This document shows, piece after piece, positions 1-64,000 of a DNA stretch of 64,000 bases. The stretch's first letter is position 1. Each line of letters opens with the position of its first letter. The position numbers and the translations under genes were made by a program. This DNA comes from a virus: the IMG/VR virus record IMGVR_UViG_3300010885_036069, positions 1 to 64,000 of that record. The stretch is one strand, 5' to 3'. The notes beneath the pieces were generated by a model that was not told the origin of the DNA, made no database searches, and saw nothing but the letters and a program-made list of their open reading frames with translations.

Positions 1-582
1 CGAATCGCTGATGAATGCTCTTCCGAGTGGGTTCTCTGGGAAAACGTCCCTGGCGCTTTCTCCAGCAACAAAGGAGCAGACTTCGCAGAAGTGCTTTACG
101 GACTCACTGGACACCGACCAATTGTTCCCGACAAAGGATGGAAGTCCGGAGGAATCTGCGTTGGACCAAAGCGAGCAGCCGTATGGCGAGTGCTTAACGC
201 TCAGGCTTTCGGAGTCCCCCAGCGGCGCAGGCGTATCTTCGTTGTCGCAGGTCCTAGAACCTTGGGGAGAAAACTTGCAGGAGTTCTGTTTGAGTCAGAA
301 AGCAGCGACAGGGATTCTCCGTCGAGCAGCAAAACGGAACCGAAAGTTACCAGTTCCTCTACGCAGCGCTTTGGAACTTCTAGCGTCGGAGCAGCCACAG
401 ACATAGCGCAATGCCTGACAACGAAGACTGGCTCTCGTAATGATCCCAACACCGAGTCATTCATTGTGGAACCAGAGTGGATTGGCTCGGCTTCACAAGA
501 GGGGGTCGCTGCTCCATTGTTAGTTCCCGGTGGCGGTCCAAGAACAACAGACATTGACGGAGCAACCTGGGTAGTGTATTAA
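1..582 (+). CDS. C5-cytosine DNA methyltransferase, large (alpha) part, 5'-truncated by window
   Basis: WRVLNAQAFGVPQRRRRIFVVA = C5-MTase motif VIII region; frame open to the window edge; stops before motifs IX/X. Confidence 0.85.
   Translation, partial: RIADECSSEWVLWENVPGAFSSNKGADFAEVLYGLTGHRPIVPDKGWKSGGICVGPKRAAVWRVLNAQAFGVPQRRRRIFVVAGPRTLGRKLAGVLFESESSDRDSPSSSKTEPKVTSSSTQRFGTSSVGAATDIAQCLTTKTGSRNDPNTESFIVEPEWIGSASQEGVAAPLLVPGGGPRTTDIDGATWVVY
11..406 (+). CDS. Overlapping alternative-frame MTase beta-polypeptide (M.EcoHK31I beta-like)
   Basis: SLSQVLEP...FCLSQKAATGILRRAAKRNRKLPVPLRSALE resembles the out-of-frame small subunit nested in some C5-MTase genes. Confidence 0.6.
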   Translation: MNALPSGFSGKTSLALSPATKEQTSQKCFTDSLDTDQLFPTKDGSPEESALDQSEQPYGECLTLRLSESPSGAGVSSLSQVLEPWGENLQEFCLSQKAATGILRRAAKRNRKLPVPLRSALELLASEQPQT

Positions 583-587
583 TTGTT

Positions 588-1400
588 ATGCCCGATTCTG
601 AGCAGGATGACAATTTAGAACCTAAGTCTGTGTGGGAAAACCAACAGGCCTATGTTTGGTTGGCTAACTATTCAAACTCCGTTAGTTGCGGTGGAGGGAA
701 ACCCGGTCAGGGTTATGTCGCCGTGCTTCAGGCCATACCGATCACCGAGGACCAAATGACTGAACCAATGGTGTTCCAAGAATCCCAATCCGGAACCTAC
801 CTTCACGCCGAAGCCGGAACACTCCGAGCGGGCAAAGACAACTTTCAGGAAATCATCCACCCGATTGCTTTCAACTGGCAATCGGGTGGTGACTGTCGAC
901 TGAATCCATCCACGGAAGGTACCGATGCGCTCACCGTCAGCCAACTCCCCGCCGTCATGACTCCGAAGCCGTACACGGTTCATGGCGAACACTCCACACC
1001 GATGAGCGGTAACGGAAACGCCGCTGTTGCATTTGAAACGGATACTGCTAGAACGCTTGACACTACAGCTGGCTATGCGAGCAATCAGGGAGGCACCGTA
1101 GTGGGTGACCTTATACACGACGACCAAGAGAGCGCTCTTCTACCCTCGTCAGGTTCGCAAGACCCAGATGCTTCTATAGGGGGAGAGACAGACACTCATA
1201 GGTGGGTAGTAAGGAAACTAACTCCACTTGAATGTGAGCGTCTTATGGGATGGCCTGATGAATACACCATGCGTGGGATTACCGATGATGGTGAAGAGGT
1301 AGTTATCGCAAAGACGAGCCGCTACAAGATTTGTGGCAACGGAATCGTTTCTCCTATCACTGAATGGATCGGATCACGAATTATGGATGTCATGTCATGA
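588..1400 (+). CDS. C5-MTase C-terminal fragment (variable/TRD region + motifs IX-X)
   Basis: VRKLTPLECERLMGWPDEYT ... RYKICGNGIVSPITEWIG. Confidence 0.8.
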   Translation: MPDSEQDDNLEPKSVWENQQAYVWLANYSNSVSCGGGKPGQGYVAVLQAIPITEDQMTEPMVFQESQSGTYLHAEAGTLRAGKDNFQEIIHPIAFNWQSGGDCRLNPSTEGTDALTVSQLPAVMTPKPYTVHGEHSTPMSGNGNAAVAFETDTARTLDTTAGYASNQGGTVVGDLIHDDQESALLPSSGSQDPDASIGGETDTHRWVVRKLTPLECERLMGWPDEYTMRGITDDGEEVVIAKTSRYKICGNGIVSPITEWIGSRIMDVMS

Positions 1401-1693
1401 CCGAAAGTTTTGATGAGTACAACTTCCGACTAGGCGGCGAAATCCATCATTCCCTAAGGGCAGGGACACCACAGTCCAATGGAGTCTTAGTCAAGGGCAA
1501 GGTACGCCGACTAACGCCGTTGGAGTGCGAGAGGCTCATGGGGTGGCCGGATGCCTACACGCTCAATGGTGTTGATGACAACGGTGTAGAGGTGACCCTC
1601 AAGAAGGGCGACCGTTATCGAATCTGCGGTAATGGCATTGTCGCACCAGTGACTGAGTGGATTGCCAATCGGATCAATGCGGTGATGTCATGA
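1397..1693 (+). CDS. Second C5-MTase C-terminal fragment (motifs IX-X)
   Basis: VRRLTPLECERLMGWPDAYT ... RYRICGNGIVAPVTEWIA; ATGA overlaps at both ends. Confidence 0.8.
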   Translation: MTESFDEYNFRLGGEIHHSLRAGTPQSNGVLVKGKVRRLTPLECERLMGWPDAYTLNGVDDNGVEVTLKKGDRYRICGNGIVAPVTEWIANRINAVMS

Positions 1694-2163
1694 AGGAAAC
1701 CGAATGGTGGGAAGAGTTAGCAACTGGGGACTTCACAGAGTTCACTGCTAGATGGGTACGACATCATGTGTGTGGCGATGAATGCGCCGATGGATGTGTA
1801 CGAAATGATCTCGCGACCAAACAGGGTGAAAAGCGTGGTCGTAGTGATATGCATTCATCAAGCATGCAGAAAGCGCCTGACCGTAAATGGATGGAGAACG
1901 CACGCTGTGCAGGCATGACCCACAAGATGTTCCCACGGGAGCATAAAGACATCACCTACATCCAAGAGGCACGACTAATCTGCGGTGACTGCGGAGTCCG
2001 AGAGGAATGCCTGGAGTATGCGCTATCGTTTCCCTCAGGAGATATGCATGGCGTATGGGCAGGACTGACACCCCGCCAATTGGCCACAGAGCAACGCAAG
2101 CAGAAGATTCGCCCGACCGTGCCTACCCTGGCGCAGATGTGGTCGGACCTAACTCGGGGGTAA
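1690..2163 (+). CDS. whiB: WhiB-family transcription regulator with N-terminal extension
   Basis: ARCAG...ICGDCGVREECLEYAL...HGVWAGLTPRQ (4 Cys + GVWxG). Confidence 0.9.
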   Translation: MKETEWWEELATGDFTEFTARWVRHHVCGDECADGCVRNDLATKQGEKRGRSDMHSSSMQKAPDRKWMENARCAGMTHKMFPREHKDITYIQEARLICGDCGVREECLEYALSFPSGDMHGVWAGLTPRQLATEQRKQKIRPTVPTLAQMWSDLTRG

Positions 2164-2165
2164 CC

Positions 2166-2330
2166 GTGGGCAAACATGCTAAGTGTGATGACATCATCGA
2201 CTTCTGGATCCGCAAGTATGAATCCGAGGCCGACATCGTGGAAGCTCTTGAGGACGCTCTCCGGAATCGCAATGCAGTCATCGACGAACTCCGAGCTGAA
2301 GTGCAGCGCTTGAGCCGCCAGTCACCATAG
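2166..2330 (+). CDS. Small coiled-coil hypothetical protein
   Basis: GTG start just after the whiB stop; heptad-like C-terminus. Confidence 0.5.
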   Translation: MGKHAKCDDIIDFWIRKYESEADIVEALEDALRNRNAVIDELRAEVQRLSRQSP

Positions 2331-2375
2331 TACCATCACCGTTGATGCAGGCATGATGCCTGCGCGGATTGAGAC

Positions 2376-2404
2376 TTGACATCGCCTCACCGTTAGGCTA
2401 CCGT
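2376..2404 (+). promoter_or_regulatory. SigA-type promoter
   Basis: TTGACA-N17-TACCGT. Confidence 0.6.
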
Positions 2405-2410
2405 TCTCTC

Positions 2411-2515
2411 CGTGACAGTAGCGGCTTCGGTCGTTGCTTGGGTCCGATGGGGTTGAGCTGAAGTGTCCCCCCTCTACAGCTCGATCTCATTGGCCCTTCA
2501 TTTGCCCTGAGAGCG
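2411..2515 (+). ncRNA. Putative ~100-nt sRNA (two hairpins, C-rich loop)
   Basis: Own promoter; AGTAGCGGC-TTCG-GTCGTTGCT hairpin; ~20-bp stem with loop AAGTGTCCCCCCTCTA; no ORF. Confidence 0.5.
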
Positions 2516-2525
2516 ATTCGCAGCT

Positions 2526-2867
2526 CTAAGACAGCCGAATCCCGCATGCGTCGCACCATCGACTCCCACCGAAGTCTGAAGCAGAGCCTTCACCTTCGCA
2601 AGGCCAGGGCTTACCGCATGGCCCAATCGTTGTCTTTCCCTCTAGGTAATCTTTGATAACCATTTCAGAAGTGACTACTGGGGATAGAGGAGCAGGGGCA
2701 TTAAGTCCACCAACGAGGATGGATTTCAGCGCCGTCAGCACCCATGCGTTTACGCTCATGCCTTCCGCTTCGGCAGCCTGGGTCACGTCGTTCTTCAGCG
2801 AGCCTGGCAGCCGTACCGTCAGTTGTGCTGGGCGGTCCGGATTGTGCCGTACCACATGAGCGGGCAT
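2526..2867 (-). CDS. Ribbon-helix-helix protein with C-terminal Cys cluster
   Basis: AQLTVRLPGSLKNDVTQAAEAEGMSVNAWV; C..C and CDAC. Confidence 0.7.
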   Translation of the reverse strand: MPAHVVRHNPDRPAQLTVRLPGSLKNDVTQAAEAEGMSVNAWVLTALKSILVGGLNAPAPLSPVVTSEMVIKDYLEGKTTIGPCGKPWPCEGEGSASDFGGSRWCDACGIRLS

Positions 2868-2871
2868 GAGA

Positions 2872-3048
2872 TCAGAGATTGCCCTCAGAGTCGCGCAGCA
2901 CCAGCGAGGTCAGATACTCGGTAACCGTCAGGTCCGTGGCCTCTGCTTGGTCGATTAATAGATTTTTGATGTGTGCCTCAAGCCGGATCGTCAGCGTTGA
3001 CGGTTGATTGCCGTTAGGCCGGCGAGGAGGTCGTCCTGGTTTTCCCAT
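2872..3048 (-). CDS. Ribbon-helix-helix DNA-binding protein
   Basis: GKPGRPP...TLTIRLEAHIKNLLIDQAEATDLTVTEYL. Confidence 0.7.
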   Translation of the reverse strand: MGKPGRPPRRPNGNQPSTLTIRLEAHIKNLLIDQAEATDLTVTEYLTSLVLRDSEGNL

Positions 3049-3065
3049 GAATAGAAGTATAGCCG

Positions 3066-3109
3066 GTATCCGTATTGACATGCTACTCGCCTGGGAGTAG
3101 TATCCGTAT
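3066..3109 (+). promoter_or_regulatory. SigA promoter flanked by GTATCCGTAT direct repeats (putative RHH operator)
   Basis: TTGACA(3075)-N17-TAGTAT(3098); GTATCCGTAT at 3066 and 3100. Confidence 0.65.
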
Positions 3110-3274
3110 ATGCTTAATTACGAACGTGAGGTGCCTGATCCTCCATATGAGTTTCATCCACATGACGAATACATCCCTGATCCAGAACTCCCAGAACCGG
3201 CGCTCGCCGTGGAACCGGAGTGGCTGAACCAGGAACGGCTCACCGCTCTTGAGTGGATTGCCATAAATAACTAG
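3110..3274 (+). CDS. Leaderless 54-aa Pro/Glu-rich protein
   Basis: ATG at the predicted TSS; MLNYEREVPDPPYEF...WIAINN; below the ORF-track cutoff. Confidence 0.5.
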   Translation: MLNYEREVPDPPYEFHPHDEYIPDPELPEPALAVEPEWLNQERLTALEWIAINN

Positions 3275-3477
3275 GAGCTAGCCCTCACCTTTCTAGGGTG
3301 AAGGGGATCCTGCGTCGCCAGCGGCACTCATGACCCCTGGAGTCCGGCGTTAACGGACCATCGAGCGCGAGTTTAATGTTTCCCTCGCGAATACCGACCC
3401 GAAGGATCCCCGCTCCTGGGCGGGCAGCCCCGCTGTGAATAAGTGCGCGCGCCTGTGGATAACTAGGGCGGGACTCC

Positions 3478-3870
3478 CTACCCTTTGTAGGCTCCAGGGA
3501 AAGCGTTGACTGGCCTCACCTGGATAAAGTTCGCTGGGTCTTCAAGCCAGCCGCTCTTATCGCGCAGAGACTTCCCGCACTTCATGCAGGTTTCTGCCCA
3601 GGGATACCACCGTCGAGATGTTGCGGGGTGTGGGCAGTCGAGTAATTCTTTAGCCGCTGTGTCAGCCGCTGACCGAACGAACTCCGCCATTGAAACGCCC
3701 ATCTTCGCTGCGGAGTCTTTCCACCGCTGGTGACTTTCTGGTGATGTTCGAATAAGCACCTGGTTAGAACCTTCCCCAGGAGCGGCGCCAGTGCTACGCC
3801 GTCGAGTCGGTTTGATGTCAGCCGCTACGATTTCCATCGCTTCTTCCAAGCCATCTTCGTGGTCAGTCAT
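3478..3870 (-). CDS. RHH-like protein with Cys motif
   Basis: QVLIRTSPESHQRWKDSAAKMGVSMAEFVR; CPH...CMKCG. Confidence 0.65.
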   Translation of the reverse strand: MTDHEDGLEEAMEIVAADIKPTRRRSTGAAPGEGSNQVLIRTSPESHQRWKDSAAKMGVSMAEFVRSAADTAAKELLDCPHPATSRRWYPWAETCMKCGKSLRDKSGWLEDPANFIQVRPVNAFPGAYKG

Positions 3871-4499
3871 TAGAACACCTCATCTGGGATAATTACTGCG
3901 TCTTCTGGTTCATCGTCTGGGGCCGCCGGTAATGCTGGGAAATTTCCACCGAGCAGAGCGTGGGTTGTCTCGGCTGGGAGTACACCGGCCATCCCCATAA
4001 GTTCAATAAGTCGCTTGGCTTCGGTTTCTGGATCAAACTCATCCACCGCCGCCGCATGGTCTGAGGCTTCTGCCAGCACGGCGCGCGCTGGGGTGTTCTC
4101 GGCATCACCGACAAAGTTGATGTTCACCGCTTCCATTCCCAAGAGTTTAGCGCGCCGGTCCATAATTGATAGGGCTTGCTGCACCGCTTTGAGATCTGGC
4201 TCAACAACAACTTCGGTACCGTCATCCATCGCGATCTTTCGATGCTGGGTAAGTGGCCATACCGATTGCTGTAGAGAATCAAGCCGCTCGAGCTCCATCC
4301 GAAGAACCTCTGGGTAAGCCATCAGGGCTTCCTGGTTCATTCGAGAGAGTTGCCGTTGAATGGCAAAGTTCACCGCTTTGGTGGAAATGCCAAACCGTCG
4401 AGCGATTTCCTGAACCGCCGTACCGGTCTTCCGCATCTGGAAGATACGGAGATCGCGCTCAGCCAGGAACTCCCGTGTAAGTCCTTCACCGTTGCTCAT
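3870..4499 (-). CDS. HTH protein, terminase small subunit-like
   Basis: N-terminal HTH (GTAVQEIARRFGIS); ELERLDSLQ...IMDRRAKLLG as in actinophage TerS-like proteins. Confidence 0.6.
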   Translation of the reverse strand: MSNGEGLTREFLAERDLRIFQMRKTGTAVQEIARRFGISTKAVNFAIQRQLSRMNQEALMAYPEVLRMELERLDSLQQSVWPLTQHRKIAMDDGTEVVVEPDLKAVQQALSIMDRRAKLLGMEAVNINFVGDAENTPARAVLAEASDHAAAVDEFDPETEAKRLIELMGMAGVLPAETTHALLGGNFPALPAAPDDEPEDAVIIPDEVF

Positions 4500-6199
4500 G
4501 TCATTGAACTCCTGAAACTGATGACCTCGAATGGCATGATCGTTCCCCTCTTCATCCGAAGTGGGAAGTTCCGTTCATCGCGTGGTTCACGGAACCCCTT
4601 CCATTCGTATTCTTTTTCCATTGTTGTCGGATCCCGAGTGATACCGAAACCGAACTCTGGCCACCGCATCCATACCGCTGAATCCGCTGGCCTCATATCC
4701 CTGCCCGTAAGTGCGTTACCGAGTGGAGCGTGATGCTCCAGCCAGAGTGTTACACCGTAGTTGGCTCTGAGGTAGTCAAAGTAGGTACAGACTTCAGTGA
4801 TCAGGGCCGTAGAGGAACGGTTACCTGGATCTATGTATGACTTATAAATCGGTCCAAGGACGAGAAGTTGAGCGTCAGTCTTTACGATCTGCCGTTCAAG
4901 GAGTTCTCGGTCCTTCGTGTTCAAGATGTTAATGCCGTCTGGCTTGGTGTAGAGATCAGCCTCGCCAGGCCTTTTACCATAGTTGATTCTGAGCGATTCA
5001 ACAAGTTTGCGAGCTTGCCGTCTGATAATCCGTTCAGGGTTTTCAAGATCAACAAACAATGTTCGGATCGGTGGGATTTCCATGTAAGTGAATGGATGAA
5101 CTCCAGCACCGGCGCAAATTGCAATCTGTCGCGCCAAGGTTGTTTTACCGACACCTTCAGCAGCAACGATGACCACCCGCTCTTGCCGTTCCAGCAAACC
5201 GTCAATTAACCAGTCATATGGATCGGACTTAGTTTCGTTTACGAACTCGCCCCAGTTAATCAGGCGACCAGTCTTTGGCTCGTGCGGGACTTCTTCGGAG
5301 ATTGAGAGGATCTTCCTGGCTGCCGCCAGTCTTTCCTCAAGAGTTCCTGGTTTATCAAGAAGGCTCTGGAGGTTTGAAAGAACTGGGACAAATGGATCTG
5401 GTTCTCGAACTTCATCTTCCACCAGTTCAGAAATGTCACCGCCGGCCTTTAAAAGATCGGACACATCCTTATGCGGTTCTGGTGCATGCTTGATCTTCAC
5501 CGTGCAACCAACCGCAACAAGCTCAGTGGCTACATAATCAGCATGAATGCGACCCGGCTCATCATTATCAGCGATAATGGCAATGCGCGCGCCTTGAAGA
5601 GCTGCCGTGTGATTCGGTTTCCATTTTGAACCTTGACCGTTGTCAGCACCTTGAGGGTTGCATGTCGCCGTAAGACCCTTGGCGATCAGCGAGTCCGCAT
5701 CCTTTTCTCCCTCAACAATGAACACCGGCCTACCGTTTGCCACCGCATCAAGTACCGCCGGTAAGTTGTAGAGCGGTTTTTCTGAAAGATGCGTCGTTGA
5801 ATACTTCCAGCCGCTTCCTTCTTTTACTCTCTGGCGAAATTCTTTTCGACCGTCCGGTAAAGCGAAGCGAAGTACCTGGAATACCAGTTCACCGTCACCG
5901 TCGTAATAACCGTAAGTATTTGTAAGTTCTCCGTCCACAAACTCGCTTTTCTTTTCCTGGTACGGATGCAAGTCTCGCACCGTAAGTTCAATGGATTCAC
6001 AGATTTCATCGAGTGAACAAGCACTTCCGCCTCGATGACACTTCGCTAAAACTCGACCGTCGCGTCCTTCAACCACACTAAGTGATGGAGATTTGTCATC
6101 ATCTCGGCAAGGACACTGAGCAACCCAACCGTCACCGGAACGCCGTACACCGTTGAGCCGATCAAGGAAGTTCGTCATCGTCGGTGATGTAGCCGTCAC
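4496..6199 (-). CDS. DNA primase-helicase (Zn-binding + TOPRIM + RecA/AAA_25 helicase)
   Basis: CPC..D..PSL; IVEGEKDAD; IIADNDEPG; Walker A AAEGVGKT; LFVDLEN. Confidence 0.9.
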   Translation of the reverse strand: MTATSPTMTNFLDRLNGVRRSGDGWVAQCPCRDDDKSPSLSVVEGRDGRVLAKCHRGGSACSLDEICESIELTVRDLHPYQEKKSEFVDGELTNTYGYYDGDGELVFQVLRFALPDGRKEFRQRVKEGSGWKYSTTHLSEKPLYNLPAVLDAVANGRPVFIVEGEKDADSLIAKGLTATCNPQGADNGQGSKWKPNHTAALQGARIAIIADNDEPGRIHADYVATELVAVGCTVKIKHAPEPHKDVSDLLKAGGDISELVEDEVREPDPFVPVLSNLQSLLDKPGTLEERLAAARKILSISEEVPHEPKTGRLINWGEFVNETKSDPYDWLIDGLLERQERVVIVAAEGVGKTTLARQIAICAGAGVHPFTYMEIPPIRTLFVDLENPERIIRRQARKLVESLRINYGKRPGEADLYTKPDGINILNTKDRELLERQIVKTDAQLLVLGPIYKSYIDPGNRSSTALITEVCTYFDYLRANYGVTLWLEHHAPLGNALTGRDMRPADSAVWMRWPEFGFGITRDPTTMEKEYEWKGFREPRDERNFPLRMKRGTIMPFEVISFRSSMT

Positions 6200-6663
6200 G
6201 ACAAAACTTCCGGGGCGTCCTCAGGAAGGGCGTATCTTTGGAGTTCATCACGTTGAAGCACCAGCGCCCAAGAGGAAACGAACGCGCGTTTCTCAGGCGT
6301 ACCAGTCTCGCGCATCGCGATTCCGATGAGTTCATCAATTTCTTCATCTCCAGAGCCAGGCGGATCAATCCCCATGGTCACCGCTTCCCACCGTTGGGCC
6401 GCTAAGAACCACGCGCGCTCAGCATCAGGGATTCGTCCAGAACCGTTTGATCGATCAATCGTGGTCCGTCGAATCTCTCCGACCCTAGGCATCCATCGTA
6501 CATTCTCAAGAATGAGTTCGTCAAGTGTCTTCAGAACATCTGGATACTCCAGATCAGCCAGGTAACGCCACCATGTCCGATAAAGCGAAACCTTTCCGCC
6601 ATCGGGACTCCCCCAGTTGGAACACGCCAGATCAACAATCGCCGTAAGCTCAGCCTTCTGCAA
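6196..6663 (-). CDS. Helicase loader/inhibitor (G39P-like) protein
   Basis: WWRYLADLEYPDV...WMPRVGEIR; lies between the initiator-like gene and the helicase; TTG start assumed. Confidence 0.55.
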   Translation of the reverse strand: MQKAELTAIVDLACSNWGSPDGGKVSLYRTWWRYLADLEYPDVLKTLDELILENVRWMPRVGEIRRTTIDRSNGSGRIPDAERAWFLAAQRWEAVTMGIDPPGSGDEEIDELIGIAMRETGTPEKRAFVSSWALVLQRDELQRYALPEDAPEVLS

Positions 6664-6985
6664 GGAACTTCTCCTGATCGCTGAGTTCGGTTGCAAAACT
6701 GGCGAACCGTTCAATGTGTTCGGCATCCCGCAGGATCAGTTCAATCGAGTCGTACCGTTTACCGCTCGGATTATCCCCCATATGCCAGGGAGATTTAGCG
6801 CAGCCGTCAATTGCTAAGCGACATCCGTCTTCGCCGTACCAGGAAATTGCTTTAGCAATGAGCTTATTGCGCTTGTCGGTGAGAACTGGCGTCAAGCCCC
6901 GCCCCGTATTTCTGCATGTGGTGAGCCAGTAATCAAATACTCGCTGGACTTTGAGGCTGGTTGCTTCTTGAGAATCTTCCGTCAC
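6650..6985 (-). CDS. Phage replication-initiator C-terminal-domain-like protein
   Basis: VFDYW...LTDKR...AIDGCAKSPWHMGDN...YDSIELILR. Confidence 0.55.
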   Translation of the reverse strand: MTEDSQEATSLKVQRVFDYWLTTCRNTGRGLTPVLTDKRNKLIAKAISWYGEDGCRLAIDGCAKSPWHMGDNPSGKRYDSIELILRDAEHIERFASFATELSDQEKFLAEG

Positions 6986-7372
6986 GCTTCACCTTTCTTC
7001 GTAGTAATCGATCTTAAAGCGATATCGGAGTGATAGCAAACGCGAATATCGCGGGTAGAGCTAAGTGGTATTCCGTTTACGAGGAAAGAGTTGAAGTAAC
7101 AGGAGAACTAATTCTCGGACTCTTATCCTCGTATTGGTTTGTGTACAAACAACAAGAGTTAGATTCTTTAGGTAAGTCCAAAGCCCCCCTCCGTTGGTTC
7201 CCCCCAAGAAATCAACAACGGAGTTACCCGGTGCGCGCTTAAGGAGCCTTAAGGAAGAAGGCATAATACTCTGTGAAGTTTGCCCTTGGCCAGGGGTCAC
7301 CGGTTTTTCGGTGGTTAGCCGCGAAGATAGCAGGTCCCGCGCGCATTCGCGCCAACTCCAGCAAAGAAAAAT

Positions 7373-7405
7373 AAAAAAGCCCCCAAGGAGCTACCCCGGG
7401 GGCTT
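7373..7405 (-). terminator. Intrinsic terminator
   Basis: AAGCCCCC-GGGGTAGCTCCTT-GGGGGCTT followed by a T-run on the minus strand. Confidence 0.75.
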
Positions 7406-7673
7406 AGTCGTCGCCTCAAGAGCTACTTGAATAATCGACTGGTAACCGTTCCATTCGGCTGATTCACATAGGTCGTTACCGTTAGTACCGTGCGAACTTT
7501 CAGGATGTCGCGACACCCAATGCCACCCTGGCCGTACGTTGTACGTACAACCAGACGCTCAGGGCTTAAGGCACTTCACTGGCCCTGACCAGTTGATGAA
7601 GGGGCGGCGAACCGAGCAAGAAAGGCGGTAACTAACTCAGTTCAGACGGTAGAACCCTCAACCGCCCCTTCAA
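7373..7673 (-). ncRNA. Putative ~300-nt structured ncRNA
   Basis: Bounded by a promoter (7680-7708) and a terminator; stems TGAAGGGGCGG/CCGCCCCTTCA, TCAGGGC/GCCCTGA, GGTAAC/GTTACC, AGTCG/CGACT; no ORF. Confidence 0.6.
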
Positions 7674-7679
7674 AACATA

Positions 7680-7708
7680 AGGATATGTTGTTAACCGTTC
7701 CTTGTCAA
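7680..7708 (-). promoter_or_regulatory. SigA-type promoter
   Basis: TTGACA-N17-TATCCT on the minus strand. Confidence 0.65.
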
Positions 7709-7819
7709 ATCTTGTGGTGCTGTCTCTCCATGCTGTCACGCCTAGCCTCCCGACGACACTTCCCGCGGCGTTCCGGTACTACAACCAGGGAAGGAGTTCC
7801 CCTCCATCGGTGGAAGCAT

Positions 7820-8299
7820 TTATGCTAATGGATAATCAAACCATCCACGCTGAACCATGATACCGATTGCCGAGTAACCGACAATATCCATGTAGGTATC
7901 ACTTACTGATTCGTTGGATGGATCAATTCCCTTAGAGAGAAGATTCTCGAGCCTGGCAACTTTGTCATGTGTTCTTACAACTAGACCGAATTGACCAAAC
8001 CGATTGATGTTCTCGGGACCGTAGTCAGTTTGCTTCTTAATTAAGAGCTCGGTGACGTTGGCTGGAGTAATATCGTAGTTATCTTTCAACACCGTTAAAG
8101 CAATAGAACCGAAGACTTGCCAACCCATCACGAGTATGTCTGAGTAGTTATCGGTTTTCGGTTCGCCTTCAATGGTTGCGGCTACTGAACTATGTAACCG
8201 CCGAAGAAGTTGTACCGTTGACTTTTCAGGACCGAGCGCTGCATCGGCTTGACCGTTGATTAGATTCACGGCATTTTCAGCCGCTGCATTCCAGGTCAC
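7820..8299 (-). CDS. Nucleotide-modification-associated domain protein (Nmad1/DUF1599-like)
   Basis: KKQTDYGPENI...VVRTHDKVARLENL...ESVSDTYMDIVGYSAI. Confidence 0.75.
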   Translation of the reverse strand: MTWNAAAENAVNLINGQADAALGPEKSTVQLLRRLHSSVAATIEGEPKTDNYSDILVMGWQVFGSIALTVLKDNYDITPANVTELLIKKQTDYGPENINRFGQFGLVVRTHDKVARLENLLSKGIDPSNESVSDTYMDIVGYSAIGIMVQRGWFDYPLA

Positions 8300-8553
8300 G
8301 AGGCCTCACTTTCAAAGAGTGATTCAAGGTCAGAATCCGTAAGTTCATGAGCGTACTCAAGAAGGCGTTCATTACACGTGGCAATGACTTCTTCTAGGGT
8401 CGGCTTGTCCATGAAGGTGATGATGTCAAACTCCGTGAAGTCTTCTAAAGAACTATCTGGTGAACCGATGAAGATATTGATAGTAAGGCTACCGTTATAA
8501 CGGAACTCTACGATCCCTTCATCGCTTTCTTTGCGAACAATAATGCTAGGCAT
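8296..8553 (-). CDS. Hypothetical acidic protein
   Basis: ORF with SD; GTGA overlap with the next gene. Confidence 0.6.
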   Translation of the reverse strand: MPSIIVRKESDEGIVEFRYNGSLTINIFIGSPDSSLEDFTEFDIITFMDKPTLEEVIATCNERLLEYAHELTDSDLESLFESEAS

Positions 8554-8584
8554 ATCTACTTCCTTCCATTGGTTAGTTTGTTAG

Positions 8585-8761
8585 TTATCCGAAACACTCA
8601 TCACAGAAGTCTTCGGGTTCCCAGCAGTCACCGCAGAAGTTGCAACAATGGCAACAAAACGGTCCTGCTGAGCTAATCGAGCCGAGCGTAGCCTCAAGGT
8701 CGTCTTCACGACCCCGAGACTTACGCCAGGCGAAGAACGCTGCCCATCCGAGAAAGCCCAT
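8585..8761 (-). CDS. Small Cys-rich protein (58 aa)
   Basis: MGFLGWAAFFAW...FCCHCCNFCGDCWEPEDFCDECFG; read manually. Confidence 0.45.
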   Translation of the reverse strand: MGFLGWAAFFAWRKSRGREDDLEATLGSISSAGPFCCHCCNFCGDCWEPEDFCDECFG

Positions 8762-8842
8762 CAGCCAATTACCGTAGCGATAATGTGGACGGTGATGGCT
8801 ATGATGGCTATCACGGCAGGCAGCAGAGCTGGGAGAATCAGG

Positions 8843-9028
8843 TCACTCTTCATTACAGCCCTCACAGTAGTGAAAGACCGTGCTGTTGAGTTCAATGAGT
8901 GTGAGGTTCTTGATCGGGAAATCCGACCCGCAACCGTCGCACTCAAAGTGTGACTCCAAGTAATCGTCATACTCGGGATCAATGTAGGGTCCGTCGCACT
9001 TGCCACAGACGCAGTTGATGGTTTCCAT
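8843..9028 (-). CDS. Small Zn-finger protein
   Basis: CVCGKC, CDGC, CEGC; directly downstream of a class A promoter module. Confidence 0.7.
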   Translation of the reverse strand: METINCVCGKCDGPYIDPEYDDYLESHFECDGCGSDFPIKNLTLIELNSTVFHYCEGCNEE

Positions 9029-9097
9029 TGTTTCGCCTTTCTTGCAGAGGCATTTCCCCTACATTAGATAAACGCACTCTTCGGGTGAAGTGTGCGG

Positions 9098-9556
9098 TCA
9101 GTCGATCCAGGTCACTTGTGGTTGCTGGAGTTTCATAACGCCACCGCTGACGATCTGTCGCCAATGAGCTCCATCTTCACCGCGCCATTCAAACCACGGT
9201 GCGCTTTCATCATCAGATGAGAGAACTGGAGCAAGAGCGGCGATGAAGACATCTTCTGAACCGGTCTTATTGTCATAACGCAGGAATGAAATCCCACCGT
9301 TACCATCATCCTCAAGTTCAAATCCCAACTGAAGAAGGATTTCAAACGCGTTGGCGCATGTTTCGGGGTAGTTCCAATCCATCCATGAGAACCAAATGCC
9401 CTCATGTGGACCCTTGGATTCCTCTTCGCGAGGGAATGAGAATCCACGCTTGAGTTCGTTATGTTGATTGAGTTCACACAGAATCGTGTAAGCCTCGTTG
9501 AGCTGGTCCTTGCGGATGTATGCGTTGTTGCCTTCTAGTGTTACGTAGTAACCCAT
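9098..9556 (-). CDS. Hypothetical early protein
   Basis: AGAAAGG SD, class A promoter at 9645; WFSWMDWNYPET, WFEWRGEDG. Confidence 0.75.
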   Translation of the reverse strand: MGYYVTLEGNNAYIRKDQLNEAYTILCELNQHNELKRGFSFPREEESKGPHEGIWFSWMDWNYPETCANAFEILLQLGFELEDDGNGGISFLRYDNKTGSEDVFIAALAPVLSSDDESAPWFEWRGEDGAHWRQIVSGGVMKLQQPQVTWID

Positions 9557-9766
9557 GATTGCTGCCTTTCTGTTTGGGCCTTATAGGCCGTGATCGGTTG
9601 TTAGTAGGATACCCGACCAGCATTTGTTGGTCAAGTACTAGGTAAACGCATGAAGACCCATGAAATGTGCGCGCGTAATCCTGAAGAGCTTCGGGCCTGG
9701 AATCCCCCAGCAGCCCCGCTGGAGAAGTTTCGTGTAAGGGCAGCGGGACTGCTAGGCTCAACGCCC

Positions 9767-10162
9767 ATGAACTCGTTTCCTCATCAAGCGCGCTTTGAGC
9801 AGAACGTTGAACTGCTCAGAAAGCTCGTAGCAGACCAGGGAAGTTGCAATGTCCCCCTCTCTAAGCAGATTTTTGATGAGGCTGGAACTGTCAACATCGG
9901 TCGATGGGTTGGCTACATCAAGACTAAGCACAAGCAGGGTCGCCTTGATCCCTACAGGATCGCGACACTGGAGGCGATCCCTGGCTGGAACTGGGAAACT
10001 CGACGATCAGGTCCTGAACCTAAACAGGCAGAACGAGACAACGAGATCCGGAGTCTTCGCAGGCAAGGGATAACCCTGGAGGCGATTGCCTTCAACTACG
10101 GACTCTCTAAGCAACGTGTTGCTCAGTTGTGCGAGGGAGTCAGGCCGGCAAAGAACCCCTGA
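9767..10162 (+). CDS. Helicase-associated (HA) domain + HTH protein
   Basis: IGRWV....K.GRL...RIATLEAIPGWNW (HA-like); RDNEIRSLRRQGITLEAIAFNYGLSKQRVAQL (HTH). Confidence 0.7.
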   Translation: MNSFPHQARFEQNVELLRKLVADQGSCNVPLSKQIFDEAGTVNIGRWVGYIKTKHKQGRLDPYRIATLEAIPGWNWETRRSGPEPKQAERDNEIRSLRRQGITLEAIAFNYGLSKQRVAQLCEGVRPAKNP

Positions 10163-10167
10163 CGCGC

Positions 10168-10203
10168 TGAAGCCCACTGAGTGGCGGTACTCAGTGGGCT
10201 TCA
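10168..10203. terminator. Long hairpin between convergent genes
   Basis: TGAAGCCCACTGAGT-GGCGGT-ACTCAGTGGGCTTCA. Confidence 0.65.
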
Positions 10204-10324
10204 ACTATCGGCAGCTCGAGGGTTAGGAGGCATAAGCCACCTCAAGCGGCCTTCTCAACTCTCGTAGGTGGCGGGTACCTTTGAGAGGAGATACTGGGGA
10301 GAGGCTTTCACCCCTCCCCCGATC

Positions 10325-11710
10325 TCATCGACGCAACCAAGCATCGGTGCGTGAGATTTGACCAATGGCCTGCGGAGCAAGTTTGCCTCCACGCTTGATA
10401 CTAAGGAGCGCTTTGACTGCACCTTCGGAATCGCGAACCATGTGGATCTTCTCCTTTGCCACAATCTTGGCACAAATCTCGGCCAAGTGATCGTGGAAAG
10501 AATCGCGATCGTCAGAAACAGCGCCATCGCAAACCCAAATAATAGGTTCACCCTGCTTGCGCTTCTTGACAGCAAACTCAAGAGCAGGACCGTCAACTCC
10601 GTTGCCACCATTACCCTTGCGGATAGCAGAGCAAACCTTTCCGTCTTGGGCAAGAACCCAAACATTGGGAGTTTCGCTGGAACCAGGACGATGGCTGTAG
10701 CCAATGACTGTGCATCCGGGGGCTGCCTCAAGGATTGCCCACAGGTCGGTTTCGTCCAAGTGCATTGATCCTGATTGATCGATGAGGACCACGCCACCCT
10801 TACCCTTGATCTTGCGATCAAAGACTCGGCGTTCGGGATCAACGAGCATCCGGCCAATGCGACGAGGATTGCGACCCATGTTGGTAGCGACTCGCTTGCG
10901 GCCAATCTGACCACCAACGCGTCGTGTCAATGGAATCTTCTCAAGGATGAGCGGAGCAAACGATCCACGCTTTCCACCGGTTCCACCCGGACGAACACGC
11001 TTCTTGATTTCCTCTGCATCAATTTCCTTGCCATCGGCATCTCCATCACCGTCGTCGGATTCTCCAGCCTCAAGGCCAACTCGAAGGATTTCGGCAACCG
11101 CTCTTGTGTAACGAGCAAAGCCATTCGGGATGCCATCAGCGTTGAGTTCGGTGTCACCGAGAGTCTTTGAACCGACCTTCTTGACGACCTTGATCATTGC
11201 CTTCTCAATCTCACGAAGAGCTTTCGCCCATTCGGGATCAACCTTCTTGACACCACGAAGGAAGTCGGCTGCTGCCTTTGTTCCTGCGGTTGCGCCAATG
11301 TTGAGGACTGCGCCTCGCCAATCGCCACGCTCGGCGCCACGCTCACCACTGGTGAACTCGCTGCCATCGCGAAGATCGTCGGTGCTAAATCCTGCCTTCG
11401 CAATCAAAGTGTTCACTCGGAACTCTTCTGCTGCGATGACTGCCTGAGGATCGATGTCATCAATACTTTCAACAGCGGCTCCGACATCAAAGGGAGAAAC
11501 TCGCACATGCATGAGCTCATGGATACGGATGATCCGACTAGCGGCATCCTCACCATAGGGAACCTTCATGCGCTTGTTGTCTAGGTCGGCCCACGCTTCG
11601 CCTCGCGCAGCCTGGCCCGCCTCAATTGCCCATGTCTCGCCGTTGTATTGCCCTCGTCGGTTGACGAACTCGGGCATAGCGACATTTGTTTGCTTGACTG
11701 CTTTACTCAT
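10325..11710 (-). CDS. vWA-domain protein with HExxH motif (MoxR partner, CobT-like)
   Basis: RIHELMH; MIDAS LIDQSGSM; VCDG. Confidence 0.75.
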   Translation of the reverse strand: MSKAVKQTNVAMPEFVNRRGQYNGETWAIEAGQAARGEAWADLDNKRMKVPYGEDAASRIIRIHELMHVRVSPFDVGAAVESIDDIDPQAVIAAEEFRVNTLIAKAGFSTDDLRDGSEFTSGERGAERGDWRGAVLNIGATAGTKAAADFLRGVKKVDPEWAKALREIEKAMIKVVKKVGSKTLGDTELNADGIPNGFARYTRAVAEILRVGLEAGESDDGDGDADGKEIDAEEIKKRVRPGGTGGKRGSFAPLILEKIPLTRRVGGQIGRKRVATNMGRNPRRIGRMLVDPERRVFDRKIKGKGGVVLIDQSGSMHLDETDLWAILEAAPGCTVIGYSHRPGSSETPNVWVLAQDGKVCSAIRKGNGGNGVDGPALEFAVKKRKQGEPIIWVCDGAVSDDRDSFHDHLAEICAKIVAKEKIHMVRDSEGAVKALLSIKRGGKLAPQAIGQISRTDAWLRR

Positions 11711-11769
11711 AAGTGCCTCCTAAGGGCGTTGTTTGGATGTGGGGGGACCGAAGTCCCCCCACAGTGGGG

Positions 11770-12495
11770 TCAGACACCGAGCCGGTCAACCTTGAGTGCA
11801 TCAAGGATGTCCTGCGCTCGCTGTCCAAAGATGATCTTTGCAGCGCGCTCTTCGCCCAAACTCGAACGAAGATTGTCAAACGCTTGGAAAGTACGAACTG
11901 AGAACCGACGCTGGATTTCAGCATCAGCAAGGCCGGCGGCTGGACCACGAAGATCCGGCGAGAGGCCGAGTAGAGCGCCCGGATGGGGAGTGTTGATCCG
12001 AAGAGCAACAGGGAACCGGTCCTTGAGCGCCTCGGGAAGATCGCTCATGTCTTCAAGGTTGGTGGTCATGATGACCGAGAACCCATCAAGAGGCTTGATC
12101 TTCTCGCCGGTGGAGGGATGCTCCCATTCGGCAGAGGCAACCGTGTCGGTCATGGCAAGGAGCAGAGAGAGAACATCTCCCGATGCCTTGTCAATTTCGT
12201 CAATGACGAGGCGACCGCCAGTTTGGCCGTTGCCCTTCCACGCCTTGATCGCAGCTCCTTCGAGCCACTTCCATCCGTCGTTGCCCGCAGGCATCCAACA
12301 TCCGGTGACATCGGCAGCGGTCATGTCTTCAGTGCAGACGAGTCGGTATGAACCGGCTGACACATTGCCTTCGTTTAGTCCGGCATAGGTCTTTCCTGTG
12401 CCAGGAGGACCGAAGAGGATTACGCGATCAATTCCAGCCGAAACGACATCAGAGAAGTCGCTCCAGCACTGCGGTACTTCAGTAGTGCTAGTCAT
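11770..12495 (-). CDS. MoxR/CobS-like AAA+ ATPase
   Basis: GPPGTGKT, LVIDEID, MTTN, ALKDRF. Confidence 0.85.
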   Translation of the reverse strand: MTSTTEVPQCWSDFSDVVSAGIDRVILFGPPGTGKTYAGLNEGNVSAGSYRLVCTEDMTAADVTGCWMPAGNDGWKWLEGAAIKAWKGNGQTGGRLVIDEIDKASGDVLSLLLAMTDTVASAEWEHPSTGEKIKPLDGFSVIMTTNLEDMSDLPEALKDRFPVALRINTPHPGALLGLSPDLRGPAAGLADAEIQRRFSVRTFQAFDNLRSSLGEERAAKIIFGQRAQDILDALKVDRLGV

Positions 12496-12601
12496 TAGTG
12501 CCTCCTAAAGGCTTGTTGTGGGGTATTTCCCCGTTGCTAGATAAACGCACGATCTTGGTGAAGTGTGCGGTGACCTCTCGAAAGAGGCCACCGCCCGCCA
12601 A

Positions 12602-13027
12602 TCACTTGACGTCTTCGGTGTCCACCGCATTGAAGGTGACCTTCACATACGGCGATCCCGCAGCGACAGTCGTGCTGACCGCCTGAACCACGGTCGGGTC
12701 AATCAGACCCTTGAGGACCGCCTCGTTGAGAAGCGACTCATCCACCTTGCGGGTGGCAACAGTGATCTGCTCCCACACATCGGCAGAAATGAGCTTGGCG
12801 AGTGCCTTCTCATCACGCTTGACCTTGCCACCTTCAGGGACGACCACGGTCACGCGATCGCCATTGGGGAGGACATGGGCCTTGACCTCATTGGCCACGA
12901 ACACTTCGATCGCCGTCGCATCAGCATTTTGCTTATTGCGATCCGCAACCAAGAGAGCATCCTTGGCCTGTACTGCGCCCTGCGCCGCGAGTGCGACGAG
13001 GGTTTCTACCTCCACTGCTATAGCCAT
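12602..13027 (-). CDS. Hypothetical early protein
   Basis: AGAAAGG SD and class A module upstream. Confidence 0.75.
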   Translation of the reverse strand: MAIAVEVETLVALAAQGAVQAKDALLVADRNKQNADATAIEVFVANEVKAHVLPNGDRVTVVVPEGGKVKRDEKALAKLISADVWEQITVATRKVDESLLNEAVLKGLIDPTVVQAVSTTVAAGSPYVKVTFNAVDTEDVK

Positions 13028-13156
13028 TGTTGCCTTTCTGTTTCGGGGTACTTCCCCGCTACTGGATAAACGCACGAAGTGCTTCAAAGTGTGCGCTTCG
13101 TACTGAGAACATTATGACGAGGGGGTGTGACAGTGGGTCGCCACACCCCCTCAGGG

Positions 13157-13420
13157 TCAGAAGGGTCCGATCTCCTCAACAAAGAGGTGGCCAGGCCCAT
13201 TGCCTTCCTCGTCGCGAGAAACAACGAGGTCTACGGTCTTACCGTTGGAGAGCTTGATACGGAGAACCGGCCAAACCTCAGGCCAATCGAACTCGTCCCC
13301 ATCTTCGCCTTCCACGGGCGCTCCCCATCCAATGATGGTGCCACCCACTAGTGGCTTCAGGTAACTTTCCACATACTTCTTCTGACTCTCTATGCGAGAT
13401 TCAGTCTTGGTTGCTGCCAT
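13157..13420 (-). CDS. Hypothetical early protein
   Basis: AGGAGG SD; C-terminal SRDEEGNGPGHLF. Confidence 0.75.
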   Translation of the reverse strand: MAATKTESRIESQKKYVESYLKPLVGGTIIGWGAPVEGEDGDEFDWPEVWPVLRIKLSNGKTVDLVVSRDEEGNGPGHLFVEEIGPF

Positions 13421-13713
13421 GTTTGCCTCCTAGGCTGTCAGGGGAGTTTCCCCCGTTATGTGTATAACGCACGCTCCGCCATGAAGTGTGCTGTGTTGCT
13501 GAATACATAGTGACACATAGGTGTGACACTTGCAAATCCGGTGTTGTAATAGGTAAACGCACGAACTAGCTCAATGTGTGCTGGGGATAACCCTAGGGAT
13601 AACTGATAAGTGGTAACCCTGTGGATAACCCTGGTCGAGCTGGGCAGTCCCGCTGGAGATAAGCGATGCGGGGCTATCGGCGGGGGGCCACCTTTCGGCA
13701 GCTCCCCCTTTGA

Positions 13714-14034
13714 TCACTCGTCTTCATCGTCGAAGAAGTAGCCCTGATCATTAGCGTTGACTGATGCACCCTGGAAATCGGTTGGTTTCCCTGCCTCTTC
13801 CCAACACTTCTCATGCCAAGTAGTGCAGTCTGGAGTTATGTAGTTTGGTTCCTCGCCATCCTGAAGGCCTTCGAGTGGCCCTTCAATGACGCCGTAACCG
13901 TTATAGGTACCGATCCACAGTTTACCTTCAGGGGTGATGGCAACTGCTTTCGATTGGTACGAGTTGGTACCGACCGCATAGGGCGACCGGATTGAAACTT
14001 GACACTCCTCACAGAGCGTTGAAAAGAATCCCAT
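13714..14034 (-). CDS. Hypothetical early protein (MGFFS..C..C type)
   Basis: Promoter + hairpin + SD upstream, terminator-like hairpin downstream. Confidence 0.75.
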   Translation of the reverse strand: MGFFSTLCEECQVSIRSPYAVGTNSYQSKAVAITPEGKLWIGTYNGYGVIEGPLEGLQDGEEPNYITPDCTTWHEKCWEEAGKPTDFQGASVNANDQGYFFDDEDE

Positions 14035-14106
14035 AATTTCCACCTTCTTTCTTTGGGGGGATTTCCCCCGTACTTGTATAACGCACAATACCGACAGGGT
14101 GTGACA

Positions 14107-14313
14107 TCATCGCTTGATGTCACACCAATAAACGGTGTCGTTGTCAATCTTTCGAACTTGACTGACCCAGTGGCCATCGCGCTCGCACCACTTGTCAGCG
14201 AGAGCTTTAGCCTCTTCTAGCGCCCTGGCTCCGGTACAGACCGACCACTCGGCATCATCGCTCTTGAGGTCTTGGGCCATGGCGACGTACGGCTGATACT
14301 TGGTGAATCCCAT
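14107..14313 (-). CDS. Hypothetical early protein
   Basis: Class A module upstream. Confidence 0.7.
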   Translation of the reverse strand: MGFTKYQPYVAMAQDLKSDDAEWSVCTGARALEEAKALADKWCERDGHWVSQVRKIDNDTVYWCDIKR

Positions 14314-14485
14314 GTTTGCCTTTCTTCAGCGAGTCCTTCTCGCTTACATAGGGGAAACGCACAAAGTGGGCCAAAATGTGCGCGCGAATCAAAAGAAAAA
14401 AATCCTGGTTTCAAGTACACATTTCGAGGTACTTTGTGCGTTCTACTAGTAACAGAGGAAGTGCCTCTGAAGAAAGGTGACAGTC

Positions 14486-14698
14486 ATGAGTACGAATTAC
14501 GAAGTGACGATCAAGTTTGTGGTGGAGGACGATGTTCCTGAAGAGGAACTCAACAACTTCCTAGGTGAACTTCAAGCCCCAGCAGACGATCCATCGATTG
14601 ATGCCTACGTCTACAGCGTGGCGGTCAAGTGGACCAACAGCAAGGGCGAGTCAGCGGGCAGCGCTCACGGGAAGGTGATCCCTGCGGACCTGCTCTGA
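14486..14698 (+). CDS. Hypothetical early protein
   Basis: Plus-facing class A module, AGAAAGG SD. Confidence 0.7.
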   Translation: MSTNYEVTIKFVVEDDVPEEELNNFLGELQAPADDPSIDAYVYSVAVKWTNSKGESAGSAHGKVIPADLL

Positions 14699-14816
14699 TC
14701 GGAAACAGCCCAGGGGAAACCCTGGAGCTGCTCCGGCAGCCCCGCTGGATAGAAGCACGGCGGGACTACTGGAGCAGGCAAGCTCCCCCAGGAATCGGAG
14801 GAGCTTGTCTGCTGAG

Positions 14817-15365
14817 TCAGACCTGCTCGACTGCCTTCTCACGAAGATCGCTGATGGCATCAGACCACGCCTGCCAGTCCTCTTCGCCATTCTCGTCACT
14901 CTCCAGCGAAGGAAAGTCTGAGTCCGGCACGTCATGGACTGACCCATTGCCATTCTGGAATGAGGCAGCACCAATGGACTGCATACCCTCTTCGACCCAA
15001 TCGGTCTGAAAGGCGAGGGTCGGGAACAGTAGTGAAACTTGTTCTAGACCCTCTAGGGCCGGCGACCACGCGGTTTCGTACCTAATGACGAGGTAGTCAC
15101 CATTGACGGTGATCTGAGTTTCACAGTCGCCCCACTTGGTTCCCCAGTTTCGGAGGCACCACGAGTAGCCATCGTCGGTGAAGGCTTTTCCAAAGACGTT
15201 GCCTTCTTTGTCAAGGATGTCTTTGCCTTCGAGTTCCGTGGGAAACGGAACCAGGTTCTTGAGAATAGTGATGGACTCGTCGGCATTGGTAATTGCCGCC
15301 AGAAACTTCTGGAGTGATTCGGCATCGCCGGTAATCGTTAGGTTGTTATCGCACCAGTTGGGCAT
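14817..15365 (-). CDS. YubB/DUF1281 ferredoxin-like domain protein
   Basis: MPNWCDNNLTITG; WCLRNWGTKW; YETAWSP. Confidence 0.8.
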   Translation of the reverse strand: MPNWCDNNLTITGDAESLQKFLAAITNADESITILKNLVPFPTELEGKDILDKEGNVFGKAFTDDGYSWCLRNWGTKWGDCETQITVNGDYLVIRYETAWSPALEGLEQVSLLFPTLAFQTDWVEEGMQSIGAASFQNGNGSVHDVPDSDFPSLESDENGEEDWQAWSDAISDLREKAVEQV

Positions 15366-15367
15366 GA

Positions 15368-15511
15368 TCAGACCCTGCTTTCTGAGAAGATGTCGGTGAT
15401 TTCATCGTCAATGCACTTTCCATCGAGGCACAACTGGTGTGCTTCCTCAACGCTTTCTGCTTCGACGATGAAGGTTTGTCTGCGATAGACGGTAACTGTG
15501 TAGTTGGGCAT
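15368..15511 (-). CDS. Small hypothetical protein
   Basis: MPNYTVTV...VEAESVEEA; GGAGG SD. Confidence 0.6.
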   Translation of the reverse strand: MPNYTVTVYRRQTFIVEAESVEEAHQLCLDGKCIDDEITDIFSESRV

Positions 15512-15513
15512 TC

Positions 15514-15783
15514 TCAGACCTCCCCATCGCTCAGGAATGGATCCAGGTGGTGAGCTTCTGCGATGGCCCATGCCGGAGCAAAGTCCTCGCCTCGCCATTG
15601 GACACACTCGGGCAGCTCAATGGAGCGTTCGCTGTCATCCTCGTTGATAGCGTCAATGGCTGCGATACATACCGGAATCATTGACTGAGGGACGGCTGGG
15701 TAGTGATTCGACTGAAGGTGCCAAGACAGGGCGACCTCAATCGGAGCGTGTGCTGCTACATCTACTGCTAGTAATGCTCCCAT
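15514..15783 (-). CDS. Hypothetical early protein
   Basis: Class A module; WHLQSNHYP, AEAHHLDPF. Confidence 0.75.
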   Translation of the reverse strand: MGALLAVDVAAHAPIEVALSWHLQSNHYPAVPQSMIPVCIAAIDAINEDDSERSIELPECVQWRGEDFAPAWAIAEAHHLDPFLSDGEV

Positions 15784-15899
15784 GATGGGTTCCTTTCTGT
15801 GGCGGGTACTTCCCGCCTTCATTGGTATAACGCACAATAATCGTAAAGTGTGCTGTGGATAACCTCGAGCTCCAGGTGTGGGCTAAGCAGTCCCGCTAC

Positions 15900-16088
15900 T
15901 CATACGCCCTCCTTCAGTTGAGCGGTAAAGATCACACCGTTAGGCGATTCAAGACGAATCAGACCATTGTCATCGGTGCTAATCGACCAAAGACTTTCAA
16001 CTTCATCGTCATCCAGCCCATCGTATTCCCACGCGGGAATGTCTGTTCGGAGTCGCAGATGCTCTATTGCTTCAATAAGTGAACTCAT
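15900..16088 (-). CDS. Hypothetical early protein
   Basis: Class A module + SD. Confidence 0.7.
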   Translation of the reverse strand: MSSLIEAIEHLRLRTDIPAWEYDGLDDDEVESLWSISTDDNGLIRLESPNGVIFTAQLKEGV

Positions 16089-16141
16089 AGTTTGCCTTTC
16101 TTCCTGGGGTATTTCCCCTTGTATAAGTATAACGCACTTAC

Positions 16142-16585
16142 TCAGACAGAGTGTGCGGTTGATGCCAGTTCTCGCGCCCATAGCGCGTAATCGGCATCGG
16201 AGTTGTCGTACCAAGATTCGAGAACACACCGAAGGGCGCTATCTGAAACTTGGTGATGGGTAACCTCGTCAAGAGCTTTAGGGTCATGCTGACCGTAGAT
16301 GTCGTAGTACCAACCGTCACCGTCAACCGCATAGAAGTGATCGCACATACAGGTACAGATACCGTCACCCATGTACGAGCATTCTTCAGGCTCTTCTTCA
16401 AAGCACTTCCAAGAGCCTACCGAAGCGGCAGTCCAGGTTGGATTCTGCTCTAAAAGGGCCGCGACATAGATGCCGCACCACCCCAGCGTGAACACGCTGC
16501 CGGCAGTCCCGCCCTCCATTTCGGGGATTTGCCCCAGGGCGGCGACATCCCGCAGGAACTGGACGGACTCGGGATACGCGCTCAT
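16142..16585 (-). CDS. Hypothetical protein
   Basis: ATGA-coupled to the upstream gene; GWCGIY...HFY...YDIYG. Confidence 0.65.
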   Translation of the reverse strand: MSAYPESVQFLRDVAALGQIPEMEGGTAGSVFTLGWCGIYVAALLEQNPTWTAASVGSWKCFEEEPEECSYMGDGICTCMCDHFYAVDGDGWYYDIYGQHDPKALDEVTHHQVSDSALRCVLESWYDNSDADYALWARELASTAHSV

Positions 16586-16749
16586 CCTTCGTTCCTCACT
16601 TCAATTGGAAGGGGGATTCCCCAAGAACTGAACGAGTCACGACGAGTGGCCGCTTGAATCGAATAGTCGTCAGCGACGATGTGGATTCCTTGAATGGTCA
16701 CGAGAACCTCGCTGCCATCCTCAAGGGTGACGATGATTGCTGTTTGCAT
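16582..16749 (-). CDS. Hypothetical early protein
   Basis: Class A module + AGAAAGG SD. Confidence 0.65.
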   Translation of the reverse strand: MQTAIIVTLEDGSEVLVTIQGIHIVADDYSIQAATRRDSFSSWGIPLPIEVRNEG

Positions 16750-17080
16750 GATTGGTGCCTTTCTGTTGTCGTTGTTATTAGGTAAACGCACGAAATGGTG
16801 CGGAATGTGCATCACCAGTTTCGGAATGATCTTCCCCATCGCGGGCTAGTGCTACGAAGGTAGGTAGCGAGTTCGGGGTACTCCTCCTCTAGTGCCTGCG
16901 GAAGCAGGATGTGGATAGCAATGTCAACCGAACGAATGAACCGGCAAGGGCTACCCCAGGGGAACCGTGATACGGGTTTCTCCTCAGTCGCCCTAGCGAA
17001 CGCGAGGGATTCCTTTAGTCGAATGTCCCACGGGTCAATGCCGAGGTTGTTAGCGAATACGCGAACGGCCAGTATCGGGG

Positions 17081-17257
17081 TCACCATGACCCACGATCCC
17101 GACACGCCCGCTTGTTCGCTACCCGCTTACGGTCAGCGAAGGTATGTGCGCGAGTCCGGCGACCATCCGCTAGGGCGGCCACTCGCTCGGCACGTTCGCC
17201 AAGACGCATCGCAAGGATGTGTTCAGCGACATTCTGATTCTTTACTTTCTTAGCCAT
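17081..17257 (-). CDS. Small basic protein
   Basis: SD plus class A/B promoters; RAHTFADRKRVANKRACR. Confidence 0.65.
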   Translation of the reverse strand: MAKKVKNQNVAEHILAMRLGERAERVAALADGRRTRAHTFADRKRVANKRACRDRGSW

Positions 17258-17634
17258 GATGCACTTCCTTCCTGTTGAGTTATGTAGGCAGAATACCATA
17301 AGGGTGAGACACACCTAATCGGCGCATCATCCCTTCCCTACATAAACGCACGAAGAGCTATGGAATGTGCATCCAATCGACGCCAGGAAATGCCGGCGCT
17401 GGGAGTCCCGAGTTATCCCCAGGTTTATCCACAGGGGAAACTCGGCGGGGCTATCGGCCTGGGCCACTCACTTAGTGAGCAGCTCAGCCGGGAGAAGGTG
17501 GCCTTCGATGTCGTTCCCGCACCCTTTGCAATACTCAATCCCATCGTCAATGAAGATGGTGGAGTACGCATCGCAGCAAGTAGTCGTACCGTCGGTCAAC
17601 CGAACGAAGGAAACCCTAAAGGGTTCGCGCTCGC

Positions 17635-18030
17635 TCATGATGCCTCCCTTGCGGGTACTGGAGTAGTTCGAATGACACCGTTCTCGTCAATGAAGGCCGT
17701 TCCGAAATTGATTCGGAACAGATACTCCACCGCCGTGATTGCCGATTGAGCGTCAATCGCAATAACCGGTTCACCGATTTGTTCGGATTTGTAGTGATCC
17801 CAAATGGTCACCGAGTAGGGACCGTTGGTATCCAGGAATGGACTGTCAATGTCGGTGATGAGCGCAAACCACGGTTTCGCATCCTTTGGATCTTCGCTGG
17901 TTTCACCGTCGATTTGATACGCCCAACAATCGCCACCGGTCCGAACGATTCCTGCGGTGTGCCACGGGAACTCGCGACCGGACATTGCCTTCACTAACGC
18001 CTTCTCAATTCCTATCTGGTGATGTTTCAT
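17635..18030 (-). CDS. Hypothetical early protein
   Basis: AGAAAGG SD; TGGDCWA. Confidence 0.7.
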   Translation of the reverse strand: MKHHQIGIEKALVKAMSGREFPWHTAGIVRTGGDCWAYQIDGETSEDPKDAKPWFALITDIDSPFLDTNGPYSVTIWDHYKSEQIGEPVIAIDAQSAITAVEYLFRINFGTAFIDENGVIRTTPVPAREAS

Positions 18031-18264
18031 TGTGTTGCCTTTCTGTTGAGGGTCACCTTGTGATGACCACGATCTTGGTGGGGAGGGGTGGGGGAGGGTT
18101 TTGATCCCGCTCCCCCATGTTTCCTTCCTCATGTACTAGTGAAACGCACGAAACGCCTAAGAATGTGCGCGAAAGAAATCTCGAATACGCGCGCACACTT
18201 TAGGTCACTTGGTGCGTTTCACTAATACAAGCGAGGAAATGCCTCACTTGAAAGAAAGGCAACC

Positions 18265-18477
18265 ATGTCAGCGAAATTTGGATGGGGCAGTGCAGCAGCA
18301 GCGCACCTTGTGATTCAGGGTGACGCTGGAGATTTCAAAGATGTTTGGGCGTGGGCGTGGAATCACTACGGTGAGAACGCGATGTACGCCGATTGGGCCG
18401 ACGGTTTCGTTGTCGGCCTTCAGGCATCGGGCTACGCCCTAGAGGGCGCGGGTCGGGCGGTTCTCGAATCGGCCTAA
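18265..18477 (+). CDS. Hypothetical early protein
   Basis: Plus-facing class A module. Confidence 0.7.
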   Translation: MSAKFGWGSAAAAHLVIQGDAGDFKDVWAWAWNHYGENAMYADWADGFVVGLQASGYALEGAGRAVLESA

Positions 18478-18580
18478 CCGGTGGCCCCTCGGTGGAAACG
18501 CTGAGGGGCCATTGGCGCGCCTGGCCTTGAGCTGGCCCGACTAGCCCCGCTGGACTTATCCACAGCGGGACTGAGGGTGG

Positions 18581-18730
18581 TCAAACTTCGACCAGCTCCC
18601 CATCAATCCAAACCAGGGAGGCGACATCCTCTTCGCATTGCCAACACGTGGTGGTGGCAGCGTTGGTGCCATGATCGCAGATGTCATAGACATCATCGGT
18701 CAACCAATAGGTTGCGGGGAAATTGGTCAT
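18581..18730 (-). CDS. Small Cys/His protein
   Basis: Class A module; CDHG...CWQC. Confidence 0.6.
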   Translation of the reverse strand: MTNFPATYWLTDDVYDICDHGTNAATTTCWQCEEDVASLVWIDGELVEV

Positions 18731-18904
18731 GATCGCCTTTCTGCTCGGGGGTATTTCCCCTTCGCTACTGGTGAAACGCACGAAGAGGCCCGAAATGTGC
18801 ATCGGATCGCGAGGAAATCTTTCTGATCGATCAATGCACACTTCGGGTGGGTTCGTGCGTTTATCTATCAGAAGGGAGGAACGGCCTCCCCAAGAAAGGC
18901 AAGA

Positions 18905-19138
18905 ATGGAAACCCGCACATTGCAGGACATCGCTCGGGAGATCCGCAGCGATTGGAAATCCCCCTACTTCGGGGCGGTCCCCTACCTGGATGCCCTGAGT
19001 AGCCTCGGGAGCGTCAACGACCGATTCGGTTACGATTCCGGTCGCGACATGGTGATCTACTTCCTCAGCAATGCCACGACGTGGCGAGGCGAAACCGCCC
19101 GCAGGGTCAAGGCTGAGCTGAAGGCCTTGCTCAAGTGA
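18905..19138 (+). CDS. Small phage protein
   Basis: IAREIRSDWKSPYFGAVPYL...YFLSNATTWRGETARRVKAELK; class A module. Confidence 0.8.
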   Translation: METRTLQDIAREIRSDWKSPYFGAVPYLDALSSLGSVNDRFGYDSGRDMVIYFLSNATTWRGETARRVKAELKALLK

Positions 19139-19256
19139 GATCCGGCCCCCTTCGGGGGGCCACTTCTCGACTAGCCCCGCTGGTGAAATAAGCGGCGGGA
19201 CTGCCAAACAAAAAACCCCCCAGCCATTTCAGCCAGGGGGTTTCTCATTTCTGAAC

Positions 19257-19592
19257 TCAGCGAAGATGCTGTTCAGCACTAAATATTGCCTCATCGAGGG
19301 TGTGGCAAATGGAATCAAGGTGTTCGCCATCCTCGGTGTAAAGGTCAAACCAGGCATTGAGACGCCAAGCGAGTAGATCCTCGTCGTCTGGGATTCCGTA
19401 GGGGAATGTTTCACGAAACTCTTCAGGAGTCCGTACCACATTCACCGTTCCAAAAATACCCTTACGGTCGAAGTAGAGAAGCGCTTCACCGTCACGATGG
19501 ATTTCTACGGTCTTGCCGGCCCCTTCAAACGTGAGAACGACACCGTTGTCATAAAACTCGGGTTCCTGGTGCTGGAAGATTGTTTCTATCAT
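19257..19592 (-). CDS. Hypothetical early protein
   Basis: AGAAAGG SD; preceded by a coupled 44-aa ORF at 19589-19723. Confidence 0.7.
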   Translation of the reverse strand: MIETIFQHQEPEFYDNGVVLTFEGAGKTVEIHRDGEALLYFDRKGIFGTVNVVRTPEEFRETFPYGIPDDEDLLAWRLNAWFDLYTEDGEHLDSICHTLDEAIFSAEQHLR

Positions 19593-19883
19593 CTGTTGCC
19601 TTTCTGTTTCACCGTTACATGAGCTTCGGCAAGGGTTAGTGCTGCCTCGGCATAGAGTCGGGCAGCTCGGTCAAGGTGGGCCAATCGAATGAATCGGTGG
19701 CTGAGATTGAGGAGAATCCTCATGGTTACGCCTTTCTGTAGGGTGCTGTATCAGTATAACGCACGAAAGAGACAGAGTGTGCTGCATCTTTTCAATCCCA
19801 GCCAGGTGTCCCGCTGGGGTCGAGGGACGGCGGGACTACTGGGGACGCTGATCCCGAGGATTTCTCCCCGGGACCTGATTGAC

Positions 19884-20249
19884 TCACTCCTCCCCACACT
19901 TGTCGGCGTCAGCGAGGGCGGCCTTGTGGGTCCATTGCCGGCGGCGAAGGCGGGCATAGTCGCTGATGATTACCTCAGCGTCGCCGCACTCAATGCACTC
20001 CTCGTGGGTGGCACCGGAATAGAGCGCCTCAACATAACCGCCGAGGTCACCGACCGATTCGAAGGCCTCTAGGACCTGATCGTGAGCGGCACCGTGGTTG
20101 ATTGCGTCGGCATAGGCGCCGATGGTGTCGCAGATGTACGGAGCGAGCTTGTAGACCTGTTCGATTTGCTCAGGTGAAGCTCCGGCGGCAATAGCGATTG
20201 CGTACTGCTCTGGCTCTGCTTCAGCAGGGGCCGGTGGGGTCGGGTACAT
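19884..20249 (-). CDS. Helical repeat protein (~25-aa repeats)
   Basis: YAIAIAAGASPEQI / YADAINHGAAHDQV / YVEALYSGATHEEC / YARLRRRQWTHKAA. Confidence 0.7.
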   Translation of the reverse strand: MYPTPPAPAEAEPEQYAIAIAAGASPEQIEQVYKLAPYICDTIGAYADAINHGAAHDQVLEAFESVGDLGGYVEALYSGATHEECIECGDAEVIISDYARLRRRQWTHKAALADADKCGEE

Positions 20250-20389
20250 GAAATCATCCTTTCTCTGAAGGTATTTCCTTCAGTATCAGTATAACGCACG
20301 GAGCAATCCAGAATGTGCGCGCACACTTCGCAGCTCTGCGTGCGTTATACCTATACAAGCGAGGAAGTGCCTCGCCAAGAAAGGCAAAC

Positions 20390-20668
20390 ATGAGCTTCGT
20401 ATCGGACGCTATGTCCCCTGAGGAGGTCGCTAAGCGACAGTCGAATCAGGGCCTCGTGATTGACGAGTCGTGGTCAGACCCGACCTACGGCACGACAGTC
20501 CGCAAGTATGTGCGCTACACCAACGGGTGGACCTACACCTTTGAGAAGCGCATCCTCCCCGACTACACGCGTTGGGCATGGAATGTCGCAGGACCTGATG
20601 GCTACTTCTTTGACGAGGCTGATTCTGAGGATGACGCCATCGCCATGATTTGGGCGCAGAGTCGCTGA
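20390..20668 (+). CDS. Hypothetical early protein
   Basis: Plus-facing class A module. Confidence 0.7.
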   Translation: MSFVSDAMSPEEVAKRQSNQGLVIDESWSDPTYGTTVRKYVRYTNGWTYTFEKRILPDYTRWAWNVAGPDGYFFDEADSEDDAIAMIWAQSR

Positions 20669-20841
20669 CCACGGTCAATCAGGTCCCGAGTGAACCGCCC
20701 ACTCGGGACCTGATGCGCGTCCGGGTCTGGGCGAGTAGCCCCGCTGGAAATAAGTGCGGCGGGACTGCTGGGGTCAATCGACTAGGGCCAGGCGCGCGTG
20801 CTGGGGCGCGAAAAAGGGGAGGGTTTCCCCTCCCCTCTCGG

Positions 20842-21180
20842 TCAGACTGCGGTGTAAAGAGCGTTCCACTCGTCAAAGCAGATTGGACCATCGTCGTTTC
20901 CTGACGATACCCAAATCTCCTTGCCATCACGGTCAAGTGATGCCGACCAATGAAGTATGTATTCGGCAGGTTCTGAGAGCGATCCCGCAAAGGTTTCGGT
21001 CGCTTCACCGTTCAGGTAAAGGATAAGACCCTTTGTCCATTCAGGGGCAACCTCAACCTCAAACTGTTCGCAGTAGGCCTCGGGAATGTCAATGGCATGA
21101 CTGAAATCGTCGTAACAGTCGCAGGCATCATCAACAAGTTTCTCAATGAAATCGGCGGGCTTCTCTAGCGTTGTTTCCAT
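20842..21180 (-). CDS. Hypothetical acidic early protein
   Basis: AGGAGG SD, class A and B promoters. Confidence 0.7.
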   Translation of the reverse strand: METTLEKPADFIEKLVDDACDCYDDFSHAIDIPEAYCEQFEVEVAPEWTKGLILYLNGEATETFAGSLSEPAEYILHWSASLDRDGKEIWVSSGNDDGPICFDEWNALYTAV

Positions 21181-21440
21181 TCTTGCCTCCTAAGGCGTTG
21201 TTGTTATGTAGATCATTGTACGCAGGGGGTGTGACAGTTCCTTTCGGGCGGTCCCTGCGGTGTTACTAGTGAAACGCACCAAGTGGTCCGAAGTGTGCTG
21301 GGGATAAACCTGGGGATAACCTCGAGCTGGGGACAAACCTGTGGACAAGCTCGGGCAGCCCCGCTGGAACAAAAGGTCGACGGGACTCCCAGCGGGCCAG
21401 GCGCGAAAAAACCCCCGCCCGAAGGCGAGGGCCAATTCAC

Positions 21441-21809
21441 TCAGAAATAAACGGGGATCCGCTCAATTTCTGAAATCGGTTTCGGTGACCAATGCAGGTC
21501 ACGCTCCACCACTATCGGGCCAACGATCAGCGTCGCTAGTTCGGTCAGCGGGATGTAGCCCCACTCACCGCATCCGGCGAGAACCTCGGCCCAACCAAAC
21601 GCCTCACCGGTTTGTGGGTCAAGTTCGGTGATGTACCAATCGGCGTTGCCTGCGAAGTAGTGCAGATGCACGATCTTCTCGGCGGTCGGGATGTTCTCGG
21701 TACCGTAGAGGGGCGGGATTGCCCCTAGCACCGCTGCGGGTGCTTTGAACTTGTGGCCACGGCGACGATCTACCGTCGCGACCTCTGGGGTTTCTAGAAC
21801 TGCGGACAT
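21441..21809 (-). CDS. DUF2958-family protein
   Basis: IPPLYGTE...HYFAGNADWYITE.D...AFG...EWGYIPLTEL. Confidence 0.8.
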   Translation of the reverse strand: MSAVLETPEVATVDRRRGHKFKAPAAVLGAIPPLYGTENIPTAEKIVHLHYFAGNADWYITELDPQTGEAFGWAEVLAGCGEWGYIPLTELATLIVGPIVVERDLHWSPKPISEIERIPVYF

Positions 21810-22014
21810 TGTTACTGCCTTTCTGTCGGGGACACTTACAAAGGTATAACGCACGAGGGACCACAAAGTGTGCGCTCGTGATGGGGACGATCCCCAACAA
21901 AGACAGTATGACAGCAGGGTGTGACAGAGCTCCCCGACCCAATGTCACACCCTCGGCGTATTGTGCGTTATACATACAGAGAGGGGATGTACCCCTCGCA
22001 AGAAAGGCATCGCG

Positions 22015-22194
22015 ATGATTCGCATAGACGGAGTACTCATGTCGGAAGCGCAGTATCGGATCCTCGTGTCCGCGCTTGAGCATCAGGTTGAGGTGGACGA
22101 TTTCTTTGAGGAGGACGGTAGGGAACCGACCGACTCGGCAAAACTCCTCATCATGTTCCAAAGCATCGGGCGGGTTCAGGGGCTAGACCTCTGA
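22015..22194 (+). CDS. Hypothetical early protein
   Basis: TGTCACA-N16-CGTT promoter + hairpin + SD. Confidence 0.65.
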   Translation: MIRIDGVLMSEAQYRILVSALEHQVEVDDFFEEDGREPTDSAKLLIMFQSIGRVQGLDL

Positions 22195-22503
22195 CCTGCG
22201 CGATCGCGCATGATCCACAGGCTGGGGATAACCTGGCCTGTGGATTTCCTGTGGATAACCTGGCGAGCTGTGGATAACGCTCGACAGCCCCGCTGGGGAT
22301 AACTCCAGGCTGGGGACAAACCCGGCGGGACTGACTGGGCGAATTGATCTGGGCCAGGCGCGCGCTGGCGAGTGGTTCTGGGGGAAATTGACTGGCGATC
22401 CCAGAATCCCTGGAGTCCCGAGGTTTTTGACCTGGCTCGGCCTGGAACCTGGACTGGACCCGGGCGGGACTGTTGGTCGGGGCAGCTCATGCCACCCCAG
22501 GCC

Positions 22504-22806
22504 TCACGCTCCCTCTTCCTTGCCGGACCATTCCCGCTTCAGGAAACCTGACAGCGAGGCGTAATCATCGCTGTACTTCAGGACCATGTACGAAACGAGA
22601 ACCTGGGCCTCTTCAGCGTCACGAACCACCGTGAAGGTTTCAGGGCCACCGTCACCAATGTCGCTGGTGCGAATCACAGAAACGAAGGTTTCGTCGCTGT
22701 CAAAGGAGTCAATCACATAAATCGTGACATCATCCCAAAGGATGGCGACACCGCCTGGAACAGGGTCCACATTCGGGAATGTGGCGAACAGGACATCAGT
22801 AGACAT
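22504..22806 (-). CDS. Hypothetical early protein
   Basis: Class A module. Confidence 0.7.
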   Translation of the reverse strand: MSTDVLFATFPNVDPVPGGVAILWDDVTIYVIDSFDSDETFVSVIRTSDIGDGGPETFTVVRDAEEAQVLVSYMVLKYSDDYASLSGFLKREWSGKEEGA

Positions 22807-22969
22807 AATCGCTGCCTTTCTTCGGAAGGTCGTTCCTTCCTATGTATAAGAAACGCACGAACTCCCCAGGAATGTGCGCGCGCATTCGGGAAACCCTCAT
22901 GCACACTTCGCGTGGTTTCGTGCGTTTACCTAATACGAACGAGGAAGTGCCTCGTAAGGAAAGGTAGTC

Positions 22970-23203
22970 ATGGAACACTTCTCGGATGCCCTAACCCCCG
23001 AACAGGTCGCTGACCTGGAAATGGCAGTCTACGCAGCCACCCGCGATGCCCTAGCGCGAAACCTGAAGGAATGGGAGGCTACTGACGACGAATCAGCATG
23101 GATGGAACTACAGGTTTCTCTAGAAGCATTCGCCGTGTTCACGCCAAACCTAGATCATCACCAGCGCATCCTGTTCGCCCAAACATGGAACGCCATGAGC
23201 TGA
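22970..23203 (+). CDS. Hypothetical early protein
   Basis: Plus-facing class A module. Confidence 0.7.
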   Translation: MEHFSDALTPEQVADLEMAVYAATRDALARNLKEWEATDDESAWMELQVSLEAFAVFTPNLDHHQRILFAQTWNAMS

Positions 23204-23424
23204 GAGGAAAGGCTGACCGGGAAACCGGCAGCCCGCCTCCAGTAGCCCCGCTGGATCTGCGGACTCGGCGGACTGGAGCCTCGACGGGACTGTTGACGAA
23301 TAAAAAAAATCCCCCCAGGGTGGACTGGAGGGAATTCTTTAGGCAGCAATCAGGTGAACGATTGTCGCCAAAACTACGACCACGATGGGTAGTAGGGCGG
23401 GGATGAAAAGGTCATCCATGAAAC

Positions 23425-23673
23425 TCACTTTCCTTTCGCATAGGGGGTGTAGTGGTCAAAGCACACCGTTTGGAATAATGGACACTCGCTAGCGGGGAGA
23501 ACGACTACCCCTTGAGGTAGATCCTTTCCGCAGACACCGTTACCCATTGTGTTGCAATCCCAACAGGGCTGATCTTCTTCGCACTTCTCTGCTGCTTTGG
23601 GAGCAGTCGATTGACTACATCCGCCAATGACGAGGGCGGAAGCGAGTGCTACTGCCAAAACTATCTTCTTCAT
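23425..23673 (-). CDS. Putative lipoprotein
   Basis: Signal peptide with lipobox-like IGGC; CEEDQPCWDCNTMGNGVCG. Confidence 0.7.
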   Translation of the reverse strand: MKKIVLAVALASALVIGGCSQSTAPKAAEKCEEDQPCWDCNTMGNGVCGKDLPQGVVVLPASECPLFQTVCFDHYTPYAKGK

Positions 23674-24058
23674 AGTGTTGCCTTTCTTTCGGTTGATGAA
23701 ATCAGTATATCAGAGTGGAGTGACAGAGGCTTCGCCTTCAGGTAAATCGTGAAGCCACGCGAATCGTTTCCCGAGGGTGATGATGAACTCACGACGCCCG
23801 AGGGTGAGGATGAAATACATGTGCTGCCTTTCTCCGGCGAGACTCTCTCGCCTTCAGGAGTAAAACGCACAATGTTCGCGATGCGTGCTGTGAAACCTGG
23901 CGAGCTGGAGTAATGCTCAACAGTCCCGAGGTTGTTGACTTGGCTCCAGGGACTGGAACCTGGCGGGGCTGACTGGGAGACCTGGAAAAAATCGACAAAA
24001 GCTCAAGAAATTGCTGGAGTCGAGTCAAAATCACCTGGAGCCGGCTGAAAAGTGTTGC

Positions 24059-24271
24059 TATGGTGACGAAATGGAGCCTTTTTCTTGCTTTTTTTGCGAA
24101 TGCCCAGTCGATCCGAACGATTCTTACGTGTATCGACGAGTTACGGCCTGGGTTGAGAACAAGAAATCCAGTAGCCCCGCCCTGCTCCAGTCCCCGGCGA
24201 CTGGGTATGCGTGTCGAATCTGCATTGACATCCGGCGAAATAAGGTCGGCCAGAAGGAAAGTTTGTTCTAA
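24059..24271 (+). CDS. Small Zn-finger protein
   Basis: CFFC...YRRVTAW...ACRIC; start uncertain. Confidence 0.45.
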   Translation, partial: YGDEMEPFSCFFCECPVDPNDSYVYRRVTAWVENKKSSSPALLQSPATGYACRICIDIRRNKVGQKESLF

Positions 24272-24347
24272 CCCAGCGGGGCTGCCCGGCGATTGTCGAG
24301 GAAGCCAGGACGCGAAAAGACCCCCACCGAAGTGAGGGTCTGTCCGA

Positions 24348-24557
24348 TCAGAGGGAGGCGAACCGCTTATCGGCTTCGTACTGCGCCGCCAATTGGTTGG
24401 CTTCGTCCTCGTACCGTGCCTGAAGTTCAGCCTCAAGCACCGCTACTCGGTTTTGATACACCTCCTCTGAGGGATCCTCGCCAAGCTCGGCTACCAAGTT
24501 GGCCCAAATACCTTCAAGCCAATCGGTGTAACCGTCATCTTCATACGGGTTACGCAT
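24348..24557 (-). CDS. Hypothetical acidic protein
   Basis: Class B promoter + SD. Confidence 0.65.
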   Translation of the reverse strand: MRNPYEDDGYTDWLEGIWANLVAELGEDPSEEVYQNRVAVLEAELQARYEDEANQLAAQYEADKRFASL

Positions 24558-24637
24558 GTTCGCCTTTCCGCTATCCGGCCCTTCCGAACAGCACTGCAAC
24601 TACTCCGTCAGTATGACAGACCCTTGTGACAGGCCGA

Positions 24638-24787
24638 TCAGAACGGTTCCACAGAGGAACCGTCCTGATGATCCGGCGTGGGGAGGGGGCCGTTGGTGGC
24701 TTCCTCATGATCGCCGTAGTCCTCAGTGTGAGAACAAGCACCGGTTTGATAAAACCGACAACAAGCGGTCAGATCCCAAAGTTCCAT
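24638..24787 (-). CDS. Small hypothetical protein
   Basis: Class B promoter + SD; ACC...GACSHTE. Confidence 0.55.
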   Translation of the reverse strand: MELWDLTACCRFYQTGACSHTEDYGDHEEATNGPLPTPDHQDGSSVEPF

Positions 24788-25022
24788 GACTCCACCTTTC
24801 TCGCTGACCGGTCCGTCCGGCACAGCACTTCAACTACAAAGACAGTATGACAGACCCCTGTGACAGAGCTTCGGGAGTACGCCGAGTACGCCGAACGGCT
24901 GAGTCCGCCGAGTCCGCTCGTGTCGACTGATTCCTGGCGCTCCCCCAGTAGCCCCGCTGGGCAAACTGTGGATAACCCTGTGGAAAAGTCGGGACTGCCA
25001 GGGAATCGAGTAAAACGCCAGG

Positions 25023-25076
25023 GATCTGGAGTTTTTACCCAGATCTGGAGTTTTTTTTACCCAGATCGGGAGTTTT
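25023..25076 (+). repeat. Three tandem GATC(T/G)GGAGTTTT repeats
   Basis: gatctggagtttttacccagatctggagttttttttacccagatcgggagtttt. Confidence 0.75.
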
Positions 25077-25275
25077 GGCTGGGTCGATCCAATTCCTGGC
25101 GTCCCAGTCAGCCCCGCTGGGGTCGATGCGCCAGCCAGGGAAAACCGGGGCGGGGCTACTGGCGGAAAGCTCGAGGTGCCAGGACTGGGAATGAACTTCC
25201 GAACTCATGCACATTTCTTCGGGTTACGAGCGTTCCCTCTATGCGAAGGGAAACGCCCCAAGCAGAAAGGCATGA

Positions 25276-25488
25276 ATGTTGGTTCAGTTTGAAGATTCGG
25301 ATCGCTCCGAAAAGTTCACTCGGGAAGAACGAGTGGCGCTCATTAGCGCTTTAGCAATGGCCCGTGACACTTCCCTAGAGGCACTCGAAACCTTTCAGAA
25401 CGCAGAACTCCGGAACATGTTCGTGAAGCGCTCTCAGCGCTACGAGGAACTGCGATACAAGTTGGCATTTGATCCCGACAAGTTCTGA
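25276..25488 (+). CDS. Hypothetical early protein
   Basis: Plus-facing class A module. Confidence 0.7.
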   Translation: MLVQFEDSDRSEKFTREERVALISALAMARDTSLEALETFQNAELRNMFVKRSQRYEELRYKLAFDPDKF

Positions 25489-25498
25489 GGATCACAAA

Positions 25499-25529
25499 AG
25501 AGGGAGGGGCCGAAACCCCTCCCTCTTTC
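25499..25529. terminator. Bidirectional terminator
   Basis: AGAGGGAGGGG-CCGAAA-CCCCTCCCTCT between convergent genes. Confidence 0.75.
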
Positions 25530-25756
25530 TATTCACTAATCATCAGTTGAATTGCAATCTTGCATCCCTCGCACATTGGAAACTTTGAAGGATCACGAGT
25601 GGGGATGAACTTCTCCCCGCACAGGGCCTCGACGGTTTCACCCAGGACGTAGCCCCGCAAGTGAGATTCTTTCGGGATGATATGAGCAACTTTCCCCTCT
25701 TCGAGTCCTGGGTCGGACATCTGGGTGTCGGGACTATCGACGAGTGATGCTGTCAT
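25529..25756 (-). CDS. DUF3039-family protein
   Basis: VAHII...VEALCGEKFIPTRDPSKFPMCEGCK. Confidence 0.8.
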   Translation of the reverse strand: MTASLVDSPDTQMSDPGLEEGKVAHIIPKESHLRGYVLGETVEALCGEKFIPTRDPSKFPMCEGCKIAIQLMISE

Positions 25757-25961
25757 CGACTTCGCCCCTCTCGACTCGCTTCATCAGGCTTCTGGCGTTT
25801 TGCAACGCTCGATTGTCGGATGACGAGCCTGGAAGTACGACTCGCTGGCCATTTGCCGGCCAAATCAGCACAACGTGCCTCTTCTTGCGAATCTGCTGCC
25901 AGCCCCGCTCGGTTGCCTCGGCTAGCAATTTCTTCCAGTCTTTGGCTCCAGGGATTGACAT
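25734..25961 (-). CDS. HicA-like (dsRBD-fold) mRNA interferase-like protein
   Basis: ATERGWQQIRKKRHVVL...VVLPGSSSDNRALQNARS. Confidence 0.55.
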   Translation of the reverse strand: MSIPGAKDWKKLLAEATERGWQQIRKKRHVVLIWPANGQRVVLPGSSSDNRALQNARSLMKRVERGEVDDSITRR

Positions 25962-26455
25962 CAGAGACTCCCCGCCCACTCAATGAGTTCGTCAACATGG
26001 TGCCGCTCAAATCCAATCAATGAATCTGGAGCAACCAACTTTGTGGGTGCGCTGCGCGCGCTTGCCCATGTCTTAGCGGTAACGCTGATGTCATCATCAA
26101 GCCAAGCGAACGGGCGATCCCCGATGTAGGGGTCAATCGTTGCAATCTTGAACGAGTCAATGGCGTAGAGCTTGCGTTCGTCAATATTGTCGGGAATGTC
26201 GTGATGATCAATCACCGGATACGGACCAACTCCGAGAATCGGAGCGATGAATTCATTTGCTTTATGTGTCCACATGGTGGCCCATACAATGTCAAAGTGT
26301 TCCTCAAGTTCAGCGATCCACTTCGGATGCTGATCCATATTCATTAGAACCCAGTAACCACCGGCGTGGTATTCGGTGTATTCGGGGAGCAGGTGAGGTT
26401 CGGAGAACGCGTTTAGCACTCCGTCAACATCTAGTCCGAGTAATGGCTTATTCAT
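25961..26455 (-). CDS. HAD-superfamily phosphatase (RNA-repair-type HAD)
   Basis: LDVDGVLN, VWATMW, K, WLDDD. Confidence 0.85.
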   Translation of the reverse strand: MNKPLLGLDVDGVLNAFSEPHLLPEYTEYHAGGYWVLMNMDQHPKWIAELEEHFDIVWATMWTHKANEFIAPILGVGPYPVIDHHDIPDNIDERKLYAIDSFKIATIDPYIGDRPFAWLDDDISVTAKTWASARSAPTKLVAPDSLIGFERHHVDELIEWAGSL

Positions 26456-26630
26456 AACTTCTCGATTCTGTTAGGTAGCGCTCGCTCTGCAAGCGCAATT
26501 TGTTGGATAGGTACTCCTGAGCGTTCGGATGCTTCTTTCAGGGTGTGTAGAAACCCGTCAACTCCTCCGAGGCGCCAAATCAGTAGTTCTTTCATTGAGA
26601 GACTTAGGCAGTCTTCGCCGCTAAGTGCGC

Positions 26631-27092
26631 TCATGGCTTCACCGCCGCAACTCCGAATACTTCCTCGTAAAGGTCGCGACCTTCTTGCCAAGTTCCCCAT
26701 GCTTCGGGGTCTGCATCCCACTCGCCATCGCTACTTACTTCAATGGCTTCACCATAGACAACCTTTGCTCGGATGAGAGCAGCGGTCACTACAGCGTCGT
26801 AGGGCTTCATATTGGTCTTGCAGAAATCAAAGACGGTAGGTTTCTCAGCGCGCCATTCTGGATTTTCTGGAATGGCCCCCCAATGGAAGGTTTCATGTGC
26901 AAGTTCACCCGCACCATTGAAGGCAAAATAACCCTCAGTGAATACTGGCTCGTTTTCACCGAAGCCGTCACCGAGCGCAATGCCTTTGGATTGAGCGAAC
27001 ATGACGAGTCGCTGAACATCTAGGGCGAATCGACCGAAGGCGTCAGGTGACTCCTTCTGAGGGTCGCGGTCCCAATAATGGGTGTATCCCAT
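26631..27092 (-). CDS. MGYTHYW-type hypothetical protein
   Basis: MGYTHYW, HETF, FCKTNMKPYD, VSSDGEW. Confidence 0.8.
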   Translation of the reverse strand: MGYTHYWDRDPQKESPDAFGRFALDVQRLVMFAQSKGIALGDGFGENEPVFTEGYFAFNGAGELAHETFHWGAIPENPEWRAEKPTVFDFCKTNMKPYDAVVTAALIRAKVVYGEAIEVSSDGEWDADPEAWGTWQEGRDLYEEVFGVAAVKP

Positions 27093-27221
27093 TGTGTTAC
27101 TCCTGTCTGTAGATGGATAGATAGATAAATACTGCTAAGAAACATGATACACAGGTACAGCGGCGGACGCAAGTCCAAATCCCCGCTGGCCTCAAAACTC
27201 TGATATTGCTAGGATCTTCTC

Positions 27222-29141
27222 ATGCCGAATACCACCGGCGAGCTGCTACTCGCTGACGATCACTTGGTCGCTGACTTCCCCTACGATGCTGGCCAAGTTC
27301 GAGAAATCAAGATGATCAGCGGGGCTGCCTGGGACAAGGTTGCCAGGGTCTGGCGCCTCCCAGTCAGTTCCATTGAGGAGTCCCGCAGGTTTGCTGATCG
27401 ACACGACTTTTATATTTCCCCAGACGTGATGAAGCTCACGATTCCGGGGGTGAAGATGTCACAATCTAGGGTGTGGGTCGAGGAAAGTCAAGTATTTGTT
27501 GAGTTTCCATACGATCCAGTCATGGTTGAGGTCATTCGCCGGGTCGAGAACGTGCTTTTCAGTAAGTCGAGGAAGGTCTGGGCAGCCCCGCTATCTTCCC
27601 TGGGCGAAGTACTCGAACTCGCTGGGAAGTTCAGCCTGGTGGTCGATTCCGGCGCAATCGAGGCACATCGACGACTTTCCGAGGCAGAACGTCGTTTGGT
27701 CGATCTTTCGTCATCGACTGACGCCCAGCTCGACCTCCCAGAGGTGGGCGGGACTCTCAGGCCCTATCAGCGCTCTGGGATCGCCTACGCCCTGGAGGCT
27801 CGTCGATGCTTTATTGCTGATGAAATGGGTACTGGGAAAACGATTCAGTCCCTGGTGGCGCTCGAAGCGATCAAGTCTTACCCAGCGATTGTTGTATGCC
27901 CTCCGACTCTGACGCTCAACTGGGCGCTCGAAGCATCGAAGTGGGTTCCAGGTCGAAGCGTTTCAATTGTCGAGAACAGGAAAGAGTTCCCCGGCCCCGC
28001 TGACATCACGATTGTTGGCTGGTCAAACATCTCGACCTGGGTCGAGGAGCTTTCCGGGGCATCGAGTTATATCTTCGATGAATCTCATTACGCGAAAACG
28101 CCCAACGCCCAGCGCACGAAGGCGGCAATCAAGATCTCAAAAGGCGCTCCAGGTTTAGTCCTGTGCCTCACTGGAACCCCGATCACAAATCGACCTGCTG
28201 AGTTCGCTCCACAACTGGACATTCTCGGAAGACTCGGTGACTTCGGGGGGCAATGGAAGTTCTACAAGCGTTACTGCGGAGCCTTCAGGGATCGATTCGG
28301 CGTCTGGCACACTGACGGAGCCAGTCACCTTGACGAACTCCACGAGAAACTTCGAGGCTCGTGTTACGTGCGTCGAACAAAAGACCAGGTACTTGACGAT
28401 CTTCCTCCTATGCTGCATAATCGAATCCTGGTAACGCCAGATCCGAAGGTTATGCGGGACTATCGACGAGCAGAAGATGACATTGCCAGGTACATGGCGG
28501 ATCGAGCGGCGGAAATTGCCAGGGAACTGGGACAATCACCTGGCTCGGCTGCTGTTATTGCGAAGATAAAGGCTGAAGCGAACGAACACCTGGTTCGAAT
28601 TGCTGCACTTCGACGACTCGCAGCCCTGGCAAAGATGTCGGCAGTCGATGAATGGGTCGGGACTCTGCTCGAATCTGGAGCAAAGGTTGTCCTGGCTGCA
28701 CATCATCGAGACGTTGTTAATGCCCTGGCGGAGAAGTTTGGAGGCCTCAAGATCCAGGGGGGAATGCTGGTGCAAGAGGTCGAGGACCACAAGTCCCGCT
28801 TTATGAACGAGCCTGAAGCGCGCGTAATCACTCTTTCAATCCAGGCTGCGAAGACTGGACACACGTTGACAGCGGCGCAAGACATTGCTTTTGTGGAGTT
28901 GCCATTCACTCCGGCTGACTTGGATCAAACTGCTGCTCGATGTCATCGAATTGGCCAGGCGGGAGTTGTTACTGCCCACTACATACTGGCGGCTGGGACA
29001 ATCGACGAGAAGATTGATCGACTGATTGCCATGAAGCGCTCGGTAGTCGATGCGGCGACGGATGGGATCGTATCTGACCAGGCGGTATCGGTAGGCTCCG
29101 AACTGGTGGCTGCGTATCTACAGATGGGCCTTGACGGCTAG
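27222..29141 (+). CDS. SNF2-family helicase with two HARP-like N-terminal domains
   Basis: ADEMGTGKT, DESH, LTGTP, QTAARCHRIGQ; FPYD...W repeats. Confidence 0.9.
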   Translation: MPNTTGELLLADDHLVADFPYDAGQVREIKMISGAAWDKVARVWRLPVSSIEESRRFADRHDFYISPDVMKLTIPGVKMSQSRVWVEESQVFVEFPYDPVMVEVIRRVENVLFSKSRKVWAAPLSSLGEVLELAGKFSLVVDSGAIEAHRRLSEAERRLVDLSSSTDAQLDLPEVGGTLRPYQRSGIAYALEARRCFIADEMGTGKTIQSLVALEAIKSYPAIVVCPPTLTLNWALEASKWVPGRSVSIVENRKEFPGPADITIVGWSNISTWVEELSGASSYIFDESHYAKTPNAQRTKAAIKISKGAPGLVLCLTGTPITNRPAEFAPQLDILGRLGDFGGQWKFYKRYCGAFRDRFGVWHTDGASHLDELHEKLRGSCYVRRTKDQVLDDLPPMLHNRILVTPDPKVMRDYRRAEDDIARYMADRAAEIARELGQSPGSAAVIAKIKAEANEHLVRIAALRRLAALAKMSAVDEWVGTLLESGAKVVLAAHHRDVVNALAEKFGGLKIQGGMLVQEVEDHKSRFMNEPEARVITLSIQAAKTGHTLTAAQDIAFVELPFTPADLDQTAARCHRIGQAGVVTAHYILAAGTIDEKIDRLIAMKRSVVDAATDGIVSDQAVSVGSELVAAYLQMGLDG

Positions 29142-29301
29142 CGGGACTTCTTGCGCTTTTTGATTTTCGTCCCAGGTGGCGGCGGATCTATCTGGCGAAC
29201 TGTTTCTGGGTGAGCCAAAGCTCGGTGCGTGTAGAACGATCGAGTTCCAGTCCACTTCCCACATAAGTCGCATGTAGTCGGGAACTCTGGTGATTCCTCG
29301 C

Positions 29302-29502
29302 TCACCAGTTCTGCTCAACGTACGCGTGCGTTTCATCGGAAACATATGCCTTGTGGAATGGATCAAGAGGCGTGGCGATGATCTTGTGTGAAATCTCTGA
29401 GCGGTGCGTGCTGAGAAGATTGAACCAGACCTGCGGGTAACGCATTTCTGGGTTCTTCTGGAACTCCTCACTTACGAGGGTAAGGAAATGGTCATACGTC
29501 AT
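29302..29502 (-). CDS. Small hypothetical protein
   Basis: MRYPQVWFN...DPFH; SD present. Confidence 0.6.
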   Translation of the reverse strand: MTYDHFLTLVSEEFQKNPEMRYPQVWFNLLSTHRSEISHKIIATPLDPFHKAYVSDETHAYVEQNW

Positions 29503-29550
29503 TGTCGTCCTTATTGTTCGTTAGGTCTGCGGGTGCTGTGAAGATAAGGG

Positions 29551-29970
29551 TCAAGCGAGGTGTTTCCATGTTTTTCCCATCTTGATTCGATAGATGGTTT
29601 TAGTTGAAACTCCATACTTTTTCGCGAGTTCTGAGTTAGTCATGTCAAGGAGGGTATTTCTGATTTCAACGACCTGTGCTTCGGTAAGAACAGCACCATG
29701 CTGTCCTTCTCCAACAGGCCCTCTGCCCCGTCCCTTTCTTTTCATGTCTGCCATATTCTCAGCGTGAGTTCCCCCACGAAGGTGTCTTGGGTTGTAGCAG
29801 CATGGAACATCACACATATGAAGAACTTCTTCGGGATAGAAGTGGTGATATTCGTAGAAAACCTCTCGATGAATTGCTCTAACCTTCCCGTCAAACCACA
29901 TCATTCCATAGCCACTTGAGGTGATTGACACACTCGGCTGTCCCTTTGAAAGCCAGCAATCATTCATCAT
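29551..29970 (-). CDS. HNH homing-type endonuclease with C-terminal HTH
   Basis: VLHMCDVPCCYNPRHLRGGTHAENMAD; LAKKYGVS. Confidence 0.85.
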   Translation of the reverse strand: MMNDCWLSKGQPSVSITSSGYGMMWFDGKVRAIHREVFYEYHHFYPEEVLHMCDVPCCYNPRHLRGGTHAENMADMKRKGRGRGPVGEGQHGAVLTEAQVVEIRNTLLDMTNSELAKKYGVSTKTIYRIKMGKTWKHLA

Positions 29971-30388
29971 TGGCGACGGACCTCCGAGTGCTGTGGGTAT
30001 GGAGGTCAAGTAGCGAGGTGCTTCGGTAGTCGGACACTCCGAATGATTCCTCGTCTATGGTCCAGACGACTGTCCGGATACCTGATTCCATGAGTAACTT
30101 TCGACACCTTCTGCATGGCATGGCGAGGCTCCGAGTGCCAGATCGACTAACCCTGGCGACGTACATAGTCCCGCTCGGGTTGGCAACCTTCTGGAGGACA
30201 GCGGCTTCGGCGTGGACGGAGCATTCCTCCAAGGGCAACCCTGCCAGGCTTGGTTCATTGCGAAGGGTATTTGATGCTGCGGCGATGACACTACCACTCT
30301 TAACGAGGACAGCCCCCATCTGCCACCTGAGATATCGAGACTTCTCTGCTTGGGCTAGGGCAATTCGAAGCCCTCTCTGATGGCGCAT
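29960..30388 (-). CDS. Cytidine/dCMP deaminase-family protein
   Basis: HAE ... PCRRC. Confidence 0.8.
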   Translation of the reverse strand: MRHQRGLRIALAQAEKSRYLRWQMGAVLVKSGSVIAAASNTLRNEPSLAGLPLEECSVHAEAAVLQKVANPSGTMYVARVSRSGTRSLAMPCRRCRKLLMESGIRTVVWTIDEESFGVSDYRSTSLLDLHTHSTRRSVANDE

Positions 30389-30507
30389 TTGACGCAATCT
30401 ACAAGGGTTGGCGAGGATGGTCAATGATTGATTTTGATTAAAGTATTGCGCTCCAACGCATGGTTGAGTACAATGATCTTTCAAGTTCGCTACAGGAAGG
30501 AAAGATT

Positions 30508-30717
30508 ATGAAGCAATTTCTGATTGGCGTGGCCGTTGTTGGCGGATTCATTTTCTTGGTAATCGGAATGAATTGGTTCATCAAGGGTCCACCTGACGAA
30601 ATGCCAAGCGTGTGTCCTGTGATCTTGCGAGAGAACAAGACGTGGGTGGAGGATGGTTGGGTATTGACGGATGAGTTCCCGCCCAAGGGATGCATCCTCA
30701 CAGCAAGAACTAAGTGA
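30508..30717 (+). CDS. Small membrane-anchored protein
   Basis: N-terminal TM segment; SD. Confidence 0.6.
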   Translation: MKQFLIGVAVVGGFIFLVIGMNWFIKGPPDEMPSVCPVILRENKTWVEDGWVLTDEFPPKGCILTARTK

Positions 30718-30777
30718 AGTGCGAGTGGTCGCTCAGAAATGGGCGGCCACTTTCGCGCACACGCTAAGATGAGTGGC

Positions 30778-31773
30778 ATGGATGGACTAGAACGAAATGA
30801 AACATCTGGAGCGAGCTTCGCGTACAACGCTGAAACTGGCGCTCCTTGGCATCGACTAGGTGTTCCGATGGCCGGACATCAGACTCCAGACGCAATGCTC
30901 AAAGCGGCGTATGCCGACTACCGAGTTTCGCTGGAACCCATGTATGTCAAGTCCCCAGACGGAAGGCTCGTTCCGGTTGCTGGCCAATTCGCAACAGCCA
31001 GAACGAATCCCCATACTGGATCATTTGAAGCCCTTGGCACTGTAAAGTCCCGCTACACGGTGCTTCAGAATCACGAGGTCATTGAGCGCGCTCTTGCTGT
31101 AGTCGGAGCATCTAGGGGTGATGCTGTTATTGATACTGCTGGCGTCCTATTTGACGGGCGTCAGTTCTTTGCGTCCATTGACCTTGGGACATTAGTGATT
31201 GACCCAGGTGGAGTTGCGGACTCAATTTCTCGCTACCTCCTCGTGAAGACTGGACACGACGGAAATACCCCACTGACTTACGCAAATACGGATGTGCGAG
31301 CAGTATGTAATAACACTGTTGCTGCCGGCCTTGCGAAGGCAACACGAGTATTCAAGGCAAAGCACACCCCAAATGCCCACGGGCGGCTAGAGGAGGCGAG
31401 GGAAGTGCTAAATCTTTCAACGACATGGGCGAATGAGTTTCAAGCAATGGCGATGGAAATGCTCAGTATCAAGATGACTGCCGGAAAACTTGATCGTGTG
31501 ATTGATTCAGTCATTCCTCCAGTAGACACTGCTCGGCGTCAAGCAAATCGCAACGAAACAGTTGAAGCAATCAAGCACATCTACGCCGGACCAAAGAACG
31601 CTGCATTCGTAGGCGAGAATGGATGGGCAGCATGGAACGCAATCGTTGAATACTTTGATCACTATCGACCAGCGAACGATGATACTGAGCGCGCGCTTAC
31701 ATCTATGGATGAGTCAAGTTGGGTCACGCGGCGGAAGATCACTGCACAGTCGGCAGTACTTTCTCTCGCATGA
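30778..31773 (+). CDS. DUF932-family protein
   Basis: PWHRLG, YTVLQN, TAGVL, GHDG, RAVCNNT, WAAWNAIVEYFDH. Confidence 0.9.
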   Translation: MDGLERNETSGASFAYNAETGAPWHRLGVPMAGHQTPDAMLKAAYADYRVSLEPMYVKSPDGRLVPVAGQFATARTNPHTGSFEALGTVKSRYTVLQNHEVIERALAVVGASRGDAVIDTAGVLFDGRQFFASIDLGTLVIDPGGVADSISRYLLVKTGHDGNTPLTYANTDVRAVCNNTVAAGLAKATRVFKAKHTPNAHGRLEEAREVLNLSTTWANEFQAMAMEMLSIKMTAGKLDRVIDSVIPPVDTARRQANRNETVEAIKHIYAGPKNAAFVGENGWAAWNAIVEYFDHYRPANDDTERALTSMDESSWVTRRKITAQSAVLSLA

Positions 31774-32132
31774 GGGTAGAACTGTGGATGGCAAGCGACC
31801 TTGCTCGCTTACCAGGCGTGTCGCTTCCTGAATATCAACACAGGTTGGCATTCTTCTACAATGACACAACCTCAAAAGATGCAAAGTTTGCTGCTGAGCG
31901 CGCGTGGCGGATCACTAATGCTGCAATCAATCGCCTAGAGGGCGAGGATCTTAAACTTCGCCAAGATTTTCAATCGGTTGCACCTGGTCAGGCGTTGAGT
32001 TTTGGCGACATTGTAAAGGTTGATGGATCTTCGTTTATGTGCGAGAAGAATGGATTCTCTGTGTATGTGTCTGGAGAAACAAAAAGGCCGATCCCCGCTA
32101 AGAGGATCGGCCTTGATGCCATTAAGCCTTAG
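31770..32132 (+). CDS. Hypothetical protein (YodL-like SLSxGD motif)
   Basis: ALSFGDIVKVDG...CEKNGF; ATGA overlap. Confidence 0.6.
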   Translation: MRVELWMASDLARLPGVSLPEYQHRLAFFYNDTTSKDAKFAAERAWRITNAAINRLEGEDLKLRQDFQSVAPGQALSFGDIVKVDGSSFMCEKNGFSVYVSGETKRPIPAKRIGLDAIKP

Positions 32133-33205
32133 TTATTGAGCAGTGCAGCCCAAGTCTGAGGGCCAACGATTCCATCAGTCTGAAGTCCACTATTTGATTG
32201 GAACTGACGGACAGCACCATCAGTTGCTGGACCAAAGATCCCATCGCTGACGAGGCTGTATCCCTTAGCGTTCAGTCCAACCTGAAGCATCTTTACCTCT
32301 CCGCCATTTGAACCAAGGCGAAGGACTGTCTTAGTCGCGGCGTCAAGTGCTGCGAGGAAAGAGTTGTCCGGAGATACCTGCTCAACAGCAGGAAGGTTGG
32401 AGAGGAACACAAACAGGTTGTGAGTTGCCTCTTCTGTCTGCGGACCCCAAATGCCATCTGGCGTGACCTTGAGGTTCTTCTGCCATTGAATCACAGCCCT
32501 CTCAGTCTGAGGTCCGTATACTCCATCCTGAGGCACACCAACGACCTGCTGGATTTCGCGTACCTTGTTGCCTGTTGATCCGACCTGCCATACAGACTGG
32601 CTCGGTACGGGGACGGGGACGGTAGGGATTGGAGGTGCGACGGGGGCTGAACCACTGTGGCGCTCAATTGCTTGAAGAAGCATTGAATCAAAGATCCAGC
32701 GATCTTCTCGTCGGCTCCAAGCGTCACTTCGATCCCAAGGCTGAACATCGCCGTGATGGGCCAATCCAGGCCGGTTCTTTACGTCCTCACCAATGAACTG
32801 AGAGGCAGAAGCAATATCAATCCCGTTTCGCTGCCAGAAGGCGACGATCTCGCGGGCCATGTTGTCAATCTCTGTTTGAGTGTCAGGACTGTCGGGAACG
32901 AGGGCGGCTGACTGTGCTGCAATGGCAATCATCCAACAACGAGAGTTGAAGCCCGAGGCGGCCACGCCATAGGCCGTATATTCATCTGGCATCATCATGA
33001 CTGCGGCGTTTGGTTCTGAATCAACCAAGCAGTGATAACTGCCCGGATCCTGACGTCGAGCGATGAATGCGGCGGTGTTCTCTGCTGAGGTGTACCCACC
33101 ACTTCCTTCAGTGGTGTGGATAACTACACCACCTGACACGCCATTGTTGCGTGACGGCCAGAACTGTTGGCTTGCTGGCGGGTTGTCAATGAGGTAGTAG
33201 CCCAT
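32129..33205 (-). CDS. Endolysin: N-acetylmuramoyl-L-alanine amidase + 2 peptidoglycan-binding domains
   Basis: VVIHTTE, SYHCLVD, HHGDV; DGVYGPQT / DGIFGPAT..AVRQFQ. Confidence 0.85.
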   Translation of the reverse strand: MGYYLIDNPPASQQFWPSRNNGVSGGVVIHTTEGSGGYTSAENTAAFIARRQDPGSYHCLVDSEPNAAVMMMPDEYTAYGVAASGFNSRCWMIAIAAQSAALVPDSPDTQTEIDNMAREIVAFWQRNGIDIASASQFIGEDVKNRPGLAHHGDVQPWDRSDAWSRREDRWIFDSMLLQAIERHSGSAPVAPPIPTVPVPVPSQSVWQVGSTGNKVREIQQVVGVPQDGVYGPQTERAVIQWQKNLKVTPDGIWGPQTEEATHNLFVFLSNLPAVEQVSPDNSFLAALDAATKTVLRLGSNGGEVKMLQVGLNAKGYSLVSDGIFGPATDGAVRQFQSNSGLQTDGIVGPQTWAALLNN

Positions 33206-33234
33206 ATGGACTCCTTTTCTAGTGATCGTATGTG

Positions 33235-33462
33235 TCAGTCTAACTTATTTGCCAAGTCAGCGAAATTAGTTATTTCGCATGTGATTACATCTTCAGTCAT
33301 GCCAACCACCTTGAATCCCAAGGCCTCAAGGAATACATCAGCGAGATCCTCGCTCTCATCAAACTCCTCGTCTGAGGGGTCTTGATCGGGGTCAAGCATC
33401 AGGTCAAGGAAGATGCTTTGGATGGCGTCGCGTACTTTCAGAGTTGCATCTTGTTCGTTCAT
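33235..33462 (-). CDS. Small acidic protein
   Basis: Asp/Glu-rich ORF. Confidence 0.55.
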   Translation of the reverse strand: MNEQDATLKVRDAIQSIFLDLMLDPDQDPSDEEFDESEDLADVFLEALGFKVVGMTEDVITCEITNFADLANKLD

Positions 33463-33568
33463 GACTTGACCCTACCCTTGCACCTGTGTAGAGTGCAAAT
33501 ACCTCCCCCACTTGGGGGCAGGTGTCTAATAGATGCGGATACGTCCGTCCAAGCGAGAAGGTACATAT

Positions 33569-34006
33569 ATGAATAACGCCCAAGTAACGGTCGTTGGCAA
33601 CCTCACTGCCGACCCCGAACTGAAGTTCTTTGAGTCTGGAAGCGCAAAGCTCACATTCTCAGTTGCTGCTGATCGCAGTTGGAAGAAGGGCGATGAATGG
33701 GAAACCCAGACATCGTTCTTCAATGTCATTGCATGGCGTGATGTTGCAGAGAATGCTGCTGACGTCATTGGCAAGGGCATGCGAGTTGTTGTAGTCGGTC
33801 GGCTTGAACAGCGTTCATGGGAAACCCCCGAGGGCGATAAGCGTTATGCCATTGAGGTTGTTGCGGATGAAATCGCTGCATCAGTCAAGGGCATTGAAAG
33901 CGCTGTTCGTCGTCAGCGTGGTGAAGGTGGCGGAGCGAAGTCTGCTCCCACTCCACGAAAGGCCGCTGCTAGCGATCGAGTAGTGCCAGACGAAGAAGCC
34001 TGGTGA
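33569..34006 (+). CDS. ssb: Single-stranded DNA-binding protein
   Basis: VTVVGNLTADPELKF...KGMRVVVVGRLEQRSWET. Confidence 0.95.
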   Translation: MNNAQVTVVGNLTADPELKFFESGSAKLTFSVAADRSWKKGDEWETQTSFFNVIAWRDVAENAADVIGKGMRVVVVGRLEQRSWETPEGDKRYAIEVVADEIAASVKGIESAVRRQRGEGGGAKSAPTPRKAAASDRVVPDEEAW

Positions 34007-34007
34007 T

Positions 34008-34286
34008 CTAGCGATCACGAAGGGTCAGTTCCGAAAACCGGAGCTGGCCCTTCTTTCGCGCTAACGCCTGACGCTGATTGACTGTGTAGCCACCCCACAC
34101 CCCGTGCCTCTCTTCTGTGGCAATAGCATGATCAAGACATTGCTCTCTAACTTGACACACGCCATGACAGATTGAAATGGCAAGTTTCTGTTCGGGTACA
34201 CCTGGGTCGGCATACCAATTAGCACCAACAGCGTTGTATGTTTTACACGCAGAGAGTTTCATCCATGTCAGTTCATCAGGTTCCAT
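34008..34286 (-). CDS. whiB: WhiB-family transcription regulator (second copy)
   Basis: SAC...ICHGVCQVREQCLDHAI...HGVWGG; leaderless SigA promoter upstream. Confidence 0.85.
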   Translation of the reverse strand: MEPDELTWMKLSACKTYNAVGANWYADPGVPEQKLAISICHGVCQVREQCLDHAIATEERHGVWGGYTVNQRQALARKKGQLRFSELTLRDR

Positions 34287-34350
34287 AAGTGAAGTATTGA
34301 CTGGACTGAACATCAATGTCAATGATTTCTTTTGATGATTAGAGGTGCGT

Positions 34351-34752
34351 ATGAATAACGAAGTTATGGAACTGTTCAGCGAATGTCCGAGCATGCTTCA
34401 AATGGCACTAGCAATGGATGTTGTTGAGGGGGAACTTGACGGTGCTACGGGATTTCCATCGCTAAGGGCAGTAGCGAAGCACTGTCTTACGGGAAGTCCT
34501 ATCGCTGATTCTGAAGTAGCGGAGTGCAGTGAGTTGCTTGATGGGTGGGTTAGCACTCAACAAGCATTGCAGGCCGAGTGCTTTGAGGTACTGGCGCAAC
34601 TTGAAGAGGTCATGCCCACTAGCGACCTTGATAACATGCCCGATTGGCCATGGACTGAATGGGGTAAGACGCTGAAGCACCCGTGGTCTGAGCGTCTTAC
34701 TGAAGCGATTGAATGGGCGCACTTCTATTTGGATGCCAAGAAGGTGAAATAG
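34351..34752 (+). CDS. Hypothetical protein
   Basis: ORF with GAGG SD. Confidence 0.6.
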   Translation: MNNEVMELFSECPSMLQMALAMDVVEGELDGATGFPSLRAVAKHCLTGSPIADSEVAECSELLDGWVSTQQALQAECFEVLAQLEEVMPTSDLDNMPDWPWTEWGKTLKHPWSERLTEAIEWAHFYLDAKKVK

Positions 34753-35225
34753 TGGGGTATCGGCACAGTGGTCCGAGGCGTGACATAAAGAGAGTTAGCC
34801 GAGTTGGTGAGTATGGGTCGGTCTGGTGGCTCCACGAGCTTGAGTGCGGACACATAGAGAAGAGGAAGCGTGCCTCCTCAAAGTCTCAGGTTGGGTGTGC
34901 GGCCTGCAAGTCCGAGGAGCGAATGAAGATTGGCGTAATGCGTCACTCTGACTTTGATTCAGGTTCGGATGCTCAGGTTCAGATTGAGGCTGACCAACTG
35001 AAGGCAAAACTTGCCTCTGCTCTCGGCGTGCCTCTTGATGCTGTTGGCGTTCAAGTAGCCATGACCGGTCAGAAGTTGCAGATCAGTGGAGCGATGATAT
35101 TCCTTCACCCCCAAGCAGCAAACGGCGTGGTGAAAAGATTTGACAATGGAATTATGTCTGACTATGTTGAAAATCATAACGAAATGGGGCAGGAAGTCCC
35201 TTATTACCTAGGAGATAGCGAATGA
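34752..35225 (+). CDS. Hypothetical Zn-ribbon protein
   Basis: LECGH ... CAAC. Confidence 0.6.
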   Translation: MGYRHSGPRRDIKRVSRVGEYGSVWWLHELECGHIEKRKRASSKSQVGCAACKSEERMKIGVMRHSDFDSGSDAQVQIEADQLKAKLASALGVPLDAVGVQVAMTGQKLQISGAMIFLHPQAANGVVKRFDNGIMSDYVENHNEMGQEVPYYLGDSE

Positions 35226-36196
35226 ACTCATCTGAACGATCACAGCGTGATGCGTTGATCAAGGATGCTTATGATCATGGTGAGCGTATTGCGAATATCG
35301 CAAGTGCCACTAGTACATCCGAGGCAGTGGTCTATTCGATCATTCGGTCAGGGCGTAAGGATGGCACTGTCACTCGCACTAGTCGCTCGGCATACTTGGC
35401 CGATCCGGAGAAGGTGGCTAAGCGCCAGAAGCGCAATGCGGCAGTGGTTGAAATGTACGAATCGGGAATGACCCTTGCTGAAATCGGTTCCTCACTTGGC
35501 ATAAGTGGGGAAGCAGTTCGGAAGATCATCCGAAATAGCGCAGGACTCAGTGATGAGATGAAGACCGCCTCGTACTACAAGGAGCGTCGCTACGAGCGGT
35601 TTGTCAATGAGTATGGGGAAAAGGTTGATGCGCTCTTTGATGAGAAGCGCAACATGGCTGAAGTGATCGCCTCCTTCCCCGAGCTGAAGGCGACAGACGT
35701 CAAGCGATTCCTCAAAGCAAAGTCAAAGTCAGTTGTCCAGACGCGCACATCAAGAATGCACTGGACAAAGGAGCGCATCATTAGCGTCCTCAAGGATGCT
35801 GCTGATGAGCGTGATCGCCTTTCTACTGTTGATTACGACAAGTGGCGCAACTCTGGTGCGCTCTTTGAGGGTCGTATCCCACCCACGAAACTGGTCATCT
35901 GCTGGCGCTTTGATACCTGGAACAATGCGATTGAGGCTGCTGGCCTTGATCCAATCAGTTCTAAGCGTCGTGTCTACTCACGGTCTTGGAATCGCTCTGA
36001 TGCAATCACAGCAGTTCGTACCTACGCCAGCGAGTCGCTTGATATGGGTAAGCGCCCCACTTCCGCTGGATACGAGAAGTGGAGTCCATCGAAGAGCGGG
36101 GTTCCATGTCGGGCAACACTCGCATACGCCTCAGGTGGAATGAAGTGGTCAGAGATGTTGCGTGAAGCATTTGATGGGATTGAGGAGAATCAGTGA
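35222..36196 (+). CDS. Multi-HTH protein with two homing-endonuclease-associated repeats
   Basis: Two sigma70-r4-like HTHs; WTKERII...RFDTWNNAIEAAGL repeat. Confidence 0.7.
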   Translation: MNSSERSQRDALIKDAYDHGERIANIASATSTSEAVVYSIIRSGRKDGTVTRTSRSAYLADPEKVAKRQKRNAAVVEMYESGMTLAEIGSSLGISGEAVRKIIRNSAGLSDEMKTASYYKERRYERFVNEYGEKVDALFDEKRNMAEVIASFPELKATDVKRFLKAKSKSVVQTRTSRMHWTKERIISVLKDAADERDRLSTVDYDKWRNSGALFEGRIPPTKLVICWRFDTWNNAIEAAGLDPISSKRRVYSRSWNRSDAITAVRTYASESLDMGKRPTSAGYEKWSPSKSGVPCRATLAYASGGMKWSEMLREAFDGIEENQ

Positions 36197-37122
36197 ATAG
36201 CACAAAGCGACAGGCACGCAATCAGGAAATCATCAATGACTACAACTCACGAATGAAGGTTGTTGACATTGCCCGCAAGCATGACCTCAGTGTTGTTTCG
36301 CTCTCGGTGATCATCAGGGCTGCTCGCACCTTGGGTCATGTGACATGGGATGGCAAGGAGGATAAGTCAGAGCGCAATCAGTCAATCATTGCTCAGTATC
36401 AGTCAGGACTCACCATGGAGTCCATTGCTCAGGGATATGGACTTTCCCGTGAGCGCATTCGTCAGATCCTCAGCGACAATGACATTGAGTCACGCTCACT
36501 CACTCAAGCAAATGAGGAGGCTTACAGGAACTGGGTACTTGAGAATGGTGATGAGGTCAACGAAACATTTGATCGCGTTCGCAGTATCAGTGGAACTGCT
36601 GCTGCCCTCCCAACACACCCAACAACTTGGGTTCGTCGCTTCTTGAGCAATCGCAAGCACGAGTCAATCCGAACAAAGGGTTCTGAGAAGTTCTGGAATA
36701 GAGAACGCTTGATCGCTGTGGTGAAGGACGCTTCAATTGATGGGGTGCTGACCATTCCTCGCTATCAGAGGTGGCGCAACTCCGGAGTGAAGTTTGAGGG
36801 TCGCACTCCACCCACACATGCCATCATCGTCTGGACATTTGGGTCGTGGAACAAGGCTCTCTTAGAGGCCGGCATTACCTCATCAGAGAGAAAGAACAAT
36901 CGGATCTACTCACGCACATGGTCAGTTGATGATGCTTACAGTGCTGTGCGTGTCTACTCATCCGAAATGATGAGCATGGGAAAGCGCCCCACATTCGCTG
37001 GCTATGGTGAGTGGAGTCATGAGAACCCTGGCTACCCATCCAACACATACATTCGAGTGTTGACAAACAAGCCATGGGCCGAAGTTCTTCGTGAAGTGAT
37101 GACACCAACTAAAGAGTCATGA
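36193..37122 (+). CDS. Paralog of the preceding multi-HTH protein
   Basis: GLTMESIAQGYGLSRERIRQI; TFGSWNKALLEAGI; colinear similarity. Confidence 0.75.
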   Translation: MNSTKRQARNQEIINDYNSRMKVVDIARKHDLSVVSLSVIIRAARTLGHVTWDGKEDKSERNQSIIAQYQSGLTMESIAQGYGLSRERIRQILSDNDIESRSLTQANEEAYRNWVLENGDEVNETFDRVRSISGTAAALPTHPTTWVRRFLSNRKHESIRTKGSEKFWNRERLIAVVKDASIDGVLTIPRYQRWRNSGVKFEGRTPPTHAIIVWTFGSWNKALLEAGITSSERKNNRIYSRTWSVDDAYSAVRVYSSEMMSMGKRPTFAGYGEWSHENPGYPSNTYIRVLTNKPWAEVLREVMTPTKES

Positions 37123-37628
37123 CCATCCTCTCTCATAGGCAACTGTTGCTTCTCGCATATGAGTCAGCATCCAACTCCATCCACCCATCAACACAAGTAG
37201 GCTCGCTGCTCTACTACCCTCGTCTTGACGGTGGTATCCCATATCCAGACACTGCTGGCAATAACACCATTCCAAGTGGATTGATTGATAGTTTAGATAG
37301 GTGGTCATCCCCCTTTATGAGGAATCTGTATGTTGAACACTCAGAGCGTTCGACGATCTATGCAGCGGCAAGGCAGGGGATTTGTACTGATCTGCTCGGA
37401 ATGGTTGCGACTTGGGCGGCTTGCTCGGATTGCGCTAGGGCGATCATTGCTGCTGGTATCACTGAAGTGCTTACGGATGCACGCTCATACGAGAGGACAG
37501 CCCCTGAGTGGAGAGATACAGTCCTACTTGGAAGAGAAATGATGAAGGAGGCCGGAGTCAAAGTGATTGACTACAACGGCCCCCTCATTGGTGAACTACG
37601 TCAAGGTGGAGAGATCGTCACTCTGTAA
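37119..37628 (+). CDS. dCMP deaminase-like protein
   Basis: STQVG, EHSER, ACSDCARAIIAAGITEV. Confidence 0.8.
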   Translation: MTILSHRQLLLLAYESASNSIHPSTQVGSLLYYPRLDGGIPYPDTAGNNTIPSGLIDSLDRWSSPFMRNLYVEHSERSTIYAAARQGICTDLLGMVATWAACSDCARAIIAAGITEVLTDARSYERTAPEWRDTVLLGREMMKEAGVKVIDYNGPLIGELRQGGEIVTL

Positions 37629-37863
37629 GTGACTTCTTCTTCCAAGTGACTGCATTGCTGATGTAGACAGATGCCCATAGGGCAGTGAGTGCTACGAACC
37701 CCCATCTCTCAGTGATGATGGAGTATGTGGCCCACGGGATTGTCATCACTCCCACAATGATGAGCCATCCCCACCAGATATGTCGTGTTGCTATGACACG
37801 CATGAATGTGATGCCCACCACCTCACAGGCAAAGAGCAACCATGTCCATGCTTGTTCGCTCAT
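37618..37863 (-). CDS. Small multi-TM membrane protein
   Basis: Three hydrophobic segments, WWGW. Confidence 0.6.
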   Translation of the reverse strand: MSEQAWTWLLFACEVVGITFMRVIATRHIWWGWLIIVGVMTIPWATYSIITERWGFVALTALWASVYISNAVTWKKKSLTE

Positions 37864-37866
37864 TGC

Positions 37867-38079
37867 TCACCATGTTCCATTGGCAAGTTTCTGAATGCGC
37901 TCATTCAGTTGCTCAACCTCATGTACCTGATTGTCAAGCTCAGCACGAAGGAGTATGGCTTCCTCAATGAATGCGACCAATACAGGTCGAAGGTCAATCC
38001 AATTGTTTCCATCATGGATCTTGATGAGTCCTGCTGTCCTGATGGTATTGATGAGTTGTTCTGGAGTCATGCCACTCAT
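37867..38079 (-). CDS. Hypothetical coiled-coil protein
   Basis: Part of a coupled operon. Confidence 0.55.
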   Translation of the reverse strand: MSGMTPEQLINTIRTAGLIKIHDGNNWIDLRPVLVAFIEEAILLRAELDNQVHEVEQLNERIQKLANGTW

Positions 38080-38360
38080 CCTATTGCATCTGACTCAATG
38101 CCAATACGCACATGACGTCTGTCATGAGCATCCAAGTACTGAATCCCATCACTCAGAGTGACTGGCCATTCGCTCTCTGTCACAGGCCATTCACTCTTTG
38201 GAGGTCGGATGATGAGTGCCTCCTCTACCCCACACTGTGAGCAGATCTCTGTTTCGTTGTCAGTCCTGCTCAATGCTCCTGGGTATGCACCAGGTGCATC
38301 GTTACTTGGAATGTACCCTTCACATCGAGGACAGATGATGGTTATCGCTGTGTTGTTCAC
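38076..38360 (-). CDS. Zn-finger hypothetical protein
   Basis: CPRC...ALSRTDNETEICSQCG. Confidence 0.7.
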   Translation of the reverse strand: MNNTAITIICPRCEGYIPSNDAPGAYPGALSRTDNETEICSQCGVEEALIIRPPKSEWPVTESEWPVTLSDGIQYLDAHDRRHVRIGIESDAIG

Positions 38361-38824
38361 TTGGCTTCTTCTTTCTCTTTGAGTCGATCTACTTGAGGAT
38401 CACGCACCTCATAGGAACCTTTGCCTACCCTGAGGAAGTATGTGATGTGTTCATTCATGAACTTACGAGCTGTTGCTTCTGAGAACTGTCCAGCCTCTGC
38501 TACATCAAGGACTGTCACTACTGATCCAACACTCTCAGACATCCACTGCATTGCTGCTTTGCGCTTATCAACATTTCGGATCTTGCGCTCAGGATCAACT
38601 GAGTCACTGCCACATAGTTCTTCAATGACTCTGTTAGCAATTGAGTAACCACGCAATGCACTAGATGATCGTTCACCAGTTGTGATGAACACACATTCAG
38701 CACGATGACGCTCTCCCATTAGGAGTAGTTCATCCTTTGGAATCAGTTGATGTGATCCATGCTTCTTGAGTGCTGATGAGTATGAGTTCTTGAACTCGTT
38801 GTCCACCTCTTTGATGGTTTTCAT
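38357..38824 (-). CDS. Hypothetical protein with winged-HTH-like C-terminus
   Basis: VTVLDVAEAGQFSEATARKF...VGKGSY. Confidence 0.6.
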   Translation of the reverse strand: MKTIKEVDNEFKNSYSSALKKHGSHQLIPKDELLLMGERHRAECVFITTGERSSSALRGYSIANRVIEELCGSDSVDPERKIRNVDKRKAAMQWMSESVGSVVTVLDVAEAGQFSEATARKFMNEHITYFLRVGKGSYEVRDPQVDRLKEKEEAK

Positions 38825-39150
38825 TGATTCTCTCCTCTGAGGTATTCCATACCCATTGACACGCCAATGCTGATGGCTGATGTGACTCGTGCTATTGACA
38901 TAGGTACTTCAATCTCTGATGTCGGAATCATTGAATCAAGGTACTCATCTGAGTACACGACAATGACATCATCCATCAGGTCACTTGCTATGAGGACCGG
39001 ACCTGTACCTCCATCGATTGATGATGCAGGTGCTGTCACGACTAGGACATTACGTCCCCACTCAGTCGTGGCTGTGACCATCACGTTCTTGTCCTCATTC
39101 TTTTCAAATCGAATCATCGGCACTTGGCCTGAGCTGTTGCTCTCCGTCAT
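38821..39150 (-). CDS. Hypothetical protein
   Basis: GAGAGG SD; class A promoter at 39202. Confidence 0.6.
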   Translation of the reverse strand: MTESNSSGQVPMIRFEKNEDKNVMVTATTEWGRNVLVVTAPASSIDGGTGPVLIASDLMDDVIVVYSDEYLDSMIPTSEIEVPMSIARVTSAISIGVSMGMEYLRGENQ

Positions 39151-39201
39151 GTGAACCTCTCTCGTATATGACAGGAACATTGTTGTCCCTGTGTAGGTAG
39201 T

Positions 39202-39227
39202 AACGCACGATGCATTGATAGATGTGC
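39202..39227 (-). promoter_or_regulatory. Outlying class A promoter copy
   Basis: GCACA-N17-CGTT on the minus strand. Confidence 0.75.
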
Positions 39228-39352
39228 ATCGGCTTATGTGATTGATGAATAGGATACACATAGGCAATGGTCAATGCAAGGGCAATGCATCTGGGCAATG
39301 AGCATGGGCATGGGCTGAGCCTGGTATCAATATGATCTTTTGATTTTATGGT

Positions 39353-39657
39353 TGTGAATAACCTGTGGATATGACTGTGGATATCCTATGGGTAACTGGG
39401 AGAGGCACCCCTGTGGGTAACTTGTCCACAGTCCCGTCATCGTTATCCACAATGTTGTCCACAGGATAAGGCCTATCCTGTGGACAACACGAGGGTTATC
39501 CCCAGCCTTATCCACAGACCTGCTGACTCCGACGGGACTATCCACAGCCTTGTGGATAAGTGATGCCTGTGGATAACTATCGACCTGTGGATATCCATGT
39601 GGATAACCCTGTGGATATGTGGACAACCTGTGGATATGTGGATAACTCTGTGGATAA
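39353..39657. repeat. Array of ~21 DnaA boxes (oriC-like)
   Basis: Perfect TT(A/G)TCCACA or its reverse complement at 39422, 39443, 39455, 39479, 39508, 39551, 39568, 39598, 39618, 39637, 39649; ~10 more with 1-2 mismatches. Confidence 0.9.
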
Positions 39658-39849
39658 ATGCGGGACTCCCAACTTTCCGGGGCCGGTCAGAAAGTGGGGG
39701 GGGACCAATATGGATCATCTAAGCCCCTTTTTCTGTTCGTACAAACGGAACGCCTCTCACTTGCTAGTCCTCTATTTGACTTGTTCTATTTGGACTGTCA
39801 TACTGCTCGGGAAGTAATTATCCACTATCTACTTGACCAGGAGGTCTTT

Positions 39850-40737
39850 ATGAACATCTATTTCAATAACTCTTACACGGCATCGCTATTTGCCTTTGAC
39901 ACCACCCGCAAGTCTGGCGATGTGGCTCAGTCTCTTCTAGATCGGCCCATTGACGGAATTACGCTTGTCGATCCTGTCGGATTCGCCCAGCGTGCTGAGG
40001 CGCTTATCAATATGGTTCACTCTTTTGACTATTACACCGCCGTCAAGTCGGGCAACCCACGCGACGTGGCGGAATCACAGGGCTTCTCATGGGACGAAGG
40101 AATCTTCCCAATGGCGCTAAATCACACCGCCGGTGTTGTCGCTGCTGCTGATGAAGCACTCAACCTCAACCGAGCGACGGGAACGCTCTCGTCAGGCTTG
40201 CACCACGCTAAGTGGGACCAAGGCGAAGGTTTCTGCACCTTCAATGGGCTTGCTGTTGCAGCTCGCCATGCGGTTGATGCAGGAGCGCGCGTTCTCATCC
40301 TTGACTTTGATGCCCATTGTGGCGGAGGCACCTACAGCCTTCTTGAAGACATCGGTGGTTATGTGACTCACATTGATGTGTCCGTTTCAGGCTTCGACAT
40401 GTACCGCACCGACGGCAATAATAAGTTGGTCATGTCTGAGTCCGGTTCATATGAATGGGATATCAACGCAGCACTTGATTACGCAAGCACCCTTGGACAG
40501 TTTGATTTGTGTCTGTATAACGCCGGCATGGATCCGTTCAACTGCGGTGTGAGCATTGATGAATTGGTCGCTCGGGAGAACGCTGTTGCTGCCTTCTGTC
40601 GCGATCATGTCCCCGCTACGGCCTTTACTTTGGCTGGTGGCTACACCTGGGGCGACGTGGAAATGAGCGAAATCGTTGATCTTCACCGCCTCACAATTAC
40701 GAGCTTTCAGGAGAGTTATGACTGCATCACAAACTGA
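39850..40737 (+). CDS. Histone-deacetylase-family (Zn-dependent) amidohydrolase
   Basis: GLHHA, GFCTFN, LDFDAHCGGGT, NAGMDP, AGGY. Confidence 0.9.
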   Translation: MNIYFNNSYTASLFAFDTTRKSGDVAQSLLDRPIDGITLVDPVGFAQRAEALINMVHSFDYYTAVKSGNPRDVAESQGFSWDEGIFPMALNHTAGVVAAADEALNLNRATGTLSSGLHHAKWDQGEGFCTFNGLAVAARHAVDAGARVLILDFDAHCGGGTYSLLEDIGGYVTHIDVSVSGFDMYRTDGNNKLVMSESGSYEWDINAALDYASTLGQFDLCLYNAGMDPFNCGVSIDELVARENAVAAFCRDHVPATAFTLAGGYTWGDVEMSEIVDLHRLTITSFQESYDCITN

Positions 40738-41164
40738 CATTGTTTTACACTTGCTTGATGTTGACTCCATTGAGCGTTTTACCTGCAATTGGGGGATGCA
40801 TCCCGAACCAAGTTTTTGGGATGTTGACGATGACACCTACATCAACGGCATCGTCATGACCATTGACAAGGATTACATCCTTGGTTCTCTGCTTGAAATC
40901 GTTGAGCGGAGTTCCGGCGTGGTCAGTTACCTTGCTGTAGTTGAGTTCCATGGTCCTGTTTTTGTGGGCGTGGAAATCGCAGTACGTGATTGGGATGCCG
41001 AGTGGTACCCCAATCCAGCAGGGACATTCTTTGATCGGAAGGTTTCTCAAGAGCTGGCATGCATTTGGGCAGTGGGGAAGATCCACGGGCTGATTGACTC
41101 CTGGTACGATAGGAAGAAGGCCACCTCGGAACGGACCCTCAATGCAATCACAGAACAAGATTGA
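40718..41164 (+). CDS. Hypothetical protein
   Basis: Overlapping operon ORF with GGAG SD. Confidence 0.6.
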   Translation: MTASQTDIVLHLLDVDSIERFTCNWGMHPEPSFWDVDDDTYINGIVMTIDKDYILGSLLEIVERSSGVVSYLAVVEFHGPVFVGVEIAVRDWDAEWYPNPAGTFFDRKVSQELACIWAVGKIHGLIDSWYDRKKATSERTLNAITEQD

Positions 41165-41459
41165 TTTAGTCGCTGCTGAAATGCGCGCCCGAGTCAATAA
41201 ATTAAAACTTGAGTCAACTATCAGTTCATATGAACGGACCCAGATGGGCCTTTTGGCGACTCGACTTAGCGAGAACCTTCCCTACGGGGATGACTCTGAG
41301 GTTGCCCGTCTTGAGTGGATGCTGATTTTCCTAGAGGGCGATTTTGACTGGAAGAACAAGTACAAGGAAGTTTTCGGTTCTGCACTCAAAGAGCCGAAAA
41401 AGAAACGGGATATGAAGTTTCCCAAGCCACGATTTGAAACAAGATCGGAAATGGCGTGA
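41142..41459 (+). CDS. Small partner protein A1
   Basis: Paralog of 43240-43701 (ARLEWMLIFLEGDFDWKNKYKEVFG). Confidence 0.75.
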   Translation: MQSQNKIDLVAAEMRARVNKLKLESTISSYERTQMGLLATRLSENLPYGDDSEVARLEWMLIFLEGDFDWKNKYKEVFGSALKEPKKKRDMKFPKPRFETRSEMA

Positions 41460-43147
41460 ATTGGACTTCTATCAAGGTGGTGCAGGGCCGAATCGGTGGG
41501 ACTTCCCCATCGGTCGGCTCAGCAGCGCGCATGACGAGAAATCTGAAGCCCGCTGCCTATGATCCGGATTCTGTAGACATTGATAATGATGGTTGGCATC
41601 AAGAAGGAACGACTGCTCAGTGGTTCGGATTGGGTCGTAATCATGTGCTATTTCGCGCTATAGCCCAGGCTTTTCGCAACGAAGGTGGCGACGGTCAGAC
41701 TATGGCCATGCAGCGGCAGTTTATTGATCTTGAGGTACGACGAAATGCGCCGCCAGTTGAGTTGTCAGATGAAGATACTGACATTGCATTTATTGCTGGA
41801 GTTCTAACCAACAACGATCCGACTCGGGATCAACTCAGCGTTGCCGAACTAGCAACTGCTAGGCGATTCTTAAAATATCGCCAAGATAGTCGAAATGAAT
41901 TTGAGCCGAGAAACAAGCCCTTTCAGGATCTTGATGGAGAAATTACTCCGGATTCCGATGGCTCAGTTAAGGGTGCAATCAAGCGACTCATTGAAGCCCG
42001 CAAGAAGCGTCGCGAAGAGCGTGAATCACGATTTCAAGAAGAAGTTGATCGGATGATTGACGATCCAACCAAAGATCTAGCGATTGAATACAAAGATCGC
42101 TACATGACCGACATGAACAACGCTAAAGAATCCTACGATGAAATTTATCGTAGGATTATGGATGATTACGCCAAAAAAGTCCGGCGCCCGAGTGCAAATC
42201 AATGGGAAACCTCTCCAGAAATTCGCGAATGGGAAAGAATGAACCCTGAGCCAAACCACAGACTCTACGATTCTCATTCTGATCTTCTTGATGCTATGGG
42301 TGAATGGAATGATGCTCGATCGGACAAGGTTTGGGAACTTTCGCGTCCGGCATATCAGGCTTGGGTTGCAGAAGTTGAGAAGATGGCGAATGAGGAGTTC
42401 AAGCGAATTCACGGATCCTTACCAGGAGAAGGCACGGAAGACCTCCAAAGTCAAACGGGCTTACTCACGGATATGTTCACTTTTTCGGCAATGGGCCGTG
42501 ACGGCCAGCAATACGATTTCCGAGTTGAGAATGTTGTAGACATGTTTGGATCTCTAATGATCCAAGGCGGAGTTTACGATAAGGATGGAAACAACATTGG
42601 AACCTACGAGCGTTCCTTTAAGGATGAGTCAAGAGATGTTCATCATGATCATCTGATTTTTAATTCAAGTGTTCAAAACCTTGGACTTGGTAGCATTTTT
42701 AATGCTCGCAATGAACAAGTTTACAAACTGATGGGTTTTGAGAGCATTTCTACTGCCGGCTTGTCAAACGATAAGGAATACAAGGGTGCCACTCATTGGC
42801 CCAAGAATGGATTTGATTGGGCAGACGACTGGGAGCGAGACAAGTTCCTTGGTCGAATTCAGACCTTCATTGATTTTTGGGAAAGCGAAAGCGCAAGAAC
42901 TTCAGATCAAAATGTAACTATTGTCCTGAAAAAACAACTTCCAGATGGAACATTCCAAAATGTTTCTATTCCACTCTTTGCTTCTGCGGAAGAAGTTGAA
43001 ATGATTCGCAAAATGGTAGATATGGCTAGATCACAGGACTTTAATGATCCGAACCGATTGGTTGCAGATGATTTTCTTCAGTTCCAAGGAGCAGAAGAGG
43101 CATTTAAGGTCTGGAAAGCAACCATCAATTACACGAGAAGCATTTAA
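41456..43147 (+). CDS. Modular protein 1: leader + GNAT-like domain
   Basis: DIDNDGWHQEGT leader; QNLGLG...GATHWPKNGFDW. Confidence 0.75.
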   Translation: MNWTSIKVVQGRIGGTSPSVGSAARMTRNLKPAAYDPDSVDIDNDGWHQEGTTAQWFGLGRNHVLFRAIAQAFRNEGGDGQTMAMQRQFIDLEVRRNAPPVELSDEDTDIAFIAGVLTNNDPTRDQLSVAELATARRFLKYRQDSRNEFEPRNKPFQDLDGEITPDSDGSVKGAIKRLIEARKKRREERESRFQEEVDRMIDDPTKDLAIEYKDRYMTDMNNAKESYDEIYRRIMDDYAKKVRRPSANQWETSPEIREWERMNPEPNHRLYDSHSDLLDAMGEWNDARSDKVWELSRPAYQAWVAEVEKMANEEFKRIHGSLPGEGTEDLQSQTGLLTDMFTFSAMGRDGQQYDFRVENVVDMFGSLMIQGGVYDKDGNNIGTYERSFKDESRDVHHDHLIFNSSVQNLGLGSIFNARNEQVYKLMGFESISTAGLSNDKEYKGATHWPKNGFDWADDWERDKFLGRIQTFIDFWESESARTSDQNVTIVLKKQLPDGTFQNVSIPLFASAEEVEMIRKMVDMARSQDFNDPNRLVADDFLQFQGAEEAFKVWKATINYTRSI

Positions 43148-43239
43148 GTATACCCTCCCCGCCACAAAATTTTTTCTTGGCTTCGCCATAAGAGATGCGT
43201 TGGTGGTTACTCAGTAAAACCGTCTATTCTGTAGGGATT

Positions 43240-43701
43240 ATGGCTACCGAAAATACAACTCCGCAACCGGCTCAGCCGACCCCAACTCCCGATCCCACAG
43301 CGGCTGCTCCGCCTGCCCCTCCAGAGGCTCCAGCACCCGCTGAAACGCCGACTGGAGAGCGCAAAGTCATCACTCCGCCGATTGACATGCTCGCAGAGCG
43401 GATGCGTGTACGGGTCAATCAGGGGTTCCTGAAGAGCAACCTTTCATCCGTAGATCGGAACTCGGTCAACCATCTTGCGGGAACACTTGCTCTTCAGAGC
43501 GACGAAAAAGACAAGGCATCAGCACGCCTTGAGTATCTGTTGTGTTTTTTGGATGGTGACATTGACTGGAAAAAACGATATAAGGAAGTTTTTGGTCTTG
43601 AACCGCCGAAGGAACGACGCTCTGTGATCATTCCCGAGTCAGTCCGTAAGCGCGGCAAGATTTCTTCAGCCAAGGGTGTAATAGAGGAACCCGATTACTG
43701 A
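43240..43701 (+). CDS. Small partner protein A2
   Basis: ARLEYLLCFLDGDIDWKKRYKEVFG; Pro/Ala-rich N-terminus. Confidence 0.75.
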   Translation: MATENTTPQPAQPTPTPDPTAAAPPAPPEAPAPAETPTGERKVITPPIDMLAERMRVRVNQGFLKSNLSSVDRNSVNHLAGTLALQSDEKDKASARLEYLLCFLDGDIDWKKRYKEVFGLEPPKERRSVIIPESVRKRGKISSAKGVIEEPDY

Positions 43702-46700
43702 TGAGCATCTTTGAGTCTTCTTGGGACAAAATTGAAATCAAGAAGATTCCAGGCTCACTCGGAACGCCAAACGCTCCAAGTGGGCCTGGTCGTCCGCGCA
43801 AACTTATTCCTGCCGTCTTTGACCCAAAGTCTGCCGATGCTGATTCCGATGGTTGGCGACAAGAGGGAACAACTGCTCGCTGGTACGGACTCGTTCCCAG
43901 TAATCCCATCTACAAGACTGTTCTTAGGAACCTAGAGAAAATTAAAGATCCCGAGGGAACCACTGACTGGCTCCCCGTCGGGATGACAAATCTTGATGAG
44001 TGGCTTGGGACTATTGATGAAATTGAAAATCATCGACTAAGGGCGCCAAAAGTTGAACTTTCAACGCGCGAGGCCGACCTTAGTTTTATTGCTGGTCAGG
44101 TAGATCTCAGGGCGCGTCAGGCACAAGCAAGTGGCCGAGAAGCCCCAAATATTGCCAGCGAAACGCGCCGAGCTGCTGCTTGGGTTAAAGGCCGAGAAAT
44201 TCAGCGACGACGCTTTGGAAAGGCTGATGAGTTTTTTTCTGACGCAGATCAGAGCGTCATCGTAAAGGCAGATCAACTCATTGAGGATCTGAAGAAGCAG
44301 CGCATTGAGCGTGACGCCAAGATCAAGCAAATTGTTCAACTTGATCCCGAGGTGGCAAAACTTGCTCGCGAATTTGACCCAACAAAATATGCTGAATCAA
44401 GGATGGAACTTTGGGAATGGTCGGACCTCAACGAAGAAGAATACCCCCCACCGGTAAGAGGTGATTTTGAAACCGAGCGAGATTACTTGGATGCGGTGAC
44501 ACAGTGGAACGCAGAATCTAATGATCGCTGGATTGATTACGAAAATGGCTATCAGGGGGATTCACCAGGTGACGAACTGGACAATCTAGTAGCGAACGTC
44601 TTTGACTTCTCTTTCACCAGCACTGAAGGTGATGATTACTATGTTCAGGTTGACTACATTGACGATGTAACGCAAGAGGGCATGAAATTACACTTCAGTA
44701 TTCGTACTGAAGGAGAGGGCAGTAGTCACGGATACCCCGATGGGACTCAAGTTGGGAATCTTGAACGGTCTTTGAATTTCTACCAAGGAACCGTTTATCA
44801 CGAAATTTTCATGCTTGACGAAGATGTCCGAGGTGGGCAGATTTCTGGAATCATTAACGCCCGCAATGAGCAGATTTATGAGGCAATGGGCATAAGGCAG
44901 ATTTCTGTTTCAGCCACCAGTAGCCAAAGCATGAATGGTGCGACCCACTGGCCGAAGGTTGGTTTTGACTGGGGCGATTCCATGGAGCGGGATTCCTATA
45001 TGAAGGTAATTGAAAAAGCCCTCGATGCGTTCGCATCTGACCTTGAAGATAATCCCGATGAACTGCCATGGGTCATTCTTGCACGCGATGCGAATGACAT
45101 AAAAGTTCCCATTTTTGCTTCCAGAGAAGAAGCCGAAATTGTCCGAGCGTTAGTTGAGCGAGCCAAGACTGAACAGTTTGATGACCCTGATCGACTAACT
45201 GCCGGCGACTTAGTTAACTGGGCTGGTGCCGAGGCTTGGTTCAAGCAAAGTCGAGTAACTGGACATTTAGTAAAGCCGGTTGGATCTAGCGGTAAGAACC
45301 CAGCAGTTAAGTGGCTAATCATTGAGCCTGAATACAAGGCCGTTGTTAAGCCAAATAAACCCAATCTCCCCAACACCCCAAAGAAGCCGAGCGTTGGCGG
45401 TGGCGCACCAAAACCTCGAGCCTTGAAACCTGCGGTATTTGATCCTCGTTCTGTGGACGTAGATAACGATGGCTGGCATCAGGAGGGAACTACTGCTGCT
45501 TGGTTTGGGGCCGGTCTTAATAATCCAGTGGTAAAGGAACTCCAAGACGCTCTTGGAAAACTTGGTGATGATGATCGGGAGTCTTCATACAATGCGATGA
45601 TTGCAACTGGCGGATATGGGATCTTTGAGGGCGCTCCAACTCCAGAAGCCTCAACCGCAGAGGCTGATCTTGCGTGGCTTGGTGGAAAAATTGTTCTCAA
45701 TGAGCAGCAACGGGAATCTTGGATGAGTGGCCCTCCCCCGCCACGTGTTGGTGGTGCTGATCGCTCACTTGAGGCCCAGTGGCTTCATGGGCGAGAAGAA
45801 GCACGGCGTCGTGGTGGAGTTCGGGAACAAGTCATCCCAACTCCAGAAATTGAAAAACTTGACGACGAAACCGTTTTTCAAGCAATTGATAAAGCCATTA
45901 CCGCCCGCCAAGAACGGCGCGCAATTCTTGATGCGAAAACACGAATTAAGTCCGATGATGCGGTATCTAGCGAATCAATAGAAAAAGCACAAAACTTTAA
46001 AGTTGATGATTATCCACCCGCCGATGGCTACGAAGTCGCTGACTATACCGAATGGTCAAAGACTTCTTACGAACCGCGTCCGGAAGCGATGGACTATCCG
46101 CTTGGGGGGACGCCGGAAGAATTTGAAGCATATGAAGCCAGCGTGGCGGAAACTATGCGATGGTCTGCTGATTCTTGGGATGCTTGGATTGAGTTTCAAA
46201 GAGAGCATGAAGATCTTGCAAATTCCGACCTGAGGGGAGCTACTAAGGAACTCTTTGAGTTTGAGTTCATTGGAAACAATGGGAAAACGTACTCAACCAG
46301 AGTTGATCGTGTTGTCCAATCCGCCATTGAACTTGATTCCGGTGAAGAAGGCACAATGTTTGGAATCAATGGAGTCTTCCTGGATGAAGATGGAAATCAA
46401 GTTGGATTTTTTGATCGTTCGTTTTATCCAGACCTTGGGATGGTAACCCACAATCATCTTGTTATTGACCAAGGGGAACGTGGTTCTCAGGTTTCAGGAA
46501 TTTTCAATTCTCGGAATGAAATCCTTTACCAAGAAATGGGTTACCACACCATCGGCGTAGGGGCGATGAGTGGGGCGGGTTACAACGGTGCTACCCACTG
46601 GCCCAAAGTTGGCTTTGACTGGGTGGACGAGGACCAAAGGAGCCTCACTCTCGGGGCGGTTGAAGACGCTTTGACTGAATTCGCTCTGGCAATCAAGGAG

Positions 46701-48551
46701 GATCCAGATGCACTTCCAATGCTCATTAAGATCATTGAAGATAACGATAATCCAGACATAACGACCGAAGTTAGGATTCCGATCTTTGCTTCTCGGGAAG
46801 AAGCCGAATCTGTTGCACTTTTAATCGCAATTGCGCGAGATCAAAATCTTGAAGACTCGGATCGACTAACCGCTGGTGATTTTGTTAACTGGTCTGGAGC
46901 TGAACTTTTTTTTCAGGAAAAGGGTATTCAGATTGAGTTAAGTCGCTCTATTGGTGGTCAAAAAGAATCTGCTGATGTTCCGGATGTCACGTCAGATGCT
47001 GGTATTGCAGTTGGCGGAATGAGCGCTGAAGAAATCCAAGAAAAAAATAAGAAAATTCTTAATGAGTTGGAAGTGGCTGGTTCCAGTTTTGGACGTATTG
47101 ATGAGGATTACAAGAGAGCGCAAGAACAAGCCGCGGCTGAAGGACGAGTTAACTCCCTTCATGTCCCGAAAACCCGTGAAGAAGCAATAGAAGCACGAAG
47201 AGAAACAACATCAGCCACAATCACTGCTGTTCGTGCTTACTTGGAAACCGGTGAACTCACTCCATGGAATGGCCGTGTTGGTATTAGTGAGTCTGATGCA
47301 GGGGCCTTAGACAACATGCCGCAAGCCTTACGGGAACTAATACTCACATCTACTGATGATGATTTAAACGACATGATCCTCAGTCAAGCAACACGAATGC
47401 AGGAAGAAGTGAAGGCGGGACGTATCCGTGTCAACGTGACAGATTCACGATTAGGTGCTGTTGTTGAAGATGGAGAATATAAGACGGTTTTTTCTGGCGC
47501 TCTAACGGATAATGCAAGAGTTGCTGGACGCGAGCAAATAGATGCTCGTATTTTGGGTATTCCAAGTGACATAGCGCCAGAACTTCACCCCGCATCCGGC
47601 TATGCCATCACCAGAGAACAAGGTCAGGCGGTGCGGGGAGATGGAGATGTTGAAGATACGGAACTCGCGTCCAAGTTGACGGGTATTGGTGGAACCTACG
47701 GAGATGTTGTATTTGAGTTGAAGCCCGAGGTCGCTGACCGAACATCGTGGAGTCTTGGTGACAGTATGAATGCCAAGGGTCCCGGTGTCGTCCGAATGGA
47801 TGAGGATGATCCCGAATACATCGCAGCCGTAATGATCAACGGAAGCGGCACGAAGAAACCACAAAATGTTGTACTCAACATGCTGGAAAGTGAACGCAAC
47901 GAAACGACATTGACAGCATCCGTCAGCAGACTCGGCGGGATTCCCGCTGCCAAAAGTCCAAATGAAGTTTCAGGCGCCGGTCATGACTACATCGAAACTA
48001 ACATTGCTGGAAGTTTCAATCTTGACGAAGTAGATTCAATTCGAGTCCCAAGCATTGAAACACTGAAGAAATCTGCCCTCCCTGTCGAAAGTGATGCCGA
48101 TGATTTGATTGACGGGAGATTTATGGAAAGGCAAAAGTTGGAGGCTGCCGGTATGACCGAAGGGCAGATTGCCTACATACTTGAGTTGAAAGAATCAGAT
48201 CCCAGTGCTTACAGGGAATATCTTCAAGACCAAAGACTCCAAAGCCTTGTTTACGCAGAACAAGTAGATAAGTTCGGAAAAAGCCTGTCCGAGAAGCATG
48301 GAGTGAGGCTTCTCATCGGGGATGAAGGGCGCAGTCCCGAGCAAGAAGTAGAGAAGCGACTTGAAAAAGTAAAACCCTTTTATGACACCCTTGCTAGAGA
48401 TGTTGATGCAGCGATAGCCAGTCGAGACGAAGATGCTCGTCGGATTGTTGAAGGTTTGCCAACTTTGGCCCAAGAAAGTCAAGCGGCACGAGAGGCTGAA
48501 GAAGCCCGAATTGCTGCCGGTGGCGGCTTAGACGTTGGAGGTCTTGGTTAA
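43701..48551 (+). CDS. Modular protein 2: two leader+GNAT-like modules and a DUF3626/ART-like C-terminus
   Basis: Two DxDxDGWxQEGT leaders, two GATHWPKVGFDW; YGDVVFELKPEVADRTSWSLGDS, YIETNIAG. Confidence 0.75.
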   Translation: MSIFESSWDKIEIKKIPGSLGTPNAPSGPGRPRKLIPAVFDPKSADADSDGWRQEGTTARWYGLVPSNPIYKTVLRNLEKIKDPEGTTDWLPVGMTNLDEWLGTIDEIENHRLRAPKVELSTREADLSFIAGQVDLRARQAQASGREAPNIASETRRAAAWVKGREIQRRRFGKADEFFSDADQSVIVKADQLIEDLKKQRIERDAKIKQIVQLDPEVAKLAREFDPTKYAESRMELWEWSDLNEEEYPPPVRGDFETERDYLDAVTQWNAESNDRWIDYENGYQGDSPGDELDNLVANVFDFSFTSTEGDDYYVQVDYIDDVTQEGMKLHFSIRTEGEGSSHGYPDGTQVGNLERSLNFYQGTVYHEIFMLDEDVRGGQISGIINARNEQIYEAMGIRQISVSATSSQSMNGATHWPKVGFDWGDSMERDSYMKVIEKALDAFASDLEDNPDELPWVILARDANDIKVPIFASREEAEIVRALVERAKTEQFDDPDRLTAGDLVNWAGAEAWFKQSRVTGHLVKPVGSSGKNPAVKWLIIEPEYKAVVKPNKPNLPNTPKKPSVGGGAPKPRALKPAVFDPRSVDVDNDGWHQEGTTAAWFGAGLNNPVVKELQDALGKLGDDDRESSYNAMIATGGYGIFEGAPTPEASTAEADLAWLGGKIVLNEQQRESWMSGPPPPRVGGADRSLEAQWLHGREEARRRGGVREQVIPTPEIEKLDDETVFQAIDKAITARQERRAILDAKTRIKSDDAVSSESIEKAQNFKVDDYPPADGYEVADYTEWSKTSYEPRPEAMDYPLGGTPEEFEAYEASVAETMRWSADSWDAWIEFQREHEDLANSDLRGATKELFEFEFIGNNGKTYSTRVDRVVQSAIELDSGEEGTMFGINGVFLDEDGNQVGFFDRSFYPDLGMVTHNHLVIDQGERGSQVSGIFNSRNEILYQEMGYHTIGVGAMSGAGYNGATHWPKVGFDWVDEDQRSLTLGAVEDALTEFALAIKEDPDALPMLIKIIEDNDNPDITTEVRIPIFASREEAESVALLIAIARDQNLEDSDRLTAGDFVNWSGAELFFQEKGIQIELSRSIGGQKESADVPDVTSDAGIAVGGMSAEEIQEKNKKILNELEVAGSSFGRIDEDYKRAQEQAAAEGRVNSLHVPKTREEAIEARRETTSATITAVRAYLETGELTPWNGRVGISESDAGALDNMPQALRELILTSTDDDLNDMILSQATRMQEEVKAGRIRVNVTDSRLGAVVEDGEYKTVFSGALTDNARVAGREQIDARILGIPSDIAPELHPASGYAITREQGQAVRGDGDVEDTELASKLTGIGGTYGDVVFELKPEVADRTSWSLGDSMNAKGPGVVRMDEDDPEYIAAVMINGSGTKKPQNVVLNMLESERNETTLTASVSRLGGIPAAKSPNEVSGAGHDYIETNIAGSFNLDEVDSIRVPSIETLKKSALPVESDADDLIDGRFMERQKLEAAGMTEGQIAYILELKESDPSAYREYLQDQRLQSLVYAEQVDKFGKSLSEKHGVRLLIGDEGRSPEQEVEKRLEKVKPFYDTLARDVDAAIASRDEDARRIVEGLPTLAQESQAAREAEEARIAAGGGLDVGGLG

Positions 48552-48553
48552 TT

Positions 48554-51500
48554 ATGGTTAAGCAGCAAATGATTGAAGTCGCAAAAACTTCAGATGCCAA
48601 AATCTATTTCATAATCAATCCAAAAGACATTGACAGTGATGGCGTAGTCATTAGGGGTAAAGAAACGGAGTATGTCCGATTTTGGTCGTATGTGACTCGC
48701 CTTGGTTCTGAACTTGTTCCGTTAACCAATAATGAATTTCTTAAATCTTTATGGATGTCAAATCTAAAAAGAAACAGCAAAAACTGGGCAAAAGCAAGCG
48801 AGGACTGGACTAAGAAGTTTCTCAATAGGGAAGTTGAATTCACCAGAGAAGAACTGAAATCAATAAGAACAAGTTTGATTCCAACTCCAATTGGTGAAAC
48901 TTCCAGTGGGGTCAAAAAGCAAGTTAGGCGTCGAGTCCTTTCTAAGAAAATCCTCCTTGAACAGATTGAACTCAAGGCCGTCAACAAGCCAAATCTCCCC
49001 AATACACCGAGCAAGCCAGGTTTGGGCGGGGGCGCTCCAAGCGCTCGCGTACTAAAGCCTGCGGTGTTTGATCCTCGTTCAGTAGATGTTGATAGCGACG
49101 GATGGCATCAAGAAGGCACTACCGCAGCCTGGTTTGGTGCTGGACTAAACAATCCGATTGTTGAATCTCTTAGGTCAGAAATGAGGCTAATCCAAGGGGC
49201 CGGAAATGCAGATTTAACCCATATGGCCAATTTGAACCAGTCGTACTTTAGTGATGCGCCCCCACCGCTGGGTTCAACCCTTGAAGCGGATTTATCTTGG
49301 CTTGGGGGCAAGCTCCTTAAAGCAAATGTGACGGACCCCGGCATGATAGAGGGTCGGTGGCTCGTTGGACGAGAGCAGGTTCGCAAGCAGAGTGGAATTA
49401 GAGAGGAGATCCTTCCAACTCCAGACATTTCTGAACTCAGCGATTCCGACATTATGGAGAATCTTGAGCAGATAATTGATGCTCGCAAGAAGGCGAGAGT
49501 TGCTAAAGACGCTAAAACTCGCATTATGGCCTCCGACAATTTGAGCGATGAGGCCGCAGGCGCCGCTAAAGATTTTGACTTTGATGCGATCAACCCTGAC
49601 GATGCCGATGAAGTTGCCCGAGCAATGTTCAATTTTGAATTTGTTGGGATGGATGATCAAAAGTATTCAGTTGAATTGGGTAAGAGTTATCTCCAGAGAG
49701 ATGATTATCAAGGCAGGCGCCTCACGATTAGCGGAAAAATTTTCAAAGACGGGAAAGAAGTTGGATTCTTTGACCGGACTATCTATTTAGACAAAAAAAC
49801 AGTTGCCCATGACCATATGCATCTTGACGAAGAGGTTCGCGGAGCGCAGATTTCAGGAATTATTAATTCTCGGAATGAATTGGTTTATCGCTCTTTGGGA
49901 TGCGATGCAATATCAACCAAAGCAACTAGCAATATCGGATACAACGGAGCAACACATTGGCCCAAGGTTGGATTTGACTGGGAGGATGATTATGCCCGTG
50001 AAGTTTATTTTGCTTCTATTGATTCTGCGTTGACTAAATTTGCTCTAGGAATTTCTGAAGAACCAGACGCATTGCCAATGATGATGAAATATGATGACAG
50101 TACTGGTTCATTTGTAAATCTTCCAATTTTTGCATCGCGAGAAGAGGCTGAAGAGGTTGCTCTTCTCTTAACCCTTGCTCGGACTCAAAGTATGGATGAT
50201 CCAGATCGACTTACATCTGGAGATTTAGTGAACTGGTCTGGTGCTGAATCATGGTTCCAAATCAACAATATTGAAGGAAATCTAGTTCGCAACATTGGTG
50301 GGCAGGAGGACATTGCGGATGTCCCTGAAGTCGCTGATATTCCCGAAGTTTCCAAACCCGAAATTCCGGCCAAAATGTCAAAACGCCCTAACTGGCTCAC
50401 TATGGAAATATTTAGTGAAGATCTTGAGGTGGCGATTTCTGAAATTCCAGAACAGAAATTGAAAAATGAAAAAGTACAAAAACTTATAGCGGATCTTAGA
50501 TATAGAGGTGAAAGTGCCTTCTTTTTTGGGGACTCCAATGGCAATGATACCTTTTTCCCTGGTGATCCAGAAGCGGATGAACCAGAAAAGGGCGCTCCTT
50601 TTGCAGAAAATTTAAACTTTGTTATTGATGAAGTTATCAGCGTAGGAGCAGATTCTATGAACTCTTATGTTAATTGGCTTACTGCAAGGGAACAGCAGAC
50701 TTATCGAATGGAACTTTTCGCTTCTGGGGAGCGGGATGAATTATATGACTTTGGAACAAAAGATGGTGATTTACTCAGTGTTGATGTGGACAAAGTTGTA
50801 ACAATGGCGCTTGATCCCACCGCTGATGAAGATCGCATCAAAGAGAGTGAGATTGAACTTCTTGATCTCCAAAGCAAGATGGTTGAAAGACTTGGGCGAC
50901 CAGGTGCAGAGTGGAGACATATTTCTTTCATTAACGGCAGTGGCAAAGAAGTCACCATGGTTAGGGGCATTGATTTTAACAAAGAGCAAGAAATGAAGGC
51001 TGCAATTGCACATGGCATTGGAAGTCTCATGGCTGACGAACTTAGTGTTGAGGAAATGATTGTCATGATTTACTTTATTGGTGCAGGATATGAGGCTGAA
51101 ATTTCTGATGAAACCCTTAATGACTTTGTGAGCAATTTCGGGAAAGGAGGCAAGGATCGACTTGCAATGACGCCTGAAGGCAGGGTTGAGCGGGGATGGC
51201 CTGGAACCAATAGCGATCAAGCAATTTCTCCCCTTTCGCCAGATTACAAAAAATTTATGGGTGAGTATATTGCCGATCAGTTGCTTGGAGCGTGGGCGCA
51301 TTCATCAAATAGCGGACTTGCGCTTGGAATTCAAAGTGCGGTAGAGCAAATTTTTGGTCAAAAGGATGGTGTTCGTTCATTTAAAATTTCAAACGATGAT
51401 CCTGAAATTACGAATGTGTATGAAGAGTTTGTAAAAGCGCAATACTTAATAACTCAGACAATGTTCAGAGATGCTGGGATAACAAAAATAACTACCCATC

Positions 51501-52048
51501 GAGGTATGATGTGGCACTCCAGCAAGGATAATCCGCTTGATTCCAATGCTGTCGGTAGGAATGCTTTTCTAGTTATTGAGGATGCGGAAGTAGCACTTCA
51601 GCCCGTTTCGTCAACTTCGTTCAACAGGAAAATTGCATATGGCTTTGCTGGAATGCGTGGTGAGGATACTTTGTCCGTGGTGGTCCATTCCGATACACCA
51701 GTTGAAAGGATTCTCTCTTCAGCATTTACGGGGATCGGGTGTCTAATCGAGAACGAACTAACGCTAATTGGCGGTGGAGACACAAGATTTAATCTTTCTG
51801 CAAGTTCCGGTATGCGTATTGATGCTGCCAAGGGAAATCTTATTGGAGCAGTTATTGACAGGTTCCGCAATGGTGAAACAATTGAAATTAGTGCTGCTGA
51901 GCGACTTAAAAATGCTGGCTATAGTGAGGAAGAAATCAAAAAAATCCAAGATTACATGACTAGGAATTCTGGGAAATTTCCCAATATTCTCCAAATTAGG
52001 GATATTCTCAGTGGCAAAATGCCTGAAAGTAACTTTGACTTAATGTAA
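48554..52048 (+). CDS. Modular protein 3: leader + GNAT-like module + ADP-ribosyltransferase (R-S-E) domain
   Basis: DVDSDGWHQEGT; GATHWPKVGFDW; THRGM...SSTSFN...ENEL. Confidence 0.75.
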   Translation: MVKQQMIEVAKTSDAKIYFIINPKDIDSDGVVIRGKETEYVRFWSYVTRLGSELVPLTNNEFLKSLWMSNLKRNSKNWAKASEDWTKKFLNREVEFTREELKSIRTSLIPTPIGETSSGVKKQVRRRVLSKKILLEQIELKAVNKPNLPNTPSKPGLGGGAPSARVLKPAVFDPRSVDVDSDGWHQEGTTAAWFGAGLNNPIVESLRSEMRLIQGAGNADLTHMANLNQSYFSDAPPPLGSTLEADLSWLGGKLLKANVTDPGMIEGRWLVGREQVRKQSGIREEILPTPDISELSDSDIMENLEQIIDARKKARVAKDAKTRIMASDNLSDEAAGAAKDFDFDAINPDDADEVARAMFNFEFVGMDDQKYSVELGKSYLQRDDYQGRRLTISGKIFKDGKEVGFFDRTIYLDKKTVAHDHMHLDEEVRGAQISGIINSRNELVYRSLGCDAISTKATSNIGYNGATHWPKVGFDWEDDYAREVYFASIDSALTKFALGISEEPDALPMMMKYDDSTGSFVNLPIFASREEAEEVALLLTLARTQSMDDPDRLTSGDLVNWSGAESWFQINNIEGNLVRNIGGQEDIADVPEVADIPEVSKPEIPAKMSKRPNWLTMEIFSEDLEVAISEIPEQKLKNEKVQKLIADLRYRGESAFFFGDSNGNDTFFPGDPEADEPEKGAPFAENLNFVIDEVISVGADSMNSYVNWLTAREQQTYRMELFASGERDELYDFGTKDGDLLSVDVDKVVTMALDPTADEDRIKESEIELLDLQSKMVERLGRPGAEWRHISFINGSGKEVTMVRGIDFNKEQEMKAAIAHGIGSLMADELSVEEMIVMIYFIGAGYEAEISDETLNDFVSNFGKGGKDRLAMTPEGRVERGWPGTNSDQAISPLSPDYKKFMGEYIADQLLGAWAHSSNSGLALGIQSAVEQIFGQKDGVRSFKISNDDPEITNVYEEFVKAQYLITQTMFRDAGITKITTHRGMMWHSSKDNPLDSNAVGRNAFLVIEDAEVALQPVSSTSFNRKIAYGFAGMRGEDTLSVVVHSDTPVERILSSAFTGIGCLIENELTLIGGGDTRFNLSASSGMRIDAAKGNLIGAVIDRFRNGETIEISAAERLKNAGYSEEEIKKIQDYMTRNSGKFPNILQIRDILSGKMPESNFDLM

Positions 52049-52058
52049 GGATTGAATC

Positions 52059-52391
52059 ATGAAAAAAAATGACAGTGAAATTTACCTTCAAGATGAAGAT
52101 TGGATCAAGCGCGGCAAGTGGGATTTGAATGTAACTAAACTTGACCAATTCTTTACCGTGATTGGTGCAGGGATTGCGGGAAACCCTAAGACTGTTGCTG
52201 GGTTCATTGAAAGTCCGGTGGCCCTGAATATGCCCGATTGGCTCGTTGTGGATGTGGTCAATCATCTAGATGAGAACAAAAAGGGCGATGCAGTGCCTGA
52301 CGAAATCCGATCCAGATTCAATAAACTCACCAAGTCCGATCAATCCAAAGAACCCCAAAAGCGTCGTGTAGTATTAAAAAATGACCGCTGA
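52059..52391 (+). CDS. Small protein after the ART gene (candidate partner)
   Basis: DEDWIKRGKWDL...FIESPVALNMP. Confidence 0.6.
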   Translation: MKKNDSEIYLQDEDWIKRGKWDLNVTKLDQFFTVIGAGIAGNPKTVAGFIESPVALNMPDWLVVDVVNHLDENKKGDAVPDEIRSRFNKLTKSDQSKEPQKRRVVLKNDR

Positions 52392-53022
52392 ACTTAGCAT
52401 TGAGTTTTGCAAGGATCTTACGAAAGAGGCCAAAGAGTCTCTCGTGAGGGAGGAGGGCATTGGTTCTGATATAGCCCCATGTGTCATAGCCTTTGATGAG
52501 AACTCAGAATGTCTTGGCTGGGCGCAAATGATTGAAAGCGCAGACGATCGACTAGATCAGTACCAGCGACTAGCGCTTGTGGCCGGAATGATGCGGTCCG
52601 GGTGGCACGCCGATGCTGTTGCCCTCGTAGTTGAGGGATACATGATGATTGGCGATAGCGAGGGCGAAGAGAGTCTTGCAAAGCTCTTCGCTGCTGGCGA
52701 TCAAAATGTTCATGAGTGCATTTCCATTGTCTATGGGAACTCCTCTGGAGAAATGAGAGCCACAAGCATCCCCTACAAGCAGGAACTCGGGCGAAAAATC
52801 ACTTGGCTCACCGAGTCTGTTCAGGTCGTAGATGAAGGTGCAAGCGGATCTTTCATTGAAGTAATTAGATATCTATTTGATGTTGTTGAAATGATCCCAT
52901 GGCCCACTGAGGGTTCTCCAGCGAGGTACATGACCGCCGTCGCTTCGCAGATGGGTGAGCATGGATTTATGCTCGTTTGCGGGATCCCAGGCACCGTTAC
53001 CGACTGGGATTCTCCCTCCTAG
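52381..53022 (+). CDS. Hypothetical protein
   Basis: 213-aa overlapping ORF. Confidence 0.7.
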   Translation: MTAELSIEFCKDLTKEAKESLVREEGIGSDIAPCVIAFDENSECLGWAQMIESADDRLDQYQRLALVAGMMRSGWHADAVALVVEGYMMIGDSEGEESLAKLFAAGDQNVHECISIVYGNSSGEMRATSIPYKQELGRKITWLTESVQVVDEGASGSFIEVIRYLFDVVEMIPWPTEGSPARYMTAVASQMGEHGFMLVCGIPGTVTDWDSPS

Positions 53023-53036
53023 TCTATAATTTACCT

Positions 53037-53210
53037 ATGGGTAAAGGTAAGGGCAGTTCAAATCGAGCAGGTGAGAGGACTCGGAAAAATCCTCTCACCG
53101 GAGAAATTGAGAAAGTTGCCGGCACCAAAGCCGGAAGGGGGCGTATGCGCGAGGCTCCAAACTCGCCACTTCGCACCCATGACCGCAATCAGGTAAAAAA
53201 ACCCTCCTAA
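53037..53210 (+). CDS. Small basic protein
   Basis: TATAAT just upstream of ATG (leaderless); Lys/Arg/Gly-rich. Confidence 0.5.
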   Translation: MGKGKGSSNRAGERTRKNPLTGEIEKVAGTKAGRGRMREAPNSPLRTHDRNQVKKPS

Positions 53211-53286
53211 TCAAGATAATTCTTGACTTTGACCTGTGAATCAGTAAGTATCTAGTGACCGAATAAATAACCCAAGGAGTCTTGGG

Positions 53287-53514
53287 ATGTTCAGTAAGTT
53301 GAAGTGCCTTCTATCTACCATTAACCAGAAGTCACAAGATGAGCCAATCATCCTTGTGGTGTTAGCACTGTTTTTATTGATGTTTGTTTGCCTATTGTTG
53401 CTTATCGTGCTTCTGGCAGTCAAACTCCTAGGAATTCTATTTATCCCCGTTGTTTCCTTACTTGGGGCCATATCCATGGTTCTGATTGAGCGATTTGGGG
53501 AGGAAAGCGAATAA
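53287..53514 (+). CDS. Small membrane protein
   Basis: Two TM segments; AAGGAG SD. Confidence 0.55.
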   Translation: MFSKLKCLLSTINQKSQDEPIILVVLALFLLMFVCLLLLIVLLAVKLLGILFIPVVSLLGAISMVLIERFGEESE

Positions 53515-53516
53515 GC

Positions 53517-54068
53517 GTGAACGAGGAAGCGACCGAGAATCCGTTTCTAACGGTTTGGATTGAGTTGAGTCGCCATGAACTTTTATCTGCTGCGGTCGGG
53601 GGCTGCCAGCGTCGAGTGACCTCAATGGAAGTTGCCAGACCTCAGTTCTATGGCGCCGACGAACGAAACAACTATTGGCAAATTGATATTCAGGGTGCAA
53701 TTGCTGAATATGCAGTAGCAAAGGCCTTTGATAAGTATTGGGAACCGGCAACTGATAAGTCGCTTAAATCGCTTCCTGGCGATGTTGGCTTCTACCAAAT
53801 TCGGTCAACTGCACATAAGACGGGTCAGCTCATAGTCCATAAGGCGGATGCTGATGATGTTCCGTTCATTCTTGCCATTGTTTCTGAGCCGTATGTGAAA
53901 CTTGCTGGATACCTCTACGGCGGTGAAGCAAAGGAAATTGGCGAGCAGCGAAAGTATGGATGCACTTGGGTTCCACAGGAAAAACTCCGTTCAGTGACGG
54001 AACTAATTGATTTCCCTCAAATGGATGGGGTTTCAATCAAGAAGGCAAAACATCGTCAAGCCCAGTAA
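53517..54068 (+). CDS. Phage protein, possible PD-(D/E)XK-like nuclease
   Basis: GAIAEYAVAK...PGDVG..QIRST. Confidence 0.6.
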   Translation: MNEEATENPFLTVWIELSRHELLSAAVGGCQRRVTSMEVARPQFYGADERNNYWQIDIQGAIAEYAVAKAFDKYWEPATDKSLKSLPGDVGFYQIRSTAHKTGQLIVHKADADDVPFILAIVSEPYVKLAGYLYGGEAKEIGEQRKYGCTWVPQEKLRSVTELIDFPQMDGVSIKKAKHRQAQ

Positions 54069-54597
54069 CGCTCGCAATAATTTCTCTTGGGACTCCGAGC
54101 CATGTCAGCAGTACGGCAAGTTTGTATGGGTTGGCAGTAAATAGCGTTATGAAAGATCCAGAGAAAGCGCCATCACTGTCTGAAAAAATTGCTGATGATG
54201 ACCCAGCCCAATCTTCACTTTTCCTGAGCCAACTTGAGAGATTCTGTGATGGATGTTGAGTTCTGGCGCTCCAGTCAAAACTGCCATCAGCAAGCAAACC
54301 ATCAATATCCCTGTCTTTGTCAGCGTCAAAGATTTCTTCAAGAAAGTCATTTGAAAATCGCGCAGACCAAAGTCCTTGCACCTCATCATTTGAAAAAGAC
54401 AAGCCCTCCGATGATGCAAGATGAATCGCTTCTTCAGTAATTTCAAATGGACCATCACTTGAAATTTCTACTCCGGCATCAGACGCTTTAAGCATGCGGA
54501 TTCCGGAGCCAGTTTCAATAGCAACATGTGGTTCAAACCAGCAAGGCCGAGTCAATACTGCATACAAATAACCATCTAGGGCTTTGTCTGAGTTCAT
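54037..54597 (-). CDS. Hypothetical protein
   Basis: 186-aa ORF. Confidence 0.6.
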   Translation of the reverse strand: MNSDKALDGYLYAVLTRPCWFEPHVAIETGSGIRMLKASDAGVEISSDGPFEITEEAIHLASSEGLSFSNDEVQGLWSARFSNDFLEEIFDADKDRDIDGLLADGSFDWSARTQHPSQNLSSWLRKSEDWAGSSSAIFSDSDGAFSGSFITLFTANPYKLAVLLTWLGVPREIIASVTGLDDVLPS

Positions 54598-54610
54598 GTG
54601 AGGAACCGTA

Positions 54611-54862
54611 TCAGAACTGGGAGTAGCCCCTCAATCCAGGTTCCGCCTGAGGACGCTCAACCTCTGGCCATTCTCCGTATTGAGTTTCGGGAATTTCAAA
54701 CTCTTCCTTGTTGCTTGAAATCAAAGACGCTCGAACTTGATCAATCCATGGCCAAGGCATGGAGAAGCAGCGCTTGGAAGAAACGAAAACTTCAATGCCA
54801 TCCTCTCCGAGGCGACACACGACGGTTCCATCTGGATTGCTCATATCGCATGTTTCTGACAT
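54611..54862 (-). CDS. Hypothetical protein
   Basis: 83-aa ORF in an operon. Confidence 0.5.
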   Translation of the reverse strand: MSETCDMSNPDGTVVCRLGEDGIEVFVSSKRCFSMPWPWIDQVRASLISSNKEEFEIPETQYGEWPEVERPQAEPGLRGYSQF

Positions 54863-54881
54863 GCCCGTATTTTAATACAGA

Positions 54882-54910
54882 AAAGACCCCTCACCGAAGT
54901 GAGGGGTCTT
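54882..54910. terminator. Intrinsic terminator downstream of rpf
   Basis: AAGACCCCTCAC-CGAA-GTGAGGGGTCTT (TTCG loop on the minus strand). Confidence 0.8.
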
Positions 54911-54940
54911 CCCTTTTGGGTGACTCTAGGGCATTACCGG

Positions 54941-55522
54941 CTAGAGCCAGCCAAATTTGCGGCTACAGCCCGGCCAAGCCTTCCAGCCCGATCCGGCAAG
55001 GACTCGCTCAGCGATCACAATCTGCTGTTCACGAGAGGCTTCCCAGGGGTGAGGTGCGAACTCGCCGCCGCCGTAGGACAGCCAAGTTGAGTATGAATGC
55101 TGGTGCATAAATTGGAGTCCGCCACCGAAACCGTTACCGGTGTTGGTCGCCCAATTACCCCCCGTTTCACACTGAGCCAACTGATCCCACCTGCTGCCAT
55201 CGCCCGAGTCGTAGTTCGGTTCCGTGGGTGGCGCTTTGGGTGCATTTGCGGCTCGCTGAGCGGCTGCAACTTTCTCCTGCTCGATCTTATTAAGTTCCGC
55301 AAGGTAGGCATCAAGATTTCGCTGTTGCTCAATTTCAGCGAAATAAGCCTCCACCGCTGCGGTGTCTTCCGGTGTTACTTCCGTGGTTGATGGAGCCGAT
55401 TGGGCTGCTGCAACTGCGGATCCTAAATCTCCTGCTTTCCGTGATGTTGTCATGATGCCAATCGACCCGACTAGAAATAGGACGACTGTAAAAACGGCAA
55501 TGTATAAACGATTGCTAAGCAT
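54941..55522 (-). CDS. rpf: Resuscitation-promoting factor (Rpf) transglycosylase, membrane-anchored
   Basis: WDQLAQCETGGNWATNTGNGFGGGLQF...ASREQQIVIAERVL...AWPGC; N-terminal TM. Confidence 0.92.
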   Translation of the reverse strand: MLSNRLYIAVFTVVLFLVGSIGIMTTSRKAGDLGSAVAAAQSAPSTTEVTPEDTAAVEAYFAEIEQQRNLDAYLAELNKIEQEKVAAAQRAANAPKAPPTEPNYDSGDGSRWDQLAQCETGGNWATNTGNGFGGGLQFMHQHSYSTWLSYGGGEFAPHPWEASREQQIVIAERVLAGSGWKAWPGCSRKFGWL

Positions 55523-55698
55523 GAACTTTTCCTTTGCTCGGGAATAAGAACTGATTCCAATTTGGAATCGTCACCAATCAGAAATCTCTCAGAGGCGACC
55601 CGTATAAGACGGTCAGAAAAGGCTAGCAAAGGGAATATCAGTATGCAAGAACGCCCACGCAAGCGACATAAAGTTTTTTGTGGTACTTGACAAAAGTA

Positions 55699-56457
55699 TC
55701 AATCAATAGTATTCCAAGCCAAGTCATCTCCCTCAGCATAAATATCGCACCCAACTCCATTCCGTAGAAGCCTATTTGCCACTTCTACGGTCGTGTGGCT
55801 TCCACTAAAAGGATCCAAGACATTCTCACCTGGTCGCGTTGAAAGGGGGATGCAGCGAAGCGGAAGTTCCTCGGGAAAGGGTGCTAGATGGCCTCTCCCC
55901 TTAGCAGGAGGGAAGCTCCATACATTCCCACGCTCCGTTAGTTGATCCTCGTAAAAACGATGTCCCTTATCCTTGGCGAGCATAAAGATGAACTCGCTAG
56001 AAACGCCTGGCCGGCGAGCATGCTTGAGATCTTCAGGACGAAGCATGCCCTTGTCCCAAGTGATTGAAGCCCTATAAAGCCATCCACAATCAACAAAAAC
56101 CTCAACCACCCTGTGGGGAATATTCAGCCACTGCATTTTTGCTCTATCTGTTTCACCTTGGCGGTAGCGAGGCTTCCCATCTTTTGATCCGCCTTTGTTG
56201 TAGTCGCCCCCAGCGCCACCAGAGCCGGAGGCAGTATCGCCAAGATTGAGCCAGAGAAGACCTTCATCGTCTAGTAGTCGGTTCCACTCTTTCGCGCATT
56301 TTTCCATGTCTTCCAAATAGTCCTGAACGGAGCCAGTACCAATTTCAAGGTCACTATTTCCGTATTTACGCAATCCGAAGTACGGAGGTGAGGTGACGAT
56401 TGAGTGAAAACATCCATCTGGAAGCGGAATCTCGCGAGCATCAGATTTCAAAATCAT
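55699..56457 (-). CDS. N4-cytosine/N6-adenine DNA methyltransferase (beta class)
   Basis: VTSPPY; HLAPFPEEL; VLDPFSGS. Confidence 0.9.
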   Translation of the reverse strand: MILKSDAREIPLPDGCFHSIVTSPPYFGLRKYGNSDLEIGTGSVQDYLEDMEKCAKEWNRLLDDEGLLWLNLGDTASGSGGAGGDYNKGGSKDGKPRYRQGETDRAKMQWLNIPHRVVEVFVDCGWLYRASITWDKGMLRPEDLKHARRPGVSSEFIFMLAKDKGHRFYEDQLTERGNVWSFPPAKGRGHLAPFPEELPLRCIPLSTRPGENVLDPFSGSHTTVEVANRLLRNGVGCDIYAEGDDLAWNTID

Positions 56458-56544
56458 GTGAATCCTTTGAGGTTTTTTGTGTGGTCAGTTTACCCCCCTC
56501 AGGACTTTGGATGCGACCACCGTGTCGTGGTGTATGGTCACCAG

Positions 56545-56868
56545 ATGTACACAAATGACCATGAGGGTGCCTACCCGGAATACGTTTTAAATGACATCAG
56601 AATCATCAGGGCGAGTCGAACTCCCTGCATTATTTGTGGTCACCCAACTGGAGATTGCAGCGACAATTCAGCAGCAAAACCCCGCCAAATCATTGGGGAC
56701 CATATGTTCCAAAAGTCAACGATTCCGCAGAACGAGGTTCTCGTTCTTGAGGATTTATTTGATACGGTTCAAATTACCAACCGCACTTCAACTCGGGTAT
56801 TGGTGGCTAGGGCCGGTACATACATATCACGCGACAAGGCAATTGAATTTGGACTTGTTTCACCCTGA
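56545..56868 (+). CDS. Hypothetical protein with CxxCGH motif
   Basis: PCIICGHPTGDC; start uncertain. Confidence 0.6.
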   Translation: MYTNDHEGAYPEYVLNDIRIIRASRTPCIICGHPTGDCSDNSAAKPRQIIGDHMFQKSTIPQNEVLVLEDLFDTVQITNRTSTRVLVARAGTYISRDKAIEFGLVSP

Positions 56869-56946
56869 AGTAGTTAATAGCAGTATGTAGATTCGCCTAA
56901 GTTTGACTTACCAAAACAACCTCAATTAGCCCGAAAGGCATTTCCG

Positions 56947-58872
56947 GTGTCAGTTATCAGTTCTGATTTTGTTTCTAGTTACGCATCCCAAACCCCTCCT
57001 TGGGGATTCGGTGGAATGGGTGAAATTGTTTACCTGCGTACTTATAGTCGTTCAATTCCTGAATTGGGTCGCAACGAAATGTGGCCTGAAACCATTCAAC
57101 GATGCATTAACGGCGCTGTTGAAATTGGAGCAGAACTTTCACAGGAAGAAGCGGAAAAACTCTTTGACCATATGTTCAATCTTCGCTGCTCACTTAGCGG
57201 TCGTTCCCTCTGGCAGCTCGGTACGCAACTGGTCAAGAAGTTCAACGGAACATCACTCAACAACTGTTATTTCACCTCTATTGAATCCGTAGAGGACTTT
57301 GAACTTCTCTTTGATTATCTGATGCTTGGCGGTGGTGTTGGATTCTCCGTAGAGCGATCAAAGATTCATGAACTTCCAAAGGTGAAGTCTGGAGTCACAA
57401 TTACTCACGAGCGCACCAACGATGCTGACATCATTGTTCCTGACTCACGCGGAGGATGGCGTCGTCTTCTTCATTCAGTTCTCAAGAGTTACTTCACGAC
57501 GGGGAAGAGCTTCTCATACAGCACCCTTTTGATTCGTGAGTTCGGCGCACCTCTCAGCACCTTTGGTGGGACCGCTTCAGGACCAGGTGCATTGATTGAT
57601 GGAATTTCCGATATCTGCAAAGTCATGGAGAATCGAGTCGGAAAGAAACTTCGATCAATTGATGTTCTTGATATTTGCAACATTATCGGTCGCATTGTTG
57701 TAAGCGGTTCTTCACGCCGTTCTGCTCAGATTGCCATTGGCGATCCGGACGACATTCTTTTTCTTCGTGCCAAGAATTGGGGAACGGGGAACATCCCTGG
57801 CTGGCGAGCAAACTCAAACAACAGCATCTATGCAGATGCTTATGAAGAAATCATGCCTGAACTTTGGAAGGGTTACGACGGTTCAGGAGAACCTTACGGA
57901 CTTTTGAATCGTCGTCTTGCTCGCTCTTACGGTCGTGTCGGTGAGCGCAAATCAGATCCATCAGTTGAGGGATTCAACCCCTGCGCTGAAATTGCCCTTG
58001 CTGACGGAGAGTCTTGCAATCTTGCAACAATCTTCTTGCCATCAATTGAGTCATTTGAACAGTTCTGTGAAATTTCAGAACTTCTTTATAAGGTTCAGAA
58101 GGCAATCACGAGTCTTGATTATCCATACGAGAAGACAACAACGATTACTCGCAAGAATCGTCGCCTTGGTCAGTCAGTAACTGGAATCCTTCAATGTTCT
58201 GAGGAACAGTTGGCGTGGCTCTCACTCGGCTATGAAAACCTTCGTGCTTTTGATGTTGCCTACTCAGCGGAGCATGGAGTTCCAGAGTCAATTCGACTTA
58301 CCACAGTTCAGCCGTCAGGAACGCTTTCGCTCCTCCCGGGTCAGACTCCTGGCATTCATCCAGCATTTGCTCGTTACTACATTCGTCGTGTTCGGTTCTC
58401 TAGTGCTGATCCCCTCGTGGAGTCATGCCGTAAGCGCGGCTACAACGTGGTTCCCGAGGTCGGTATTGATGGGCGGGAAGATCACACAAAGTGGGTTGTT
58501 GAATTTCCCGCAGAGTCCCCAGAGAATGCAGTCCTCGCTAAGGATATGACCGCAATTGATCAGTTGGAATGGGTAAAGCGTCTTCAGGCTGAGTGGGCGG
58601 ACAACGCCGTTTCGGTGACGGTCTATTACCGCAAGGAAGAACTTTCAGAAATCAAAGATTGGCTTTCAAAGAACTACGACAAGCACATCAAGAGCGTTTC
58701 ATTCCTTCTTCATTCTGACCATAACTTCCCACTCCCCCCATACGAGGAAATCAGCAAGGAGGAGTACGAGCGGATGCTGTCAAAGGTTGACTTCTCAATT
58801 TCAATTGCTCCGAATGCATCTGGTGACCTTCTTGATGAGTCCTGTGCAACAGGGGCTTGTCCTGTACGGTAG
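56947..58872 (+). CDS. nrdJ: Class II (B12-dependent) ribonucleotide reductase
   Basis: YLRTYSR, LNNC, FNPCAEI, TTVQPSGT, C-terminal CATGACP. Confidence 0.92.
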   Translation: MSVISSDFVSSYASQTPPWGFGGMGEIVYLRTYSRSIPELGRNEMWPETIQRCINGAVEIGAELSQEEAEKLFDHMFNLRCSLSGRSLWQLGTQLVKKFNGTSLNNCYFTSIESVEDFELLFDYLMLGGGVGFSVERSKIHELPKVKSGVTITHERTNDADIIVPDSRGGWRRLLHSVLKSYFTTGKSFSYSTLLIREFGAPLSTFGGTASGPGALIDGISDICKVMENRVGKKLRSIDVLDICNIIGRIVVSGSSRRSAQIAIGDPDDILFLRAKNWGTGNIPGWRANSNNSIYADAYEEIMPELWKGYDGSGEPYGLLNRRLARSYGRVGERKSDPSVEGFNPCAEIALADGESCNLATIFLPSIESFEQFCEISELLYKVQKAITSLDYPYEKTTTITRKNRRLGQSVTGILQCSEEQLAWLSLGYENLRAFDVAYSAEHGVPESIRLTTVQPSGTLSLLPGQTPGIHPAFARYYIRRVRFSSADPLVESCRKRGYNVVPEVGIDGREDHTKWVVEFPAESPENAVLAKDMTAIDQLEWVKRLQAEWADNAVSVTVYYRKEELSEIKDWLSKNYDKHIKSVSFLLHSDHNFPLPPYEEISKEEYERMLSKVDFSISIAPNASGDLLDESCATGACPVR

Positions 58873-58877
58873 TGATC

Positions 58878-59669
58878 ATGAATCTCTCCGATCTGACGGT
58901 TCCCTATGAGGGGACGGGTGCTATTGACTGGAATGACGAAGGCGTTGTCATTCTTAAAAATTTCATTCCCGAAGAACTCATGGTCGCTTATGAGGAATGC
59001 TGGATTAACAATCATGCAGTCGGAACACTTGATAACTATGAAATGACTTCCCCAAATGGGTGGAGTTATTGCACCCCGTATAGGGATCATCAAGAAGTTC
59101 TTGACATCCTTTCTTACGGACCTCTTCATGAGGAAATGAAAAACCTCATTGGTGAGTCAGTTGGGGTTCATCTGAACCTCACTGGATGGGTTTCAACTAC
59201 TCGGAATTGGCATCAAGATTCTTACCTCAACCCCACTCATGTTGGTGATCGGTATATTGCCGCGTGGATAGCACTTGGGAAGATTGACCCCGACTCCGGA
59301 CCTTTTCAGTATGTCCCCGGTTCGCATAAGTGGCCCCAAGTGACTCGCGAAAAGATCCTTCAGGCTCTCCCTGAGGGGGATCGTGACCACCTTTGGCCAA
59401 CCCATAGCGAAAAAATCCTTACGCCTTTATTTGAGGAAGAACTCAAAAAGCGCAATTCGGAAATTGTCACCTATCTCCCAGAACGCGGAGATGTGCTTCT
59501 GTGGCATGGACGACTTCTTCATCGTGGTTCAGTTGCTAACATTCCAGGGATGGAGCGTCGATCTTTGATTGCTCACTATTCGGGTGTTAACCATCGTGAA
59601 GATATGCCCTCTGCCATTCAGCACGGTGGCGGTTATTACTTTCCAGTTAATGACCTGAGCGGCAAATAG
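58878..59669 (+). CDS. PhyH-family 2OG-Fe(II) dioxygenase
   Basis: WHQD, AWIAL, GPFQYVPGSH, GDVLLWHGRLLHRG. Confidence 0.85.
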   Translation: MNLSDLTVPYEGTGAIDWNDEGVVILKNFIPEELMVAYEECWINNHAVGTLDNYEMTSPNGWSYCTPYRDHQEVLDILSYGPLHEEMKNLIGESVGVHLNLTGWVSTTRNWHQDSYLNPTHVGDRYIAAWIALGKIDPDSGPFQYVPGSHKWPQVTREKILQALPEGDRDHLWPTHSEKILTPLFEEELKKRNSEIVTYLPERGDVLLWHGRLLHRGSVANIPGMERRSLIAHYSGVNHREDMPSAIQHGGGYYFPVNDLSGK

Positions 59670-59670
59670 C

Positions 59671-60207
59671 ATGACTTCAACAGACTTGTTTATTAATCAT
59701 GTAGCGACATTAGATAAGCCCAAGGTTCTTGAAATCGGAACCCTTCAGTGGGTTGATGGTGTTTCTACGCATCACGGAGCATGGTTGCCCGGAGGGTCCA
59801 CTCATGTGATGTCTGATATCAAGGAAGGTAAAGATGTTGATGTTGTTGCTGATGCTCATGATCTTTCCTTGTTTAGTGAAGGCGAGTTTGATGCTTTTAT
59901 TGCTGTAAGTGTGTGGGAGCATCTCCGCAAGCCATGGATTGCTTCTGCTGAAGTCGCCCGCGTGGTAAAGCCTGGTGGGATTATCTATGTAGCCACTCAT
60001 TTTGCTTTTCCCGTTCATGGTTACCCCTCTGATTATTGTCGATGGACAGATGAGGGATTGAAAAGTCTTTTTGATGAACCAGAGTGGCATTCACAACAGG
60101 CTGATTATGCATTTCCCTGCACGATCAAACCCCCACGAGAAGTTAAGGCTTGGAACACGCTTGCTCCGGCTTTTCTTAATGTTGCCATTTTTGCTATTAA
60201 GGCATAA
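59671..60207 (+). CDS. Class I SAM-dependent methyltransferase
   Basis: VLEIG, DVVADAHDL, WEHL, RVVKPGG, YPSDYCRW. Confidence 0.85.
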   Translation: MTSTDLFINHVATLDKPKVLEIGTLQWVDGVSTHHGAWLPGGSTHVMSDIKEGKDVDVVADAHDLSLFSEGEFDAFIAVSVWEHLRKPWIASAEVARVVKPGGIIYVATHFAFPVHGYPSDYCRWTDEGLKSLFDEPEWHSQQADYAFPCTIKPPREVKAWNTLAPAFLNVAIFAIKA

Positions 60208-60209
60208 CG

Positions 60210-60581
60210 ATGCCCACCTTCGGTGAACTAGCCCAAAATGGCGCAATAGCGATTCTTGAGGAAACCTTGCTTATTCTTCAGAAGCGAGGATGGACTCCTG
60301 GTGTTCACCGGAACATGGTTACCGGTGAGGTTGACATCATTGGGGCAATGGGGATTGCTTCTGGCGTCACGGTTAGTCAGATAGATGACTCGTTCGGCGT
60401 TCCAAGCGAGTTGATCCCACAGGCAAAAAGACCTGCTGTTTTCGTGGCATTAGAGGCTTCTGAGTGGGCCGTAGATTGCGATCTAACGGCTTGGCAGGAT
60501 CAAATAGGTAGATCGTTTACTGATGTTGAAAAAGCCCTTCAGAAGGCGATTGACCATTTAGGGATCGTCGCTTCTTCATAA
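60210..60581 (+). CDS. Hypothetical protein (DUF6197-like)
   Basis: LQKRGW...IIGA...WQDQIGRS. Confidence 0.55.
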   Translation: MPTFGELAQNGAIAILEETLLILQKRGWTPGVHRNMVTGEVDIIGAMGIASGVTVSQIDDSFGVPSELIPQAKRPAVFVALEASEWAVDCDLTAWQDQIGRSFTDVEKALQKAIDHLGIVASS

Positions 60582-60720
60582 CATCAATCCCTATCCCTCC
60601 GCAGCAAAAGCACGGAGTTTCACCGACCCACCAAACATCGCAGGGTTGACACTCCATGAGGTCTGATGGGATGCCCATATTGTCGTTGAAGATCACCTTC
60701 GGTACTAAAGACTCGCTCAT
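60517..60720 (-). CDS. Small Cys-rich protein
   Basis: CQPCDVWW...CFCCG. Confidence 0.4.
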   Translation of the reverse strand: MSESLVPKVIFNDNMGIPSDLMECQPCDVWWVGETPCFCCGGIGIDVMKKRRSLNGQSPSEGLFQHQ

Positions 60721-60740
60721 GGGGTAAGTCTAGGGAACTA

Positions 60741-60774
60741 AAAAACCCCTCGGCCCGAAGACCGAGGGGTTTTT
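60741..60774. terminator. Intrinsic terminator after the capsid gene
   Basis: AAAAACCCCTCGG-CCCGAAGA-CCGAGGGGTTTTT. Confidence 0.85.
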
Positions 60775-60796
60775 CAAAGAATCTAACTAGTCAGAT

Positions 60797-62140
60797 TCAG
60801 TCGGGTTGTGCATCAAACGAAACGCTCACAAATGACTCTGGGCGCTTGACCGCAAGGGCAAGACGCTCTTCGGCAAGAACGACGATTGCGTTCCGGACGA
60901 AGAAGTCAGCGTGCTGTTCGCTGATACGGATGGTCGCCTGCTCACGATCATAGAGCTGGGCGCCGGTGCCGAATGCGCCGACAAGGGCTGTGCCTTCGGG
61001 CATTGCGGGGGTGTCAACTACTGGCATGCGCCAGATGCGTGGTTCGCCACCAAGTGCAACTGAAACGGCAACGAGGTACTGACCATTGGTGTCCTTGGTC
61101 AGTTCGATGTCTTCCCAATCGTTGGGGTGAAGAACGACGCCAGTTGGCTCGTAGTAGGCAAGGAACGCCAGAGTTGCTGCACGACGGATCGCATCAGCCT
61201 TGGTGTCCGGAACCGGTGAGGTAGCGCCTGAGGACCAGTCGTAGGTCTGAACACCAGGGGTGTTGAGAACGCCGAGGAGGTTCTCGCCAGTGCCATCACC
61301 CTCAAGGATTTGGTAATCCTCTTGGAGGCGAAGGCCGTAGAGAAGCTCGTTGTCAATGATGGAGCGGAGCTGCGGCTCATCAGCGAGAACGTTGCGGTGT
61401 GCTGCTTCCCAATGGGCAAGGGTCCGGATTGGAGCCTGATGACCTTCAAAGACCATGCTTGACTGTGGCTTTGCGGCGTAGTTTCCACCATCGCGTTCAG
61501 CAACAGTGCTGGCTGCGTTGTTGGCCGTGGTGCCGGGGGTGGTAAAACCAATCATGCGGAAGTATTCAATGACCGCAGCAGTGGTTGTACGCACTGGGAA
61601 GAGGTCACGAACACGACGTGTACGCATGGGAGGAACTACCATCGGGTCACGCTGGATGGTGCCGAATGAACCAGGGGTGCCGGTGGGAAGAGCGCTATAA
61701 ACGTCCTTCTGACCGTACTGACCTGAGGTGAGATCGGCACGAGCAATGGTGAATGGGGAAGGCATGTTGGCGCCATTGCGGCCACCATCAAGGGACTTGA
61801 ACTCTGCTGAGTCAAGGAAAGCCTGACCAAGTGTCTTTGCTGAGTAACCAGCAAGTGAACCCTGGCTTGATGCCCAAGCGTCAACAACGCTGGCGACTGA
61901 TTCGCCTGCGGGCTGGCTGCCCCACTGTGCGGCTGACTTCATTTCTTCAAGACCCTCAATGAGGCCCTTGATTTCCTTGATGTCAGACATGTTGCGGTCA
62001 AATGCTGACTTCTGCTCAGCGGACACAACAACAGTGCCATCTTCAATCTTAAATGAATCAGCAATTTCCTTATTGCTGGCCATCTTTTCACGCATTGCTG
62101 ACTGAAGTTCGTTCAGTCGGCCTTCGTCATCGAAAGACAT
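60797..62140 (-). CDS. Major capsid protein, HK97 fold
   Basis: Coiled-coil delta domain; VAE...KPQS; LADEPQLRSII; QILEGDGTGENLLG; FVRNAIVVLAEERLALAVKRPESF. Confidence 0.95.
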   Translation of the reverse strand: MSFDDEGRLNELQSAMREKMASNKEIADSFKIEDGTVVVSAEQKSAFDRNMSDIKEIKGLIEGLEEMKSAAQWGSQPAGESVASVVDAWASSQGSLAGYSAKTLGQAFLDSAEFKSLDGGRNGANMPSPFTIARADLTSGQYGQKDVYSALPTGTPGSFGTIQRDPMVVPPMRTRRVRDLFPVRTTTAAVIEYFRMIGFTTPGTTANNAASTVAERDGGNYAAKPQSSMVFEGHQAPIRTLAHWEAAHRNVLADEPQLRSIIDNELLYGLRLQEDYQILEGDGTGENLLGVLNTPGVQTYDWSSGATSPVPDTKADAIRRAATLAFLAYYEPTGVVLHPNDWEDIELTKDTNGQYLVAVSVALGGEPRIWRMPVVDTPAMPEGTALVGAFGTGAQLYDREQATIRISEQHADFFVRNAIVVLAEERLALAVKRPESFVSVSFDAQPD

Positions 62141-62207
62141 TTTTTTTGCTCCTGTAAGAGAAAGGGGGTGTGTGAGATTTCTAACCTGATTTGACGATTT
62201 GACCCGT

Positions 62208-62230
62208 CGGCTCAGGTAAGCACCCAGCCG
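62208..62230 (-). promoter_or_regulatory. Hairpin in the capsid 5' leader
   Basis: CGGCT-GGGT-GCTT-ACCTG-AGCCG stem-loop ~70 nt upstream of ATG. Confidence 0.45.
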
Positions 62231-62299
62231 CAATATCGCGTCAAGTATTTAATTTATACGCTCATATCAGTGTTCTGGCGCAACTACTGATGAATGAGG

Positions 62300-62452
62300 C
62301 TATTTTACCTTGCTGATGCCTTTTCCAACTTCACGCATAATATCTGTTAGTGCTTGCTGTTGTTCTTCAATGGTCATTTTTTCATAGCCTTCTGGCAGTT
62401 TAAAAAGACCAAATCCAGCAGATTTTTCAGGCTTTTTTTGCGATTTTGGCAT
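62300..62452 (-). CDS. Small hypothetical protein (50 aa)
   Basis: MPKSQKKP...LPEGYEKMTIEEQ; read manually. Confidence 0.5.
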   Translation of the reverse strand: MPKSQKKPEKSAGFGLFKLPEGYEKMTIEEQQQALTDIMREVGKGISKVK

Positions 62453-62669
62453 TGTACTTTTTCCTCATGGGTTCAAGGGCAGCGTTAATTTCCAAAGCAC
62501 GCTCTTCACTAATGCCTAGTGCTTCAAGTGCAGGATTCTTTGGATCAATTATTTTCATAATGTCATCAAAGGTGATGTCGTCAACTGGGACATACTCAGG
62601 ACTGTCGTCCTCGTACTCCTTATTTGGTTGACGAACCTTGAGTCGTGGCGCTCGGGATTTCTTGCTCAT
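62427..62669 (-). CDS. Small hypothetical protein
   Basis: ATGA-coupled to the upstream large gene. Confidence 0.55.
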   Translation of the reverse strand: MSKKSRAPRLKVRQPNKEYEDDSPEYVPVDDITFDDIMKIIDPKNPALEALGISEERALEINAALEPMRKKYNAKIAKKA

Positions 62670-64000
62670 TTGAGAGTTGCTCCTGATAATGCTCCGGATG
62701 CTGAGTCTAGACCTTCACCGAAGGGGGCGCGTCTGTGAGCAACCCAGAGAATCGCCTGCAACTGAGGAAGGTCAAGAACATCAAGGGCTTTCAGGCCACG
62801 CTTTTCTCGAGCTTTGTTGATGACCTCAAGTCGCTCATTAAACCGTTCAAGGGTCTGCTTAAGCGCAATTTGAAAGATCGGATAGGTTCCAACCGTTCCT
62901 TCTGAAACCGAAGTTGGATTTTCAAAGATCGTCTTTCCGGCTTCTCCAGTGATCTTTTTCCCCGTGCCGATGCTTGACATGTGGACATCAATTGTTGTGT
63001 CTCGGCTTTCAAACGGGAACATGATGTTGTTATAGAAAGATCTAACTTTATGCTTTCCGCCAAGAGCGGAGTCAAGATAATTCGGAGATACATCTTCAGC
63101 CGCTAGTGAAAGAGCCTTCCGGAGATTGTCCCAGGACTGCCACTGGACCGCCTCGTATACGGGTTCACCTTCAAGGATAGTTTTTTCGGTATTCAGGATT
63201 ACCTGATTGGGTCGCCAATCTTTGCCCTCATGATCAATCGTGAGTTGCGATCCGTATCCACGAAGACCAAGAGCGAGTACATCAAGTCCCTTCTCGTCAG
63301 ATAGGAGTTCCTTTACGCTCTTACCCTTGAAACTGCTGGCATCCACATCTAGGAACTTAGGAAGATTTGCCGTATTTCCGGAGGCGTATTCCTTCATCTT
63401 CGTTGTGTAATCGGCAACTCTCATCGCATCAACGAGGGCGATGAACTCATCGTCAATGACTCTGTTCTGATCAATGAAGTCAGTCACCCACTTGGCCTGC
63501 CATACATTTTGATCCCAAGAACGACTTGGGGAGAGAACTGCCATCATTCCAGCAGCCTGCCAAGACTCAATTCCTAGTGTCTTGGCCATATCATCAATCA
63601 TCTTGCGAGCCTCGGGATACCAAGTAAGTCCATCTTCTAGGTCTTGTTCGGTAACAGACTCAAGAAGGGCATCAAATCTTGCTGCAATGTCGTCTACATT
63701 ACCGACATCTTTCCCGTAGGTCTTGTTGAGGATTTCAGTCAATTTGTCAATGTGTTCTTGACTGATCCTGTCAACGGCAAATTCATCAAATCCGTCAGTT
63801 TTTGGCTTGTTGTCACGAATCTGAACTCTAGGTTCTTGCTGAATTTGCTCAATTTCTCTATCGCTAGAGGCGATGCGATTAATCTCACGGAGTTCAAAGG
63901 TGAGGTCGGCATATTCGCCACCAGTACCACCGCTGCCTAGAAATGCGGTGTCCATTTTCCCAGCCTCTAGGTCATCAAGATTTGTGATTGCAATTTGATC
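62666..64000 (-). CDS. C-terminal part of a large head-region protein with a DUF7178/glycosylase-like domain (5'-truncated)
   Basis: Frame open to the window end; GLTWY, AVLSP..SW..N, KVRSFYNNI, TIDVHM, QLQAILW. Confidence 0.65.
   Translation of the reverse strand, partial: DQIAITNLDDLEAGKMDTAFLGSGGTGGEYADLTFELREINRIASSDREIEQIQQEPRVQIRDNKPKTDGFDEFAVDRISQEHIDKLTEILNKTYGKDVGNVDDIAARFDALLESVTEQDLEDGLTWYPEARKMIDDMAKTLGIESWQAAGMMAVLSPSRSWDQNVWQAKWVTDFIDQNRVIDDEFIALVDAMRVADYTTKMKEYASGNTANLPKFLDVDASSFKGKSVKELLSDEKGLDVLALGLRGYGSQLTIDHEGKDWRPNQVILNTEKTILEGEPVYEAVQWQSWDNLRKALSLAAEDVSPNYLDSALGGKHKVRSFYNNIMFPFESRDTTIDVHMSSIGTGKKITGEAGKTIFENPTSVSEGTVGTYPIFQIALKQTLERFNERLEVINKAREKRGLKALDVLDLPQLQAILWVAHRRAPFGEGLDSASGALSGATLK

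Follow-up and report, generated by a model that had tools for sequence, protein, structure and literature searches.

In the temperate phages phiC31 (of Streptomyces) and P1, whose repressors are known, many copies of one fixed-size repressor site (the conserved inverted repeats, CIRs, and the C1 operators, respectively) lie across the early region together with repeated unusual promoters. Integron attC sites and REP/BIME elements are imperfect inverted repeats found at cassette borders or in intergenic DNA. Cluster A mycobacteriophages carry stoperators, described as asymmetric 13-mers that follow the direction of transcription and are bound by a two-domain monomer, the L5 gp71-type repressor, with one phage protein reading all sites (PMC9283540). 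The PeSLs of T4-type phages are reported as repeats that combine a promoter with a stem-loop, lie on either side of ORFans, and mediate their shuffling (PMC2839356; PMC4122927). At the level of binding, one ribbon-helix-helix (RHH) dimer is described as recognizing a single 7-bp repeat that is not palindromic and may lie in either orientation (PMC9499535), and an RHH tetramer as binding two half-sites 15 nt apart, equal to two turns (PMC5385501).

Here, we describe a repeated site in a large uncultured freshwater phage, within the initial 64 kb (hereafter, the window) of its 116.7-kb IMG/VR record. The site is the 7-bp word AGYCCCG, found alone or as two inward-facing copies, which we call a bracket. 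Like the CIRs and C1 operators, it occurs as scattered copies of one site in the early region. As with stoperators, tens of copies of a short asymmetric site are spread over a phage genome, at promoters and in short intergenic gaps (PMC9283540), and a single reader is predicted here; unlike stoperators, the word is 7 bp, its orientations are equal, it forms an inward pair with quantised spacing, and no integrase was found. The arrangement also recalls PeSLs, in which a promoter and a G/C-rich inverted repeat flank small orphan early genes that are gained, lost, or replaced as cassettes (PMC2839356; PMC4122927). However, PeSL stem-loops are working terminators beside sigma-70 promoters, whereas brackets have a 14–34 nt centre without a T-run, their arms are one exact word that also stands solitary within genes, and the accompanying promoter motif P is not sigma-70-like (3 sigma-70-like hits vs 9.6 expected). 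The omega/ParB heptads of pSM19035 likewise use a non-palindromic 7-bp unit, direct or inverted (PMC9499535), and NikR has half-sites two helical turns apart (PMC5385501), comparable to the short bracket centres of 23–25 bp. Omega requires contiguous, gap-free heptads and NikR one spacing, whereas here there are four spacing classes, many solitary sites, and a predicted RHH reader. The likeness to attC and REP/BIME lies in imperfect inverted repeats at cassette borders; unlike those, the brackets are not uniformly oriented, lack conserved unpaired bases, and come without an IntI or RAYT-type gene in the searches made, and the arm is defined by its exact letters, not by a structure, and also occurs unpaired inside genes.

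Inward-facing word pairs in the window

The preliminary description listed 15 pairs plus one at 39430–39539, and all lie at those coordinates, although the left arm at 19808 is degenerate (GGTCCCGC) and a further pair at 22414–22471 (T/T, spacer 44) had been missed. Both the word and the inward pair are in excess of shuffled or random placement, and the spacers fall into classes. The window holds 22 copies of AGCCCCGC and 21 of GCGGGACT, each against an expectation of 1.9; for AGCCCCGC, the highest count in 100 shuffles was 7. There are 16 inward-facing AGYCCCG pairs in the window vs ~1 expected, a count of non-independent units since within-genome copies are partly paralogs. At separations of ≤120 nt, 18 pairs face inward, 3 face outward, and none is direct. 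Between 3 and 32 kb, 15 inward-facing pairs have a spacer of ≤50, compared with a mean of 1.1 when 51 words were placed randomly (largest 6, 5,000 trials); a harsher null, with all words squeezed into a quarter of this region, gave a mean of 4.5 and a maximum of 13. The real unit is the 7-mer. It is confined to one 20–35 kb early/replication block, on both strands and in every reading frame.

Inner spacers of the window brackets, measured between 7-mers, are 16, 16, 16, 16, 16, and 17 bp; 25 bp; 33, 33, 34, 34, 35, 35, and 36 bp; and 44 bp. The quantised lengths first reported with an 8-mer measure (14–15, 23, and 31–34) are equivalent to 16–17, 25, and 33–36 here. Hetero brackets, with one C arm and one T arm, make up 13 of 16 (binomial p = 0.011 vs 0.5, with copies non-independent); as originally noted, 13 of the 15 listed earlier are hetero, and these comprise 10 C-left/T-right and 3 T-left/C-right. 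A DnaA-like box (≤1 mismatch to TGTGGATAA) lies inside 5 of 16 brackets (3426, 17404, 18543, 22286, and 24950). By rough gene calls, every bracket is intergenic or in a doubtful small ORF, in agreement with the earlier placement between cassettes, and brackets lie ~110 nt or less from a stop codon. About half of the paired sites are 26–64 nt upstream of the repeated non-sigma-70 motif P, and seven brackets are at convergent junctions with no promoter nearby. The brackets are listed below, without strand, by left/right arm type and spacer (bp).

3426..3475, C/T, spacer 36; two DnaA-like boxes, TGTGAATAA and TGTGGATAA; 2 nt past the stop of the RHH-Zn gene 3478–3870(−)
9712..9750, C/T, spacer 25; between P(−) 9645–9670 and ATG 9767 of a conserved + gene
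13646..13675, T/C, spacer 16; hairpin before, DnaA-like boxes and P(−) after
14738..14767, C/T, spacer 16; convergent gene junction
17404..17452, T/C, spacer 35; two boxes on the − strand; P(−) 33 nt downstream
18543..18572, C/T, spacer 16; encloses TTATCCACA; convergent junction
19173..19202, C/T, spacer 16; flanked by a hairpin and a two-way terminator-like hairpin; convergent junction
19808..19837, degenerate; left arm GTCCCGC after a G, right arm T type; P(−) 26 nt downstream
20737..20766, C/T, spacer 16; convergent junction
21357..21387, C/T, spacer 17; on the − strand, T-run terminator, bracket, three DnaA-like boxes, P(−)
22286..22332, C/T, spacer 33; encloses TGGGGATAA and TGGGGACAA
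22414..22471, T/T, spacer 44; absent from the earlier list
23244..23291, C/T, spacer 34; short + gene before, terminator-like hairpin after
23922..23970, T/C, spacer 35
24950..24996, C/T, spacer 33; encloses TGTGGATAA and TGTGGAAAA
25110..25157, C/C, spacer 34; P(+) at 25209, 52 nt downstream

In relatives L013–L016, the arms of the 3426 bracket are conserved and its first box is perfect. The L013 ortholog of the 9712 bracket keeps arms and spacer length while its spacer sequence has diverged. The polarity of 13646 is flipped, as its L013 ortholog is C/T.

Words outside brackets were also located:

5285..6901, words at 5285(−), 6603(−), and 6895(+); solitary, primase-helicase gene and neighbours
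15889..16511, + strand, solitary T-type words at 15889 and 16505
24173..25907, words at 24173(+), 24277(−), 25651(+), 25729(−), and 25901(+); wide pairs or alone
27320..29148, no strand assigned, eight solitary words, all in the SNF2 helicase gene or at its end
30167..31052, + strand, solitary T-type words at 30167 and 31046
39430..39667, T-type words at 39430(+), 39533(−), and 39661(−); flank both halves of a dense DnaA-box array

Those at 5285 and 6895 are conserved in L013. The load on replication genes is eight words for the SNF2 helicase and 0–8 for the primase-helicase across records. In related genomes G002 and G003, solitary words occur in all frames, sense and antisense, and their best hairpin partners score no better than control (means 5.25 vs 5.22 and 5.45 vs 5.24). 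A second motif near the word was not found within 45 nt in G001, and in G002 plus G006 the search gave only the adjacent base.

The word and its spacing rule across relatives

A clade of freshwater phages of roughly 120–160 kb uses AGYCCCG, which ranks first in heptamer enrichment in 9 of the 15 loci tested from relatives (9.6–18.7 fold). Between 25 and 48 kb of G002, AGTCCCG occurs 38 times and every one-letter neighbour at most 7 times, so that each of its 7 positions is specified. It is under purifying selection: at orthologous places, 20 of 31 words are kept between G002 and G003 (vs 27.7% of background 7-mers) and 8 of 9 between the window phage and L013 (vs 30%). The word is conserved across primase-helicase identities of 43–47%, and in loci of 41–71% G+C, therefore probably across many hosts. 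Its two orientations are near balance (36/50, 20/22, 16/15, 50/36, and 23/19).

We surveyed 101 distinct inward-facing pairs from 146 related loci or records. Spacers fell at 16–20 (n = 56), 24–27 (n = 18), 35–38 (n = 8), and 43–47 bp (n = 7), with none at 21–23 or 28–34, whereas direct pairs in the same loci were broadly spread. The step between classes is ~9–10 bp, vs 10.5. Many lineages fix the loop at 17–18 while its sequence varies. The spacers of the 56 short pairs vary in sequence and show no added pairing (median best-strand z −0.11); the 35–38 class shows some (median z −1.8, n = 8). Window spacers mostly have z from −1.3 to +1.8, with the exceptions of 17404 (−2.7/−3.0) and 22286 (−3.4). 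In G012, 30 of 36 words are in fixed-spacing pairs; in L225, 8 of 9 brackets lie at a fixed distance, 45–52 nt, from a flanking motif; and L250 has brackets at divergent, tandem, and convergent junctions.

Two elements of the preliminary description proved local. The fixed mismatch and polarity hold for this lineage but not for relatives, in which 47 of 56 short-spacer pairs are C/C. DnaA-box-like 9-mers are enriched in the window phage and present in its nearest relatives, but not in word-bearing G001, G002, G005, and G006. Both the boxes and the C/T mismatch are best read as acquired within this lineage. Of the proposed helically phased site for a protein plus DnaA, the phased-site part gained support from the ~9–10 bp steps, unrelated spacers, and lack of added pairing in relatives, with DnaA a local layer only.

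Candidate reader proteins

The genes nearest the first bracket, and one at the record start, are as follows.

1..1693, + strand, C-5 cytosine methyltransferase pieces, at the record start
2526..3081, − strand, two small RHH-like genes (2872–3081, and 2526–2867 with a Cys-rich tail)
3478..3870, − strand, candidate reader, 130-aa RHH protein that carries C-x-H...C-x-x-C; throughout the clade, its gene follows those for the primase-helicase and the HTH protein
3870..4499, − strand, second candidate reader, 209-aa GerE/sigma-region-4-type HTH protein; 41–57% identical in five large relatives

The primase-helicase, HTH, and RHH-Zn proteins have relatives in 5 of 5 large related records, and in surveyed loci the matches adjoin in that order. 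The model of the RHH protein has a strand-helix-helix followed by a Cys/His hairpin; its best fold matches are nearly all RHH DNA binders, but with E > 0.1, and its RHH Pfam matches are below curated cut-offs. The RHH and HTH proteins are also present in word-less loci, which are short. Presence of the C-5 cytosine methyltransferase family tracks T-type words across records.

Interpretation and alternatives

With a probability of about one half, we propose that the brackets are double-stranded binding sites for a phage-encoded protein, possibly one of the RHH/zinc candidates, with an operator or insulator role at cassette junctions. The sites, the selection on them, their spacing rule, and their position are observed, whereas the protein, its binding, and its effect on transcription are what we infer from sequence. 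Each of the two inward-facing copies would be read by this protein, and the two bound units would touch each other at a separation of complete helical turns; word centres are most often 23–25 bp apart, with longer forms at ~9–10 bp steps. The best candidate readers would be the conserved RHH/zinc protein at 3478–3870 or its small paralogs, with the HTH protein at 3870–4499 as second choice.

A bracket could instead act as an RNA or single-stranded DNA hairpin (a 3′ stabiliser, processing site, factor-dependent terminator, or priming signal), with C/T giving a G.U (G.T) wobble to tell the working strand from the other. The stems, of 7–8 G+C-rich pairs, fold at −12 to −25 kcal/mol, the nearby stop codons and the extended stems of the long forms noted above (17404, 22286, and the 35–38 class) fit, in 11 of 15 brackets the wobble is on the minus strand, which carries most genes, and C/T is the type of all six convergent-junction brackets preceded by a short + gene. 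We nevertheless consider this rather unlikely. Loops are 14–34 nt with spacer pairing no better than shuffles, a hairpin does not need a fixed 17–18 loop of variable sequence, hetero arms are an imperfect state yet dominate in this phage, and polarity flips between orthologs. Brackets lack a T-run and none of 9 terminator-like hits is a bracket; that at 21357 lies beyond a true terminator and before a promoter motif, and therefore outside the mRNAs. One L250 bracket is at a divergent junction, partnerless solitary words are under selection, and no Rfam family matches a bracket. Separately, we note that the G.U in minus-strand RNA for 11 of 15 brackets is more simply accounted for by an RNA reading.

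It is quite unlikely that brackets and promoter motif are conserved linkers with no dedicated reader relevant to their spread, serving like PeSLs as short homologies for swapping, loss, or gain of early genes. Cassette genes are indeed deleted or replaced in contigs of three other freshwater or river runs: gene 14817–15365 is lost (break points 14841/15384), another is replaced over a stretch that starts at its ATG and ends at the left edge of bracket 18543 (18267/18542), gene 20842–21180 is replaced (20846/21183), and 15883–15897, at solitary word 15889, is replaced by 310 other letters. Break points are at gene and element edges, so a passive role as homology for recombination may apply, but they are mostly gene starts or stops and only 1 of 15 listed joints touches a bracket edge. 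Arms of 7–8 bp with variable spacers are very short for homologous exchange, and fixed spacing, selected solitary words in conserved genes, and word conservation at such primase-helicase divergence are left unexplained. A linker role is compatible with the binding-site reading as a side effect.

The spacer classes here are about one turn apart, as under the 12/23 rule, and almost all cassette junctions carry one heptamer, then a spacer of fixed length but variable sequence, then a second, inverted heptamer. Together with cassette content that varies between populations, this layout could point to a site at which a site-specific recombinase or nuclease cuts or exchanges DNA at cassette borders (attC-, RSS-, lox-, or homing-site-like), for which the two HNH-repeat/HTH proteins at 35222–37122 might be considered. 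This is very unlikely. Phage_integrase, Resolvase, and Y1_Tnp were not found in this record, nor an integrase or resolvase in the bracket- or word-bearing incomplete G001 and G005 or complete G006, G011, and G012; the HNH-repeat proteins had no match in G001–G005 (a search run without a positive control); solitary words in essential genes would be dangerous cut sites; and only one observed joint coincides with an arm. The folded attC/REP-type recombination site offered in the preliminary description is not supported, with no integrase or resolvase found in these six records and no Y1 protein in this one, a hairpin weakened because the arms are hetero, and a polarity flip at an orthologous site.

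Least likely of all is a 7-mer read by a host machine, as a Chi-like signal for a break-processing nuclease or a nucleoid/replication protein site, with brackets a by-product: selected scattered oligomers have precedent in LLS and P1, where Chi is described as the commonest octamer, clustered near one end (PMC12315714), the word is T or C by lineage as a host-specific signal might be, and words flank DnaA-box arrays in the window phage, but its orientations are nearly equal, unlike the 20:3 and 32:0 reported for Chi-rich phages (PMC12315714), fixed-spacing pairs hold most G012 words, the range of G+C suggests many hosts, and, among the first 120 matches listed when 185,579 species genomes were scanned for the bracket, each stretch had one and no genome was multi-copy.

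For the binding-site reading, a plain operator role does not cover all brackets, because seven are at convergent junctions without a nearby promoter, and the crowding of words in some replication genes is not accounted for; solitary words there would serve the same protein as weaker sites. Paired sites in the gaps between small early-gene cassettes would set or shut transcription of those cassettes, acting as operators or insulators. The frame has, in this lineage, taken on DnaA-box-like 9-mers, and competition or cooperation is therefore probable between the reader and whatever binds the boxes, be it host DnaA or a protein of the phage.

Paired heptamers in the window

The window holds 55 copies of the heptamer AGYCCCG (the word), in a C-type (AGCCCCG) and a T-type (AGTCCCG) form; AGCCCCGC occurs 22 times and GCGGGACT 21 times, each against 1.9 expected. 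Two inward-facing words and the spacer between them form a bracket, which we name by its left coordinate. Every pair listed in the preliminary description was recovered at its position, although the left arm of 19808 proved to be degenerate, and one further pair lies at 22414-22471. Pairs within 120 nt comprised 18 inward-facing, 3 outward-facing, and no direct pairs, and close inward-facing pairs numbered 15 against 1.1 expected under random placement. Inner spacers between the heptamers were 16–17 bp in seven pairs, 25 bp in one, 33–36 bp in seven, and 44 bp in one. Thirteen of the 16 pairs had hetero arms (one C-type, one T-type), with a left/right polarity of C/T in 10 and T/C in 3. The original observation is thus confirmed, and is wider than first described.

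The source record is linear, with 116,661 bases and an estimated completeness of 79% (IMG/VR). Words of this phage were found in freshwater and river metagenomes from 11 studies, and megablast of positions 17000-26000 against deposited phage and plasmid records returned no near-identical DNA. Among the data sets listed as covering 16001-26000, none was RNA. Gene positions in the window are rough calls by codon-usage score; the left 41 kb includes the following.

4496-6199, minus strand, primase-helicase
3870-4499, minus strand, helix-turn-helix (HTH) protein
3478-3870, minus strand, small ribbon-helix-helix protein (RHH-Zn)
2872-3081 and 2526-2867, two further small ribbon-helix-helix (RHH) proteins, three in all
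left 41 kb, SNF2 helicase, DUF932 protein, SSB, and amidase
9-26 kb, both strands, dozens of tiny genes

A full-length match to the Pistol self-cleaving ribozyme (Rfam, 44.2 bits against a gathering score of 34.5) lies at 7521-7593 on the minus strand, in a gap among the replication-module genes. The orphan gene at 20842-21180 had no relative in IMG/VR.

The heptamer across the phage clade

Relatives were fetched via the primase-helicase (61 loci) and the SNF2 helicase (80 loci). AGTCCCG or AGCCCCG alone was the top-enriched heptamer in 9 of 15 loci tested, at 9.6- to 18.7-fold, and enrichment was seen in loci with a primase-helicase just 43–47% identical. The word is sharply defined: G002, a related record, has 38 copies of AGTCCCG and at most 7 of each one-letter neighbor. 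In each large record, the words occupy a single block of 20–35 kb.

Blocks with words in this phage and in related phage records
This phage: 0-40 kb
G001: 35-70 kb
G002: 25-50 kb
G005: 5-35 kb
G006 (complete): 90-115 kb

Strand use was near equal (forward/reverse 36/50, 20/22, 16/15, 50/36, and 23/19), and words fell in all three frames, sense and antisense (14 and 17 in locus L049, with L070 and L047 alike). Around solitary words, a nearby complement was not above control, and no second motif at a fixed distance was found within 45 nt in G001, or past the adjacent base in G002 and G006. The words are under purifying selection: 20 of 31 were kept as words between G002 and G003, which are 80% identical, against 27.7% of background 7-mers, and 8 of 9 between this phage and the near-relative locus L013, against 30%.

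A single word lies beyond 41 kb in the window, but a Markov estimate by hand expects only ~2, and this apparent late-region avoidance is nonspecific because TCCCG is rare there overall. The reverse word resembles the T7 primase site, GGGTC, but restriction of the words to a single region and the lack of a strand switch speak against a role as primase recognition site. Two giant ORFs carry many solitary words, one of 2,063 aa with 15 words and an RNase_T exonuclease domain (G002:C1:41349-47540, L072:11349-17540) and one of 3,155 aa with 14 (G006:C1:93692-103156). At G001:C1:54700-55350 (L076 and L077), at least five co-oriented AGYCCCG words stand 34–57 bp apart in an A/C-rich stretch, as seen at L047 2631-2805, a tandem-like array unlike the brackets.

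Spacer length, spacer sequence, and pairing

A survey of 146 loci or records of relatives, with this genome left out and each set of identical pairs counted a single time, gave 101 inward-facing pairs.

Inner spacers of inward-facing pairs in relatives
16-20 bp: 56 pairs (17 bp, 27; 18 bp, 15; 19 bp, 9)
21-23 bp: 0 pairs
24-27 bp: 18 pairs
28-34 bp: 0 pairs
35-38 bp: 8 pairs
43-47 bp: 7 pairs

The 35 outward-facing pairs in relatives peaked at 24-27, and the 49 direct pairs were broadly spread. The complete genome G012 has 36 copies of AGCCCCG and none of AGTCCCG, and 30 of its 36 words lie in 15 brackets between 45.6 and 64.2 kb. In the main spacer class, which comprises 7 of 16 pairs here (16–17 bp) and 56 of 101 in relatives (16–20 bp), word centers are 23–27 bp apart. 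This matches, in geometry alone, the NikR-type arrangement of paired inverted half-sites with a separation of about two turns of the helix.

Inverted arms could also form a hairpin in RNA or single-stranded DNA. Some extra pairing was seen in the small 35–38 bp class of relatives and, unlike in most brackets, in the spacers of 17404 and 22286. The 56 short pairs of relatives had a median best-strand z of −0.11 against shuffled spacers, with no added pairing, and spacer z in the window was mostly −1.3 to +1.8, likewise with no added structure. Spacer sequence in relatives varies from copy to copy. Fixed length, free sequence, and no added structure together fit a protein contacting both arms on duplex DNA, not a hairpin, which we regard as unlikely though the best of the alternatives. 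Brackets, with loops of 14–34 nt and no T-runs, do not look like intrinsic terminators, in which a loop of only a few bases closes a G+C-rich stem and a T-run follows. None of nine terminator-like matches in 8.5-27.5 kb is a bracket, and the 21357 bracket has a true T-run hairpin next to it.

We give a probability of about 0.5 to the reading that a phage protein acting at cassette junctions binds the bracket as duplex DNA, with DnaA-box cargo as a local addition.

Brackets, promoter-like motifs, and DnaA-like boxes

The promoter-like motif GCACAYTT-N10-GTGCGTT(TA..CTAnTA) occurs at least 23 times on the two strands of 9040-25280, where it also appears as repeat families D1, D2, and D6. After the motif come a small stem-loop (GAGGAAnnnCCTC type), a ribosome site, and ATG, and many copies are arranged back to back as divergent pairs. 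Sigma-70-like promoters fall below the chance level (3 against 9.6 expected). Seven brackets (9712, 13646, 17404, 19808, 21357, 23922, and 25110) lie 26–64 nt upstream of the promoter motif, and at 13646 and 21357 the gap is filled by DnaA-like boxes. Another seven (14738, 18543, 19173, 20737, 22286, 22414, and 23244) lie at convergent gene junctions. On the minus strand at 21357, a stop codon and then a T-run terminator precede the bracket, and three boxes and then the promoter follow it; therefore, this bracket is outside both mRNAs. A further repeated motif, GACAGTATGACAG-N6-GTGACAG (family D11), occurs at 21897-21931, 24836-24870, 24602-24636, 23696-23730, 17282-17316, and, on the minus strand, 39795-39805.

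In relatives, brackets of L250 (the G012 locus) occupy divergent, tandem, and convergent junctions by naive ORF calls. In L225, the G011 locus, RCTTATY lies 45–52 nt left of eight of nine brackets and RATAAGY 41–58 nt right of six of nine, making a symmetric composite. G001 has its own bracket family, AGCCCCG-N44-47-CGGGGCT, with a C-rich inner motif, beside promoter-like sequence. Because of these arrangements, the bracket frame is considered old, with contents that differ by lineage.

DnaA boxes had been described as part of the element. Five of the 16 brackets contain a 9-mer matching TTATCCACA with at most one mismatch, and the remaining 11 hold weaker look-alikes or none, so this part stands for some brackets here; as a general feature it does not, since G001, G002, G005, and G006 have no box cluster. 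There are 16 perfect boxes in the window and 58 with at most one mismatch in the whole record. At 39353-39660, a divergent gene junction, an array packs ~20 boxes into 400 bp, including nine that share one orientation at ~12-bp spacing, and three T-type words flank its two halves, which links words and boxes in this lineage.

A second motif (…GGTAGATAAGT / GTGATAAAAAAGT, RATAAGY) is enriched ~7- to 8-fold in L225 1-8000 and L250 1-8000. It stands at fixed distances on both sides of G011 and G012 brackets and resembles the window 9-mers TGGAGATAAG / TGTGGATAAC. As RATAAGY flanks those brackets at a fixed distance, the window 9-mers may be a local version of a phage motif and not purely DnaA boxes.

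Cassette variation and known element types

Contigs from three other sequencing runs showed cassette genes lost or replaced, while being 85–95% alike elsewhere. The following genes were deleted or replaced in other freshwater or river populations.

14817-15365
15368-15511
18265-18477
20842-21180
25529-25756

Most break points were at the start or stop of a gene; bracket 18543 was hit once, at its left edge, and the 15889 solitary word once. The repeated promoter motif (23 copies) and the cassette indels resemble PeSL-type cassettes, but here there is neither a sigma-70 promoter nor a terminator-type stem-loop. Cassette loss and replacement fit PeSL-like shuffling through general recombination (PMC2839356, PMC4122927), and the variation does not call for a dedicated recombinase. 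That the bracket is simply a passive linker for recombination is unlikely, and we rank it just behind the hairpin.

Site-specific cutting or exchange at the bracket is improbable. No Phage_integrase, Resolvase, or Y1_Tnp match was found in the 116.7-kb record of this phage, and no integrase or resolvase in G001, G005, complete G006, G011, and G012. PF00589, the test for an integron integrase (a tyrosine recombinase), was likewise absent from all six, while its control was positive in 14 of 14 genomes. Integron attC sites have a single orientation and a folded strand with conserved unpaired bases, and brackets have neither: their polarity is mixed and flips between orthologs, and their spacers lack added structure. 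The proposed attC-like site is therefore not supported. Nor is its REP/BIME-like counterpart with a RAYT supported in the record of this phage, which has no PF01797 (Y1/HUH transposase) match.

Least probable of all is that a host protein reads the word. A bracket scan of 185,579 species genomes gave, among the at least 120 stretches listed, one match each in unrelated taxa, which is no more than chance, and among the matches listed points to no host. The exact short bracket matched one stretch in IMG/VR, apparently a chance coding match, and the four words, searched as whole words, had no match in the papers searched. Chi-rich phages show orientations of 20:3 and 32:0 (PMC12315714), whereas the words here lack a strong single-orientation bias. 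Stoperators likewise repeat an asymmetric site many times (the window has 55 words, and relatives show 10- to 19-fold enrichment) but differ in that word orientation here is not tied to transcription direction.

C- and T-type arms and a C-5 cytosine methyltransferase

The fixed C/T mismatch with polarity holds as a mismatch for 13 of 16 pairs here and not beyond: in relatives, hetero arms are rare, and C/C arms make up 47 of the 56 short pairs. At the orthologous site 13646, this phage has T/C and L013 has C/T, while the loop aligns directly (8/14, by eye), so the mismatch has no fixed strand. The C/T mismatch is a local trait of this lineage, as are the DnaA-like boxes.

T-type words go with a phage C-5 cytosine methyltransferase. 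The family was found in G000, G002, G006, G015, and G016, with T shares of 0.60, 0.93, 0.85, 0.63, and 0.48, and was not found in G001, G011, G012, G018, and G019 (each at least 87% complete), with T shares of 0.27, 0.03, 0, 0.03, and 0.37. The separation is complete, 5 against 5 (exact two-sided p ~0.008, by hand, uncorrected for shared descent). Words in G019 are barely above a reversed-pattern control. Eight methylase-negative fragments (G005, G010, G013, G014, G017, G020, G021, and G022) were left out because absence in a fragment says little; one of these, the 11% complete G014, has a T majority. Within 1-1693 of the window, three separate pieces match C-5 cytosine methyltransferase, and two of these, located in different ORFs, correspond to one and the same C-terminal region of the family. 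The record start may truncate the gene, or the gene may be split or duplicated.

Candidate reader proteins

Predicted candidates for reading the word are the RHH-Zn and HTH proteins. Each of the five large related records has relatives of the primase-helicase, of the 209-aa GerE-type HTH protein, and of the 130-aa RHH protein, and the three matches adjoin in that order in the loci surveyed. Six residues of the RHH protein are invariant (Q37, R41, W50, K51, C79, and H81), and two more, C95 and C98, are nearly so. The model of this protein (mean pLDDT 73, >89 over residues 41–70) has a strand-helix-helix and a Cys/His hairpin, and its best fold matches are nearly all RHH DNA binders (ParG, TacA, AtaR, NikA, CopG, and Arc; rmsd 0.7–1.7 Å over ~40–47 residues, E-values >0.1). 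Pfam matches to RHH fell below curated cut-offs. RHH proteins are described as reading 7-bp repeats regardless of orientation (PMC9499535) and half-sites separated by two turns (PMC5385501), precedents that make RHH proteins fair candidates, nothing more. The HTH protein matched only viral clusters in the ESM Atlas, and a Protein Data Bank sequence search with the two candidates gave nothing useful.

Three other proposals were dropped. The HNH-repeat/HTH pair (35222-37122) as readers of C and T words had no match in G001–G005 in a search run without a positive control. An extra RHH paralog as C-word reader is also present in T-type G006, and an RHH strand residue tracking word type (K before Q in T-type lineages) is inseparable from common descent.

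Implications

A more ambitious proposal, which we hold to be quite unlikely as a whole, is that this clade of large lytic freshwater phages has its own DNA address system with an epigenetic third base, tying early cassettes and an oriC-like array to host DnaA state. One protein would read the 7-bp word, and word pairs would clamp variable cargo at whole helical turns. T would be a hard-wired stand-in for 5-methyl-C made by the phage C-5 methyltransferase, and C/T hetero brackets would be methylation-sensitive switches. In this phage, the cargo would be DnaA boxes, and ~15 early cassettes and the oriC-like array would follow host DnaA state.

If the bracket were merely a conserved recombination linker, it would document PeSL-like cassette shuffling outside the T4 group. 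If the duplex binding-site reading is true, the brackets would be a family of regulatory sites with an exact and simple rule (one heptamer, inward-facing, whole turns), common to many uncultured freshwater phages of ~120–160 kb, three with complete genomes. They would give a handle on how such phages arrange dozens of tiny early genes, would mark the early region in metagenomic contigs, and could offer a short portable site with a small reader protein for synthetic control. The link between the methyltransferase and T-type words, and the loading of brackets with DnaA boxes in one lineage, provide directly testable ideas on the coupling of phage to host state.
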